The translations under genes and the position numbers were made by a program. The notes beneath the pieces are model-generated. The model ran no database searches and had not been told where the DNA came from. It was given only the letters and a program-made list of their open reading frames with translations. 64,000 bases of DNA, from the NCBI GenBank assembly GCA_949358305.1, contig OX442314.1:10354001-10418000 (forward strand), written 5' to 3'. This document shows, one piece after another, positions 1 to 64,000 of the stretch. The stretch's first letter is position 1. Each line of letters begins with the position of its first letter. The DNA comes from Strigamia acuminata (Eukaryota).

Positions 1-1648
1 TTTCTTTGCTTCTTCACCTTAAAAAAAATTAAACAATTAAATACTTATTTATATATAATTTTTTTTTTTACCGATGGTTTTATCGTTAAATATTTTCGGG
101 AATCCGCGATTCGGATATTTTCCTCTCAGCTGCCAAACGTCAAAAAATGGCTTCCAATCGATGTAATCGACGAGTCGCGATAAATCGTAATTTCGATACA
201 CGAGAGTGCCGAGTTTTTGAGGACATACTGAAAATTAATTTATTTTTAAGTATAATTTTATAAAATTACTATTTTCTGTTTTACCGGGATTGAATTCTAA
301 ATTTAATTTCTTCATCCGGGCGTTTTGTAGACTCAAAAATCGATAATCGGTTAAATTATCGTAATAATCGTTTCGAATTTCTTCATATTCCTCGCTAATA
401 TTTTCGATAAAATCGTTCCGGTTGTTGATATCGAGAAGACTCGAACACTAGAGATAAAAATGCAATTTATTTGATTTTAATAAATTTTTTAAAATTTATT
501 TGTTGTAACTTACTACGACAACACTTTTGGATGCGTCCAAAACATGGACCGTTGGTTGGCTGAATTTCGGCGCGATTTTCACGGCCGTGTGAGCTTTGGA
601 TGTGGTCGCTCCGCCGATCAGAAGTGGAATCCGCATTCCGATTCGTTGCATTTCCTTAGCGACGTGTACCATCTCGTCCAATGAAGGTGTTATTAGTCCT
701 GATAGGCCCACAATGTCCGCTTTTTCGCGAATAGCTGTTTGGATTATTTTTTCACATGGTGTCATAACACCCAAATCGATCACCCTAAATATATTCACAA
801 ATATTTTCAAAAATATGTCAAAAAATGTAACAAAATGTCAAAAAATGTCAAAAAATGTCAAAAAATGTCAAAAAATGTCAAAAAATGTCAAAAAATGTCA
901 AAAAATGTCAAAAATGTCAAAAAATGTTAAAAGATGTCAAAAAATGTTAAAAAATGTAACAAAATGTCAAAAAATGTAACAAAATATCAAAAAATGTCAA
1001 AAAATGTCAAAAAATGTCAAAAAATGTTAAAAAATGTAACAAAATGTCAAAAAATGTAACAAAATGTCAAAAAATGTAACAAAATGTCAAAAAATGTAAA
1101 AATAAAAGTTTCAACAAAATTTAAAAAAAAATTAAAGGGTTAAAAAAAAAAATATTTACTTGTAATTATTGCAACCCAAAACAACAGCTACAATATTCTT
1201 TCCTATGTCGTGCACGTCTCCTTTAACTGTAGCAAGAACTATTGTTCCGGAATAATGATTCTAAAACAGAAACAAAAGTCATCACTCGATTTACTGTACC
1301 CGTCAATCACGATTATATAATTACCGAATCGAAGGTACCAATTTCTTTCATCTTTTCTTGACGTTCTATCTCCATAAATGGAATTAAATGAGCAACAGCT
1401 TTTTTCATAACTCTGGCCGACTTAATCACTTGAGGCAAAAACATTTTACCACTTCCAAAAAGATCCCCGACAACACCCATTCCCTAAAAAAAATTAAAAA
1501 ATAATAAAAACCCAATAAAAATACATTTCCATCGACGATTATGGATTACTTTCATGAGTGGACCTTCGATGACATTTAAAGGTCGCGGGTATTTGATTAT
1601 GTTCAGTCGCGCCTCTTCCGTATCTTCTGTTACATATTTATCAATTCC
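1..1648 (-). CDS. MTR: Cobalamin-dependent methionine synthase, downstream exons (cap and B12-binding domains); gene continues beyond the left edge
   Basis: Spliced exons 1550-1648, ~1325-1483, ~1160-1260, ~515-784, ~286-448, ~72-227 and 1-17 translate to [63 protein letters not shown] (B12-binding DxHxxG), [14 protein letters not shown] and [26 protein letters not shown]. Introns are GT-AG. Confidence 0.97.
810..1100. repeat. Intronic minisatellite, 10-bp unit AAAAATGTCA
   Basis: Direct tandem copies inside an MTR intron. Confidence 0.95.
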
Positions 1649-4600
1649 CTAAACGATTTTAAAATAAATCAAAAGCCATTGAGTAAAAAGAAAACATAAA
1701 TTAAATTCTCTACAAAATAAAACTGGTTTTAGAATTTATCAAAGCCTTTATTTACATCAAACGAAACGGATTTATGTTTTAAGTGAGCAATTTGGTGTCC
1801 ATTTTATTTTAAGTTGCCCACAGACGGCGCTATCAAGGACGGAAGTTGAATAAAACAAACACACAAACAAATATCGTGGCAAGTTAAATCTTGGACGAAC
1901 ACTAGTGTATAGTGGTGCTGATGCGCCACCTACAAATTGAAAATTGAATTCGTAGATTGGTGGCCCTGAGCTGCCACCAGAAAAATAAAATTTGAAGTTG
2001 AAGTTTCAATTTTTAATTTTAAATATTAAAATTGGAAAACTTAAAATAAAATAAAATTAAAAAATTAAAAAACTAAAACTAAAATTGTTTTGGTCGTTTT
2101 ATGACGATAATCTGTCGTGTAATTTCGTCTCAATCAGCACAAGGCGAGGTGAACAGCAAGATTAACTGTTTGTGTCCGTTCGTTTTTCACGTTATTTAAT
2201 TTGGGTTTGATTTCCAAAACGTTGGTTGGTTTCATAAACATGGGATTAACATTTCCGCAAATTTCTCAGCAAGTTTGAGTTCGTATTTCTTTGAAAAATG
2301 ATCCATTTATTGTCTTACATATGTTCTTTTGCTATTATTTGGCGCCATTTCAGGCCTACTATAGGCCTAGTTCAAAATGTATTTTCTTCTGAAACGGAAA
2401 TTTGTCCGAGATCATCAAGTCACGAAAATTTACATCGCTGCCGTTTCGGGTCAGAAACGGGTGCTGTGGGTGCTGTTTGTCGAGAAAAGTTCAAGCGCGA
2501 GTGAGAAGCCATCGCTGCCATTTTTGTCATTTTTGTCATTTTCTTATTCTTATTTACCAGTTTAGTTTAATATCTAGTCCATTGATGTATAATTTTAGTA
2601 TTTAATTTATAATATTTTTGTATTCCATTGTAAAGTTATTAGAATTTATTCGCAGCGACCGAATAAATTAAGTGTGTTTGCTTAATGAAAATTATTGAAT
2701 TTTCCTTGCCAGATTAAGTTAGTCAGAGAATTTAGTTATGTATAAGTCCCTTTGCGGCAACAGTAATTTTGCAGTGTAAATCAGGATCACAGGTTGCACA
2801 GACAACCTGGCTATCTTGTTTAACACCGTTAAACATGAGACCCAGGTTGTCTGTGCAATCGGAGCTAACACTGAGACGTGAGAAATTTATGAGGAAGAGT
2901 AGAATAAACAGGAGCCATTTTATTTTAACTGAAGAAATACAGAAGAAAATACATTTCGAACTACGCCTATAGTAGGCCTAAAATGGCACCAAACAACAGC
3001 AAAGGAACATATGTTAGAAAATAAATGGATCATTTTTCAAAAAAAAAAACTATTTTTTTCTTACTGAGAAATTTGCGGAAATGTTATATTAATCCCGTGT
3101 TTATGAAACCAATCGACCTTTTCGAAATCAAACCCGAATTAAATACCGTGAAAAACAACGAACACAGCATGTCGAACAGCAAAATCTTGCTATTCACCTC
3201 ACCTCGTGCTACAGATTATTGTTTAGCGTCTCGTATTGTAACAGTCATGGACTGTGGTATAGTTTATAGCATCGTCATAAAACGACCAAAACAATCTGAA
3301 TTTTTAGTTTTTCAATTTTTCAATTTTATTTTAAGTTTGCCAATTTGAATTTTGAAAATTAAAAATTGAAACTTTGTTTTAACACACTCCGGAGTCGTTT
3401 GTGCGGGACTGCTTGACATTAGCAGAATTTTTCGCAATGAAGATTCATCAGACGTTCAAAACTTAAGCTTAGCTTTCGCCTGGTTAAACTATATGTTCGC
3501 AAACTCGCTATTTTCTTCTACGAGCTAATAGATGCGGTACTGGGTTTTTCCATACATTTTGTTCGCATTGAATTTGTCGTCATCTTTATCGCGGGCGGTG
3601 TAATGTTTGTGTCTATAGCACTTGTAATTTGGGAGTAATATTTTCTATTTAATTTAAACTACTGGTACCTCCTATTATTCATCCCGAGTAGCTTAAGACA
3701 TCATCTATTCCATTGGAATCACTAAAAAGTATGTTTTTAATTACGACAATTTAAACCGATATAAATCGCCATTTACACGATTGTGTTGGCTCATTACATA
3801 TATTTAACTTACACCACTATCAATTTCTTGTCATGTTGTTACGAAGTCAGATAATTTATTTAGGTTTATTAATTGTTTACATTTGATTTAGTCCTATGGC
3901 TACTTGTGGTCACTCCCCTAGTGACCTTCTTTAGCTAGGGTGGCTTGTGCCACCCCCATCCCTGCTTTTAGAGTTTAACTTGCAAGAAGCCTTGCAGAGA
4001 AGTTCCATGTTATCCCTTTGATATTAAAAAATAAAAATATATATTTATTGTGGTGCATTTTCTCGTTCGTTTTGTTTATCATTACAATAACTGTACTGTA
4101 TGCGTTTGGCTTTTCATTTTTCGCGGGATTTTCAAATTTATAACCATCTTATTATATGCTTTGGGACAGTTCACCGATTAAGTAAGTATTGAAAGATAAT
4201 TCTTCTCGTTTATAATGGAGGAGGTTTGATGGCTACCGCTATTATTCTACTTATTTGGGAGCAATACGATACAATATGGAAATATGGAAAACAAGCAAAA
4301 TTAACAAAGTATGCCAAACAACTCGTTATCAACACCAAGAGTCAGAAAAAGCAGAGACAACAACAAAAAACAAAATCAAGGAAGTGAACCCAACGCATCC
4401 CAGCGTTTCCGTGTCAAACAACTGTGGTGGTTCCACGGTCACCTAAGATTTATTCTAGTTCAATTTCTTGACTATTCATGTAAATTCATTTGTACGTTTA
4501 ATAAATATCTATTGTTTATTTTAAATAAGTACACACCATTTATTTGAAAATAACGAGGCGGATAAGAATGGATAAGAGATTAGAAATAATCTTTTCCTGT

Positions 4601-5061
4601 TCCCTAGTCTACACAGTTCTACACAAACCGAAAAAGACACATTCAAACACCACTACAATCATTGACAGCATCAACGCCTCACCGATCAAGCCGTAGTATT
4701 TTATACCGGAGTGACCGAGGTAGTCGAGTTTTATCATTTATATTCAAATCAAGAAGAATATTCCTATCCCAAAGAAGTCGGGCAAGGAAATAGTATTGGC
4801 TTTAAGCAAGACAATAGCCACGTCACCACGTAGACTATTGTTAATAACCCTAGACAAACCAAGCCAGAATAGAAGTCTGGATGACTGCGCTTCCACCGCC
4901 ATCTTGAGCAATGAAGATTCGATCGCATTAGTTTGGCTGAATTATACTCGTGAGATTTCTGTATTGTGCCACGAGTTTGTAGAGGTGGTATTTCCCGTAA
5001 ATTTCATATCAGTAGAAGCAACTATTATCTATATTGGGGGAGGTTTAATGGCTATGATAAC

Positions 5062-5244
5062 TGTTATGTATCGATATGAGAATTTGGGTATCGCCCTCTG
5101 GCGGCGAATTATGTAAAGTGTAAACCACGTGACCATATGTATGAATGAGCTGTGAACTCACTCTGGTGTACTATAGTCTAGCAGCTAGCAGTAATAAACA
5201 CCGTCTACCATTTGATGTGTGTGCCACTTTACTAATATACAACA
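5062..5244 (+). repeat. 5' LTR
   Basis: TGTTATG...TACAACA, matches 9442-9624 and contains AATAAA. Confidence 0.96.
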
Positions 5245-5382
5245 ATGGCGACGAGGTTGGACTGAATTCGGTTCGTGTGTGAAGTTTGTGCGTCGCGGCA
5301 TAAAAAGCGTGTATTTGTGAGAAGGTTAGTGCGGTGCGCCATTTTGGTGTGTGTGACCTTCGCAAGGACGCAGCGAACGAGA

Positions 5383-8300
5383 ATGTCGGCCGTTATTGGG
5401 AAAATTGGTGAATTCGATGAGGCGAGGGAGGAATTCGACCTGTATTTGGAACGCCTGAAGTATTTTTTCGCGGCAAACGACATTGGGGATGAAAAACAGT
5501 TATCCACGTTAATGGCGGTAATTGGTCCAGCCGCATACAAATTGCTGAGGAATCTCATGCAACCCACGGAATTGAAGGATTGGAAGTGGGATGATGTTGT
5601 GAAAAAGTTATCTGAACACTACAAACCCGCTCCAATAACTATTGCGGAGCGTTTTAGATTTTTAAAAAGGGACCAAAAAACCGGTGAGTCGATTGCGGAT
5701 TATATTGTGGAATTGAGACGATTGGCGTCGACATGCAGTTACGGTACGTTTTTGAATGATGCGTTACGTGACAAATTCGTATGCGGTTTAGCAAATGAGA
5801 CGATCCAGAAACGTTTGCTGTCTAAAAAGGATTTGAAATTAGCGGTTGCAGTGGATACGGCGGCCGCCATGGAAATGGTGGAACGCGATTCGACGCAAAT
5901 TAAAGTGCCACCGGTCATTACGGTGAACAAATTGGACGGTGAACGCCCGTTTAGGCCAAGATTTGACAAAAGCAAGGACCGGAAGGCATGCTATCGTTGC
6001 GGATACGATCATCCCGTGGATAAGTGCAAATACGTAGGTGCGACGTGTCACGCATGTGGGAAAATAGGACATATTTCCCCGGTATGTAAGTCAAGGACAA
6101 ATAAAGACGCAAACCAGGAAAGGCGGACATTTCGGCCCGAGCAAAAATTCGCAAAGAAGCTCGAGGTTCAGGGATCGGAAAACGATGAAGACCAGCCGAT
6201 ATTCGACTTATATCCAGTGTATTCGATTGGTAAGGTCGAAAGTTGTAAAAAATATATGGTTCCGATTAAGATAGCTGGTGTGTGCATTGAAATGGAATTG
6301 GACACCGCGGCGGATATAGCTGTTGTGGGTGGAAAGTGGTTTAAAGAAAATTTTCCGTCAATGCCATTAAAAATATGCGAAATGACTTTACTTTCATACA
6401 GTGGTGATGTCGTGGAAACCGAGGGACAGACCGACATCACAATCGAGTATAAGGGAAGGAGATACGTGTTGCCACTGGTAGTGGTAAAAGGTGATCGCCC
6501 GGGACTATTTGGCCGAAATTGGATTGAGAAAGTGAGTTTGGATTTGAAAAGTATTTTTGCAGTGACCGAGGCGAAGTCTGATAAACCGGACACTGTTGAG
6601 GATTTATTGAAGGATTATTCCAGTTTATTTGAACCAACAAAGGAGCCAATAAAAAATTTTAAGGCGACCATTAAGTTGCGCAAGGACGCGAAGCCCGTTT
6701 TTTGTAAGCATCGGCCAGTGCCATATGCACTAAAATCGGCGGTCGAGGCCCAGATTCAACGACATTTGGATGCGGGAATCTGGGAGCGCGTGGAGCATTC
6801 GGAATGGGCCACACCGCTGGTAAATGTTGTCAAACCAGATGGATCGGTGCGATGCTGTGGGGACTTTAAGATCACGGTAAACCCATGTTTAGATATTAAC
6901 CAATATCCGTTGCCAACTCAGCAGGATATTTTTGCAACATTATGCGGAGGAGAAGAATTCTCTTCAGTCGACTGTTCGGACGCATATGAGCAGATCGAGC
7001 TGGATAAGCAGGCTCAGGAGATATTGATGTTAAACACGCATATGGGATTGATGCGCCCAAAACGATTGGTGTATGGGTTTGCCGGGGCGTCGGCTATTTT
7101 CCAGCGAGCAATAGATCAGATCATTCAAGGAGTGAAGAGAGTCGTGGCATTCCAGGATGATACGATGACCACGGCGCCATCAAGAATCGAACATTTGATG
7201 GTTTTGAGAACTTTGTTTCAGCGTTTCAGGAAGTATAATGTTTGTTTGAATCGGAAGAAATGCAAGTTCCTGCAGAAAAGAATCAAGTACTTGGGACATA
7301 TAATTGATAAGGATGGAATCCATCCTACTACGGACAAAATTGATGCGATAAATAAAGTGCCATCGCCAAAGAATATATCTGAATTGCGTTCCTTTTTGGG
7401 ACTTTTAAATTATTATTGTAAATTTCTGAAGGATTTGTCAACAAAGTTAACACCTTTATATAGTCTTTTGCAGGACAAGGTAGAATGGAATTGGACTGAC
7501 GAGTGCGAGCGAACATTTCAACAGTGCAAGGGCGCTTTGACATCTGAGGCGGTGCTGGTGCACTACGACGTTCGTAAGCCACTTCGATTGACGTGCGACG
7601 CGTCACCAGTCGGGGTCGGCGCCATTCTTTCGCACATCATGGCGAACGGCGAGGAGCGCCCCATCGGCTATTCATCCCAGACCTTGACGCAGGCCCAGCG
7701 GGGCTATCCGCAAGGAGAAAGGGAGGCTCTGGCAATCGTGTGCGGAGTGCAGAAGTTTTACCAGTACCTCGTCGGGAGAGATTTCACTTTGGTGACTGAT
7801 CATCTTCCATTGGTCGCGATATTTGGCGACAAACGGGGGATCCCGACGTTGGCCGCTGAGCGCATTCGTCGCTGGGCGCTTTTATTGTCCACATTCAGGT
7901 ATAAAATTGAATACAAACGCGGAAGTGAAAACGTGAATGCGGATGCGTTGTCTCGCATGCCGGTGTCGGACGGCGTCGTTGGCATCGAGTCGCACATATT
8001 TAAACTATCGTTTATCGATGAGATGCCAATTGTGGCGAAGAATATTGGTGCTGCGACAAGGAATGACAAAGTTTTGGGATCGGTTTTGCGTTATCTTGGG
8101 GACGGATGGCCGGATGGCGTAAGCGACCCGGAGATTGCGCCGTTTTCACGTCGGCGAGAGGAACTGTCTGTCGATGGCGGGTGTATTGTGTGGGGAATGC
8201 GAGTGGTGATTCCGACGAAATATCGCCCGCACATTTTGGATTTATTACACGATACTCACTCGGGAATGGTAAAAATGAAGTCGATCGCGCGTGCGTACGT

Positions 8301-9393
8301 ATGGTGGCCGGGTTTGGATGCGGAGATTGAGAGTGTTGCGAGGAAGTGTCATGCGTGCCAGCAATGCCAGGCTGATCCCCCGGAAGCGCCTTTCAGGTCG
8401 TGGTCGTGGCCGTCCGGCCCGTACGAGCGTATACACATCGATTTCGCCGAGTTGCGAAAGATACACTATTTAATCATATATGATAGTTTTTCGAAGTGGA
8501 TCGATGTGATTCCCATGACGACAACAACATCAGAGCGAACCATAGAGGTCTTACGGTGGAAGTTCGCGGATTTCGGGGTTCCGGTTGAGTTGGTGTCGGA
8601 CAACGGTCCTCAGTTTTCATCCGTGGAATTTGCGACGTTTTTGGCAATGAACGGGATCAAGCAGACGTTGGTGCCGGCATACCATCCCGCCTCTAATGGT
8701 GCAGCGGAGAGGGCCGTGCGGACATTTAAGGAGTCGTTGGAGCGTATGATGACCGATGTAAAAGACAATACGACTACAAGTCATAAGATTACGAGATTTT
8801 TATTGCGATATCGGAATACTCCACACGCGGTGACGGGTAAGACCCCTGCTGAGTTGTTTATTTGTAGGAATGTTCGAACGCGGTTCTCTTTGGTGAGGCC
8901 GGATGTGAGGCGCCATGTTCACGAACAATTGGATAAGATTCATAACGCGCAGACGGGGCGTGATGCCCGTGTTTTTGAAGTCGGCCAGGCGGTATGGATA
9001 AAGAGGTATCATACGCGCGGTCCAGAGTGGGTGCGCGGAATCATTAGCTCCGTTCAGAGCTCGAGGACGTACGTTGTGGCTGTCGGTTCGGTTTTGAGGA
9101 CGGTCCATATCGATCAGATGCATTTGGACCGTGAGATGCCTGCTGGGGGAACGACTCGGAATGATGTGGACGGTCGGGTTGACGTGGAGGAGCTCGATAG
9201 TGATCAGGAACAAACGGCACCAGACTTGGAGAACGCCGAGGCCGAAGAGGTCCAGATGCCGGAGTTAGTTCGGGACATCGTGGAACCTCGTGCGAACAAT
9301 GACATTCAAAACAATCCAGGTGACTGTGTACCGAGACGTCCTGGATTGCGTGCAAGAGAGCTATTGAAGGAACCGGATAGACTAAGATTGTGA
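5383..9393 (+). CDS. Gag-Pol polyprotein (single ORF, 1336 aa from ATG 5383)
   Basis: Gag with two zinc knuckles (CYRCGYDHPVDKC, CHACGKIGHISPVC), protease LDTAA, RT (AFQDD), RNase H (CDASPVG..EREALA), integrase HHCC plus DDE (HIDF, SDNGPQF, AERAV). Domain order PR-RT-RH-IN is Gypsy-type; no env. Confidence 0.95.
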   Translation: MSAVIGKIGEFDEAREEFDLYLERLKYFFAANDIGDEKQLSTLMAVIGPAAYKLLRNLMQPTELKDWKWDDVVKKLSEHYKPAPITIAERFRFLKRDQKTGESIADYIVELRRLASTCSYGTFLNDALRDKFVCGLANETIQKRLLSKKDLKLAVAVDTAAAMEMVERDSTQIKVPPVITVNKLDGERPFRPRFDKSKDRKACYRCGYDHPVDKCKYVGATCHACGKIGHISPVCKSRTNKDANQERRTFRPEQKFAKKLEVQGSENDEDQPIFDLYPVYSIGKVESCKKYMVPIKIAGVCIEMELDTAADIAVVGGKWFKENFPSMPLKICEMTLLSYSGDVVETEGQTDITIEYKGRRYVLPLVVVKGDRPGLFGRNWIEKVSLDLKSIFAVTEAKSDKPDTVEDLLKDYSSLFEPTKEPIKNFKATIKLRKDAKPVFCKHRPVPYALKSAVEAQIQRHLDAGIWERVEHSEWATPLVNVVKPDGSVRCCGDFKITVNPCLDINQYPLPTQQDIFATLCGGEEFSSVDCSDAYEQIELDKQAQEILMLNTHMGLMRPKRLVYGFAGASAIFQRAIDQIIQGVKRVVAFQDDTMTTAPSRIEHLMVLRTLFQRFRKYNVCLNRKKCKFLQKRIKYLGHIIDKDGIHPTTDKIDAINKVPSPKNISELRSFLGLLNYYCKFLKDLSTKLTPLYSLLQDKVEWNWTDECERTFQQCKGALTSEAVLVHYDVRKPLRLTCDASPVGVGAILSHIMANGEERPIGYSSQTLTQAQRGYPQGEREALAIVCGVQKFYQYLVGRDFTLVTDHLPLVAIFGDKRGIPTLAAERIRRWALLLSTFRYKIEYKRGSENVNADALSRMPVSDGVVGIESHIFKLSFIDEMPIVAKNIGAATRNDKVLGSVLRYLGDGWPDGVSDPEIAPFSRRREELSVDGGCIVWGMRVVIPTKYRPHILDLLHDTHSGMVKMKSIARAYVWWPGLDAEIESVARKCHACQQCQADPPEAPFRSWSWPSGPYERIHIDFAELRKIHYLIIYDSFSKWIDVIPMTTTTSERTIEVLRWKFADFGVPVELVSDNGPQFSSVEFATFLAMNGIKQTLVPAYHPASNGAAERAVRTFKESLERMMTDVKDNTTTSHKITRFLLRYRNTPHAVTGKTPAELFICRNVRTRFSLVRPDVRRHVHEQLDKIHNAQTGRDARVFEVGQAVWIKRYHTRGPEWVRGIISSVQSSRTYVVAVGSVLRTVHIDQMHLDREMPAGGTTRNDVDGRVDVEELDSDQEQTAPDLENAEAEEVQMPELVRDIVEPRANNDIQNNPGDCVPRRPGLRARELLKEPDRLRL

Positions 9394-9441
9394 AACATAG
9401 AAATTGTCGAATTTATCATTCATTGTTGTGGGGGGAAATAT

Positions 9442-9624
9442 TGTTATGTATCGATATGAGAATTTGGGTATCGCCCTCTGGCGGCGAATTATGTAAAGTG
9501 TAAACCACGTGACCATATGTATGAATGAGCTGTGAACTCACTCTGGTGTACTATAGTCTAGCAGCTAGCAGTAATAAACACCGTCTACCATTTGATGTGT
9601 GTGCCACTTTACTAATATACAACA
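9442..9624 (+). repeat. 3' LTR
   Basis: Matches 5062-5244; preceded by a polypurine tract. Confidence 0.96.
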
Positions 9625-12004
9625 ATAACCATTATTGTACTTATTTGGAAGTAATACTTAATATTTAATTTACATTTTCAGTATAATATACGGTATATAA
9701 CATTTTTTTTTATAGAATTCGGGGAAGATGTCACAAGTATACCCCATATGAGTGTTTTAGACTGAGTTTGGACTCCAGCAAATGAACGATCGCGGACGAA
9801 TAAATGAGGTTTTGGAACAGTTAGGAAGAGAGTTGTTTCATTGGCCGTGGCGGCCGTCACAAGATGCATTACGTACAAAGTTGCTGAGAAGTTAAAAATT
9901 TTCATGCGTTTATTATTCTGTTGCTAAATTTGTTTTAATATCTCCGTTTGGAATAAAAGTGTTTGGCATTTACTTGACTTGTTGGTTTTTTTTTTATAGT
10001 TATGGCGCTGATCGCATGTCAGTGTCCATATATCGAGAGAATTGCTTTTACCGTTAAAAGATTTTACAATTGCCACAAACACAGGTCCCTAAACGGAGTC
10101 AAGGAGTTTTTTAACTTCATAAAACACTGCCATTGGCTGAAATTATCACAAACAACATGAAGTTGAAATTAAGAAATAATTTAACTTCATTGCAGTTGCC
10201 AAAAATGCCAGCTATTCTATGGCAACCCAACACAAGAACAGTCAGGAGAAATTGTGGAAATAGTCAAGAGAAAGAGATAAAAGGATTCCAATAAGAGACA
10301 ATAAAACTGAACACACAAGAAACGAAAATAACTTTCTACCATGTTGTTGTTTTCCAACAGCAAAAAACTTTTCTTGCATTTGGTAATCTTATGAGGATTT
10401 TTGCAACTCTGGATAAAGTCATTTTGAAAAAAGTGAAAGTTTCTCAAAGGTTTACAAATATTTTAGTTGAACAACAACTGTCAAAATAACCCAATGGGTT
10501 TTTCCAATAGTGTTTTTTGATGCTTTACATCATTAAACAGCAAACGTGGCATTTTTCTTAAAAAATAATAAAAAAAAAAGCGAATTAACCTAGAATGAAA
10601 CCGATCCGACCGGTCTGTGCACGTTCAGAAACACCTTGAGCCGTCCCCAACAAAGATGAAAAGACAAAGAACCACTCCTGGCTGGCCAAAGTCCTGTTCC
10701 ATGGGTCATCCAGAAAAAGGTGATTGAAAAATTTTCCACACGCCCAGAGGAGCCCAACCAAGAGCATTTGAAACGATTGATTACAATTAAAAGAACAAGA
10801 ACCTTGACCATCCTCTGTAAAAACCAGGGTTCAGAAATCATATCCCAAACTGAAAACTTTATGTCATAAAAATGGCAAACGCCATTACCAATCACGAAAA
10901 CCCACAAGACAAATTCAATTTCGAATAAAAAATTCAACCAAACTTTGAAAAAACACCAAAAAGCACCAAATAATATTCTTGCCAAATAAATACTCAACCG
11001 CCACATAACTGAAAAAATACAGAAGAAAATACAATTCGAACTAAGCCTACAGTAGGCCTAAAATGACGCCAAACAATATCAAAAGAACATATGTAAGAAA
11101 ATAAATGGATCATTTAGAAATACGAATTCAAACTTGCTGAGAAATTTGCGGAAATGTTAATCCCGTGTTTATGAAACCAACCAACCTTTTGGAAATCAAA
11201 TGCGAATTAAATACCGTGGAAAACGAACACAGCATGCCGAACAGCAAAATCTTGCTGTTCACCTCGCCTTGTGCTGAGCGAGACGAAATTGCGTGACAGA
11301 TTATTGTTTAGCGTCTAGTATTGTTTATCGTCTCGTATTGTTTATAGCATCGTCATAAAACGACCAAAACAATTTTATTTTTAGTTTTTCAATTTTTTCA
11401 ATTTTATTTTAAGTTTTCCACTTTGAATTTTGAAAATTAAAAATTCAAACTTTGTATTCAAATTTTCCTCTTATTCCTTTTTTTTAAATTTCAATTTGCC
11501 CTGGATACAAATTGGATACAAATTAATATTACGAATGCTTTGTACGATGAATAAAATTGGTACATTTGGCATTTTTCCGTGGAGAAATGCGCGGGAGTTG
11601 TTTGTTTTCGTCACCTCACTCTGAAGCGTGAACTCGGTTTTTGCATTTCGTCTACATTAGCGAACCGCTTTTTAATTATTTCAAAAACTATGTTCAAAAA
11701 TGGGGAAAGGTTAAAGAGAAAGAAAGTGTACCGTAGTAGGTAACAAAATGGCTTCTTTTAGTCAGACCTCCCAAGTTAGACCGCGGATTTCAAATTTCTA
11801 AGAAAATTGATAAAAAAAACTTTTTTGCAAACATTTTGTGGCCCCATTGTAAATTTACACTCTTTATAGATATTTCCAACTTTTCACAATTATATATACC
11901 CGGTATATTGTATATAGAATATAATATGTATTATCTTTACGCCACCACCACTAAAGGCGCAACAGTATTTAATACTTCATATTTTAGTTTACACCACAAG
12001 AAAA

Positions 12005-12235
12005 TTCCTCCGATTATTATCCGGAACCGCCTGCGTGAGAGAGTACGCCAGCCAAAGGAGTCTGTGGCCGCATATGTTGCTGTTCTGCGCGGTCTCGCGG
12101 AGAAGGGAGAGTACAGAGACTCCAAGCAGGTGGACTTTGCGGTCATGGACCAGTTGATCGAAGGCCTGGGGAATGCCACGGCAAGACAGTATTTCCTATT
12201 GCAAAAGCCGAGTACTTTAAAGGAGGCCTGGAGGA
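12005..12235 (+). pseudogene. Second, further deleted copy of the gag remnant
   Basis: Near-identical to 21355-21585 and embedded in the duplicated unit. Confidence 0.75.
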
Positions 12236-15200
12236 CATGGAGTTTTCTAATAACTCCACTTTTGATACTTTGTTTCACCCGTATTGCTTTAGAGTTTTTT
12301 GTGCTGATTGGATTCGTGATTTCCAAATTGTTGGAAGAAGGGTTTTCCGACGACATGGACGGGCGAATATTGCAGATAAATTATGTAAATATCGGTAAAT
12401 CGGCATTTCACTGGCTTGGGAGAATTTGAGTTCATTCGTAGGATTTTCCGTTTATCGAATAAAGAAAAGACTGAACTATCTCTTAAAACGGAAAGTGTTA
12501 CCAAGACATGGTTTAAACAAAGGGGCCCGGAATCACTATGCCTATTGATATAGAACCAGAACCGAAGAAAACTTCTTGTTAAAACAATCTTTGACGTTTT
12601 TGGCCATTGAAGTGAGCCGTTTTTAATTTATAATTTAACATTTCTGTCCTCACGTGGCCGCTTTGTCCATTTAGGAAAATGCAATATTTTTGTAAATGTA
12701 AATTTATAATTCACGTGTATTCTTAGTTTTAATGTGTTTAGAATAGAATAAATTAATTTATTTGTTTGTTAATATGTTTTCATTTGTCATATTTGTTTAT
12801 TTGTTTATTTTGGAGGTGGTTTGATGGCTACCGCTATTATTCTACTAATTTGGGAAATTAGTGGAAGGTGTCACAGGTGCTCTCCAACAACTACACAATC
12901 ACGGAAAAATAACCGAGTAAGCCTTAGAACGGTGCTGGCCACTAAGAGATGCTTTACGGCACGGCATTGGTGATTTTGCACTTTTAATTTGATAATTTTT
13001 AAAGTGACACAATCCAGAGTGATATAGCAAAGAACCATACAAGGAAGCACTGTTGTGATTCCAAATATAGCACAAATGTTAGTCCTATGTTTAAAGTTAG
13101 TATCAAGTCTGGTCACAATGTCCTGTCCAAAATGTGAGCCACAACTAACTTGTAAGTCAACACTGCAAAAGACCTCCATTTTCGGAGACATTATTTTACC
13201 TTCGAGTGCACTAAAAATAAAAATAGTACCGGTACTTCACTACTTTCAAAGTTTAAAGATCAAGAATGCACTCGGGACAAAGAATCCCAGCATGGGTGTC
13301 TCAAAAGATTAGTTACTAATTTCACAATTTATTTGGACCATAGGATCTCCATGGCAAAGATAAGCAAAGTAGAAAAAAAACCAAAAACCAAATGCATTTG
13401 TTTTTGGAAGGAGGCCAAGCGCCAAGAAAAGATGGAAACGGCGCGGAACAAAAACGAATTGGTTATTTGTGACTTGTGCAATACTGTAGAACTGCTCAAA
13501 GAAGATTTGTTGAAGTGCACAACCACCCACTGACTTGTGAGTTGCTAGGCACGAGACAGGTTTTTCTTTTGCTAAAAAAATAATAAATTAACTTTTTAAT
13601 ATTTTATTTTCATTTTAATTTCTTTTTGTATTGCAGGGATATTGGAGTGGAAGCATTTGTAAAAATTATATCCCAATTTTTTGACGATAACAGAACCGAG
13701 TGTGCTTTATACAAATCACACGTACAAAGAAATGGTACAATGCCATTAATGAATTGATTTCATTAGACACGATTTTAGATTCTTGGGAGCGGGCAAGTGA
13801 AATCGCCAAATTTAACAGGCGACATCGCCACAATTTTGGCAGCGTTATTGTCACAATTAGGATTATGACGTACGTTAAAAAACGTAAAAATAATATATAA
13901 GAAATTGATTTTACGCCTCATTTTATTTTAGCCCAGGCCCCAGGAAAACATTTCTATAGTAGTGCTAAAAATTTGGCCTTTTGGTAGCCTTTTGGCAGTC
14001 ATGCAAATCCACGGTTACATCTTAACTCTGATCGTGAAGGAGGTTTCATCCAGTGATGGTAATTGAATGAAAAGAAGGTTGTATATCAGAAAGGCAATAG
14101 TAGAACAAGTTATTAATATTGAACAAGAAATAGAAATACAAATAGAAAGACAATCTGAAGGTTAGCCCAAGAAGTTTTAAAGAAATAAAAATTGTTGAAA
14201 GATTCTTATTTTTACAATTGGCACAAACATTTGGCATCGTTTGGAATCGCTCAAATGGCTCTGCACGGAAAGATCAAGGAGGAGGACTTCAGTGCATTCG
14301 CAAAGGAGATGTTTCCCTGGCGTTGTTTCCGACCTTCGATTGCGAGAGTGGCTAGAGTGGCTTGTGCCACCCCCATCCCTGCTTTTAGAGTTTAACTTGC
14401 AAGAAGCCTAGAGAAGTTCCATGTTATTCCTTTGATATTAATAAATAAAAATATATATTCACTGTGGTACATTTTCTTGTTCGTTTTGTTTATCATTACT
14501 TGTACAGTAACTGTACTGTATGCATTTGGCGTTATCATTTTCGCGGGAATTGCAAATTTATAAGCTTCATATTATATTGTTTGGGACAGTTAACCGATTA
14601 AGTAAGTATTTTAAAGTAGAAAAAAACTTAATTCCCAAGTTATGTTTAGCCTAGGACGAAGAAATACAAGGAGCACGAGCTGCGCCCACTTGCTGGAGGC
14701 AGTGCTGGACTGGATACAGGATTTTCGAACGTAGAAACACGATTTTGGAACGACGATAGAAAGATTGATTTAAATGAACAAGCAGAACTCTACAACTCCG
14801 AAAATTCCTAAAAAACATCTGGTTGTGATAGCAGCGGTCGAACGGAGCTATCAACTACATTTTGGTCAACAAAACGCCTTAAGAGAACACACTGGTTGAA
14901 ACTGAGAAAGAAAACGAACATGCCCCACCCAAACACAAAAAAGTAAAACTAGATACCAAGATAGAAGAAAGCATTTCAACATGGATCCAAGAGCATCAGA
15001 CTAAGGAAACCGCAGCATTGCTGCAAAATTTTCGTGCCTTTGTCGCGAACGAAAAAGCCATTATTTAGACCTAAGAGAGTTTGCTCTCCAGCAACTAAAC
15101 GATCACGGAAAAATAACAGAGTAAGCCTTAGAACGGTTTCGGAAAGTGGTGTTTTATTGGCTTTGGCGTCCATCAAAAGACGCTCTACGATCAAAAATCA

Positions 15201-18200
15201 AGAAGTTACTTCAAAGTTAGAAGCTGAAAATTTTCACGCGCGTTATTATTCTATGTTGCTAAATTTGTTTTAATATCTCCCGTCGGAATAAATGTGTTTG
15301 GTATTTACTTAATTTTTTTTTTTTTTTTTTTATCACCCGTGTTCAATTTCCCTACAACAACTTTATACAACAAATTTATACCGGCCACCCGGTATCCCAC
15401 CCGGCCAGTCCAGCATTGGGGTTTTGTATCAGATAGGCAATAGTAGAACAAGTTATTAATATTGAAAAAGAAATATAAATACAAACAGAGAGACAATCGG
15501 AAGGTTAGCCCAAGAAGTTTTAAAAGAATGAAAATTGTTGAAAGATTTTTTTTCTGTCCAAAGCGACGGTTGTTTATATTGGAGGTGATTTGTATTGCAG
15601 GGATTTAGAAGTGGAGGAATTTTTGGAATTATATCCGAATTTAGAAAGTTATTTCAACGACAATAACACACGCGAGTGTCCTTTGTATGAATCGCATGTA
15701 ACCCATTGGTTTTGTCAAAATTGCGTAAGGAACCAGGCCGAGAAGGAAGTGTCCCAGTCGGAATAAGTGTGTTTGTATTTACTTGATTTTTTTTATCACC
15801 TGTGTTCAATTTCACTACAACAACTCTTTTCGGTGGGATTAGCAATCGTAACGATTGTCTACTTTTGTGCGTTTGTCCTTGTGATCTACAAATTTATCCG
15901 TGCCGTATTTATAGCATTGGATGATATTTTGGACTGAAAGGTAAGCCCAAGAAGTTTTAAAGGAATGAAAATTGTTAAAAGATTTTTTTTTCTGTCCATA
16001 TATTGGGGAATTGCTTTTACCGTTAAAAGATTTTACAATTGGCACAAACACAGGTCCCTAAACAAAGTCATGGAGTTTTTTAAACTTCATAATACAATAA
16101 GTTGAAATTAAGAAATAATTTAACTTCATTGCAGTTGCCAAAGATGCCAGCTATTCTATGGCAACCCAACAAGCACAGTCAGGAAGAATTGTGTAAATAG
16201 TCAAGAGAAAGAGTTAAAAGGATTCCTTTTTAGACAATAAAACTGAACACACAAGAAAAAAAAATAACTTTCCACCATGTTGTTGTTTTCCAACAGCAAA
16301 AAATTTTTCTTGCTTGTTAATCTTATGAGGGTTTTTGCAACTCTGGAGAAAGTCATTTTGAAAAAAGTGAAAGCTTCTCAAAGGTTTACAAATATTTTAG
16401 TTTAACAACTGTCAAAATGACCCAATGGCTTTTTCCAATAGTGTTTTTGATGCTTTACATCATAAAACAGCAAACGTGGCAATTTTCATAAAGAAAAATA
16501 AAAAAAGAGAATTAACCTAGAATGAAACCGATTCAACCGGGCACGTTCAGAAACACCTTGAAGCGTCCCCAACAAAGATGAAAAGACAAAGAACCACTCC
16601 TGGCTGGCAAAGTCCTGTTCCATGGGTCATCCAGAAAAAGGTAAATGAAAAATTTTCCACACTCCCAGAGAAGTCCAACCAAGAGCATTTGAAACGATTG
16701 ATTACAATTAAAAGAACAAGAACCATGACCATCCTCTGATCCACTGATTACTTTGAAAATAAAAACCAGGGTTCAGAAATCATATCCCAAACTGAACCAC
16801 TTCATGTCATAAAAATGGCAAATGCCATTTCCAATCACGAAAACCGACAAGACAAATTCAATTTCAAATGAAAAATTCAAAACCATACTTTGAAAAACCA
16901 CCAAAAAACTCCAAAAAGCGCATCAAATAATATTCTTGCCAAATAAATACTCAACCGCCACATAACTAAAGAAACACAGAAGAAAATACATTTCGAACTA
17001 GGCCAATGGTAGGCCTAAAATGGCGCCAAACAATAGCAAAAGAACATACGTAAGAGAATAAATGGATCAATTTTCAAAGAAATACGAATTCAAACGTGAG
17101 AAATTCGAGGGAATGTTAATCCCGTGTTTATGAAACCAACCAACCTTTTGGAAATCAAACGCGAATTAAATAACGTGAAAAACGAACGAACACAGCATGT
17201 CGAACAGCAAAATCTTGCTGTTCACCTCGCCTTGTGCTGAGCGAGACGAAATTGCGTGACAGATTATTGTTTAGCGTCTACTATTGTTTATAGTCTAGTA
17301 TTGTTTATAGCATCGTCATAAAACGACCAAAACAATTTTATTTTTAGTTTTTCAATTTTTCAATTTTATTTTTAGTTTTTCAATTTTTCAATTTTATTTT
17401 TAGTTTTTCAATTTTTCAATTTTATTTTTAGTTTTTCAATTTTTCAATTTTTCAATTTTATTTTAAGTTTTCCAATTTGAATTTTGAAAATTAAAAATTG
17501 AAACTTTGAATTCAAATTTTATTTTTCTAATGAATTCAATTTTCAATTTATAGATGGCGCATCAGGCCTAGTGTTCGTCCAAGGTTAAATAAACGCCTTA
17601 AATAAAATGTAACAAAATAAAAAAAACGCAAATTACTTTTAAAAATTTCTGATACTGCTCAATGTGCGTGTTGTTTTACACATTTTATAAATTATTAAAA
17701 ACAAATAAATAGAAAATTATTTCTTAAAACATCTGAAGTATTAAAATTCGGTTTTTCCATCTGGTTGCGCGCTCTCTCGCCGCCACTGAGGTCACTTCTA
17801 ACATTTTCAGAAAGTTTTTGAAAATTTTAGAAACTAAGGAACTAAGTTCGTTAGTTCGCAAACTTTTTTTTATCTTAATTTCGATTTTTTTAAATCGTAA
17901 TTTCGATTTTTTTTAAATCGTAATTTCAATTTTTGTATCTAGTTTTAATTTTTTTTACGTAATTCTAATTTTTTTAATGTAATTTTTTTAATCTAAATGT
18001 TGATGTGGATTTATTTCACCTATTTTTGCTGTTCATATCAATTCTGAACTTATAAAGTGTAAATCCACATATTTTAAGTTTTAAGGCGAAAAATGGTGAG
18101 CTTTCATCCAAATTTTCATCTCTTTTATTCCTTGCCTTATTTTTTTTCAAATTTTTTTAATTTCAATTTGCCCTGGATACAAATTAGATACAAATTAATA

Positions 18201-18510
18201 TTACGAATGCTTTGTACGATGAATAAAATTGGTACATTTGGCATTTTTCCGTGGAGAAATGCGCGGGAGTTGTTTGTTTTCATCACCTCACTCTGAAGTG
18301 TAAACTCGGTTTTTGCATTTCGTCTACATTAGCGAACCCTTTTTTAATTATTTCAAAAACTATGTTCAAAAATGGGGAAAGGTTAAAGAGAAAGAAAGTG
18401 TACCGTAGTAGTTAACAAAATGGCTTCTTTTAGTCAGGGCTGCCTGAGCCTTATATATCGTCTTTTCAGACCTCCCAAGTCAGACCGCGGATTTCAAATT
18501 TCTAAGAAAA

Positions 18511-20392
18511 TAGGAGGCTGGCAATTCAGCTTTTCATTTTGCCCCCACGAGGGCGCTGCAGTCGAGGTTTGGTATGATTAACATCCGGTTAGGTTAGTCT
18601 CAGTTCAAATGGATTGCTTTTTGCTCTATATTTATAAAATTTATAAATGTATAAAACAGCACCATCCATTTAAAGATGAATTAGGATTGAATATGTCATT
18701 GAATTTTTTTGTAAAAATTATTTTGTAGATTTTAGTTGATTGTGGGGCGATGTAATGCACACACATACTTTTTACAGTGCATATGAATTTGATGGCAGCT
18801 GTAGCTGTCAGTTGTCAGCTGTCAGTTGTCAGCTGTCGACTGCCGGGGCGTGCACGGGCGATTTGTTCTGGGTGGACGGGGACGGCGACGGGATGGGTTG
18901 AGCGGGCGATCGACTAGGAACTGAGAAGGGGGAGGGTGCGGGCGAGTGGGAGTGGGTGGACGAGGTGGGGATGGCATTGCGGGAGTTGAGCGGCGAGTGG
19001 CCGAGTTGGGTGATCTGGGTGATCTGGGTGATCTGGGGCGAGGTGGCGGGCTGGTGGTAGGCGGGCGAGGGCGCCTGTGTGGAGCAGACGGCTTGTTTGG
19101 TGACGGTGGTGACTGCCGTGACTGTCGACTGCCGACTGCCGAGTTTCGACTGTCGCCGCCGTCAGTCGACCGTCACCTGTCGAATGTCGCGGCTGTCAGC
19201 GTCGGACGTCGACCTGTTGCAGCCGTCAACTGTCGGCCGTCGCTGCTGACAGTCCGACAGTCGACGTCCGACGGACGCGAAATTCGACAGCTGACGGCCG
19301 CGACATTCGTCAGGTGACGGTCGACTGTCAGTTTAGGTGCATATGAATTTAATGGCAGCTGTAGCTGTCAGTTGTTAGCTGTCAGTTGTCAGCTGTCGAC
19401 TGCCGGGGCGTGCACGGGCGATTTGTTCTGGGTGGACGGGGACGCACTTTTCCTTTTCACAATTGTCGGTATTTGTAATAAATTATCGGTCAGAGATGTT
19501 CCGGCTTCAGAAACCTTTTTCAACTCCTTAATAACGGCGCGCGGCGACACCAACTGCCCCGACAACGGCGTCGGCGAGCAGTCGACGGCTGACAGTTGAC
19601 AGCTGCCGATTAGTCCATCCCACATTCGACGGCTGACTGTCGACTGTTGCAGCCGACAGCTGTCGACTCCGTCAGACGTCGACTGTGGCTGTCGACTGTC
19701 GCGTCGGTCGGCCGTCGCTGGTGACAGTGTGACAGACGACTTCTGACGGCCGCGACATTCGACGACTGACAGTCGACGTCCTACGGACGCGACATTCGAC
19801 AGCTGACAGTGCGACAGTCGACGGCAGACGGCCGCGACATTCGACAGGTGACGGTCGACTGTTGCGTACGTCGGACGTCGACTGTGGCTGTCGAGTCCGT
19901 CGGCCGTCGCTGCTGACAGTCGACTTCAGCTGTCGAATGTCGCGGCCGTCTGCCGTCGACTGTCGCACTGTCAGCTGACGAATGTCGCGTCCGTAGGACG
20001 TCGACTATCAGCCGCCGAATGTCGCGGCCGTCAGAAGTCGACTGACAGCTACAGCTGCCATCAACTTCATATGCACCTAAACTAACACTCTGCATCTGTG
20101 CAGTCAACAGCAGTGCTGGACTGGCCCGGCGGGCTACCGGGAGTTTCCATCGCCCCACAATCAACTAAAATCTACAAAAAAAATTTTACAAAAAAATTCA
20201 ATGACATATTCAATCCTACTTCATCTTTAAAGGGATGGCGCTATTTTATAAATTTATAAATTTTATAAATTTTATAAAAAAAAGCAATCCATTTGAACTG
20301 AGACTAACCTAACCGGATGTTAATCATACCAAACCTCGACGGTGGCGCCACCAAGTGCAAAATGTGCAAACCAAATCTGTGCCAGCCTCCTA
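18511..20392. mobile_element. Non-autonomous TIR DNA transposon (~240-bp imperfect TIRs) inserted at AAA|TTT; Spy/PHIS-like
   Basis: TAGGAGGCTGGCA... (18511-~18752) and ...TGCCAGCCTCCTA (~20148-20392) are inverted. The paralogous empty site AGAAAATTGATA is at 11801. Confidence 0.8.
19336..20077. mobile_element. GC-rich Harbinger-like MITE with internal palindromes; partial tandem copy at ~18777-19330
   Basis: TTA|GGTGCATATGAA..TGGCAGCTGTAGCTGTCAGT and ACTGACAGCTACAGCTGCCA..TTCATATGCACC|TAA form ~37-bp TIRs. The interior is dense in GTCGAC, CAGCTG and GACGTC. Confidence 0.6.
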
Positions 20393-20720
20393 TTTGATAA
20401 AAAAAAATTCTTTGCAAACATTTTGTGGCCCCATTGTAAATTTACACTCTCTATAGATATTTCCAACTTTTGACAATTATATATACCCGGTATATTGTAT
20501 ATAGAATATAACATGTATTATCTTTACGCCACCACCACTAAAGGCGCAACAGTATTTAATACTTGTGGAAATTATATTGCCTAACTTAGGATTGGAACAG
20601 CAATGTTCTCTCCTCTCTCATAAAATATACAGAGCCATACAATAACAATTGCAAAATAACATTAATAACGCACGAAGAGGCAAAACATATTGCTCAAATG
20701 GTTGGACACAAACGCAACAC

Positions 20721-21582
20721 TGTTACGTATCTGTTAGCTCTCTAGATTAGGTAGTGTTAGGTTTCCTTCCTGTTAGGGGACAGTAAGTGGGTAAAGCTAC
20801 ACACCACAAGCTACCTCCTAGGAGAGTTGTGGCCGTGTTGACCCTAGCTTATCTCCTCGAAGAAGCACTTACGGGAAGGGGGGCAAGGCAGGTTTGGGAA
20901 GTGAGAGCACTAAGAGGATTGTTGCATCCAACTGGACTGTACTGCTGGATTTAATTGTAATCATGGAGTCAGCACTGACAAGTTACCCTACCCGGCCGTG
21001 TTGGACACTGATGATGACCAGGAGGAATTAGTAGCTGGTGTAAACCAAGAGTCCCAGACAAGTTTGTCCGGAATGGCGTGAGGAAGCGGAGTTGGGACAA
21101 ACCATGTGGCGCATGTGCCCCCATTTCAGAGCAAAACCGAGACTGATTGGAGTTTGTGGGTGGAACAGTTTGAATTCATGGCTAAGTTGCTCAAATTCCA
21201 TGCAGACAAGGACACTTTGAAGATGTTCTTGGTGGCCTCGATGGGAGCAGACACTCACGCCTTACTGCATAAGCTGACTTCCCCGACAAAGATTGCGGAT
21301 ATGACATACGAGGAGATTGTCAAAAAGATAAAGGCATACTTTAGTCCGGCGGTACCTCCGATTATTATCCAGAACCGCCTGCGTGAGAGAGTACGCCAGC
21401 CAAAGGAGTCTGTGGCCGCATATGTTGCTGTTCTGCGCGGTCTCGCGGAGAAGGGAGAGTACAGAGACTCCAAGCAGGTGGACTTTGCGGTCATGGACCA
21501 GTTGATCGAAGGCCTGGGAAATGCCACAGCAAGACAGTGTATCCTATTGCAAAAGCCGAGTACTTTTAAGGAGGCCTGGAGG
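20721..21582 (+). pseudogene. Truncated Gypsy/Mag-like remnant (probable LTR/leader plus N-terminal gag)
   Basis: ORF 21106 (AHVPPF..DWSLWVEQFE..RVRQPKESVAAYVAVLRGLAEKGEY..DQLIEGL) parallels the gag of the intact element (RDQKTGESIADYIVELRRLASTCSY..DKFVCGL). It breaks off after KEAW. The 5' boundary is uncertain. Confidence 0.75.
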
Positions 21583-23473
21583 ACATGGAGTTTTCTAATA
21601 ACTCCACTTTTGATACTTTGTTTTAGCCGTATTGCTTTAGGTTTTTTCGTGCTGATTGGATTCGTGATTTCCAAATTGTTGGAAGAAGGGTTTTCCAAAG
21701 ACATGGACGGGCGAATATTGCAGATAAATTATGTAAAATGTGTTACCAAGACATGGTTTAACCAAAGGGGCCCGGAATCACTACGCCTATTGGTATAGAA
21801 CCAGAACCGAAGAAAACTTCTTGTTAAAACAATCTTTGACGTTTTTGGCCATTGAAGTGAGCCGTTTTTAATTTATAATTTAACATTTCTGTCCTCACGT
21901 GGCCGCTTTGTCCATTTAGGAAAATGCAATATTTTAGTAAATATAAATTTATAATTCACGTGTATTCTTAGTTTTAATGTGTTTAGAATAGAATAAATTT
22001 ATTTATTTGTTTGTTAATCCGTTTTCATTTGTCAGTCATATTTGTTTATTTGTTTATTTTGGAGGTGGTTTGATGGCTACCGCTATTATTCTACTAATTT
22101 GGGAAATTAGTGGAAGGTGTCACAGGTGCTCTCCAACAACTACACAATCACGGAAAAATAACCGAGTAAGCCTTAGAACGGTGCTGGCCACTAAGAGATG
22201 CTTTACGGCACGGCATTGGTGATTTTGCACTTTTAATTTGATAATTTTTAAAGTGACACAATCCAGAGTGATATAGCAAGGAACCATACAAGGAAGCACT
22301 GTTGTGATTCCAAATATAGCACAAATGTTAGTCCTATGTTTATAGTTAGTATCAATTCTGGTCACAATGTCCTGTCCAAAATGTGAGCCACAACTAAATC
22401 AACACTGCAAAAGGCCAAAAGTCCAGCCCTGACGACCATTGTGCCTTTGTGACCATTTTGACCGTGACCATGCCGTTTTCCGATAAGTATCATTTCATTT
22501 ATTATAAGTTAGTAGTTTGGTATTTATACTTCATTCTGTATATTTTATTTTTATTTGCAAGATTTGCAAAAAAACAAAATGGAAGTTTTGTCTCTATCAT
22601 GAAAACAAGACCTGGATACGTCGAAACATTCCAAGAAAACTAATTGTACAGGTACAAAGACAGGATTGGAAGTGGGAACAAAAAGGTACACTGTGTACGT
22701 TGCTCAGTTGGACCATAGGATCTCCATGGCAAGGATAAGCAAAGTAGAAAAAAAACAAAAAACCAAATGCATTTGTTTTTGGAAGGAAGCCAAGCGCCAA
22801 GAAAAGATAGAAACAGCGCGGAATAACAACGAATTGGTTATTTGTGACTTGTGCAATACTGTAGAACTGCTCAAAGAAGATTTGTTAAAATGCACAACCA
22901 CCCACTGAGTTGATCGGCACGAGACAGGTTTTTCTTTTGCTAAAAAATTAAGAAATTAACTTTTTAATATTTTATTTTCATTTCAATTTTTTTTGTATTG
23001 CAGGCAAATTCCCGGTATCCCACCCGGCCAGTCCAGCATTGGGGTTTTGTATCAGATAGGCAATAGTAGAACAAGTTATTAATATTGAACAAGAAATATA
23101 AATACAAACAGAAAGACAATCGGAAGGTTAGCCCAAGAAGTTTTAAAGGAGTGGAAATTGTTGAAAGATTCTTTTTTTTCTGTCCAGAGCGACAATTGTT
23201 TATATTGGAGGCGGTTTGATGGCTACGGCCATTACTCTGGTCATGTGGGAAATTAAGGGGCGTTGTCACAGCTACACCCCATACGAGTATTTTAGACTAA
23301 GAAAGTTTGCTCTCCAGCAACTAAACGATCACGGAAAAATAACCGAGTAAGCCTTAGAACGGTTTAGGAAAGAGGCGTTTTATTGGCTTTAGCGGCCATC
23401 AACAGACGATCTACGATCCAAAATCAAGACGTTACTTCAAAGTTAGAAGCTAACAAAAAGACAATCAGAGTAC

Positions 23474-23612
23474 GTCATCTGTGACTTTTGTAATACTGAA
23501 GAACTGCTGAAAGAAGATTTAATGAAGTGCCCGACCACCCACTGGTTTTGTCAAAATTGCATAAGGTACCAGGCCTAGAAAGAAGTGTCCCGAGGCAACT
23601 GGAAGATCGCCT
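23474..23612 (+). pseudogene. RNF216/TRIAD3-like RBR RING1 fragment
   Basis: Translates to VICDFCNTEELLKEDLMKCPTTHWFCQNCIRYQA*KEVSRGNWKIA (C-x2-C-x12-C-x3-H-x2-C-x2-C). Overlapping fragments lie at 13349-13533, 22726-22908 and ~15700-15755, where the stop codon reads GAG. Confidence 0.6.
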
Positions 23613-24424
23613 AACGTCAATCTCCATCAGGATCAAATCCTGCATGCAGGAATGGCCCTGTCGATTTCCTTCAAATATCAAATCGATAATTATGGTTCAC
23701 AGGTTTATAGATTGCCGGGCACGAAGAAAGCAAAGATGCGGAAAGGTGGGCACATTTTTTTCTATATTCTTTTTTTTCTTTTTGAACAGGAATTTGAGTT
23801 AAAACGCGTTTTAAGGACAAGGCAAGTTTTTTTTTTGGTTAGTTGATTTTGGTAAAAAGCTAGGTCTCTGGCTAAACTTTTCATTACTTTCTCTATACTG
23901 CAATACTGCAACGCGTTTTCTAAGCTTATATTTCAAACAGTCCGACTCTCTTAAAGCGTGCCATTAGAACCAGGAATAGTGGCAATGGCCAGAAGAGGAG
24001 TTAAAACTACGATAACAAAAAACTACAAATATGCAACCTTAAAGCTTAGGTTAGGCTGAGGAAATAAACCACAAGTGCATAAACTGGAAAAAACAGGATG
24101 CCAGGTTGAAGAAATGTAGACACAGAAGAGATAAGTCAAAGAGAAAATTTCAATTTCACTTAATCTTAATCCTTTTTTAGAATTAGAATTCTTAGAGATA
24201 TGCTATAAAACCGTCCTATGTTGTTCATAAAAATCATTTCAGTTGGGAGTTGGAATGTCAGTCCATATGGCAGTATAAAGCATGAAAGATTAAGAACTAC
24301 ATCCCAATTTTTGCCCAAAATATTCTTCATACTACAACTCAAGAAATAGAAAAATAGAAATTTGTATACAGAAATAAGAGAACCAATCACAAAAAATTGA
24401 TGTAATGTCAGTACACCTGCAAAA

Positions 24425-25100
24425 GCCATCCGCAAATGCATTTTTCCATCTGCAAATGCATTTTTTCCATCTGTAAATGCATTTTTCCATCTGCAAATGC
24501 ATTTTTTCCCATCTGTAAATGCATTTTTCCATCCGCAAATGCATTTTTCCATCCGCAAATGCATTTTTCCATCTGCAAATGCATTTTTCCATCTGCAAAT
24601 GCATTTTTCCATCTGCAAATGCATTTTTCCATCCGCAAATGCATTTTTCCATCTGCAAATGCATTTTTCCATCCGCAAATGAATTTTTCCATCTGCAAAT
24701 GCATTTTTTCCATCTGTAAATGCATTTTTCCATCTGCAAATGCATTTTTTCCCATCTGTAAATGCATTTTTCCATCTGCAAATGCATTTTTTCCCATCTG
24801 TAAATGCATTTTTCCATCCGCAAATGCATTTTTCCATCTGCAAATGCATTTTTTCCATCTGTAAATGCATTTTTCCATCTGCAAATGCATTTTTTCCCAT
24901 CTGTAAATGCATTTTTCCATCTGCAAATGCATTTTTTCCCATCTGTAAATGCATTTTTTCCCATCTGTAAAAGCATTTTTTCCCATCTGTAAATGCATTT
25001 TTTCCATCTGAAAATACATTTCTCCATCTGCAAATGCATTTTTACATCTGTAAATGCATTTTTACATCTGTAAATGCATTTTTTTCATCTAAAAATACAT
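24425..25100. repeat. Minisatellite, 20-22-bp unit CATCTGCAAATGCATTTTTC
   Basis: About 30 tandem copies; the source of the repetitive ORFs at 24166-25039. Confidence 0.95.
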
Positions 25101-28100
25101 TTTCTTTGCTTGAAAATGTCATTTTAGAAGTTTATGACCATCCTCTGAGCCACTGATCACTTTGAAAATAAAAACCAGGTTTCAGAAATCAAATCCCAAA
25201 CTAAACACTTGATGTCACGAAGAATGAAAAATGCCATTACCAATCACGAAAACCCACAAGACAAATTCAATTTCAAATGAAAAATTCAAACCAAACTTTG
25301 AAAAACCACCAAAAACGACCAAATAATATTCTTGCCAAATAAATAATCAACCGCCACATAACTGAAGAAATATGAAAGAAAATACATTTCGAACTAGACC
25401 TATAGTAGGCCTAAAATGGCGCCAAACAATAGCAAAAGAACATAGTAAGACAATAAATGGATCATTTTTCAAAGAAATACGAATTCAAACTTGCTGAGAA
25501 AATCGCGGAAATGTTAATCCCGTGTTTATGAAACCAACCGACCTTTTGTAAATCAAACGCAAATTACATAACGTGAAAAACGAACGAACACAGCATGTCG
25601 AACAGCAAAATCTTGCTGTTCACCTCGCCTTGTGCAGATCGAGACGAAATTACGTGACAGATTATTGTTTAGCGTCTCGCGCTGAAAACGGTTCTTCTGC
25701 CCATGCGCAGAAAAGAAAACAATCCGACGACTACGGAGATTTGTTGGGGCCATCTGTCTTTTTCTTGCATCAGGGTGACTTCACTTTCTACAATTTAGAT
25801 AAATTTTTAAAATTGAAAAAGCACGTTGGGTTTGCTTTAAAATGTCATCAGGTTCGTTTTCATCGTCCATTACCAAGGTAGGAAATTTTCACGATCAGTT
25901 TGAATACGTTGTATTCAATTTGATCTCGGAGTGAATCGCTAAACATACTTAAAATTTCATTGATTTGAGCGTAAAAACCACAAACCCCCATCGTTTTGTG
26001 GGTGTTTTATAATTTTTCTAATTAAAAAAAAAATTAATTATTTTTTTTGGCTATTTACAGTACATCAACTTGAGGATCTAATTTTGATGATTTTGGTCAT
26101 TTTTATTCAAAAATTACATTTTTGCACCTGTAATAGTCGAATTTCACATATAAAATTACATTTTTCTGCCTACACACGCACTTTTGTCCCTTTTTCATCT
26201 ATTCTTTAAGATTTAATTTACAACAAACAAAATCACATTCAACATAAAAACACCAAAACTTCACAATTTTTCACTCAAACCTCGACCTTAGCAAACTTCA
26301 GGAAAATGCAGCTGGACTGGGTACAAATATAGTACCGGGAAATCGGGATGAGTCGGGCCACAGCCAACAGGGACAGGCTAGGGTGGACAGGGACAGGTCA
26401 CCGGGAAAAAAGTGGAAAAAAGTGAAAAAATTGGAACCCATCCTAATTATTTCCTAGACAACAAGCAAGGAGAATTTTCTAAATATTCCCTTACCAAGTC
26501 ACGGTCTGGACTGCCGTTCAAGCAACCGTTTTGTAACGTTTTACAGTGAGTGTTATAATAAAACAAGTCGGACTAATATGGCAATTAGGACTAGAAGCCC
26601 CTGCTAGCTATTCTACGGCAACCCAACACAAGCACAGTCAGGAGAAATTGTGGAAATAGTCGAAAGAAAGAGATAAAAGGATTCCAATAAAAGACAATTA
26701 AAAGTTGGATTTTTGCAACTCTGGAGAAAGTCATTTTGAAAAAAGTGAAAGCTTCTCAAAGGTTTACTAATATTTTAGATTAACACTAGAACAGCTAGAC
26801 TGGTCAAAATGACCCAATGGGTTTCCAATAGTGTGCTTTACATCATAAATCAGCAAACGTGGCATCTTTCTTAAAGAAGAATAAAAAAAAAGGAGAATTA
26901 ACATAGAACGACTGCACGCAATGTTTTGGCGTCAAATTGATTTGTTTTAAATAAAGAAACATAAAAAGACAAAGAACCACTCCATGAGTCATCCAGAAAA
27001 AGGTCTCACTCGAAATACTCCGTGCATGTAAACATAGTGTTTAATACTTCATATTTTAGCAATGAATTTTACGATTCGTTTACACCCGAAGAAAATTCAT
27101 TCATATTAATCGTAGCTTATGAAATTAGAAATTTACTTCCTGTCTACCAAGTCGCAATCTGGACTGCTGTTCAAGCAAAAGTATTGCCACGTTTTTCAGT
27201 GAGTGTCATCATAAAGCAAGTGCAACTGATTTGGCAATTACACCTAAAAGCCCCTAACACCCCACGCGTTGTATACGAACATTACGATTTGGAAGGGGTA
27301 GTACAATTGATTTTGAATTTGGATTTTTTTTTAAAGGTGGAAATTATATTGCCTAACTTAGGATTGGAACATCAATGTTCTCTCCTCTCTTTAAGCAAGG
27401 ATCAGTGTCACCCTGGTTATGGTGTGGCTAAGTTCTTGTCTTTAGTGTTATTATAAAAGTAATAAGTCATTTTGGTCACATTGAAGTGTTAGAATTATTA
27501 TTATTGAGTTTGAAAGTGTGCACACTCATTTGTTAAAAGGAGGCGGCGGCGGCGGTTGGACCACAATCCTGAATGTGTTTTCGCTGCTACAACAAATCTT
27601 TTCGATGGGATCAGCAATTTAGATTTTAGATTTTCTGTAATTTCACTAACATTTTATATTATATCTAGTATTGTGTAATTTAAGTATTATCTTTGTAATA
27701 CTAATTTATTCTCTCAAAGAATAAATTATTTGATTATCTTTTGAAACATTAAGCCTTTTTATTTGGCCATAACTTTAATTTAAAGCATTATTTGAATTAG
27801 TTTGATAAGTCTCTAGTAGAGCAACCAGTTGTAGTTTTGAAATTGACAAGAGCAATTTCAGGATCACAATGGGCATTGCCGGTTTACTTCTTATTTATTT
27901 ATTTATTTTATTTATACACATATTAGAGAATATGAACAAAATTTTGAAATTGCACGAAATCATCAGAATTCTGTATGTCATGGAAGATATCATTATTCTG
28001 CGTTAGACAACGAGAGGATTTGTTATTTTGTATCCAGTATGGCACGTCCAAGAACCCATCACGAATGGAATGAATTTGCAATTAAATATGTAAAAAAAAT

Positions 28101-31100
28101 GATTTTATAAAATATTATAAAAAATATAATTTTTATACATATTTTTATATATATTTAGTTTCCTGAAGGGATCACGGCCAGGGCTCTGCAGAGTCATTTG
28201 TATAAGCTGCAGGAAGGACCATGTTATTTGTATTGGCTGTTAGTTGGTGTATTAATTGCCCTTGGAACGGTCATTTTGTTTACATTGAAGTCTCTAGTAC
28301 TTGTAGAGCAAGCAGTTGTAATTTCAGGATCACAACAGTAGAGACATGTACGTTTGTCAACCTTCACAAATAACATAGAATAGAAAGTAACATCTACTCT
28401 GTTTCTGAGGTTGCCTTGCCAACATCAAAAAATGTGAGAATAACAAAATATATGTCCAGTGCAAAAAAATCAACCTCTCGTGTAAATGAATGCAGAAATA
28501 ACAAAAAACAAGAAATAGCAGCGCTAAGTGAATATTTTAGTAAATATAAATTTATAATTCACGTGTATTCTTAGTTTTAATGTGTTTAGAATAGAATAAA
28601 TTTATTTATTTGTTTGTTAATCCGTTTTCATTTGTCAGTCATATTTGTTTATTTTGGAGGTGGTTTGATGGTTACCGCCATTACTCTACTAATTTGGGAG
28701 ATTAAGGGAAGATGCCATAAGTATACGTCGTACAAATGTTTTCGACTTAGAGAGTTTGCTCTCCAGCAACTACACGATCACGGAAAAATAACCGAGTAAG
28801 CCTTAGAACGGTGGCGGCCGTCAAGAGATGCTCTAAGATCCAAAATCAAGAAGTTACTTCAAAGTTAGAAGCTGAAAATTATTTATTTATTATTCTATGT
28901 TGCTAAATTTGTTTTAATATCTCCCGCCAAGAATGTTCGGAATAAAAGTGTTTGGTATTTACTCGATTTGTTTGTGTTTTTTATCACTGAAAAGTAATGG
29001 CGCTGATCGCTTGTCAGTGTCCATATATCGGCAACTTTTACCGTTAAAAGATTTTACAATTGGCACAAACACAGGTCCCTAAACGGAGTCATGGAGTTTT
29101 TTAACTTCATAAAACACTGCCATTGGCTGAAATTATCACAAACAACATGAAGTTGAAATTAAGAAATAATTTAACTTCATTGCAGTTGCCAAAAATGCTA
29201 GATATTCTATGGCAACCCAACACAAGCAGTCAGGAGAAAGAGATAAAAGGATTCCAATAAGAGAGAATAAAAAGTTGGATATTAACCAAATTGAACACAC
29301 AAGAAACGAAAAAAACTTTCCACCAGGTTGTTCTTTTGATTTCAATTAAAGTTCTGATTAAGAAGAGATAATTGAGTGAATCAATTTATTTATCAGTTTA
29401 GTCAGTTATTAAAAGAAATTTTAGATTAAAATCCAAAGTGATATAGCAAGGAACCATACAAGAAAGCACTGTTGTGATTCCAAAGTTAGCACAAATGTTA
29501 GTCCCATGTTTATAGTTAGTATCAAGTCTGGTCACAATGTCCTGTCCGAAATGTGAGCCACAACTAAGTCAACACTGCAAAAGACCTCCATTTTCGGAGA
29601 CATTACGGTATTTTAGTTACTAATTTGACTAATCGTCATCCAACAGTATCGCAATACATCCACCCATAGTACACAATAGGAACCGATTAAAAGGATTAAA
29701 TGGAAGAGAGATGTGAAACGTGCCAGTACGACCATTGTGCCTTTGTGACCATTTTGACCGTGACTATGCAGTTTTCCGATAAGTATCATTTCATTTATTA
29801 TAAGTTAGTAGTTTGGTATTTATACTTCATTCTGTATATTTTATTTTTATTTGCAAGATTTGCAAAAAAACAAAATGGAAGTTTTGTCTATCCTGAAAAC
29901 AGGACCTGGATATGTGGAAAGATTCCAAGAAATGATCCAGACTTTTTCTGGAACTAAATCTGTATCGTTCTAGAAACGATTTAGTTTAAACTTGGACAAA
30001 TAGAGTCCAAGGTTTAAACTTTTAAAGTTATAATTTTTTTTAATTCTTTAGTTTACTTAAGTTTTCTGCTGTTTTTCAGTAATTTTCAACAGTGTAAAAA
30101 GATGGATTTCACCAGAGGAACAAACAGAAACAGGTTTTCTTTTGCTAAAAAATTAATAAATTAATTTTTAATATTTAATTTTCATTTCATTTTTTTTTGT
30201 ATTGCAGGTATTTAGAAGTGGAGGAATTCTTGGAGTTATATCCAAATTTGGAAACCTATTTTAAAAAAGACAACAGAAAAGAGAGTCCTCTATATGAGTC
30301 ACATGTAAGATCTTATGTAGTGACAAAATATTTTTACCTACAAGAAAGTGACTTGACAACACTCATGAAAAGCCACCGTTACATCTTAACGCCGATTGTG
30401 AAGGTGGTTTCAGCCCATTCATGGTAATTTAATAAAAAGAAAATTATTTTTTAAGAAATTGTCATAAAATAATAGCATTGTAAATCCATACAGCTGTTGT
30501 AAACACTAGAACGGCCAGACCATGACCGTTCTAGTGTTAATAAAAAAAAATTAATTGCAGGTCCGTTAAACAAGAGGGCCAGGTTGTGTGTGGCACCTGA
30601 GGTTGAACCTGAGGTTAAACCTGTGGTTACTCTGAGACTCAAGAAAAATCGCCGGAGGAGTGGACCCGTCATTTTCCCGACACAAATTTCTCCATTATTC
30701 GAGAAGGAGAAATACTACGTGGAAAATATCGACACATTCGAAAGTGTGCAAACGTGATATTTTGGCATATATTCGTCAAAACAATTTGTAACATTTTGGG
30801 AGTGCCAAGTCACATTTTTGGAATGAAGATTTGTTTTAACAAGAAGGGAATTGTATTTCAAGCATTGTAAGCATGGATTCGATCAAACGGACACAAAAAG
30901 ACAGGTTTTTCTTTGCTAAAAAATTAATAAATTAATTTTTAATATTTAGTTTTTATTTTATTTTATTTTTGTATTGCAGGGATTTAGAAGTAGAGGAATT
31001 TTTGGAATTATATCCGAATTTGGAGAGTTATTTCAACGACGACAATAGAAGCGAGGGTGCCTTATATGAATCGCATGTAAGAAGTTAAGTGATGACTAAA

Positions 31101-31511
31101 CATTGTATAGGCACATATTGTGCACGTATTGTGCATGTTTGGTGTGTAATTAAAGGTCTGTGCCACCCCCATCCGTGCTTAGAGTTTAACGTGCAAGAAG
31201 CCTTGCAGAGAAGTTTTATGTTATCCCTTTGATATTAATAAATAAAAATATATATTTACTGTGGTACATTTTCTTGTTCGTTTTGTTTATCATTACAATA
31301 ACTGTACTGTATGCAATTTGAGTTTTGCAATTGGGGTTTGCGGAATTAGCAAATTCATAAGCATCATATTGTGTGCTTTGGGACAGTTACCCGATTAAGT
31401 AAGTATTGAAAGATAATTCTTTTAGAGTAGAAAAAAACTTAATTCACAGGGTATTTTTAACCTAGGACGAAAAAAATACAAGGAGCACGAGCCGCGGCCA
31501 CTTGCTGGAGG

Positions 31512-31622
31512 CAGTGCTAGACTGGAAAGAAATTTAGTACCGGGAAATGATCGAGCCACGGGAACAAATTTATACCGGCCACCGGGAAGTTCCCGGTATC
31601 CCACCCGGCCAGTCCAGCATTG
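31512..31622. mobile_element. Short hAT-like TIR element; related ends at 14700/15418, 20111, ~23010-23041 and ~26310
   Basis: Termini CAGTGCTAGACTGG and CCAGTCCAGCATTG, with internal ACCGGG/CCCGGT repeats. No clear TSD. Confidence 0.55.
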
Positions 31623-33201
31623 GGGTTTTGTGTCAGATAGGCAACAGTAGAACAAGTTATTAATATTGAACCAGAAATATAAATACAAATAGAAAGACAA
31701 TCGGAAGGTTAGCCCAAGAAGTTTTAAAGAAATGAAAATTGTTGAAAGATTTTTTTTTTCTGTCCATATATCGGGAGGTTTTTAACTTCATAAAACACTG
31801 CCATTGGCTGAAATTATCACACAATATGAAGAAGTTGAAATTAAGAAATAATTTAACTTCATTTCAGTTGCCAAAAATGCTTGCTATTCGATGGCAACTC
31901 AACACAAGCACAGTCAAAAGAAATTGTGGAAATAGTCAAGAGAAAGAAATAAAAGGATTCCAATAAGAGACAATAAAAAGTTGGATATTAACCAAACTGA
32001 ACACACAAGAAACGAAAACAACTTTCCACCATGTTGTTGTTATTTTAAACAGCAAAAATTTTTTCTTGCATTTGTTAATCTTATGAGGATTTTTGCAACT
32101 CTGGAGAAAGTAATTTTGAAAAAAGTGAAAGCTTCTCAAAGGTTTACAAATATTTTAGTTTAACAACAACTGTCAAAATGACCCAATGGGTTTTTCCAAT
32201 AGTGTTTTTTGATGCTTTACATCAGAAAACTGCAAACGCGGCATTTTTCTTAAAGAAGAATAAAAAAAGCGAATTAACCTAGAATGAAACCGATCCGACC
32301 GGTCCGTGCACGTTCAGAAACACCTTGGGGCGTCCTCAACAAAGATGAAAAGACAAAGAACCACTCCTGGCTTTTAAAGTCCTGTTCCATGGGTCATCCA
32401 GAAAAGGGTGACTGAAAAATTTTCCACACTCTCAGAGAAGTCCAACCAAGAGCATTTGAAACGATTGATTACAAATAGAAGAGCAAGAACCTTGACCATC
32501 CTCTGAGCCACTGATTACTTTGAAAATAAAAACCAGGGTTCAGAAATCATATCCCAAACTGAACACTTCATGTCATGAAAAATGGCATATTACGAAAACC
32601 CACAAGACAAATGCAGTTTCAAATGAAAAATTTGAAAACTTTGAAAAACCACCAAAAAGAACCAAAAAGCTCCAAAAGGCGCATCAAATAATATTCTTGC
32701 CAAATAAATACTCAACTGCCACATAACTGAAGAAATACGGAAGAAAATACAATTCGAACTAGGCCTATAGTAGGCCCAAAATGGCGAAAAACAATATCAA
32801 AAGAACACATGTAAGAAAATAAATGAATCATTTAGAAATACGAATTCAAACTTGCTGAGAAATTTGCGGAAATGTTAATCCCGTGTTTATGAAACCAACC
32901 AACCTTTTGGAAATCAAACGCGAATTAAATAACGCGAAAAACGAACACGACATGATGTCGAAGAGCAAAATCTTGTTGTTCACCTCGCCTTGTGCTGAGC
33001 GAGACGAAATTGCGTGACAGATTATTGTTTAGCATCTAGTATTGTTTATAGCATCGTCATAAAACGACCAAAACAATTTTATTTTTAGTTTTTCAATTTT
33101 CAATTTGTAGGTGGCGCATCAGGGCCACCACACTAGTGTTCGTCCAAGATTAAATAAACATAAATAAAATGTAACAAAATAAAATAAAAAAAGCAAATTA
33201 C

Positions 33202-36200
33202 CTTTATCAGGGCATGCTCCAGTCTCGCTTCGACATCATCGTTTCGCCATTCGTCCGTTTTAGCGACATCTTTGATCCTTTTGTCGCACTTTTGCGCGTA
33301 CGATAACAAATTTTCGGTCCCTTGAGGGTCGCGATTCCATAACAAATCCTCGCACAACTTCAATAATTCGGGTTCGATGTCGTCGTAAACTGGGAGAGAG
33401 CCCGCGTTGACGATTCCCATGTCCATTCCGGCTTTAATCGCGTGGTATAGAAAGACCGAGTGCATTGCTTCGCGAATTACTTCCAAACCGCGGAAGGAAA
33501 AGGAGAAATTCGACACTCCACCGCTTATACGACATCCCGGAAGTGTTTTCTGAAATGAAGTCGATTAAAAAGCGCAAAAATTAAGCAAATTTCTTATTCT
33601 TCACTTTGATTATTTTCAAGGCATTTATGAATTCCAAGCCGTACGAATTGTGCTCCGCAATTCCAGTCGCAATCGTTAATATATTTGGATCAAAAATGAT
33701 GTCGTTTGGATTAAATCCGACTTTTTCGACTAAAATTTTGTACGAACGGGTGCAAATTTCGACTTTCCTTTCAGTTTCTGCAGCCTGCAGTTAAAGAAAT
33801 CATTAAAAACCACTAAAAATCGTTAAAAGTCATTAAAAATCATAGAAAAATCATGAAAAGTCATTAAAAATCATGAAAAATTTATCAAAAGTCATGAAAA
33901 ATTTATGAAAAATCATGAAAAATTAATGAAAAATCATGACAAATCATAAAAAATCATGAAAAATTATGAAAAATCATAAAAAAAATCATTAAAAAAACAT
34001 TAAAACAATGTTTAAAAAATCATTAACGTAAAAAAAGTATTAATTTCACCTGTCCCAACTCGTCAAATGCCATCACGACAACAGCGGCACCGAATTTCTT
34101 AATAATTTTTGCTTTAGCAACAAAATCTTCTTCCCCTTCTTTCAAACTTATTGAATTAACGATGCATTTTCCTTGAACACATTTGAGACCGGCTTCAATG
34201 ACGGCAAAATTAGACGAATCAATGCAAATTGGTACCTGACAATAATAAAAAATGGTCAAATTTCATTCGTTATTACTAAATTTGTTTATTACTTTGCAAA
34301 TTTCAGGTTCGGACGAAACAAAATTCAAAAATTTCGGCATAACTGCTTTCCCGTTCAACATCCCTTCGTCCATGTTGACATCGAGAATTTGCGCACCAAG
34401 TTCCACTTGAGACTTGGCAATCGACAGCGCTTCCTAAACACATCGACGTAAGCGATTAATTTATTTACCAAATTTAAATTTATTTAATTTCAAACCTCAA
34501 ATTTTCCACCGGCGATCAACCGAGCAAATCTCTTTGATCCCGCAACATTACATCGTTCGCCGATGTTAGTGAACAATGTATCACTTCCGAGCCTAGTCGC
34601 TTCTAAACCTACAAAGAAATAATTGAATGAATTGAATATGAACTTTTGAAGTGGAAAATTGCTTCTTTTATGCAAAAAAAAGTTCCATTTTCCTTCAATA
34701 TTATTACCAGAAAGTTGTAAATATTCACTGTACACATGCACGGGTGGTACTCTTGGTGTTTCGCTCTTCATAGCCTCGGCAATCGCCCTGATAAACATTT
34801 TTATTTTCAAAAAACACATCCAATTTAAATAATTTATTAATTTACAAACTTAATGTGCTCCGGTGTTGTACCACAACAGCCCCCGACTATATTCACGAGA
34901 CCGCTCCTAGCAAATTCCTTCATAAATAAAATAAATATAAATAAAAATAAATAATTTTTTTTTAATTTAAACCTTTAATTGACTAGCGATCATTTCCGGA
35001 GTTTCGTCGTATCCCCCAAAAGCATTTGGCAAACCTTAAAAATCAATATAAATAAATTAAAAAACGAGAAATTAAAACGAGGCCTAAACGTTTACCAGCA
35101 TTCGGGTAACAAATCACGTAAGCCGGCGTACACAAACCAATATTTTCGATGAAAGGACGCATTTCTATGGCCCCTAAAGCACAGTTCAAACCGATCCTGA
35201 AACAAAAACGAAAAAGAATAATAATTAAAATAATAATTTTGATTATTTTAAGAGGTGTTGTGATTACGCTAAAGGATTTGCGTGCGAAACACTAATAACA
35301 AATGCGTCGCCAGTTTGTCCTGAGAGAGTTCGTCCACTTTTATCCACAATTGTCCCTGAAATCTAAAGAAAACAATTAAAACCGACAACACTTTATTCAC
35401 TAATCGTATTACAATGACTGGAACCGGCTCGTATTTCTCCTCAAATAACGTTTTCACGGCGTAAATAGCGGCCTTTGAATTAGCAGTATCGAATATAGTT
35501 TCAATTAAAAGCAAATCGACATCTCCGTCCAATAAACCGCACATTTGTTCGGTGTATGCTGCCACTAATTCATCAAAACCTGCAAATTAACGTGTAAGAT
35601 ATCAATTTTCTTGATTTTTAACGTTTAAAATATCAATTTTCTTGATTTTTAACGTTTAAAATATCAATTTTCTTGACTTTTAACGTTTAAAATATCAATC
35701 TTCTTAATTTTTAACGTTTAAAATATCAATTTTCTTGACTTTTAACGTTTAAAATATCAATCTTCTTGATTTTTAACGTTTAAAATATCAATTTTCTTGA
35801 ATTTTAACGTTTAAAATATCAATCTTCTTGATTTTGAACGTTTAAAATATCAATTTTCTTGAATTTTAACGTATAAAATGTCAATGTTCTTGATTTTTAA
35901 CGTTAAAAATCCCAATTTTCCTGATTTTTAACGTTGAAACGTCTACAACATCAATTTTCTTTATTTTTAACGCTAAAATACAAATTTTTTCAATTTTTTA
36001 AAATAATGTTTATACTTATGTTTCTAAATTCTGGTTTCTCAACCGACGGTGAAATAGATAAAGTTTTATTCGTGGGTCCTACAGATCCCGCCACGAATCG
36101 ACGGATTCCCGTTGAAGCAAAAACATCATCGGCCGCTCGTCGCGCAATTCTCGCGGATTCATAGTTCAATCTGTAACACTGCGCACAAAAATTAATGATT

Positions 36201-36696
36201 AATAATAATTAATTAGGGAAGATTTTTCTTTTCTTACAATATGCTCTAATCCGTAATCGGCTTGTGCGATTGACGTGCTACTGAAAGTGTTTGTTTCGAT
36301 AATATCCGCTCCCACATTCAAATAAGTCTTGAAAAAAGAGAAAATTTTTACTTTCCGATCACCAAGCCGCAACTAATTTACTTTGTGAATGTCGTAGATA
36401 ATTTCCGGTTGCGTTAAACTCAATAAATCGTTATTTCCTTTGAGACTTTTCGCATGATTTACGAATTCCGAGCCTCGAAATGCATCTTCGTCCAAACGAT
36501 GCTTTTGGATCATCGTTCCCATGGCGCCATCGATGATCAAAATTCGCTCTTGGATCGCGTTTAAAAGCCTGTTCTCCTTCTCTGAAACAAAAAAATCAAA
36601 TCAAATTAATAAATATTCATTTTAAGTATTCTTAAAAATTAGGTTTTCATTCGATATGTTCGCAGAAACGAATTATTTCTGTGGTTTACCCGTCAT
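33202..36696 (-). CDS. MTR: Cobalamin-dependent methionine synthase, upstream exons (homocysteine- and folate-binding domains)
   Basis: ATG at 36696 (micro-exon ATGACGG). Exons 36382-36581, 36238-36327, 36016-36178 and further exons down to 33202-33549 give [76 protein letters not shown] and [19 protein letters not shown]. The last exon joins in phase 0 to the exon starting at 1648. Confidence 0.97.
33800..34020. repeat. Intronic degenerate 10-bp repeat GAAAAATCAT
   Basis: Tandem copies in an MTR intron. Confidence 0.85.
35598..35975. repeat. Intronic minisatellite, 31-bp unit
   Basis: ATCAATTTTCTTGATTTTTAACGTTTAAAAT at 35601, 35632, 35663 and onward. Confidence 0.93.
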
Positions 36697-36699
36697 TTT

Positions 36700-37160
36700 C
36701 GAGTGAATCTGATTTTTTTCAGCTGAACAATCGTACAAAGAGTCGTTCAATGTCCAAGGCAAAAATCTGTAATAAGATATATAACATCAGTTTGTCTATT
36801 TGATATTTAACGTGTCAAATGTGCGCACTAAAACCGACCAAAACACATAAACTCACCAAACAAAATAAAAAAATAAAAATAAAAATTCAAGAAGTCACAA
36901 TTGGCTAAAAGCACCCAAATATTTTTTTAAAAATTTATTTGTCCCGATCTTCGTCGACATTCATCCATTAAAACTATTCCATTTATCTAAAACAAACTTT
37001 CCAAAACTTTAATTTGATCTTTGAACACCTGTCATAGTAAGTTACCAATCCCCGCATAGATGCGCCGTTAAATTAAACCGTCGCTAGATGTCGCGAAATC
37101 CTCATTCCTGATGACGTAAACATCACTGGTGGACTTCGTGGCGTAAAGGAATTGATAGTA
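36700..37160. promoter_or_regulatory. Probable bidirectional promoter shared by MTR and STX5
   Basis: Divergent genes less than 700 bp apart. CRE/ATF-like TGACGTAA at ~37113 and ACCAAT at ~37044. Confidence 0.5.
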
Positions 37161-37370
37161 TTTATTTATTTTATAAAGTTATTACACGTCGATTAATACA
37201 AATTCCCCGCACGTTCCAACACCGACGAACCGAACGACTTAATTCGCGACACGAAACAAAACCCTCGGACAATCCACGGTGAGTAAATCGCCGCAATCTG
37301 GAAGTTTTTCGCACAAAAATTAAACAAATTTTCCACTTTTTTTTTTCCAGATTAATTGACATGTTGATGA

Positions 37371-39229
37371 ATGAACGATCTGATGAACGCTCCTCGACGT
37401 CGTAGGATCGGCTCTGAGACGCAAGTGTGGGAGTCAACTGCAATTTCGTACCCCGTACCGCCCCAGAGTGAATCATCGACCAACAACTCAAAAAATCCGT
37501 TAAATTTGTCATCGTTCGAACAGAATTCTGAAATGACATGTCGAGATCGCACCAATGAGTTTATTGGTGCTGTCAAATCGTTGCAAGGACGTCAAGGGAA
37601 CGGTTTAGTGCCCAACCAACAGTCGCGGAAGATCAGGGGCTTGCAGCAATGGAGCGAGTTCATGAGAGTTGCGAAGTAATTTTCTATTTTTTTGAGTATA
37701 TTTTAGCATTTTTTGATTAATTTTGTGTTTGTTTTAGGTTGATAGGGAAGGATTTAAGTAGTACATACACGAAGCTTGAAAAACTTGCTATTTGTGAGGG
37801 AATGTTTGGTTTTTTGGAGAGTTTTTGATTGATTTTTGTGTGTTTTAGTGGCTAGGAAGAAAAGTTTGTTCGATGATAAGCCGTTGGAGATTCAGGAATT
37901 GACGTACATAATTAAACAAGATATCAATAGTTTGAATAAACAAATTTCCCAGTTGCAGGAAGTAAATTGAGTTGTTTTTAAATGAAATTGGAGTTTGAAG
38001 TGGTTTTTTTTTTAATGTTTTTGTATTAGTTAGTTAGATCAAGACACCAACATAATGGAAAACACATGCAGTCACATTCCAATTCGGTGGTGGTTTCGCT
38101 TCAATCGAAGTTAGCTTTAATGTCCAATGAATTTAAACAAGTATTAGAAGTTAGAACCGAGGTAATTATAAGAGTAAATGCTAAATTTTGTTTCAAAATT
38201 GACTTTCTTTGATTTTCATGATTTTCTTGATTTTATTTTTCTGATTTATTTCTGATTTTTCTGATTTATTTCTGATTTTTCTGATTTATTTATGATTTTT
38301 CTGATTTATTTATGATTTTTCTGTTTTATTTATGATTTTTCTGTTTTATTTATGATTTTTCTGATTTATTTATGATTTTTCTGATTTATTTATGATTTCT
38401 CTGATTTATTTATGATTTTTCTGATTATTTTGTATTTTTCTGATTTATTTATAAAATTATAATTTTCCTGATTTATATCTGATTTTTTGTATTTATTTTG
38501 ATTTTCTTGATATTTTCTTGATTTTCTTGATATTTTCTTGATATTTTCTTGATTTTCTTGATATTTTCTTGATTTTCTTGATATTTTCTTGATTTTCTTG
38601 ATATTTTTTGATTTTCTTGATATTTTTTTGATTTTCTTGATATTTTTTGATGTTATTTTATTAGAATTTGAGACACCAGCGCAGTAGAAGAGAACATTTC
38701 ACTCACGGCCACGTTGCGTCAACATTACCAGCGTCAGCTTCGAGCGGGTACCACCAAGGATCAGTATTATTAGCGGACGAAAGATCGCGAGATGTGACTG
38801 ACGTTGCCATCAACATGGACCAAATTGCGCGCCCGAATCAATTTCAAGACATGTTAATGATTGAAGAACAAGATTCGTACCTTCAAAGCCGTGCCGACAC
38901 GATGCAAAACATCGAGACGACCATCGTCGAATTGGGCGGCATTTTTCAACAGTTGGCGCACATGGTCAAGGAACAGGAAGAAATGATTCAGCGGTAACAA
39001 ATATATAAAAACAAAAATTAATATATATTTGTAAATTGTTTATTAATTTAATTTTCCTATTTTCTTTAGAATCGATTCGAATGTCGAAGATGTTCAAATG
39101 AACGTCGAAGGCGCTCACGGGGAAATTTTAAAATATTTTCAATCGGTCACTTCGAATCGTTGGCTCATGATCAAAATTTTCGGAGTGCTCATATTGTTTT
39201 TTATATTATTCGTTGTATTTATGGCTTAA
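37371..39229 (+). CDS. STX5: Syntaxin-5 (Golgi Qa-SNARE), multi-exon
   Basis: MTCRDRTNEF (Sly1-binding peptide), SLFDDKPLEIQELTYIIKQDI, SNARE domain SRADTMQNIETTIVELGGIFQQLAHMVKEQEE, and C-terminal TM SNRWLMIKIFGVLILFFILFVVFMA with stop at 39229. Confidence 0.96.
38215..38650. repeat. Intronic minisatellites (20-bp TTTCTGATTTATTTATGATT; 10/11-bp TTTTCTTGAT)
   Basis: Tandem copies in an STX5 intron. Confidence 0.9.
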
Positions 39230-39582
39230 TTGTTTTTAATTAGGGAAGATTTCGAGCTGTGATAAGAGGCAAACCGCACAACTGTTAGTATCTAACAGTT
39301 TACTAATCGATTAATTTATTAGAAAAATATAGGAATAATTTCACTCGTTATTAATTTTCTTTTCGTTTTATTTCGGGGGGGGAAAAGGGTTTGATTTATG
39401 TAAAATTGCATTATAAATTGCTTATTGATTCCCTGTATTTGTACAATTTATTAAATTCTTTCCGTGCTTTATTCAATTTTTTCCACACATTTTTCCACCT
39501 CTCAAAATGGCGCGTATATGAACAGGATGACGTAATAAATACCCAGAATTCCCTCGCGACAAAAAACAAATGACGCAAACTA

Positions 39583-42500
39583 ATGGCTACTTCCAGCAGC
39601 GATGATAGTTGTTCAGCTCCTACAGATTTCAATGTATTTTCATCATTAGAGGAACTGAACTCACGCAGTAGTATTATTTCGGAAAAATGTCCATTATGTA
39701 TTCAATCTAGACGGAACTTCTACTGCGACGATTGCATTCGTCAAGGAGATTTCATCCACTCCAGCAGTCGATACCCAGAAAGGTGACGCGAAAATGACAG
39801 ATCAGCTGATGCGATAATTTGTGCACAATGTCGCGATTCCCAACACAATTTAATCATTTTAACCGATTTTGTAACATCTGCAATAATCCGGATGACGCAA
39901 GAGTTCGATTAAAATATTTTTAGACATTTTAAATGTAAAAAACAATACGAAAAACAACAACAACAACAACAAATCTCCATTGTTGTCTTTTGTTTCGTTT
40001 TGCAGTGTTTTTTATTTGTTTAATTTTCGGTTTGTTTTTCGTTTTAGATATCAAGAGAAGAAGCTGCGATTATTTAAAATCAAAAAGGAGAGATTAAAAT
40101 ATTTGGACAGGTGAAAATTAAATTTAAGAAATGATTTTTTTTTGCGTTTTTGTTTATTTGTTTGTTTTTATCGATTTAAATTGGACAGAATCAATGAAAT
40201 TTATGGTCGGAAAATCCACCCGTCTAAAATAGTAGGTTTTATTGAATTAGTGCGATTGATTTGCATTTGTTTTGATTTATTAATTAATTTTTTAGAGGAA
40301 TGATATCAACCGTATAAGGGAAAAACTCACTTTCTTACGTTTAGCCGTCGACGAGCGTAAAGATTCGGTAAAACACAGTAAGTATTTGCAATTTTTGCAC
40401 GTCTTTACGTAACTCTAAGGGTAATGCGTTACATAATAGAGAGTTTGCGGGATGCATTTTTCCCTTATTTTGCTCTAACGATACACTATTTTAGTGCCAT
40501 ATCGTAAGGGAAAAATCTTTAGTGTATCGTTTTCAACACTAAATTAAATTATAGCGCAGTTTACTATGTGAGAATTGTTCTATCAGTAGTTGGCTAAAAT
40601 AGTGTAGCGATAAGGGAAAAGTGCAGCCCGCAAAAACTTATTTTATCATTTTTCCCTTACACTATTTTTATACCGTATAGTCTTTAACTGTAAGGGAAAA
40701 TGCAACTCTCTATTCATGACAAAATAACGTTACGGTAATTAGTTACTTTTTTGGCTAAATAACTGTAACGGTAACGGTTGTAACCCTAAAATTCAACGCG
40801 CTAAACTTATTTTTGTGTTTTTAATAGCGAAAGACGAAATTACGAGTTTGCAAGAACAAATCTGCAGTTTCAAGTCCAGAACTCCACTTTTAACGGGGAA
40901 ATCGAAAAATATGATTTCCCAGATGAACAAAGTGCTGGATAAGACGCGAACTGCGAATAAGAGCTTGCAAGAGGTCCAAGAGACGGTCGGGTGGGTCGTT
41001 AAGGAGCACGTGGAAGCTCTGGTTAAATATATATTTCCAATATCAGAGATACGACCTAATAAAAGGTGAGATGTTTTTTATTTTTTGAATGATTGGTGGG
41101 ATTTTAATGTTTTGTTTTGTTTTAGTGAGCCCGACAGTGGAGCTGAAGATACTGTAACGGCTCTAGCCGAAGCCTCTCGTACTACTTACGTGCATGGACG
41201 ATGGGTGTACGCGGATAACGTGTGCGATGTGCAATATCAAATAGTGGAATCGTTTCTTCCAGCTAGTGGAGATTATTCCGATTATTCTATTTGGGGTATT
41301 GACATTTTTTTTTACAAAAATTAAAATTTCGTCGGAAAATTTTTATGCAGAAAGATGCAATTTTGGACTGAAAGATGCAGTTTTGGACCGAAAGATGCAG
41401 TTTTGGACCGAAAGATGCAGTTTTGGTCTGAAAAATGCAATTTTGGACCGAAAAATGCAGTTTTGGACTGACAAAACAATTTTTTGGACAATTTTTTAGT
41501 CTGAAAAAAGTGAAAAATGCAATTTTAGACCAAAAATCATACAATTTTAGACTGAAAAATGTTTTTTAGACCAAAAAATGCACGGAAAAATGCCATTTTT
41601 AACTGAAAAAGTGGTTTTCTGCAGAAAAAGGCAATTGCATTTTTAATTGCACTGCATTTTTATATTTTAAAAAGTTTTATTTACCGGTGTTTATATATTT
41701 TAAAATTAGTTTCTACTACTAAAGACGCTGTACCTGCGGTAGAACTGGCCCATAAGAACCCAGCGTACGCCATAACTGCTGGTTTGACTTACACCACACA
41801 ACTGATTTGTGTTTTGTCGTTTTTCATGGACTTAGTTTTGCCTCACGAATTAAACTACAGGTAAATAGGAACGGAAATTAGATAATGATTTTTTTTTTAA
41901 TGTTTTCATATTTTGCTGCGAAATTTCAGTGATTTCTGTGGTCACGAATTAAATAGAGACCGATTCGCGCAGAAGGTGGCGAAAATGAATGCGAACGTGT
42001 TGCATTTGTGTTTTCATCATGGGGTGAATCCGGATAAGTTACATCCGAGGCAAACGATCCGGAATCTGTTGCATTTGTTGAATTCAGAAAATTATAATCC
42101 ACAGAGGTAGATTTATGAGTGGTTTGATTTGATTTGATTTGATTTGATTTGATCGGTTTTTTTGTTGGTGGTTTTAGGCCCGGACTTTACAGGATAGAAA
42201 TAAATCAATTAAATTCCATGGAAGAATCGCTGAGATCTGATCTGAACTTGTCGGCGTCGAGTGAAGACGAGGACGAAGAAAACGATTTCATCGGCGAATG
42301 GGAAAAAGTATTTGAAAACACACACGATCGATGTTCAGAGAATGCAATTTTAGACGGGAAAAAATGCAATTTTAGACAGAAAAATGCAAGTTTAGACTAA
42401 AAAGAAAATGCAATTTCAGACCGAAAAAACTGCAAATTTAGACCAAAAACATGCAATTTTAGACCGAAAAAAATGCAATTTTAGACCAAAAACATGCAAA

Positions 42501-43224
42501 AATGAAATTTTTGATCGAAAAAGGCAATTCAGGACTGGAAAAATGCTATTTTAGACAGAAAAATGCAATTTCAGGCTAGAAAAATGTAATTTCAGACTAG
42601 AAAGATGTAATTTCAGGCTAGTAAAATGCAATTTCAGGCTAGTAAAATGCAATTTCAGGCTAGAAAAATGTAATTTCAGGCTAGAAAAATGTAATTTCAG
42701 GCTAGAAAAATGTAATTTCAGGCTAGAAAAATGTAATTTCAGGCTAGAAAAATGTAATTTCAGGCTAGAAAAATGTAATTTCAGGCTAGAAAAATGTAAT
42801 TTCAGGCTAGAAAAATGTAATTTCAGGCTAGAAAAATGTAATTTCAGGCTAGAAAAATGTAATTTCAGGCTAGAAAAATGTAATTTCAGGCTAGAAAAAT
42901 GTAATTTCATGCTAGAAAAATTCAATTTCAGGCTAGAAAAATGCAATTTTATGAAAAAAGAGTTTATAGAGAAAAAAATTCATTTTTAAATCGAATACGC
43001 TCAGTAACGATCCCTGTCGTGTTTTGCAGGTACACAGCGTATCTTGCGAAGAGACGCAGATTCCTTCGAGAGGACTAAGTGCAACCACGGCAGTACAATA
43101 CAACACGCTTTTCCGACAAAACACACATCCACTGCTTCCACACGCAGCAGCGAGTGCCACTGGAGGGCTGGTCTCCTCAGCTATGGGTGCGGTGACGTCG
43201 TGGTGGAAAGGTCTTGGGAAATAA
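39583..43224 (+). CDS. ATG14: Beclin 1-associated autophagy regulator ATG14, multi-exon
   Basis: N-terminal CPLC..FYCDDC cysteine repeats, coiled coil, NPAYAITAGLTYTTQL, LHPRQTIRNL, and C-terminal BATS-like GGLVSSAMGAVTSWWKG. Confidence 0.93.
40435..40714. mobile_element. Intronic MITE
   Basis: Termini AATAGAGAGTT..TGCATTTTTCCCTTA and TAAGGGAAAATGCAACTCTCTATT. CAT flanks both sides (possible 3-bp TSD). It sits within a GTAACG-rich remnant at ~40417-40787. Confidence 0.65.
41350..41600. repeat. Intronic minisatellite, 20-bp unit GAAAGATGCAGTTTTGGACC
   Basis: Tandem copies in an ATG14 intron. Confidence 0.88.
42340..42950. repeat. Intronic minisatellite, 21-bp unit GGCTAGAAAAATGTAATTTCA
   Basis: Tandem copies in an ATG14 intron. 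Confidence 0.95.
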
Positions 43225-44224
43225 CATCATTTCTCCATCTCTTAGTGCCAGTATTTTTCTTCAACTAAATCGATTAAAATAATTAATATCACACCATCAG
43301 ATTTTTTAAACAACTTTTTGCACACGGTCCGCGAGTGGAGTGGTTTCCGTTTTTAAACGTATCTACAGGTCTAGATACTGTAACATTTCTAAAAGGCTCA
43401 AATTTTAGGAATGATTTTTGTAATGTTTTTGTATAGAAGAAAAATATAAATCAATCCCGTTTGAATGTGCATCAACTGTATCATAGTTACAAATATTTTG
43501 CTTAGTATATATAAATATAAATAGTGTACAATAAATAAATTTGAAAAAATAAAAAATAACAACTCTTGACCAATTTTTCAACTTTGTCTTATTATAATCG
43601 AGAAAACTTTCTTACAATTGATTTCTGTAAAGATTAAAGTGAATAAATCATAACACCAGATGAATATTCAATGTACCTAATTTACATACAATTTGTGGTA
43701 TGTTTTCATTCCATTTTTTCAGAGCATGATTATAATAATATTAAAGTAAACCCTAAACTAAAATTGTTGACAGTAAAACGAAAGCCCACATTGAAATAAA
43801 TTTGTTTTTTAAGTAAATTTCATATCACAATAATAATAGTAATTAATAATAATAAATGAAATAAATGCTCCACCAACTCAAAGATTTTACATTTTACAAA
43901 GTTACAAAAATATTCATTACCTGCAAATACAATTGAGCAATTTTTATTTTTTTTATCTTTAAATATCCCATTAAATTAAATTAGAAAAAAAAATAATAAA
44001 ATAATTAAATTAATCGATGAATTTTTAACCAGAAAAATTGAATATTCACAGTATAATAACGTGCGTTATTTTTTTGCGTTTATATAGAATTTATATATTT
44101 TTTACAGCTTGATGTTTGTTTGTTTTCCTCGTTTTCGCATTCAATTTGAAGCGCAACTCCAAACAAATTGCTTTCGGAATGAAATGTTTCTCAACACATG
44201 ATGAATATGTCGCTTATTCTGTAT

Positions 44225-47200
44225 TCAAACTAATTGGATTTGCGATTTGGACCGATTAAGTGGCGAGTTGGGCGAACTGGGACAACTATTGTGCTCCAAC
44301 AGACCGCCCAGTCCCGCATAGCCCAGCGCCACCGAGTACTCTTCGACGTACTTCAAAAGTTCGTGAGCGGCGATTGATTCGTTGCTGCCCAATGGATTGT
44401 ACATGATGCAATTTTGAAACAACAGTAAAACGTCCATGAGAAAATGCTTTGTGCTTCGGTATTCCATGTTATTCAACTTAAAGCGCATCGTTGCCAGGTC
44501 GATCGGCCTTTTTATCACTTCGTAATAAACCGGAAACTAAAATAAACCCAATTAATCAATTTAAATCGAACGAAAAAACACAAATTTACTTGTTTTTTCC
44601 CGACCGGTCGCATGAACGGCCAGCTCTCCTCCTGCCGCGATAAATTGTTTAACATTTGATCACAAAATTTATAATCGACCGGAGCGTCCTTCGACGCCCC
44701 CCGACGGACCGGCGGACCGTGTTTTTTCCGCCCACTCATCCAAATTTCTAAAAATTTAAAAAATTTAAAAACAATTCAAGTAAAGAACAATTCCAATTAT
44801 TTACCATCGTCTTCTATGAGTGGTCGGTCTCTACTTCGCGTTCTTTTGGCGGGGGAACTGTCGGAGGTGCGCGACGCTTTTCGTTTCCTGGGGTTTCTTA
44901 GTCGATCTTTCATATTGTGGCCGTTGGAACAAGCGGAGCAATCCCATCGGCCTTTGGGCACCTTGCGCAGCGGCGGATCGACGCACTCCAGATGGAAAGC
45001 TAACGGACAACTGTCGCAGCAAATTAAGTGACCGCCACGACCGCACGAATCGCACACATCCTCGTTATTTCCTTCTGATTCGTCGTCCCTACAAGATAAA
45101 ATTAAAATTAAAATTAAATTAAAATTAATTTAAACATGAAAACTTGCCCGTCGAAATTGTCGTCGTCGTGCAGCGAGAAATTCGAATCGCCGTCCAAATC
45201 CGACGTGTTTTCCTGCACGTAATCGACGCTTTCTTCCTCTTCCTCGTTTTCCACGACTTCGCTTTCGTCAGAGATCGAGAGTTTGCGCGCGAGTTTGCGC
45301 GGTTTGACGGTCTCCCTGGGCCGGCATTCCAGACAGAACCAATCGCCGTCAGGAATTTCCTTCATTAAATGAAAAATTAAATTGATTAAAATTAATTTGA
45401 ATGATTTTTCTTTTTCCGACTAACAGTGAGTGGTGGCTTGAGGCAATACATGTGATGACCGCGGTTGCACTCATCGCATAAGAGCATGCGTTCTGCATCT
45501 CCTCTCCTGTGGCAAATGCGGCACCGGGCGTTTAATGCGGAGAGCGACCACGCCACACTGCGTTCCAACGTGCTCAGATGTATGAAAACTTGCGACAAGC
45601 TCGTGCACTGCATCACTGATTCCTCCCACCGTTCGTAAACGGTCGCGACGCTCTTCGTTTTGCTTTCCTTCTCGTTTTCTTTTTCTAAAAACAGAAAAAA
45701 ACTCAATAAACTTTATTTTTATTTTAAATTTTAATCAAACCTACCAATTTCTTCATCTTTAATGACATCTTTCTCCTTCTTTCCTTTCTTGGTGTCAATT
45801 TTCAGTTTCTTTTTCGTGCCCTCGACGTCGTCCCCTGCATTGCGCAAACAAATTAATTTCTCCACCAAATTCCGTAATTAAATCGATTAAATTTACCTAA
45901 CGGAGGTCGAAAATATTTATTCTCGACACCCTGCGCGATTTGTAAGAGCGCGCTGGCCAAATCCCTTACAGTTTGATTCACATTTAATGGCGCACCACTT
46001 TCCTGTTCTAACGGCATCTCTGGCTCCGTTGTGTCCATCGGAGTTCCCCTAACATTTACAATAAGTAAATATAAAAATTAAAACTCAAAATCAAATAAAA
46101 ATTAAAAGAAATACCTCCCGCTGTCCGAATCTTGGTCAACATGATTGTTTTCATGCTTTTGTTGGCCCCATTTCAAACCATCGCACAGCATGTCGTACGA
46201 CCGCCCTAAAATCGCCTTCCTCCACGCATCCCTATCATGCACCTTCAAGAAAAAAAAGGTAAACAATCAAACTACAATTAGCATTTTTCAATGTAAAATT
46301 GCATTTTCCTCATTTTTTGCCTAAAAAGGAGGAATTGGGCATAAAAATGAATTTCCACGGTCTAAAATTGCACTTTTCTGCATAAAAATGAATTTCCACG
46401 GTCTAAAATTGCACTTTTCTGCATAAAAATGAATTTCCACAGTCTAAACTTGCACTTTTCTGCATAAAAATGAATTTCCACGGTCTAAAATTGCACTTTT
46501 CTGCATAAAAATGAATTTCCACGGTCTAAAATTGCACTTTTCTGCATAAAAATAAATTTCCACGGTCTAAAATTGCACTTTTCTGCATAAAAATGAATTT
46601 CCACGGTCTAAAATTGCACTTTTCTGCATAAAAATGAATTTCCACGGTCTAAAATTGCACTTTTCTGCATAAAAATGGATATCTACGGTCTAAAATGTAA
46701 TGTTTCTGCCTAAAAGTGATTTCAGTGCTTAGAATAGCATTTCTCTGCCTCAAAATAAATTTATACGATATATAATTGTAATTTTCTGTCTAAAAATGCA
46801 TTTCCACAGTCTAAAAATGCATTTCCACAGTCTAAAAATGCATTTCCACAGTCTAAAAATGCATTTCCACAGTCTAAAAATGCATTTCCACAGTCTAAAA
46901 ATGCATTTCCACAGTCTAAAAATGCATTTCCACAGTCTAAAAATGCATTTCCACAGTCTAAAAATGCATTTCCACAGTCTAAAAATGCATTTCCACAGTC
47001 TAAAAATGCATTTCCACAGTCTAAAAATGCATTTCCACAGTCTAAAAATGCATTTCCACAGTCTAAAAATGCATTTCCACAGTCTAAAAATGCATTTCCA
47101 GTCTAAAAATGCGTTTCTACAGTCTAAACAAAACAAAAAAAACACCACATAAAACAAACTCTTACTTTTATCGACCCCAAACTTCCGGCGAATATTCTCT

Positions 47201-50200
47201 CTTCAATATCAAGCAGCATTTCACGCAACGACGACTCCATTCCCCCTTCCACCTTCGCCGCGACCCCGTTCACTTCCTTCACTTCCTTCACCTCCTCCCC
47301 ACCGGAACCATTGGCGACATCAGGCACAACACGATCATCCTCCTCATCATCATCCTGCACGCAGCAGTTGACGACCTGCAAAGAACACTGCGAAATCGAG
47401 CGCGCAATCCTCGTCTTGTCCTGGTAAAGCGACTCCTTGAGCGCGCTCTCCCTGAACCCGCGCCGGTTCAAACTCGCCACCAGAGCGTCGAGTTGATCAA
47501 CCGAGCTCAGACACGACCAGCGCGTTCTGCGAGCTCTAAGTCCATCATTATGTACAGGGCAATTGTCAACATTGGCAGTGCACTTCCCCACAGTCCCGCA
47601 CTCGTCACCGACACAACTCGTAGTCAAATTCAAATCACTATCGACATTGTTTTCACTTTGTACACGAGGATTCGTCGCAGTTTCGTCGCCGTTCGTTTCT
47701 TCTTTGTGGACGATCGGGGTCGGCTCGAGTAGACATTTTCCCAGGTATCCGTCGTCGTCCTCCACGTAGAGACCCGAAACGGTGTCGAAAATCCAGAACC
47801 TCCGGTAGCATCGGTCGCGCCCGATCGGTTGGTTGCCGGTGCTCGATTGGTACTCGGAGATTATTTCTAGTAGTTCGCGTTTCTTGACGGTTTCGCGTTT
47901 CTGCTGCGCCGTTTCTTCAGCCGTCCGTTTCTTGTTTTTCGTTTCATGATTCACACTGAAGGAAAAATGTTTAGTTTTAGAATTTTATCATTAATTAATT
48001 ACTGTATTTCAAAAATTGTGCACCCGCGCACTATCGGCAGAATCACGTTATTAGCCAGAAATTTGTTTTTCATCCTAAAATTTTCGTCTAAAATTTCAAT
48101 TTTTCGTCTCAAAATTCAATTTTTCGTCTAAAAATTCAATTTTTCGTCTCAAAATTCAATTTTTCATCTAAAAATTCAATTTTTCATCCTAAAATTTTAA
48201 CTTTTCGTCCAAAAATTCGATTTTTCGTCCAGAAAAATCAATTTTTCGTTTAAAAATTCAATTTTTCGTTTAAAAATTCAATTTTTCGTTTAAAAATTCA
48301 ATTTTTCGTTTAAAAATTCAATTTTTCGTTTAAAAATTCAATTTTTCGTTTAAAAATTCAATTTTTTATCCAGTTGCTATTATAATACCCCGCGTTATAA
48401 TGGAGACCCACATACTAATGATAAATTTTACTTTTCCCCGCATTTAAACAGAGGCCAATGCACAAATTGAGGAAATACTGTAATTTCATGCAATTTTTTC
48501 AGGTTTTTACCCATTTATCTCTTCTCCGGTTTCACTTTTTTGCTGCAACCTGAGCGCCGTTTCCTCTCTCTCCTTGCGTTGTTCAGCCCACTGGATTTGC
48601 TTGAGTTCAATTCGTGCGTTTCGAACTTTCTCAAAGTTCTCCTCAATTTGGTATCGCAACGTCGAGAAGTTCAGAAGTTGATTGATAAGAACGTGCAACA
48701 CTTTTAGCCTCTCCCCTAAAAAAAAAAAATTAAAATTAAAAAAAAAATTTTAAAATAAATTTACAAAAAAATTAACCTGGATTGAAATCAAAAATAGATT
48801 TAGTGTCCAACGACTTGAGTAAACTCGGATCACAAAGACGTAATTGAAGGCCAGGATCGTCAAAAGGAGTGTAGGAGCTTTTAGTTTGAGGATTCAACTT
48901 CAGGTGTGCAAACTGGCTTCCAAACGATAAGAAATGGAGTCGGAGTACTTCGGATATGGTGAAACAGTCCAAAGCCAAGTGTTTAAGGCTTAAACCTTGA
49001 TGGCGTTGTGACCAGGCCGCTGCAACGGTTGCGGCTTGCACCGCTTGTAAGACCGTCGAATCGCATTCGTCGTCGCAGCCTTCGAAAACATCTAAAAAAT
49101 CAAACAAAAATCCATAAAAATTTCGAAAAACAATGAAAAAAGTTTGTAAAAATTGTAAAAATTTCAATAATCCAGTTATAAAACACTTTTAAACCATTTT
49201 ATTTCATATACCCGGTGACTGTAAAGGATGAGGCTCTAATTCGGGTTGTTCGTTATCTTGCAACGTAAAAATAGACTGAAGAAAGAATTGAATAAGATCT
49301 CCTAAAATCCCACGAACGTTTGTTTCCATCAATGCCTTTTCTAGATCACCTATATAAAAAAAATTCGAAATAAATTCAAAACCAATTCAAAAAAATACAA
49401 AAACTGATTTACCAAATTCAAACCCGTGAGGAAAAGCGTTCTCGAAATTCAAAAGTTCGCCAAATATGTGAAGAAATTCGAGCACCATAACGGCATCGCC
49501 GAACAACTCGTTTGGAAATTTACATTTCACCGGCACCAGTGTCGGCAATTCCTAAAATAAAACAAATTATTAAAATTACAATAAATAAATTACTTTAAAA
49601 TAAATAAATCTACTTTTAAATCATCACACTCTAAATCGTCTCGCGGTCTCGCCCATTCCCTCAAAACCTCCGCCCGTAACCGCCGTTCCTCGCGTTTTCG
49701 CTCCCGTTCCTGAATTGTCCACGAAAAAATCAATTTATTAATTTTTCACACTTTGGTAAACGCTTAAATGCCTTTTCTCGCTCTTCTTTTCGTCGCTGCT
49801 TCTCGTCCTCCCTTAATTTTTGCCTCATTTCCAGTTGTTTTCGCATTTCCTTTATGTCGTCGATAGTAATTTGTTTGCTTTTCGACTCTCGGCCTAGAAA
49901 ATAACAATGGTGATGTTAAAAATGTGAAAAAGCGATTAAAACGCGATTGTTTACTCTTTTTTGAGTCGGATTTGGTTTTTGAAGAATGAGATCCGTTCAA
50001 GGTGGGTTTTGATTTCGTATTTTTAACCGAGGTCGCTTTTTTGTTTGATGATCGTGGAAACTTCGGCAACGGACCGACAAAAATATCGGAAAAAGAAATG
50101 ACCGATATATTGCATTTCTTCTCGATGGTTTTCTGTAAATTTAATGTTAAAATAAATTTTTTCAATTAATAAATAAGGCTTCAAAACATCAATTGCGGAC

Positions 50201-51971
50201 GTACTTTTAACTTCCAAACGCCGTCTCTCGATTCACAATATTGTTTCAAAAATAATTTAATTTTTTCCCGAGTAAATATTCCTTTCTTCCTCCTATTTCA
50301 TAAAATAAAATTAAATAACATTTTTTTAAAAAATCAAGAAAAGTTCATAAATTTCACGAAAAATTCACAAATTTCACGAAAATTTCACAAATTTCACAAA
50401 TTTCACGAAAAATTCACAAATTTCACGAAAAATTCACGAAAAATTCACAAATTTCACGAAAAATTCACAAATTTCACGAAAAATTCACAAATTTCACGAA
50501 AAATTCACAAATTTCACGAAAAATTCACAAATTTCACGAAAAATCACAAATTTCACGAAAAATTCACAAATTTCACGAAAAATTCACAAATTTCACGAAA
50601 AATTCACAAATTTCACGAAAAATTCACAAATTTCACGAAAAATTCACAAATTTCACGAAAAATTCACAAATTTCACGAAAAATTCACAAATTTTACGAAA
50701 AATCACAAATTTCACGAAAAATTCACAAATTTCACGAAAAATTCACAAATTTCACGAAAAATTCACAAATTTCACGAAAAATTCACAAATTTCACGAAAA
50801 ATTCACAAATTTAAACAAAAATTCACAAATTTAAACAAAAATTCATAAATTTCAACAAAAATTCACAAATTTCAACAAAAATTCATAAATTTCAACAAAA
50901 AATTCTTAAATTTCAATTAAAAACAAATTATTTACATCATGCTTTCGCAAGATAAAGTATTTCTACTTTCGTCCCTGACATTCATCACATCGTATCGATA
51001 AACTCCCGGATCGAGGCCATTTTGTTTCTTCTTTTCATTTTCATTCCTAAAAATCAATCCAAATAAAATCAAAAAAAAATCTCCCACCACAAAAATTCAA
51101 ATCCATTAAATAAATACCCGGTCGAATCGTCCACGTCGCTACTCGAATCATCATTATGATACCCATTACACATATTCGAATTTTGCGCGGATACCTTGAT
51201 AACTTCGCAAAAAATCCTTTAAAAAAGAGAGAAAAAAAAGAAAAAAATCAATAAATAATCGATCAATACAATCAATACGAATTTAGTCACCTATGACCTT
51301 CGATAACACCCTCGATTTCCTCCCCGACGAAAAATCGATCACGTGAAAACCCATAAACATCGTCGCACATATCGGCCAATCTGCCCCGGTGCGTTAAAGT
51401 GGACAAATACAAAACAGGAATTTTCAACGAATCTGGAAACGACTTCAAACATCGTCTAGCACGCGCCTCCGAATCCAATGCTTCTTGGTACGTCAAGCCC
51501 GGTTTACCCGTCAACTGACACGTCCATACCAGACTATTACACAGAATGACACGTCGAAAAAATTCACTGAAAACAAAAAAATTTTAAAAATTTTAAAAAA
51601 AAATTTTAAAAAGATTTTTAAAAAAAATAAAATTAAACGCATAACCGACCATGTTGAACACAATTTACACAATGTCTTAAATTCTCACATTTTCTTAATT
51701 TTTCCAAACAAATAAAATCATAAACAAATAATTTTTTAAGCCTAACCAACATCGGGCGAAATTTGTCGATAGAAAGCCGAAATGAAATAGAAAATAAAAA
51801 AGACAAAAAACGTGAAAATTCGTGTCAAATTCAACATTTTCGAGCGACTAAAACTTACTCATAATCACGAAAAACCTCCTTGGTTAATTGACAAAAGAAA
51901 AGTTCCTCTTCGGGATCCAAATCGGGAGGAAGCTTTTGTTTCAAGAATGGCTGTCTCTTCAGCAAAGGCAT
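44225..51971 (-). CDS. BAZ1A: BAZ1A/ACF1 chromatin-remodelling subunit (WAC, DDT, WHIM, two PHD fingers, bromodomain)
   Basis: First exon MPLLKRQPF..EVFRDY (ATG 51971), WAC CNSLVWTCQLTGKPGLTYQEAL, DDT FGDAVMVLEFLHIFG, PIGRDRCYRRFW, SLNRRGFRESAL, PHD CRICHRRGDAERMLLCDECNRGHHMYC, second PHD CDSCGRGGHLICCDSC, bromodomain SWPFMRPV..IKRPIDL. Confidence 0.95.
46340..46680. repeat. Intronic minisatellite, 41-bp unit
   Basis: CATAAAAATGAATTTCCACGGTCTAAAATTGCACTTTTCTG at 46340, 46381, 46422, 46463 and onward. Confidence 0.95.
46788..47125. repeat. Intronic minisatellite, 21-bp unit TCTAAAAATGCATTTCCACAG
   Basis: About 15 near-perfect copies. Confidence 0.96.
48000..48482. mobile_element. Pogo/Tigger-like MITE remnant enclosing a 20-bp minisatellite
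   Basis: Ends TACTGTATTTC and GAAATACTGTA. Internal tandem TAAAAATTCAATTTTTCGTT at ~48075-48365. Confidence 0.5.
50345..50915. repeat. Intronic minisatellite, 20-bp unit AAATTCACAAATTTCACGAA
   Basis: Tandem copies in a BAZ1A intron. Confidence 0.95.
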
Positions 51972-52602
51972 GTTGGATTTTTGGAGGGAAACGAGATCGG
52001 TTGTTTACTCGATTCAAACGGTGATAGAAGCCGGTTTCGTACACGCTTCGTATAAATGGATGATTCAATTCGATCTACGCACGGTTATTGGGTGTCGGTC
52101 GGCGCTTTTTCGCGGCGAAAAGTCACTTGAGATCAGAGATATATTCCTCGTCCATCACATTGCTCTGGATCCTCCTCGTGCGGCAAGTCAACGCGACTGC
52201 TGCATTCGCGGGTTGGCACGGCCGAAATATTAGAAACTCCATTTTCGTTTGTATCAAGTGTGAAAAACTTTTCGGTTTCGAGGGAAATTAATTGACAAAT
52301 GTTTTTTTCGGCTTTTGCAAAGTGTTGGGTCGAGGGGTATTTTGTAATTTGTTTTTTTTTTCGGGGTCAGGGTGAATGATTAGGTGAATACTCTTTGTAA
52401 AGCCGAAGCGGCCATTGTAACGACTCTTCCGATTGGCTGTTTGGAGGAAAATGGCGGATACGGTTGATGGTTTTGATAAAAGATGGCGGTGGAATGTTGA
52501 TTTTGTTTTGGGATTAAATGTTTGTTTGTGATGGTTGGAAATGAGGAAAACGACAAGATTTTGTTTTTTTTTAAATAAATTATTCTTTTTATTTTTTATT
52601 TT

Positions 52603-54170
52603 TTATTTAATTCCAACTTTTCCCAGACGAGAATCAGTCTTGGGATTGGCTGTTATGGTCTGAACAGCGACAATGGCTTCGTTGATTTTCGTCTGCAGGT
52701 CGCGTAAATCTCTAATGTATAGCAATCGCAAGATTTTGGCCGCTTGATTCAGAACGTAATCGCCAGTGTCGAATCCTAGGTCGGATTCTTGGATTGGGAA
52801 TGGCTTTCCTTCTGCGCATGCGCCGCCAATTTGTTTCATTCCCTCGGCTGACAGTTGTTCGTTGATAATTCGACGAAGCGCCTGAAAAATATTAAAAAAT
52901 AAATTTATTTATTTTTACATTTTTAATTATATATGGAATAAATATTTACTCGAAGTGTGATTAAATGATCGGGATGTTTGCACATGCTTATCAATTGGGC
53001 GATCGCATTCACGCCCTGTTTGAATTCGTCGGAATTGACTAAAAATTTTATTGAAAAGATAAATGAAGAAATGGGAATATGTTTTCGAATATTTTATGAT
53101 TTAAACTTACAGTCGAGATTATCCAGAGGATTGGTTGACACGACTTGAGGGATCGACATTTGGTTGATGTTTTCAGCCGTTTTTTCGCCGTATTTCTCAA
53201 CTGTAGTTCAAATAAATTCAGTTTAGAACACATGAAATTGATATTTTATGCAATGCTGTGGAAAAATGTAATTTTTATGCCTAAAATTATTCATTTTGTG
53301 CCTGAACAATTAACTTTTGTGCCTGAACAATTAATTTTTGTGCCTGAAAAATTCATTTGTGTGTCTGAAAAATTAATTTTTGTGTCTGAAAAATTTATTT
53401 TTGTGCCTAAAAAATCATTTTTGCGCAGAAAAATTCAAATTTGAGCCTAAAAATACTCATTTTTGTGCAGAAAAACCAATTTCTGTGTCTAAAATTCGTT
53501 TTGAGGCTAAAACAAATTCATTTTTATGCCTAAAACTTCATTTTTGAGCCTAAAACTTAATTTTTGTACATGAAAATCAATTTTTTGACTCAATTTTTGC
53601 ATTTTAAGATGCATTTCAGCATTCATTGCTTCTAAACTAATTACTTTTTCATCAAAAATATAAAATTTTCGTCTAAAAAGTGAATTTTTAATTTATTTTG
53701 CTTCGCACCGGCTACCAAAGTAGCTTGCTGCGGCTCGCATTTTATGTTTACCATTTTCGCCGTACTCCGCTCGTACTGCCAATCCTAAAAGCCAGTCTGT
53801 GACAGCTTCGATCTCTTTCGCATCATGCGGACAATCCAGATCTTTTAAATACTATTTTTCGTTCAAAAAAAAAAAACATTATTAACCATATACAAATCCA
53901 AATTTACAATTTCTTCACTTTCTTAAAGTGTTTTTGCCAATCATTAGCCGCAATGTTTTTTAATTTTCCCCTGTCTTCTATTTTGTAATGTCTCACTTTC
54001 TGGTCTTCAATCCACACGACCAATGTACGAAATTGTTTCTCGTCTGAAAGAATAATGCAAAAATCGGTTAATAAATTCAAATTTAAACACGTGTTAAATC
54101 AATATTCACCGTGCACATTGAAAGAGTCGGGACTGTGAAAATCTAGAGCTAATAATTTCCTTTTAAACAT
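52603..54170 (-). CDS. RTRAF: RNA transcription, translation and transport factor (C14orf166/CGI-99), multi-exon
   Basis: MFKRKLLALDF.., FRTLVVWIEDQKVRHYKIEDR, DWLLGLAVRAEY, LNQAAKILRLLYIRDLRDLQTKINEAIVAVQTITANPKTDSRLGKVG. Confidence 0.95.
53220..53638. repeat. Degenerate ~21-bp minisatellite between short inverted repeats
   Basis: TTTGTGCCTGAACAATTAA units flanked by AGTTTAGAACACATGAA and TTCATTGCTTCTAAACT. Confidence 0.6.
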
Positions 54171-54625
54171 GTTTGTATATTTTAGTAGTTTGACGATAAT
54201 AACCACAGATCCTTGCAATGGCCGCCGCTTACGGCGCGCTGTTAAAAAAGTGTCCTAATAAATCCAAATTCAATAAACGTCATTTATTAATTTATGCATA
54301 TATTTTATTTTTATTTTAAATTTAAATTCACGTGGATTCAATTTTTTTTTTCAATTAGAGACTCAAATAAATTTTTTCTTTTATTTGTAGTTGTTTAAAT
54401 TCCCGACAGGTGGCGACAATTGATATTGAGCGAGATACAGAGCGAGAGTTTTAATTGTTACAAATAGACTGATACCGGTTCGGCTACCTACAGCTGAGAT
54501 ATTTTACTGGTTTTTCACAGTTTCGAAGGTAAAACCTTTCCAAAACAGTTGTTATAAATCATTTATATCTCATAATTTCGTTGTGTTTATTTATCAATGC
54601 AGATACAGATGACCGAGATTCAAAC

Positions 54626-55399
54626 ATGGTGCCTAAACGAAAATATTTATTGAGAAACAGCAACGCCAAAAGAAAGAAATTCGACGAGGTGTGAATGAAA
54701 TAACACTTAATTAATAATTTATTAATATTTTATTTAAATTTGTCGTTACAGCAATTAATTGTTCTTTCCCCATGCACGGAAGTAACAAATTCCGAAAGCG
54801 AAACCGAAACCACAACCAGTGATAGCGACGACACCTACGAGGCATCAGAGTCCGAACTCGAACCAATTCTGCAGGAACCGGATCCAGCTAATCATGACGT
54901 CAAACCAGATACCAGTGAGAACCAACGAGAGATTGGCGATGACGTCACGAAACCCTTGGTTACGTCATCAGACAACGAGATCTACTGCAGGAAGTTAACC
55001 AATGCTATGAGAAATAAATCAGAAGATTGGTTTTTCAATTTCAGTGCTACTGAGAACGAGTGCGCACTAAGAATGTTGAATAAAGAGCATATCGAAGTGA
55101 CCGCGACCAAAAGACACGACCATTTTTATTTGGAAATCGAAGTCGATGGCGACAAGATTTCGCCTTACAATCCATTTTGGTTGAAGCAATTCGTGTGTGT
55201 CACAGAAACGGGTCTATACGAATTGTTAAAATACCTAAATAATTGGAACCAATGTCCGAAAATCAACCGGGAAAAATGCTTAATAATTTGCGAAAAACCG
55301 GCCGTGTTTTGCGCCATTTGTAGAGAGGGGGAGAACTATAAATGTATCGTGTCTTATGATGTCAAGCTACAATGTATGACGTCACACGACGAAGCATAG
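54626..55399 (+). CDS. Uncharacterised ~236-aa protein (basic N-terminus, acidic linker, Cys-containing C-terminal domain)
   Basis: Exon 54626-54688 (MVPKRKYLLRNSNAKRKKFDE) splices GT-AG in frame to 54752-55399. There is a probable 5' UTR exon ending at ~54528, and AATAAA at ~55570. Confidence 0.7.
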
Positions 55400-55613
55400 A
55401 AAAGAAATGGCCGCCAAAAAACGGAATGATAAAACCGAAAAATTCTGTTAAATCATTGAAATTAAACGGAAAAAAATGCGTTTAATGTTGAAAATATTAT
55501 TTAAGGTTGTAAAAATTATCGTTTATTTGTTTGTGATTATAATATAATTTATAAAAATGATTTTTTCTCAATAAAATTTAATAATATCAATAAAATTGCT
55601 TTTTTTTACGAAA

Positions 55614-56569
55614 TTATTTAATTTGAGAAGGAATTTTTACGCAAACTAAATCCGCTCCGTTCTCGTCAACAAGTTCGTATTTTATGGTAACTGCCAACTA
55701 GAAAAATAAATAAATAAATAAATTGGAAATTTTAGTTAATTTTGAAGTCAGCTCAAGACAAGCATTTTAAATATGCTGTTTAGTCTAAATTCTTTTACAA
55801 ATGCGCCTAGTGTTTTTACCTTTGGATAGCTAGGCAATATGGCCATCTCTTTATGATATTGGTACTCGGTACCATCCGCTAATGGGCATGTAAGGCCACT
55901 GTCTTGACATGCATCGGGGTTCGGTAGTGGGAAAGGAAATGGAAGGCCGCCTATTATTCCATGTATTTCGGCTTTAACTGATTGAGCAGCTTCCTCTATG
56001 AAAAAAGAAAATATGTAAAATTAATTTTTGATTTTAACACGATTTTAGGGCGTGTTGTGATGACAGAACGTCATTCAGTTGCAACACAAATCAAAACCAA
56101 TGAAATTATATAATTGTAAATTCTGGTTTTAATTTTATTTAGAATTTATTTGTGTGTTAGAATTTTAAAACTGCAAATTTGTTCGTGTTGTTAGAACAAT
56201 AACTTTGTTTTGTGTTGAAACAATCGTTTTGTTTTGTGTTGCAGCAATGGTTTAGTCTGTGTTGAACAATTGTTGTTCATTTCACATTTTTACTTGATTT
56301 AAATGTGATTTTGATGGTAACGTTTTGGCCTGATGGTAAAATACAAACAGTTCCACAAGGTGGAACCATTTCAACGTTTTCTAACGTGCCTGTCTTGGAA
56401 CCTATAAAATAAAATAGAATTTTAATTTTTTAAAAGTAAATTAATCAGATTGTTATGTGCACTAATTTTTCTTACCACAATCGGTATATTTGACGTTAGC
56501 ATGACCCGAGTTAGTGAAAAACACAAGTACGGCTGAGACAATAACCAAGAATGTTTTCGCTGCCATCAT
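55614..56569 (-). CDS. NPC2: NPC2 / MD-2-related lipid-recognition (ML) domain protein, 4 exons
   Basis: Signal peptide, then VKYTDCGS..PPCGTVCILPSG..IHGIIGGLPFPFPLPNPDACQDSGLTCPL..YPKLAVTIKYELVDENGADLVCVKIPSQIK, with the six conserved cysteines. Confidence 0.92.
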
Positions 56570-57591
56570 GTTAAACAGAAGTAATCAGATTCAGTCGAGA
56601 GTAAATATCGATAGGAAATGAATTGTTCCCGATTAAACTTATCAGATAAGAGTGATCATGTTGATTTGATTCAAACAAGCTGATTCTGAGTCATAACTTG
56701 AGTGAAACTCACGTGGTGTATCAGGTTTTCTCATAACCCAAGATTATTTTTTGTTTCTTATAAAGTTCAGAAATTATTAATTCAGTTAAGTTCAATTACA
56801 AAATACTAATTTAGTAAATTAAAATAATAATATTAAAATAATAATATTTTTTGTCATTTCAACATTTCATCGCCATGTTTTTTTAATGACGTCACTTCAA
56901 TTTCGATTTCCGGTAGTTTCGGTTTTAGTGATATCGTTTTTAATTTTCAAAACAAGATCAGATAACGACAAACAATCGATACTTATCTTGACAATTGGTT
57001 AGAATTGGGATAGAATTTCAAGTTTTCATGACATAACAAATATGGCAGTGCACTGAGCTATGCTAGCAATGTTTATGCGACATATAAGAAAACTGTCGAA
57101 GCCTTCCATCAACAAAGATGAAGTGGATTTTGAAGAAGAAATCACTACATTTAGGTAATATTTATTTCCCCACCAAAAATATACTTGGAAAAATACCCCA
57201 AAAAAATTAATTTATAAAAAAAAAGTTAAAATTTCCTCCCATTGGGCATTCCACCTTTTAGTTAAACCCAAGGTGCAGTATCTAGTCCATGTGCGACTTC
57301 TCAATAACAATACTCCAATATTTTAATTTTCAAAACTCATAAAACTCTTTGTTATTTTTTTAAATAAAATATTTTGTCAGCATTAAAAATTAATTTTTTA
57401 TTAATAAATAATTTCTAAAAAAAAGTCAGACAATATTTAGTCAAAATTTCGTACACAGCGCCCCCGTTCGCCATTTTCAATTTGGGAGTCGGGTCTGTCA
57501 ATGACCCTATTAAGCGTTTGTAGTTTTATTTTTTAGTAAATGAAGGTTTTAAGACATGTAAAAAAGGGTGTTAGTCCTAATCAAGGTAGTC

Positions 57592-60500
57592 ATGTTTAGC
57601 AAGAAGCCGCATGCAGACATCAAAAAGTCGACGCAGAAGATCCTGGACTGCAAAAAGGACACGGCAACTCGTCTAAAACACCTCCGAGTTGTCCTGGGTG
57701 AGTAAACAGCACGGAAAATGCCACCCGAAACAACACATCCCCATCGAGCAACTCCATTGAGCGTTGTGCGTACTGTGCATCCATTTCCTGCTCGTTCAAT
57801 TGCAATTCCGCGCAATCAAAGCCAAAGTCGCTTTTCTTTTGATGACAATTTACCAAGTGTTGCTATGGAGTTGTTCGGTTTGTGTTGTTATTCAATTAAG
57901 GGAAGGAAATTGGTGTTTTCATTATTGATTGGTGTTAATTTTGGTTTTTTTTTCTTGTTTTTTTTTATTTTGCAGATAATGTCGATGTTGCAGAATCGAA
58001 GACGTTTTTCGAAGCGAATCATAGCCACATTTATTATATATTTTATGATCAGTTCATTACTGTTGAAAATTGCATTAAACAAAAAGGTGGAGTGTTTGAT
58101 TTGACGCAGAGGCGGATCAAGAAGACGTACAAAGGGGTGGACATTTCGGTTCAATTTTTCAAACAGAAAAAATGGATGTTTTGGGCTAAAAATTGGATGT
58201 TTTGGGTTAATAATTGGATATTTTGGGTTCAAAAATGATCGTTTTTGGCCTCAGAATGAATATTTTGGTGTCAGAATGAATATTTTGATCTCAGAAAAAA
58301 TATTTTAGACTTAGAATGAATTTTTTGGTCTCGATGAATTTTCGGTCCCAAAAATAAATTTTCGGTCTAAAAAATGAATTTTTTGTCCTAAAAAAATGAA
58401 ATTTTGGTTTAAAGAGGAATTTTCGGTTCAAAAAATGAATTTTCGGTTCAAAAAATGAATTTTCGGTTCAAAAAATGAATTTTCGGTTCAAAAAATGAAT
58501 TTTCGGTTCCAAAAATGAATTTTTGGTCCAAAAAAAATTAAACTTTGGTTCAAAAAATTAATTTTTTTATTAATTTTCCATGGCACCCCACTTGATCCGT
58601 CTCTGATTTGATGTTTGTTTTGTTGTTTTTGATGTAACACACCTGGCGGTCGCCATTTTTATTTCTTTCAGCTCATAAATCTCATCGGGAAGAATTGGAC
58701 TCGGTTCTGTATATATTCGAGAAGATTATAGTTTTATTACCGGAATTATTAGCAAAGAAATGGCAATGTCATAGTTTAGGAAGAATTATTAAAAAGTTGT
58801 TGCATCCTGGGAACAATTTCAAAGTGATTTAAAAATAGACGTATTTTTAAAATGATTTAAAACGTTGATTTTATTTTTTTGTATTTTTTTTCAGTTGAGA
58901 CGAGAGGCAATGCGTCTTTTTCTTTTGTGGTATCAAACTTTGGGCGAAACTGCGCCGACGGAACTTCATTATATATTTAGTTGTTTGGTTCCCGGAATAC
59001 AAAATAAGTTTACGCTCGAATCTATAATTAGTGGCTCGATAGGAGCTGATAAACATTCCACAGAAATGGGTAGAAAATGGATTTTTATTTTTATTTTTTA
59101 AATTAATTGATTTATACATTTTTTTGGAATAGTTGCTGTAAATCCTATTGAAATTTATCCACTTCTTCCGCCTCAGATTGGCGAAAAACAACTCGAAAAT
59201 TTGACTCAATTTTTCCTGGAAAATCTTTTAGATTTAATGGTTACTCAAGTAATTTTTTTTTTTTAAATATTGTTTTTATTTTTTTTGAATATGATTGATT
59301 TTATTTTGATTTTGATTTTGATTTTATTTTTATTTTTATTTTTTAGGTGATTAGAATTGAGTGGCGAGATAAGTCTAGTTTTAAACAGCAAAGTTGTTTC
59401 AATTTCTTGTTTGAAAGGTTTAAAAAGCACTATTTATTGTTGATTTTTCCTGATTTTTCATGGACTACTAGTTTATACAAGCCTAACTTAGGTAAAGTAT
59501 TTATTGATAGAAAATCGGAGCCGTAGCAAACACGCATGTGCCAAAATGCACTTTTAAATTTGGACAAAATTGTGTATTTTTAGACTAAATTTGGACACAT
59601 TTGTACATTTTTAGACTAAATTTGGACAAATTTTGACATTTTTAGACTAAATTTGGACAAATTTTGACATTTTTAGACTAAATTTTGACAAATTTGGATA
59701 TTTTTAGACTAAATTTGAACAAATTTTGACATTTTTAGACTAAATTTAGACAAATTTGGATATTTTAAGACTAAATTTGTTTAAAATTTGCCATTTTTGT
59801 ACTAAATTTGGGCAAAATTTGCTATTTTTAGACTAAATTTGGGCAAAATTTGCTATTTTTATACTAAATTTGGGCAAAATTTGCTATTTTTAGACTAAAT
59901 TTGGGCAAAATTTGATAATTTTAGACTAAATTTTGACAAACTTTGATAATTTTAGACTAAATTTGTTAAAAATTGGCCAAAATTTAATATTTTTAGAGAG
60001 ATTAATGACAAAATTAGACATTTTTAAACAAAAATTGGACAAAATTGGACATTTTTAAACACTAAATTTGGACAAATTTTGACATTTTTAGACTAAATTT
60101 GGACAAATTTTGACATTTTTAGACTAAATTTTGACAAATTTGGATATTTTTAGACTAAATTTGAACAAATTTTGACATTTTTAGACTAAATTTAGACAAA
60201 TTTGGATATTTTAAGACTAAATTTGTTTAAAATTTGCCATTTTTGTACTAAATTTGGGCAAAATTTGCTATTTTTAGACTAAATTTGGGCAAAATTTGCT
60301 ATTTTTATACTAAATTTGGGCAAAATTTGCTATTTTTATACTAAATTTGGGCAAAATTTGATAATTTTAGACTAAATTTTGACAAACTTTGATAATTTTA
60401 GACTAAATTTGTTAAAAATTGGCCAAAATTTAATATTTTTAGAGAGATTAATGACAAAATTAGACATTTTTAAACAAAAATTGGACAAAATTGGACATTT

Positions 60501-63500
60501 TTAAACACTAAATTTGGACAAATTTTGACATTTTTAGACTAAATTTGGACAAATTTTGACATTTTTAGACTAAATTTTGACAAATTTGGATATTTTTAGA
60601 CTAAATTTGAACAAATTTTGACATTTTTAGACTAAATTTAGACAAATTTGGATATTTTAAGACTAAATTTGTTTAAAATTTGCCATTTTTGTACTAAATT
60701 TGGGCAAAATTTGCTATTTTTAGACTAAATTTGGGCAAAATTTGCTATTTTTATACTAAATTTGGGCAAAATTTGCTATTTTTAGACTAAATTTGGGCAA
60801 AATTTGATAATTTTAGACTAAATTTTGACAAACTTTGATAATTTTAGACTAAATTTGTTAAAAATTGGCCAAAATTTAATATTTTTAGAGAGATTAATGA
60901 CAAAATTAGACATTTTTAAACAAAAATTGGACAAAATTGGACATTTTTAAACAAAAATTGGACAAAATTGGGCATTTTTAAACTAAAATTGGACAAAATT
61001 GGACATTTTTAAACTAAAATTGGACAAAATTGGACATTTTTAAACTAAAATTGGACAAAATTGGACATTTTTAAACTAAATTTGGACAAAATTGGACATT
61101 TTTAAACGAAAATTGAACAAAATTGGACATTTTTCGACAAAAATTGGGAAAAATAGAAAAATATCAATCACGTGAAAAAATAAAATTTAATCTCAAAAAT
61201 TGACATAATGCAACGCTTGCTGCGGGGAAGTGCACAAAATCCTCATAATTTGTTGATTAATTCATTTTACACGCAGATTTACCCGATCTCAGAGCCGACA
61301 CAGAGGAGGAAAATAGGCTAGATTACGGTCTCATGGGGTCATCTTTAAATAAAATTGTAGTTATTCAATGGATTTCAAATTTCATTCACATGTGGAGAGT
61401 TGAAGTGCCAATTCGAACTTTAGTGTAATAATAATAATAATAATTTTAATCAAATATTTTTACAAATTTAAAATTGTTTTCTTTGATTTTAGACCTGTAG
61501 TGGACGATTCAACACCGCAAGATCAAAAAGGATTTGAATCGAGTGCAGAAAAAGAATCAAATTGTTCTTACAACAGTAGCGAGTATCCTACGTACATGGA
61601 GTACATGATCGCTAGAGATACCTTTTATTTTAATAGGGAGAATGTCAATTTTGTTCATGAAATATTTAGACAAGTAATTTGTTTGTTTTCTTGATATTTT
61701 TGTGGAATTTTGGTTTTTTTTTTTAAATTAATTTTAAATTGTTTTGTTTTTCGTTTTAGGCTTTCTTGTTATCGTCTGTTCACGCTTCAACTTTGAAAAG
61801 AGTTATATTGGTGTATAGGGATTGGATTGACAATAAGGTGCGTTCGTAATGATTTCTCTTGTTGGTTTTGAAATTTTTTTTTTGTGATGGTTTTTCTCAT
61901 GTTTTTTTTCATTTTTTCATGTTTTATCATGTTTTTTCCATGTTTTTTTCAGTTTTATCATGTTTTTTCCATGTTTTTTTCAGTTTTATCATGTTTTTTC
62001 CATGTTTTTTTCAGTTTTATCATGTTTTTTCCATGGTTTTTATGTTTTATCACGTTTTTTTTTTATGTTTTATCATGTTTTTAATATATGTTTCCATGTT
62101 TTTACGTTTTTTATATATTTCACCATGTTTTTTAATGTTTTCTTTGTTTTCTTCATATTTTTTCTTCGTTTTCTCATATTTTTTCTTCGTTTTCTCATAT
62201 TTTTTCTTCGTTTTCTTGTGTTTTTTCTTCGTTGCCCATGTTTTTCTTCGTTTTTCACATTTTCTACGTTTTCTTTGTTTTTCATTGTTTTTTCTGTTAT
62301 TTATTTATTTTTTTTAATTTTTTTTTATTATTTCTCATGACTTTTTTCTTTTTTAAAAATTGTTTTAATCTTTACAATTTCTTTTTATTAAATTCCTATA
62401 ATTTTAATTAGAGTTTCGAACGACCAATTTTTATGTTGGAACCTTACGACGGTCTGTCAATTCTTTCTCGAGACGGACAATGTAACTCAACTTACACGGA
62501 AGGACCGTTAACACCAGAGGTATACATTAAAATTAAAATTATTATTTATAAAAAGGAAAAATGCAATGAAAATTACTTTCCTTTTTAATTCAGTCAAAGG
62601 GTCGATTAAGAAATGATTCCTACCTCGGTGCAATTCATCGCGAACCTCTTCCTGTTCGAGCCGGAATGCAAAATACTTTGCAAGTATTTATCACAAACGC
62701 TGCCAACGTGTTTTTACTCGAGAGTAAATCGAGCAGTCAGAAATTATTGGAGGATCAGGTAATTCGATAATACGTCAATTTCAACGATTTTTAGTTTTTA
62801 TATAAAAAATTTGTTAATTTCAGGTCGATTTGTGTAAACGGATATTAAATCTCTATCGGTTTATGGTAATGAACTTAACGATGGACCAAAAAACATGGTG
62901 AAAATGATTTTATTTTGCCAAATCATTTTTATTCTTCGTTTTTCATGTTTATTTGCATGTTTTTCTTCGTTTATCATGTTTATTTGCATGTTTTCTTCGT
63001 TTTTCATGTTTATTTGCATGTTTTCTTCGTTTTTCATGTTTATTTTCATGTTTTCTTCGTTTTTCATGTTTATTTGCATGTTTTCTTCGTTTTTCATGTT
63101 TATTTTCATGTTTTTCTTCGTTTTTCATGTTTATTTTCATGTTTTTCTTCGTTTTTCATGTTTATTTTCAAGTTTTTCTTCGTTTTTCATGTTTATTTCC
63201 ATGTTTTTCTTCGTTTTTCATGTTTATTTGCATGATTTTCTTGATATTTCATGATATTTCTTCGTTTTTTCATTATTTTTCTTCGTTTTTTCATTATTTT
63301 TCTTTGTTTTTTCATGATTTTTCTTCGTTTTTTCATAATATTTCTTCGTTTTTTCATAATATTTCTTCGTTTTTTCATAATATTTCTTCGTTTTTTCATA
63401 ATATTTCTTCGTTTTTTCATAATATTTCTTCGTTTTTTCATAATTTTTCATTATTTTGCAAGTTTTATCTTTGTTTTTCTTGATTTCTCATGAATTTTGA

Positions 63501-63995
63501 ATATATTTTGTTGTTATTTTTCTAGGGAACAATTGTTGCTGGTTTTGCTGCAAATAACGAGTTTGATTTTGAAAGAGAATCCTCCAATAAGAAAGGATGA
63601 GGTATTAGGTGGTAAACTTGCTTCAGTTTTATTCCAAGTGAGTTAAGAGTTTTTGTTCTGTTGTTGGTGATTGAATGAGCAGATTATCCTAAAGACATTT
63701 GATGATCGCGAATTGTTATTCACCGAAATTAAAGGGTAGCAGCCTCGCTGGAAAAAATAAGTTTTTATTTTGACTGCGGCCGAATCTACCTACAATTTGT
63801 TAATTGTTTTTACTTTTTTTGGTTTAAAAAAATTGTTTTTTGTTTATTTTTTGTTTATTTTTTATTTTTAAGACGTTGATCGTTACGTGGATTAAAGCCA
63901 ATATGAATGTGGTTATTTCGGCGGAGTTGTGGGATCACTTTTTGAGCGTACTTTTCTCGTTGACTCAGTGGGAAGAACTGATTAAGGAGTGGGCT
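57592..63995 (+). CDS. RALGAPA1: Ral GTPase-activating protein alpha subunit, N-terminal exons (continues beyond the window)
   Basis: [117 protein letters not shown]. This is the invertebrate counterpart of RALGAPA1/2. Confidence 0.93.
58107..58605. mobile_element. hAT-type MITE carrying a 20-bp minisatellite
   Basis: 15-bp TIRs CAGAGGCGGATCAAG / CTTGATCCGTCTCTG, 8-bp TSD ATTTGACG / ATTTGATG, and internal TTTCGGTTCAAAAAATGAAT repeats. Confidence 0.85.
59560..61150. repeat. Intronic 31-bp minisatellite with a 446-bp higher-order repeat (3 copies)
   Basis: AGACTAAA at 59582, 59613 and 59644. The landmark AGAGAGATTAATGAC occurs at 59995, 60441 and 60887. Confidence 0.93.
61890..62340. repeat. 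Intronic T-rich minisatellites (31-bp and 21-bp units)
   Basis: CAGTTTTATC at 61950, 61981 and 62012; TTCTTCGTTTTCTCATATTTT repeats. Confidence 0.85.
62930..63445. repeat. Intronic minisatellites (30-31-bp and 21-bp units)
   Basis: Tandem copies of TATTTGCATGTTTTCTTCGTTTTTCATGTT and TTTCTTCGTTTTTTCATAATA. Confidence 0.9.
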
Positions 63996-64000
63996 GTAAG

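What the first reader, a model, noticed from the sequence alone, without database searches (positions are those of the whole stretch)
810..63445. Helically phased A/T-tract minisatellites in nearly every long intron (PATC-like)
Seen: more than 15 separate arrays of differing sequence all have units near n x 10.3 bp and consist of A- or T-tracts spaced about one helical turn apart. Units: 10 bp (810, 33800); 20 bp (24425, 38250, 41350, 48250, 50345, 58420); 21 bp (42560, 46788, 53290, 62150, 63340); 30-31 bp (35598, 59560, 61930, 62930); 41 bp (46340). They lie in introns of six housekeeping genes and were not seen in the short intergenic spacers. Established: phased A-tracts bend DNA and influence nucleosome positioning, and in Caenorhabditis intronic periodic An/Tn clusters (PATCs) protect germline genes from silencing. 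Inference: a convergent intron-based chromatin signal in a non-nematode animal, or a nucleosome-linked mutational bias.
Basis: partly seen in the sequence, partly recalled or inferred. Interest (0 to 1): 0.75.

Follow-up and report, generated by a model that had tools for sequence, protein, structure and literature searches.

The report
Helically phased intron minisatellites in centipede
In a soil centipede, most long introns of six housekeeping genes are filled with tandem repeats whose A/T runs recur once per DNA turn, like the bent 'PATC' DNA that protects worm genes from silencing; they likely grow by repeat slippage under a chromatin-linked filter, and any protective role is untested.

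Summary
All 18 listed arrays exist, with A/T tracts phased at about 10.2 bp. They fill 14 of 21 ordinary introns of 235-1785 bp (10 of 10 over 500 bp) and 0 of 7 spacer/UTR stretches. Short repeats have mixed periods (12 of 44 helical); loci of 100 bp or more are mostly helical (15 of 20, p=0.0008). The five exceptions lie in a transposon-filled 31.5-kb intron.

The organism is close to the centipede Strigamia maritima, for which PATC-like DNA is already in print as one sentence and a genome score of 5.1% (PMC4947018). Not found in print is the anatomy. There are two classes: six sense-strand T-tract arrays grown inside minimal introns, and nine alternating A-tract/T-tract arrays, up to three inside inverted-repeat (MITE-like) inserts. 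They are not one family. Even the most homogeneous arrays are already helical, unlike the worm route from 35-bp Helitron repeats.

Best reading: slippage expansion in transcribed introns, filtered by a helical-phase (likely nucleosome-linked) bias. Anti-silencing function is untested. The scan noted similar phased introns in other eukaryotes.

The parts
807..1102 (-). One-sided array, 10-bp unit, T-tracts on sense strand; MTR intron 785-1159
   Evidence: T4+ runs 30, A4+ runs 0 on sense
24426..25103 (-). Alternating-class array, units 20-23 bp (mean 20.6); only helical array in the 31.5-kb MTR intron 1649-33201
33797..34026 (-). One-sided array, 10/21/31-bp mixed unit; MTR intron 33785-34049
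35587..35939 (-). Alternating-class array, 31-bp unit; MTR intron 35580-36015
38235..38658 (+). One-sided array, 20-bp then 10/11-bp units; STX5 intron 38162-38664
41350..41582 (+). Alternating-class array, 20-bp unit; ATG14 intron 41296-41709
42341..42949 (+). Alternating-class array, 20-24 then 21-bp units; ATG14 intron 42308-43029
46339..47128 (-). Alternating-class arrays, 41-bp (46339-46700) and 21-bp (46788-47128) units; BAZ1A intron 46243-47165
48081..48366 (-). Alternating-class array, 20-bp unit; BAZ1A intron 47956-48510; enclosed by 27-bp imperfect inverted arms near 48000-48026 and 48457-48483 (TA-flanked, MITE-like; label recalled)
   Evidence: (0 of 100 shuffles reached the arm score)
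50334..50915 (-). One-sided array, 20-bp unit; BAZ1A intron 50293-50935
53261..53585 (-). Degenerate alternating-class array, 20-21-bp unit; RTRAF intron 53201-53751 (intron shown by a spliced contig); weak inverted arms 53220-53236 / 53622-53638
   Evidence: (2 of 100 shuffles)
58107..58605 (.). MITE-like insert: 15-bp terminal inverted repeats (58107-58121, 58591-58605) with an 8-bp target-site duplication (7 of 8 identical; hAT-type by recalled rule); a contig of organism B matches up to 58106 and then runs on unlike
   Evidence: (table 8, X5 record 16)
58167..58565 (+). Alternating-class arrays, 20-21-bp units, inside that insert; RALGAPA intron 58087-58671
59555..61154 (+). Alternating-class array, 31-bp unit with a 446-bp higher-order repeat (43 x 10.37 bp; internal steps 31, 73, 93 bp); RALGAPA intron 59492-61276
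61892..62292 (+). One-sided arrays, 31-, 29- and 21-bp units; RALGAPA intron 61838-62411
62924..63498 (+). One-sided arrays, 30-31 and 21-bp units; RALGAPA intron 62898-63525
1..36696 (-). Host gene MTR (methionine synthase), runs off the window start
   Evidence: 93% identity to S. maritima T1JGD5 over both modelled halves
37371..39229 (+). Host gene STX5 (syntaxin-5-like)
   Evidence: open spliced frame; name from my reading of the protein, no Pfam hit on the one exon sent
39583..43224 (+). Host gene ATG14
   Evidence: open spliced frame; PF10186 hits on 3 of 4 exons sent, each below the curated cut-off
44225..51971 (-). Host gene BAZ1A/Acf1
52603..54170 (-). Host gene RTRAF
   Evidence: PF10036; five introns shown by a spliced X4 contig
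57069..64000 (+). Host gene RALGAPA, runs off the window end
   Evidence: 90% identity to S. maritima T1JGD1

Best explanation
These are PATC-like intronic minisatellites of a Strigamia-like centipede that likely grow by slippage or unequal exchange inside transcribed introns, with a likely nucleosome- or bend-linked filter that lets only units of whole helical turns (about 10.2 bp) expand. Shown: the arrays, their phasing, their intron location, two structural classes, little shared sequence between sites, strand polarity, and a period filter that acts on long but not short repeats. Inferred: seeds come from two sources, the intron's own T-rich tract (one-sided class) and the interior of short DNA-transposon inserts or older phased DNA (alternating class). 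Inferred: a duplication of n x 10.2 bp keeps A/T tracts on one face of the helix, so it is formed, tolerated or re-duplicated more often than other lengths. Predicted: the DNA is bent (13-24 degrees per turn versus about 7 for shuffles) and alters local nucleosome placement. A protective effect on gene expression may follow but is not needed to explain the pattern.
For: Period filter: TRF loci with period 7 or more are helical in 15 of 20 loci of 100 bp or more, but in 12 of 44 shorter loci (Fisher p=0.0008); in ordinary introns 14 of 14 long loci versus 6 of 13 short ones. Weak phasing exists without tandem repeats: 56 short introns show a best period of 10.3 bp, 0 of 100 Markov nulls reaching it, and array edges are phased but degenerate. 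Seeds alone are not enough: microhomology in short introns falls at helical lags only 30% of the time versus 24% if flat. Multiple origins: mean 8-mer overlap between the 15 sites is 3% (maximum 25% and 16%, both between neighbouring introns of one gene), and flanks share no common terminus. Local growth: 6 of 14 host introns keep under 100 bp without the array. Polarity follows transcription, not the chromosome strand: 6 of 6 one-sided sites are T-rich on the sense strand (3 genes on each strand), 9 of 9 alternating sites have G>C on sense; flip test p=0.018 for k=8 versus 0.79 for plus-strand orientation. Phase is kept through higher-order steps of 31, 73, 93 and 446 bp. Phasing strength does not rise with divergence (Spearman -0.09, p=0.68, 22 sub-arrays). 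Phase-dependent mutation bias is documented in worm PATCs (PMC4947018, Fig S7 legend).
Against: One window, no genome held, so no genome-wide period histogram and no comparison with tissue-specific genes. The filter could equally be selection. Polarity is weak once the baseline skew of short introns is allowed for (p about 0.05-0.06; flip test p=0.055 at k=6 and 0.045 at k=10). The 15 sites are not fully independent: the alternating motif recurs in many contigs of three species and one 12-mer of it occurs 11 times versus 0.5 expected. Seven long introns have no array. The short-intron signal has a wide bootstrap interval (0.004-0.19), and spacers/UTRs and the transposon-filled intron show faint phasing too. 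The curvature figure comes from a recalled AA-wedge model, not a measurement.
Confidence: 0.5

Rival explanations
1. The arrays are a selected anti-silencing or barrier signal, convergent with worm PATCs, that keeps germline/housekeeping genes active among methylated transposons.
For: All six host genes are of housekeeping type; natural and synthetic PATC introns protect worm transgenes and lose the effect when shuffled (PMC4947018); S. maritima methylates most of its transposons and some promoters (PMC7343188 passages); MTR here carries a 31-kb transposon-filled intron with few arrays (2% versus 46%); sequence differs between sites while phase is kept; the orthologous RTRAF and RALGAPA introns appear long in organism C too (table 8).
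Against: No expression, chromatin or fitness data here; 63 of 77 ordinary introns have no array; one array sits in an insert that seems absent from organism B; two neighbouring genes (NPC2-like, unknown gene) have none, but their introns are few and short.
Confidence: 0.27
2. One transposon-borne minisatellite family with a helical unit by descent was scattered into introns, as proposed for Helitron repeats in C. elegans and oysters.
For: Up to three alternating-class arrays lie between inverted arms, one with an 8-bp target duplication; the alternating motif recurs in many contigs of three species (summed depth 318-813 over the RTRAF array versus mostly 10-45 over exon bins); worm precedent (bioRxiv 10.64898/2026.08.08.743475).
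Against: The three sets of arms are unrelated to each other; no shared flank among 15 sites; 8-mer overlap 3%; one-sided arrays have 6-119 bp flanks of ordinary intron sequence; a mobile element should insert in either orientation, whereas polarity follows transcription; no 35-bp units and no rise of phasing with age.
Confidence: 0.15
3. The pattern is a by-product of AT-rich, low-complexity introns or of assembly error.
For: Introns are about 80% A+T with many runs; near-perfect arrays can be mis-sized by assemblers.
Against: Markov and run-shuffle nulls give no such signal; period test p about 1e-8 for 15 of 17 sites if treated as independent; contigs of run X3 cover the RTRAF array with no differences; arrays carry internal variants and higher-order structure.
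Confidence: 0.05

Closest known systems
PATC-like DNA of Strigamia maritima (Frokjaer-Jensen et al. 2016, PMC4947018, text and Table S4)
   Same: Same genus or a close relative (93% and 90% protein identity). The paper scores 5.1% of the S. maritima genome as PATC>60 (3.3% of non-repeat, 24% of soft-masked DNA; scrambled 0.2%; C. elegans 9.8%), among the highest non-nematode rows in the part of the table I read (Culex is higher at 6.5%). These arrays are very likely part of that signal.
   Different: The paper gives one sentence and a genome score; no location, unit lengths, strand polarity, classes or origin.
Periodic An/Tn clusters (PATCs) of Caenorhabditis (PMC4947018; PMC1474062; PMC7725773)
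   Same: About 10-bp phased An/Tn clusters over hundreds of bases in introns of broadly expressed genes, linked to intron expansion; similar A-tract/short spacer/T-tract blocks are visible in smu-1 and smu-2 introns (by eye).
   Different: The worm introns shown are degenerate, not tandem; here most are homogeneous tandem arrays (up to 96% identity at the unit lag). A strictly one-sided sense-strand T class is present here. Function is shown in worms only.
Helitron-minisatellite-derived PATCs (Alkhaldi et al., bioRxiv 10.64898/2026.08.08.743475)
   Same: Minisatellite substrate, transcription-linked context, recurrent independent gain, some link to DNA transposons.
   Different: In worms young repeats are 35 bp and become 10-bp periodic with age by point mutation; here the units themselves are helical multiples and the most homogeneous arrays are already phased. 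Inserts here have terminal inverted repeats, not recognised Helitron ends.
Interspersed satellites of Caenorhabditis with A-tracts and palindromes (PMC4595182)
   Same: Short A-tracts and palindromic cores proposed to favour expansion by slippage (passages).
   Different: Main families there have units such as 12, 16 and 35 bp and form large families; here units are confined to helical multiples and sites share little sequence.

Membership tests
PATC (Caenorhabditis) | Short An/Tn clusters phased at about 10 bp over extended runs | tested here: met
   Pooled period 10.2 bp, amplitude 0.89, 0 of 100 nulls; 22 of 22 sub-arrays 9.8-10.8 bp
PATC (Caenorhabditis) | Score above threshold with the Fire 2006 algorithm | not testable with these tools
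   Paper and code not held; I used my own autocorrelation index
PATC (Caenorhabditis) | Non-coding and concentrated in introns | tested here: met
   15 of 15 sites inside modelled introns (one intron shown by spliced contig); exons show no signal; 0 of 7 spacers. One window only.
PATC (Caenorhabditis) | Enriched in germline-expressed genes and repressive domains | not testable with these tools
   No genome, no tissue RNA or chromatin data; housekeeping status is inferred from gene identity
PATC (Caenorhabditis) | Intrinsic curvature | tested here: inconclusive
   Predicted only: 13-24 versus about 7 degrees per turn in 15 of 15 sites with a recalled wedge model
PATC (Caenorhabditis) | Protects transgenes from germline silencing | not testable with these tools
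   Needs a reporter assay
Helitron-derived PATC (2026 preprint) | Arises from a 35-bp Helitron minisatellite and gains 10-bp phase with age | tested here: not met
   No 35-bp unit among the TRF rows; phasing unrelated to divergence; no shared element ends. No Helitron library was available, so a Helitron origin of single sites is not excluded.
Single dispersed satellite family | Units descend from one consensus with shared flanks | tested here: not met
   Mean 8-mer overlap 3% over 105 site pairs; no common flank. The alternating class does share a loose motif.
hAT-type MITE (58107-58605) | Short terminal inverted repeats plus 8-bp target-site duplication | tested here: met
   15-bp arms, 14 of 15 complementary; 8-bp duplication, 7 of 8. 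The superfamily rule is recalled.
hAT-type MITE (58107-58605) | Further copies and an empty site | tested here: inconclusive

The most novel reading that the evidence does not exclude
Geophilomorph centipedes have independently evolved a PATC system by a different route from worms: unrelated seeds (intron T-tracts and different DNA-transposon inserts) are amplified only in whole helical turns inside germline-transcribed introns, and the resulting bent DNA shields housekeeping genes from the transposon-methylation machinery of this lineage. That would give a second animal system, with young datable arrays, in which to separate mutation from selection in the origin of PATCs.
Probability: 0.25. 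Interest if true: 0.75.

Novelty: new variant of a known kind. Interest (0 to 1): 0.45.

Why it matters
How PATCs arise, and whether they exist as a functional signal outside nematodes, is open. The centipede signal was noted in 2016 but, in my searches, never dissected. Here the elements are young tandem arrays whose unit length is already helical, so they offer a direct test of whether duplication itself is quantised by the helical repeat or whether selection keeps phased arrays. The lineage also methylates transposons, which makes the anti-silencing idea testable in a chromatin setting unlike that of worms. If the arrays prove neutral, they still show a strong length bias in minisatellite growth that drives intron size (46% of ordinary intron DNA here).

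Tried and rejected
No whole genome is held, so the genome-wide tests were not possible. The run search listed no holder on record as RNA; X4 behaved as spliced RNA contigs when laid. Only 51000-58150 was laid, so introns outside it rest on homology (MTR, RALGAPA) or on open spliced frames (STX5, ATG14, BAZ1A), and array length variation between individuals remains open. An ab initio exon parser invented exons inside arrays and was replaced by spliced alignment and hand curation. tblastn returned nothing because of my gap settings. Rfam: 0 matches in the window. A scan of metagenome contigs for a two-copy alternating motif gave 0 loci. Same-gene arrays are not significantly more alike than others overall (p=0.23-0.55). 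The run-shuffle null overstates z (the LTR interior scored 4.1), so I rely on the Markov null. Coding function of arrays rejected: they lie in introns of genes whose exons join in frame, though some arrays have open frames. Fire et al. 2006 was not held. Look-ups of earlier notes by place and by sequence were empty. Literature searches for a description of these arrays: (PATCs + Strigamia, 0 papers); none found beyond PMC4947018. Supplements not seen that may bear on this: those of the 2026 preprint (its Fig. 6a/S10 survey may include Strigamia; the main text does not name it), Text S1 of the S. maritima genome paper, and three oversized files of PMC4947018.
Full report
Organism and genes. An MTR exon is 93% identical to Strigamia maritima methionine synthase (the top-scoring hit, catfish, is 72%; other hits 68-78%), and a RALGAPA exon is 91% identical to S. 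maritima T1JGD1. The window is therefore from a geophilomorph centipede close to S. maritima (inference). Spliced alignment gave MTR at 93% and RALGAPA at 90% identity. STX5, ATG14, BAZ1A and RTRAF were curated by hand to open frames, with support from Pfam and protein hits. Five RTRAF introns and one NPC2-like intron are shown as CT..AC joints in contigs of run X4. The model has 78 introns: 56 of 130 bp or less, 21 of 235-1785 bp and one of 31,553 bp.

Observation. They form 22 sub-arrays at 15 host sites. Tract phase is 9.8-10.8 bp in 22 of 22; pooled best period 10.2 bp with amplitude 0.89, against 0.02 for Markov-4 controls. Arrays occupy 14 of 21 ordinary long introns, 10 of 10 above 500 bp, and 46% of ordinary intron DNA; the giant MTR intron has one (2%). 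None of 7 spacer/UTR stretches (3.9 kb) has one (p 0.004-0.006). The link to long introns is partly circular: without the arrays 35-269 bp remain, and 6 of 14 fall under 100 bp.

More than chance. Taking periods 10, 11, 20, 21, 30-32 and 40-42 as helical (23% of 7-50), 15 of 17 hand-merged long sites are helical (p about 2e-8 if independent, which they are not fully). A control that does not depend on that prior: among automatically merged TRF loci with period 7 or more, 15 of 20 loci of 100 bp or more are helical against 12 of 44 shorter ones (p=0.0008), and all five long exceptions lie in the transposon-filled giant intron. Repeats of any period are seeded, but in ordinary introns only helical ones grew (14 of 14 long, 6 of 13 short).

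Anatomy. Six sites are one-sided: T-runs only on the sense strand (20-41 T4+ runs, 0-1 A4+ runs), three in minus-strand and three in plus-strand positions. Nine sites alternate an A-rich and a T-rich tract around a short core, in 20-21, 31 or 41-bp units; all nine have G>C on the sense strand. Orientation by transcription explains k-mer sharing better than orientation by chromosome strand (flip test p=0.055, 0.018, 0.045 for k=6, 8, 10; plus-strand 0.59-0.79). Short introns have the same skews more weakly (T>A in 34 of 56, G>C in 37 of 51 untied), so the polarity is what local growth would inherit (p about 0.05 against that baseline). TpA steps are depleted in all 15 sites (o/e 0.09-0.72), and a recalled AA-wedge model predicts 13-24 degrees of bend per turn versus about 7 for shuffles and 3 for the 28-bp array. 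The largest array keeps phase through steps of 31, 73, 93 and 446 bp.

Origin. Sites share little exact sequence (mean 8-mer overlap 3% over 105 pairs; 25% and 16% for two pairs of neighbouring introns) and no flank, so they are not one family. The alternating class does share a loose motif, which is matched at 80% by many contigs of organisms A, B and C (summed depth is not a copy number). Of 12 sites with both flanks long enough to test, three have inverted arms beyond shuffles. The clearest, 58107-58605, has 15-bp arms and an 8-bp target duplication, and a contig of organism B matches up to base 58106 and then runs on unlike, as expected if the insert is missing there. The three sets of arms are unrelated. 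In organism C the orthologous RTRAF intron seems long as well (at least about 670 bases from two contig ends; table cut, tentative). Weak 10.3-bp phasing is present in the 56 short introns without tandem repeats (0 of 100 nulls; bootstrap 0.004-0.19), borderline in 7 long introns without arrays (4 of 100), faint in the giant intron (0 of 40) and in spacers by AA/TT only (1 of 100; 17 of 100 by AAA/TTT), and absent in exons (33 of 100). That background raises helical-lag microhomology only from 24% to 30%, too little to give 14 of 14, so a second filter on expansion or retention is needed. Phasing strength does not depend on array homogeneity.

Mechanism. I commit to slippage or unequal exchange in transcribed introns with a helical-phase filter that is likely chromatin-linked (0.5). 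A selected anti-silencing role (0.27) is the main rival and could coexist; one transposon-borne family (0.15) and artefact (0.05) fit less well. Nothing here tests function.

What is known. PMC4947018 (read: parts 1-4 and 7 of 7 of the text, supplement legends, Table S4 rows, part 1 of the intron file) defines PATC function in worms and states that some distant organisms have PATC-like structures, naming S. maritima; Table S4 gives 5.1% (24% within masked repeats). bioRxiv 10.64898/2026.08.08.743475 (read: parts 1-2, sections 13-14, passages) derives worm PATCs from 35-bp Helitron minisatellites remodelled with age, reports PATC-like satellites in oysters, and does not mention Strigamia in its text. 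PMC7343188 (passages) reports strong transposon and promoter methylation in S. maritima. PMC1474062, PMC7725773, PMC4595182 and PMC4244043 were seen as passages. Fire et al. 2006 was not seen. Searches found no description of centipede intron arrays. Earlier notes of this scan describe phased T- or A/T-tracts in introns of microbial eukaryotes and Perkinsus; these are unchecked and suggest only that the pattern recurs.

Verdict. It works like PATC DNA in form; membership by function is untested, and the Helitron route is not met. The existence of such DNA in this lineage is known, the tandem, born-helical, two-class anatomy is not described in what I could search. New variant of a known kind; interest 0.45.

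Noticed in passing
window 1649-33201: A 31.5-kb intron splits MTR between two codons that are adjacent in S. maritima. Nearly all of it (1884-33154) is bounded by a 65-bp inverted repeat and is a mosaic of 80-97% identical internal repeats, i.e. a giant composite transposon-like insert.
   Followed up: partly
window 5062-9626: Gypsy-type LTR retrotransposon with 100% identical 185-bp LTRs and one 1336-aa gag-pol frame (RT, RNase H, integrase), so a very recent insertion.
   Followed up: partly
window 18560-20340: GC-rich (60%) block of 7/14/23/37/45-bp repeats rich in palindromic hexamers, with an internal 315-bp inverted repeat and inverted flanks; non-helical.
   Followed up: no
window 40378-40827: ATG14 intron filled by a palindromic MITE-like insert with several inverted arms and no phased array.
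   Followed up: partly
window 45089-45147 and 49710-49771: Two BAZ1A introns need GC donors to keep the frame; the second is an unusual GC donor or a sequence error.
   Followed up: no
window 54627-55399: Two-exon gene of about 236 aa on the plus strand with no Pfam hit, partly covered by an X4 contig; its 3' end meets the polyadenylated 3' end of the NPC2-like gene.
   Followed up: partly
window 55773-55813: A 40-bp piece in an NPC2-like intron is matched by many contigs of three species with loose ends at both sides: a short dispersed element; no Rfam match.
   Followed up: no
window 54341-56410: An X3 contig differs from the window at 38 sites and 7 gaps in 2.07 kb while neighbouring contigs are near identical: a divergent haplotype block.
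   Followed up: no
window 25051-26250: Degenerate, non-tandem 10-bp phasing beside the 24426 array in the giant intron, the most worm-like stretch of the window.
   Followed up: partly
P0002 and P0161: The S. maritima orthologues of MTR and RALGAPA carry near-consecutive accessions (T1JGD5, T1JGD1), which hints that the gene neighbourhood is conserved.
   Followed up: no

Follow-up and report, generated by a model that had tools for sequence, protein, structure and literature searches.

A methionine synthase intron of the centipede Strigamia acuminata filled by a head-to-tail repeat block with inverted, transposon-like arms

Animal Pack-TIRs are described as non-autonomous TIR elements that hold intron-bearing host sequence as single-copy cargo, with short or no microhomology at their junctions (median 2 bp) and an origin by gap filling or fork switching (Tan et al. 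2021, PMC8277862). The plant MULEs reported with extra or solo TIRs are ~1-1.4 kb long and carry either a single additional solo TIR or TIRs paired in tandem, and the solo-TIR forms are mostly single-copy (Ferguson and Jiang 2012, PMC3310237). Composite insertions produced by transposition-induced re-replication at Ac/Ds are presented as single recent events of 14-24 kb that involve two reversed ends and 8-bp duplications; their junctions form by HR or NHEJ and show little microhomology (Zhang et al. 2014, PMC4270019). Tandem arrays of DNA transposons lie head-to-tail at one site, expand by unequal exchange and often have deleted junctions, according to McGurk and Barbash (2018, PMC5932611), while accounts of Galileo and foldback elements describe restructured long TIRs, internal repeats, defective copies from abortive repair and nested insertions (PMC4168063).

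The window analysed here is a stretch of 64,000 nucleotides from Strigamia acuminata. It contains an intact-looking methionine synthase (MTR) gene, 93% identical to Strigamia MTR, one intron of which is filled by a repeat block of 31 kb (~1888-33149; Table 1). Without the element, this intron would measure about 290 nt; elsewhere in the gene, successive MTR exon matches are separated by 36-430 nt.

Table 1. Features of the repeat block and its host intron (positions in the window)
Feature	Position	Strand	Remarks
MTR exon downstream of giant intron	1550-1648	-	matches P0122 aa 668-700
Giant MTR intron	1649-33201	-	31,553 nt, GT...AG, phase 0; flanking exons join in frame as in P0122
MTR exon upstream of giant intron	33202-33552	-	open frame; 92% to Strigamia MTR P0122 aa 551-669; Pfam Pterin_bind
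Left inverted arm	1888-2391	-	~500 bp; inverted match to 5/5 right arms
Left arm outer end, two readings	TTAA 1884-1887, or TGT 1906 after CTAG 1902-1905
Unit 0	2392-3380	+	short, most diverged; decayed RNF216-like intron end and exon piece, 65-bp hairpin, R0
Unit 1	3381-11466	+	cargo blocks, nested Gypsy, terminal module 10023-11005, R1
Unit 2	11467-17636	+	cargo blocks, block X three times, module 15993-16962, R2
Unit 3	17637-25680	+	spacer S 17637-18150, cargo, nested elements, 3' part of module, R3
Unit 4	25681-33149	+	module fragments, cargo, MITE, block X, module 31774-32723, R4
Right arm R0	2926-3380	+	truncated; 11-14.5% from other arms
Right arm R1	11006-11466	+	truncated
Right arm R2	16963-17584	+	full-length
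Right arm R3	25359-25680	+	truncated
Outer right arm R4	32724-33149	+	alternative end ACA 33132 before CTAG 33133-33136
Internal copy of host intron flank	17585-17636	+	copy of 33150-33201; ends at intron 5' splice site
Putative RNF216-like exons upstream of RING1	30206-30740	+	42% to P0001 aa 287-352, E 2e-13; profile E 8e-12
Diverged copies of these upstream exons	30981-31094, 15602-15703, 13640-13730
Putative RNF216-like RING1 exon with stop codon	23441-23605	+	40-49% to P0001 aa 398-472
Further RING1 exon copies	22744-22905, 13408-13530, 15701-15763		profile E 2e-10 to 0.02 over copies
Hydrophobic-helix exon-like block	28650-28878	+	at least 6 diverged copies
Copies of this block	3490-3638, 4208-4260, 4950-5061 with 9627-9890, 12790-12956, 15064-15230, 22038-22205, 23187-23456
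Gypsy-type LTR retrotransposon	5062-9626	+	young, 4,565 bp; identical 185-bp LTRs, 5-bp target duplication
Nested inverted-repeat element	18513-20390		~250-bp arms, 87% alike, GC-rich repeats inside, TA both sides
Gag-like piece, other LTR retroelement	20619-21737	+	broken; 3' part also at 12007-12389
20-bp minisatellite	24426-25103		33 copies
Small palindromic MITE	31512-31622		6 matches vs 0.07 expected
Lone MITE halves at block junctions	14700, 15405, 20111, 23028

When compared to these described systems, the locus shares with Pack-TIRs the TIR structure, intron-bearing host cargo at near-local depth and little microhomology; unlike the Pack-TIRs of the main report, it spans 31 kb with five right ends, diverged cargo-exon paralogues and a copy of its own flank, although the supplementary table of PMC8277862 could include larger or multi-ended cases. 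Long TIRs, an extra internal TIR lacking its own target duplication and gene fragments recall the MULEs of PMC3310237, whereas here, in an arthropod, each of four extra right arms comes with kilobases of cargo and any Mutator membership is putative. As in the Ac/Ds insertions described in PMC4270019, transposon ends are duplicated along with flanking host DNA, but the events are many and old, and we see no pair of reversed ends. Head-to-tail repetition at one site is common to tandem arrays and KolobokP multimers, which as described repeat whole elements or have direct terminal repeats in common (PMC5932611, PMC9587614); here repetition is confined to the right end, the only left arm stands inverted, and 52 bp of host flank lie within one junction. 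Galileo and foldback elements are likewise reported to have long arms that contain internal repeats, along with defective copies and nested insertions, but the present block shows no THAP/P-type transposase and no 7-8-bp consensus target of the kind given for Galileo (PMC4168063).

The block consists of five units, not four. A preliminary description of the same DNA was right about its four units, which all end in the same terminal module plus arm, and about their shared blocks, but it lacked the short unit 0, the left arm that lies inverted at 1888-2391, the intron around the block, the copy of host flank at 17585-17636, the cargo of gene pieces and the 4,565-bp nested Gypsy. The exon piece of unit 0 matches the exon at 30563 in peptide (equalled by 7 of 2000 shuffles) and in DNA (0 of 200). 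All six example matches listed in that description were recovered at or within ~20 bp of its positions, with E-values far past chance. The pairs it placed at 11480-11800=18160-18510, 11810-11980=20395-20563 and 12005-13160=21355-22410 run over 11480-11807=18152-18511 (97% outside a 32-bp gap), 11807-11977=20394-20564 (97%) and 12007-13174=21355-22416 (96-97%, one 103-bp gap). Its three-way match 3940-4205=14358-14610=31139-31420 appears as 3934-4205=14351-14610=31159-31421 (88-89%) and its four-way match as 14077-14213=15420-15553=23043-23179=31624-31759 (90-95%), while the deletion form at 20555-20620 lacks 27050-27336 (287 bp), with no microhomology.

Block order is, as had been proposed, partly collinear and partly permuted. 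The units are 64-93% collinear, and any single master order takes at least six backward steps, as against four for five collinear units; an annealed block order with 13 of 131 backward steps is an upper bound and not a natural order. The best collinear chain covers 1912 of the 2069 bp common to units 1 and 2, 715 of 768 bp for units 1 and 3, 1643 of 2565 for 1 and 4, 2797 of 3327 for 2 and 3, 2611 of 4094 for 2 and 4, and 1529 of 1841 for 3 and 4. Nearly all inter-block matches (179/180) have the same orientation, with no inversion shown between units. Divergence is 2.8% over 1.6 kb between the 5' halves of units 2 and 3 and 6-9%, in a star-like pattern, among the terminal modules. The strict collinearity and uniform divergence that would have pointed to ordinary tandem duplication were thus not seen, and the proposal of head-to-tail, differently deleted derivatives of a common ancestral sequence is supported. 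The junction microhomology suggested as a check is modest: 4 of 15 indels, the set left after 6 of 21 rows were dropped, have at least 3 nt (null 8%, P 0.028), and an automated set gives 4 of 26 junctions but mixes true and false ones.

Inverted arms of ~500 bp delimit the block: the left one is single, and the right one is present in five copies. Core divergence between the left arm and the right arms is 8.5-13.7%, and that of R1-R4 among themselves 5.5-9.1%. As expected of a TIR element, the inverted repeats lie at both ends and have a terminal 15-mer in common, which occurs exactly three times in the window versus 0.10 expected. A target duplication can be read as TTAA (1884-87 and 33150-53), which needs one additional base on the left, or as CTAG (1902-05 and 33133-36), which lies within a palindrome; the 8-nt word at 1901-1908 recurs at 33131-33138 as part of that palindrome. 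With the TTAA reading, the ends are TTAA/CCTT in R2, TTAA/TCTT in R4 and TTAA/ATCTT on the left. The loose end of three contigs in run X3 departs from the window just outside 1906-1918. A scan of metagenomes for an arm 27-mer gave 0 matches.

Behind R2, the copy of the host intron flank diverges by 5.6% from 33150-33201 (E 1e-13), similar to the divergence among R1-R4, and is bridged by single contigs in runs X1, X2 and X3 (two studies). An internal right arm thus carries host intron flank, and therefore at least one duplication happened at this locus. At the boundary of R1 and unit 2, the arm meets the inner edge of spacer S over an 8-nt word present in both; therefore, two successive boundaries had the same make-up.

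Judged from its profile matches, the cargo is made up of broken, intron-bearing pieces of putative RNF216-like ubiquitin-ligase genes, all antisense to MTR. The assignment goes back to a single library match (E 2.9e-7), whose homologues are named RNF216-like; all profile matches are on the plus strand, as are the six acceptor copies, with none on the minus strand. Of the RBR architecture, the upstream region and RING1 are present (profile positions 408-590 of 894) in frames that carry stops, and a profile search of the cargo found neither IBR nor RING2. The part at 30638-30733 matches weakly (E 2.4), the RING frame retrieves RNF216 from the PDB only at E 1.1, and a word search with this frame gave 0 of 70 candidates. 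The paralogous exons are 70-86% alike, and three related proteins of Strigamia maritima are among the matches listed. Host gene sequence, exons with introns, lies between the TIRs as in Pack-TIRs. The cargo is broken and suggests no function. For the hydrophobic-helix block, no family was found in Pfam, word search, PDB or Atlas; its interpretation as an ionotropic-receptor piece had no support from PDB, Pfam or Atlas (best 0.81). Two further guesses for the cargo were discarded: a chromodomain had no database support, the piece aligning weakly with RNF216 instead, and a death domain had none in PDB, Pfam or Atlas.

No transposase or Helitron protein was found in the block by Pfam six-frame, short-piece and library searches. 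The six-frame scan covered 1878-5061, 9627-18500, 20396-24420 and 25110-33154 and returned 0 families in 24/24 frames; none of 27 short pieces reached the curated Pfam cut-off, Rfam gave 0 matches, and the module ORF had no usable match in Atlas. Because no transposase remnant was found, the label "transposon" rests on the arms, depth and end motifs. piggyBac elements have a TTAA duplication and CC/CY termini, and the lack of a six-frame Pfam match to their DDE_Tnp_1_7 transposase is as expected for a non-autonomous copy. Mutator/MULE elements combine an 8-11-bp target duplication with a MULE transposase, for which the six frames also gave no Pfam match. Kolobok elements are described with a TTAA duplication and 5'-RR...YY-3' termini (PMC9587614), whereas the ends here begin with CC, TC or AT in the TTAA reading, and the inverted left arm differs from the long direct repeats at both ends of KolobokP. 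Ginger elements have TGTNR termini, a 4-bp duplication (CCGG/CCGT or RTATAY target) and TIRs of 40-297 bp (PMC2836005); in the CTAG reading, the ends are Ginger-like in starting with TGT next to a 4-bp duplication, but the left end is TGTAT, the target CTAG and the arms ~490 bp.

Summed contig depth, which is not copy number, separates arms and modules from cargo. In X1, the cargo bins (147-375) do not exceed the bin of single-copy MTR (464), module/arm bins reach 3,603-6,765 and single contigs lie at 87-103; some module positions are low (10616, 113; 16304, 236; 14156, 197). Arm and module depth is far over single-copy depth in all three well-covered runs.

We consider it reasonably probable (about 65%) that the block is a non-autonomous long-TIR, Pack-TIR-like transposon with RNF216-like cargo, the right part of which was re-copied head-to-tail in place and then altered by deletions and younger insertions. 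A cargo-bearing family member would first have inserted into a ~290-nt intron. Breaks at or near its right end, likely during activity of the family, may then have been repaired out of register from the sister chromatid, so that the same sequence would have been traversed seven times or more, once with an extension of ~52 bp into the host flank. Deletions within and across unit boundaries would have created the backward jumps, some exchange with dispersed family copies may have followed, and the Gypsy element would have inserted later. The arms, the intron, five right ends to one left end, the flank copy, the cargo, the uniform orientation and the nested elements are observed directly; against this reading stand the transposase searches that found no remnant, the weak microhomology, the low depth of some module positions in X1, the ambiguity of the exact ends and target duplication and the fact that neither an empty site nor a second insertion site was seen.

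The main competitor is serial gap repair, in which the element was repeatedly excised and the gap refilled from differently deleted dispersed copies, so that the units would be foreign derivatives. The star-like module divergence fits, as do indels that split local arms and modules (entries 17181 and 10158) and are also common in family contigs. One of 4 bp separates R1/R4 from R2/R3 (1527 of 5900 depth in X1, 14634 of 28276 in X2), and the arm nearest to R4 is R1, which has a 7-bp deletion in common with it, although it is R2 that has R4's flank. This conflict, together with the indel's frequency in the family, means that pure local copying is insufficient; yet the flank copy can derive only from this locus, inter-unit cargo is at near-local depth, and units 2 and 3 have 1.6 kb in common at 2.8%, so that we regard serial gap repair as unlikely. 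On a par with it we place a bolder version of local copying, in which full-size members of an unclassified centipede long-TIR family carry RNF216-like genes, the right end is a fixed copying point, and repeated self-templated re-replication enlarged the ~290-nt intron ~110-fold and shuffled paralogue exons while the element stayed at its site throughout.

If a host stretch with RNF216-like paralogues had undergone ordinary segmental tandem duplication, with the arms as incidental insertions of a common repeat, this would account for the mostly collinear, single orientation, the diverged exons and the three proteins in S. maritima. However, matching inverted arms with the same 15-mer bound the array on both sides, each unit terminates in an arm, and removal of the block restores an intron of normal size, which makes this improbable.

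Slightly less credible still is the model of the preliminary description, in which rolling-circle or strand-displacement replication (Helitron-like or extrachromosomal) produced defective copies that were inserted together as one concatemer. Helitrons begin with 5'-TC and end with a hairpin and CTRR-3', without terminal symmetry. Such motifs are present, with CTAG after a GC-rich hairpin close to the right end and a left end readable as A/TC, but 13 nt past CTAG are common to both ends in inverted form and the arms are symmetrical over ~500 bp. One module frame matches Herpes_Helicase below threshold (E 0.0016, 17 bits versus a cut-off of 27), but neither the unit 4 copy nor the library search reproduced this match, and the Pfam six-frame scan gave no Rep or PIF1 domain; these searches found no Rep, helicase or polymerase remnant. 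Moreover, the units differ by 3-14%, which is not one event, and the internal flank copy is local. The head-to-tail, single orientation that favoured the model is explained without template switching, because deletions that cross unit boundaries in a local tandem array suffice. Template switching may have occurred during repair, with the same structural outcome as deletion in a longer array.

Growth by reverse transcription and re-insertion of the spliced-out intron, which would account for a flank copy that stops at the donor GT (33201), is very improbable: four of five exon-side bases match too, so the copy probably entered the exon by a few bases, the sequence adjoining it is not the intron 3' end (9 and 6 of 200 shuffles equal the score), and the observation is single and post hoc. 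Finally, an assembly error, for which we see hardly any room, does not account for the repeated blocks, which are real: although no listed contig runs from one end of the stretch to the other, the pieces listed do not include the 11466 boundary and the contig comparison reaches only as far right as 20100, the copies differ by 3-14% and four junctions are bridged by contigs from two studies, three of them also in X3 from another study.

Read as in-place re-copying of a transposon's right part, the locus would show, in nature and in an animal, how the end of a transposon can duplicate both its cargo and the adjoining host sequence where it stands, and its layers are dated. The same process has been demonstrated by experiment in maize and is inferred for Pack-TIRs. 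It is likely an unusually large case of known transposon-driven intron swelling and offers a path by which a 290-nt intron could reach 31 kb in a gene-dense part of an arthropod genome. It also points to a repeat family without a transposase match, and to RNF216-like cargo that is unreported in the literature searched, where no paper was found to link transposons with RNF216. The host gene likely tolerates the array because splicing removes it and because the cargo exons run antisense to MTR. None of the X4 contigs listed is spliced across the giant intron, and an X4 loose end at 1871 has no match to the right flank; one X4 contig is spliced across the neighbouring 64-nt MTR intron.

Several younger elements are nested in the block. 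The Gypsy element has one 1,372-aa ORF with Pfam RVT_1, RNase H, rve and gag. The inverted-repeat element of unit 3 is missing from the sister copy in unit 2. The gag-like piece has weak Pfam matches to PNMA and Retrotrans_gag under the cut-off and is 32% identical to the gag of the nested Gypsy (E 4e-7). The minisatellite is akin to intron arrays of a neighbouring gene, with inverted matches of 67-75% at 42341-42927 and 46792-47116.

A large, one-ended expansion of an inverted-repeat element bearing gene fragments is real and occupies an intron of a housekeeping gene. The window contains spliced genes of animal type, including MTR (methionine synthase), whose 20 exon matches on the minus strand (ungapped tblastn, 76-100% identity) are free of stops except for one that runs 9 nt past its exon into an intron; an 11-aa tblastn row at 16637 was rejected as a chance match. 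In a database protein search, the exon at 33205-33549 shows 93% identity to MTR of the centipede Strigamia maritima, with the next named matches at 70-78%, which makes a related centipede the likely host. Across a GT...AG intron of 31,553 nt, the exon that ends at 33202 connects in frame to the one that begins at 1648, just as the Strigamia protein predicts, and the remaining gaps between exon matches span 36-430 nt. The entire repeated block lies within this one intron, which would measure ~290 nt without it.

The block is bounded by ~500-bp inverted arms, with four further right arms inside, three of them truncated, and all the example pairs of the preliminary description are present on self-comparison. 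Single contigs bridge the left flank to the left arm in sequencing runs X1 (0 differences) and X3 (5 differences), the inner end of the left arm to R0 in X1 and X2, R0 to unit 1 in X3, and R2, flank copy included, to spacer S (17637-18150) in X1, X2 and X3. X1 and X2 are possibly the window's own source, whereas X3 comes from a different study. This bridging draws on 32 of ~6,700 pieces and covers 1110-20100, with the boundary at 11466 absent among the pieces listed; within that span, as far as tested, the array is not an assembly error, and an artefact is extremely improbable. The terminal 15-mer occurs three times in the window (left arm, R2, R4; 0.10 expected). The outer ends can be read at TTAA or as TGT...ACA with CTAG duplicated within a 30-bp palindrome, and a loose end in an X3 contig leans toward the latter. 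The ends differ from those expected of Kolobok and KolobokP (PMC9587614) and Ginger (PMC2836005), and of Helitron. piggyBac and Mutator are candidates that the ends neither favour nor disfavour: at TTAA the ends read TTAA|CCTT (R2), TTAA|TCTT (R4) and TTAA|ATCTT (left), and an 8-nt word recurs at 1901-1908 and 33131-33138, though within the palindrome.

The cargo resembles a ubiquitin ligase. One unit 4 frame, with stops read as X, has a sole match among 1.84 billion proteins (E 2.9e-7), a Strigamia RING/IBR protein whose relatives are named RNF216-like (133 matches). A profile built from the first 60 of 120 retrieved proteins matches seven places, none of them on the minus strand, spanning profile positions 408-590 of 894, with no match to IBR or RING2. 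The exons contain stops and keep their introns, as one acceptor has six copies on the plus strand and none on the minus. Because some exon copies share as little as 70-86% identity, the cargo must include several paralogues or old internal duplicates. Unit 0 carries a more decayed RNF216-like exon piece, part of which recurs there in inverted form to make a 65-bp hairpin (2794-2858); no other cargo match is inverted. Another exon-like block, which encodes a hydrophobic helix, has six or more copies and no family match in protein and domain searches. Our literature searches turned up no paper combining transposons with RNF216.

A gag-like piece and a young Gypsy element are nested in the block, along with an inverted-repeat element, a MITE and a minisatellite. 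Gypsy contigs reach ~5x single-copy depth in X1 (441-479) and X2 (1116-1409), whereas several in X3 are near single depth (39, 32), so its copy number may differ between samples. The arms of the inverted-repeat element (18513-20390) are 13% apart, whereas units 2 and 3 differ by 2.8%, and its counterpart site in unit 2 (11807) lacks 3 further bases; the element may have been lost from unit 2 instead of gained by unit 3. In X1, summed contig depth, which is not true copy number, is 147-375 in cargo bins and 464 in a single-copy MTR bin, compared with 3,603-6,765 in module and arm bins (unique contigs, 87-103), although depth drops to 113-236 at a few module positions, contrary to the trend. The same contrast holds in X2 and X3, and the depths suggest that the arms, block X (a repeated block) and the terminal module preceding the right arms of units 1-4 belong to a dispersed family and that the cargo is mostly local.

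Between units 1-4, 64-93% of common sequence is collinear pairwise, and with the left arm and nested elements masked, 179 of 180 matches are direct. At three identity thresholds at least six backward steps are needed, versus four for five collinear units, a minimum presuming an ancestor without internal repeats above 90%. Divergence is star-like among R1-R4 and among modules (5.5-9%); against the left arm it is 8.5-11%, and R0 differs by 11-14.5%. Units 2 and 3 are 2.8% apart (44/1,591) in their 5' halves. These differing classes point to several events of different ages. Microhomology of at least 3 nt marks 9 of 21 clean indels, and 4 of 15 (null 8.1%, P 0.028) after removal of three tandem-unit changes, one arm low-complexity deletion, the nested element and one duplicate. 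After R2 lies a 52-bp copy, 5.6% diverged, of the host flank found after R4, reaching the splice donor, which can only have been templated by this locus. At the R1/unit 2 junction the arm meets the inner edge of spacer S over an 8-nt word common to both, so unit 2 was probably once preceded by a boundary like the one in front of unit 3.

We favour, at a probability of roughly 0.65, insertion of a cargo-bearing, non-autonomous long-TIR element into a short intron. We infer that the duplications were triggered by breaks at the right end of the element, whose out-of-register repair on the sister would have added further copies head-to-tail and in one round taken host flank along; deletions inside and across units would then have left differing block subsets and a partly permuted order with backward steps. 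Exchange with dispersed copies probably played some part, given that R4 matches R2 in its flank but R1 in its arm indels, and that those indels are frequent in family contigs; serial refilling from such copies as the whole explanation is unlikely. Plain segmental duplication is less probable again. The preliminary description, a concatemer of differently deleted and shuffled copies likened to rolling-circle or strand-displacement products, holds in part, in that units are neither strictly collinear nor uniformly diverged, but a rolling-circle concatemer is about as improbable. Domain and library searches of block frames gave no transposase, Rep or helicase above any cut-off. RNA-templated growth is very improbable. 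The array works like a Pack-TIR (PMC8277862) and resembles MULEs with extra solo TIRs (PMC3310237), maize composite insertions (PMC4270019), tandem DNA-transposon arrays (PMC5932611), KolobokP multimers (PMC9587614) and restructured Galileo copies (PMC4168063).

Features of the array and its neighbourhood (window positions)
Feature	Positions	Strand	Remarks
Left arm	1888-2391		outer
R0	2926-3380		internal; closes unit 0
R1	11006-11466		internal; closes unit 1
R2	16963-17584		internal; closes unit 2
R3	25359-25680		internal; closes unit 3
R4	32724-33149		outer; closes unit 4
Young Gypsy-type element	5062-9626		identical LTRs, one uninterrupted 1,372-aa gag-pol ORF
Syntaxin-5-like gene	37371-38997	+	head-to-head with MTR; Pfam Syntaxin-5_N
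PHD- and WSD-encoding exons	45392-50165	-	Pfam
219-aa ORF, Cys-rich end	54740-55399	+	no Pfam match
AT-rich minisatellites	807-1102, 24426-25103, 33797-34026, 35587-35939, 38230-38658, 42341-42951, 46339-47128, 50334-50915, 59555-61154, 61892-63498

In the single-copy stretches of unit 4 (25681-26491, 27391-28530), where a domain search of short pieces found no family, frames resembling exons lie at 27961-28200 and a sequence resembling a MITE lies near 26311. The PHD/WSD exons presumably belong to a BAZ1/ACF1-type chromatin gene. The AT-rich minisatellites lie in many host introns, with units of 10, 20-21 or 31 bp, and several are interrelated at 65-75% in either orientation.
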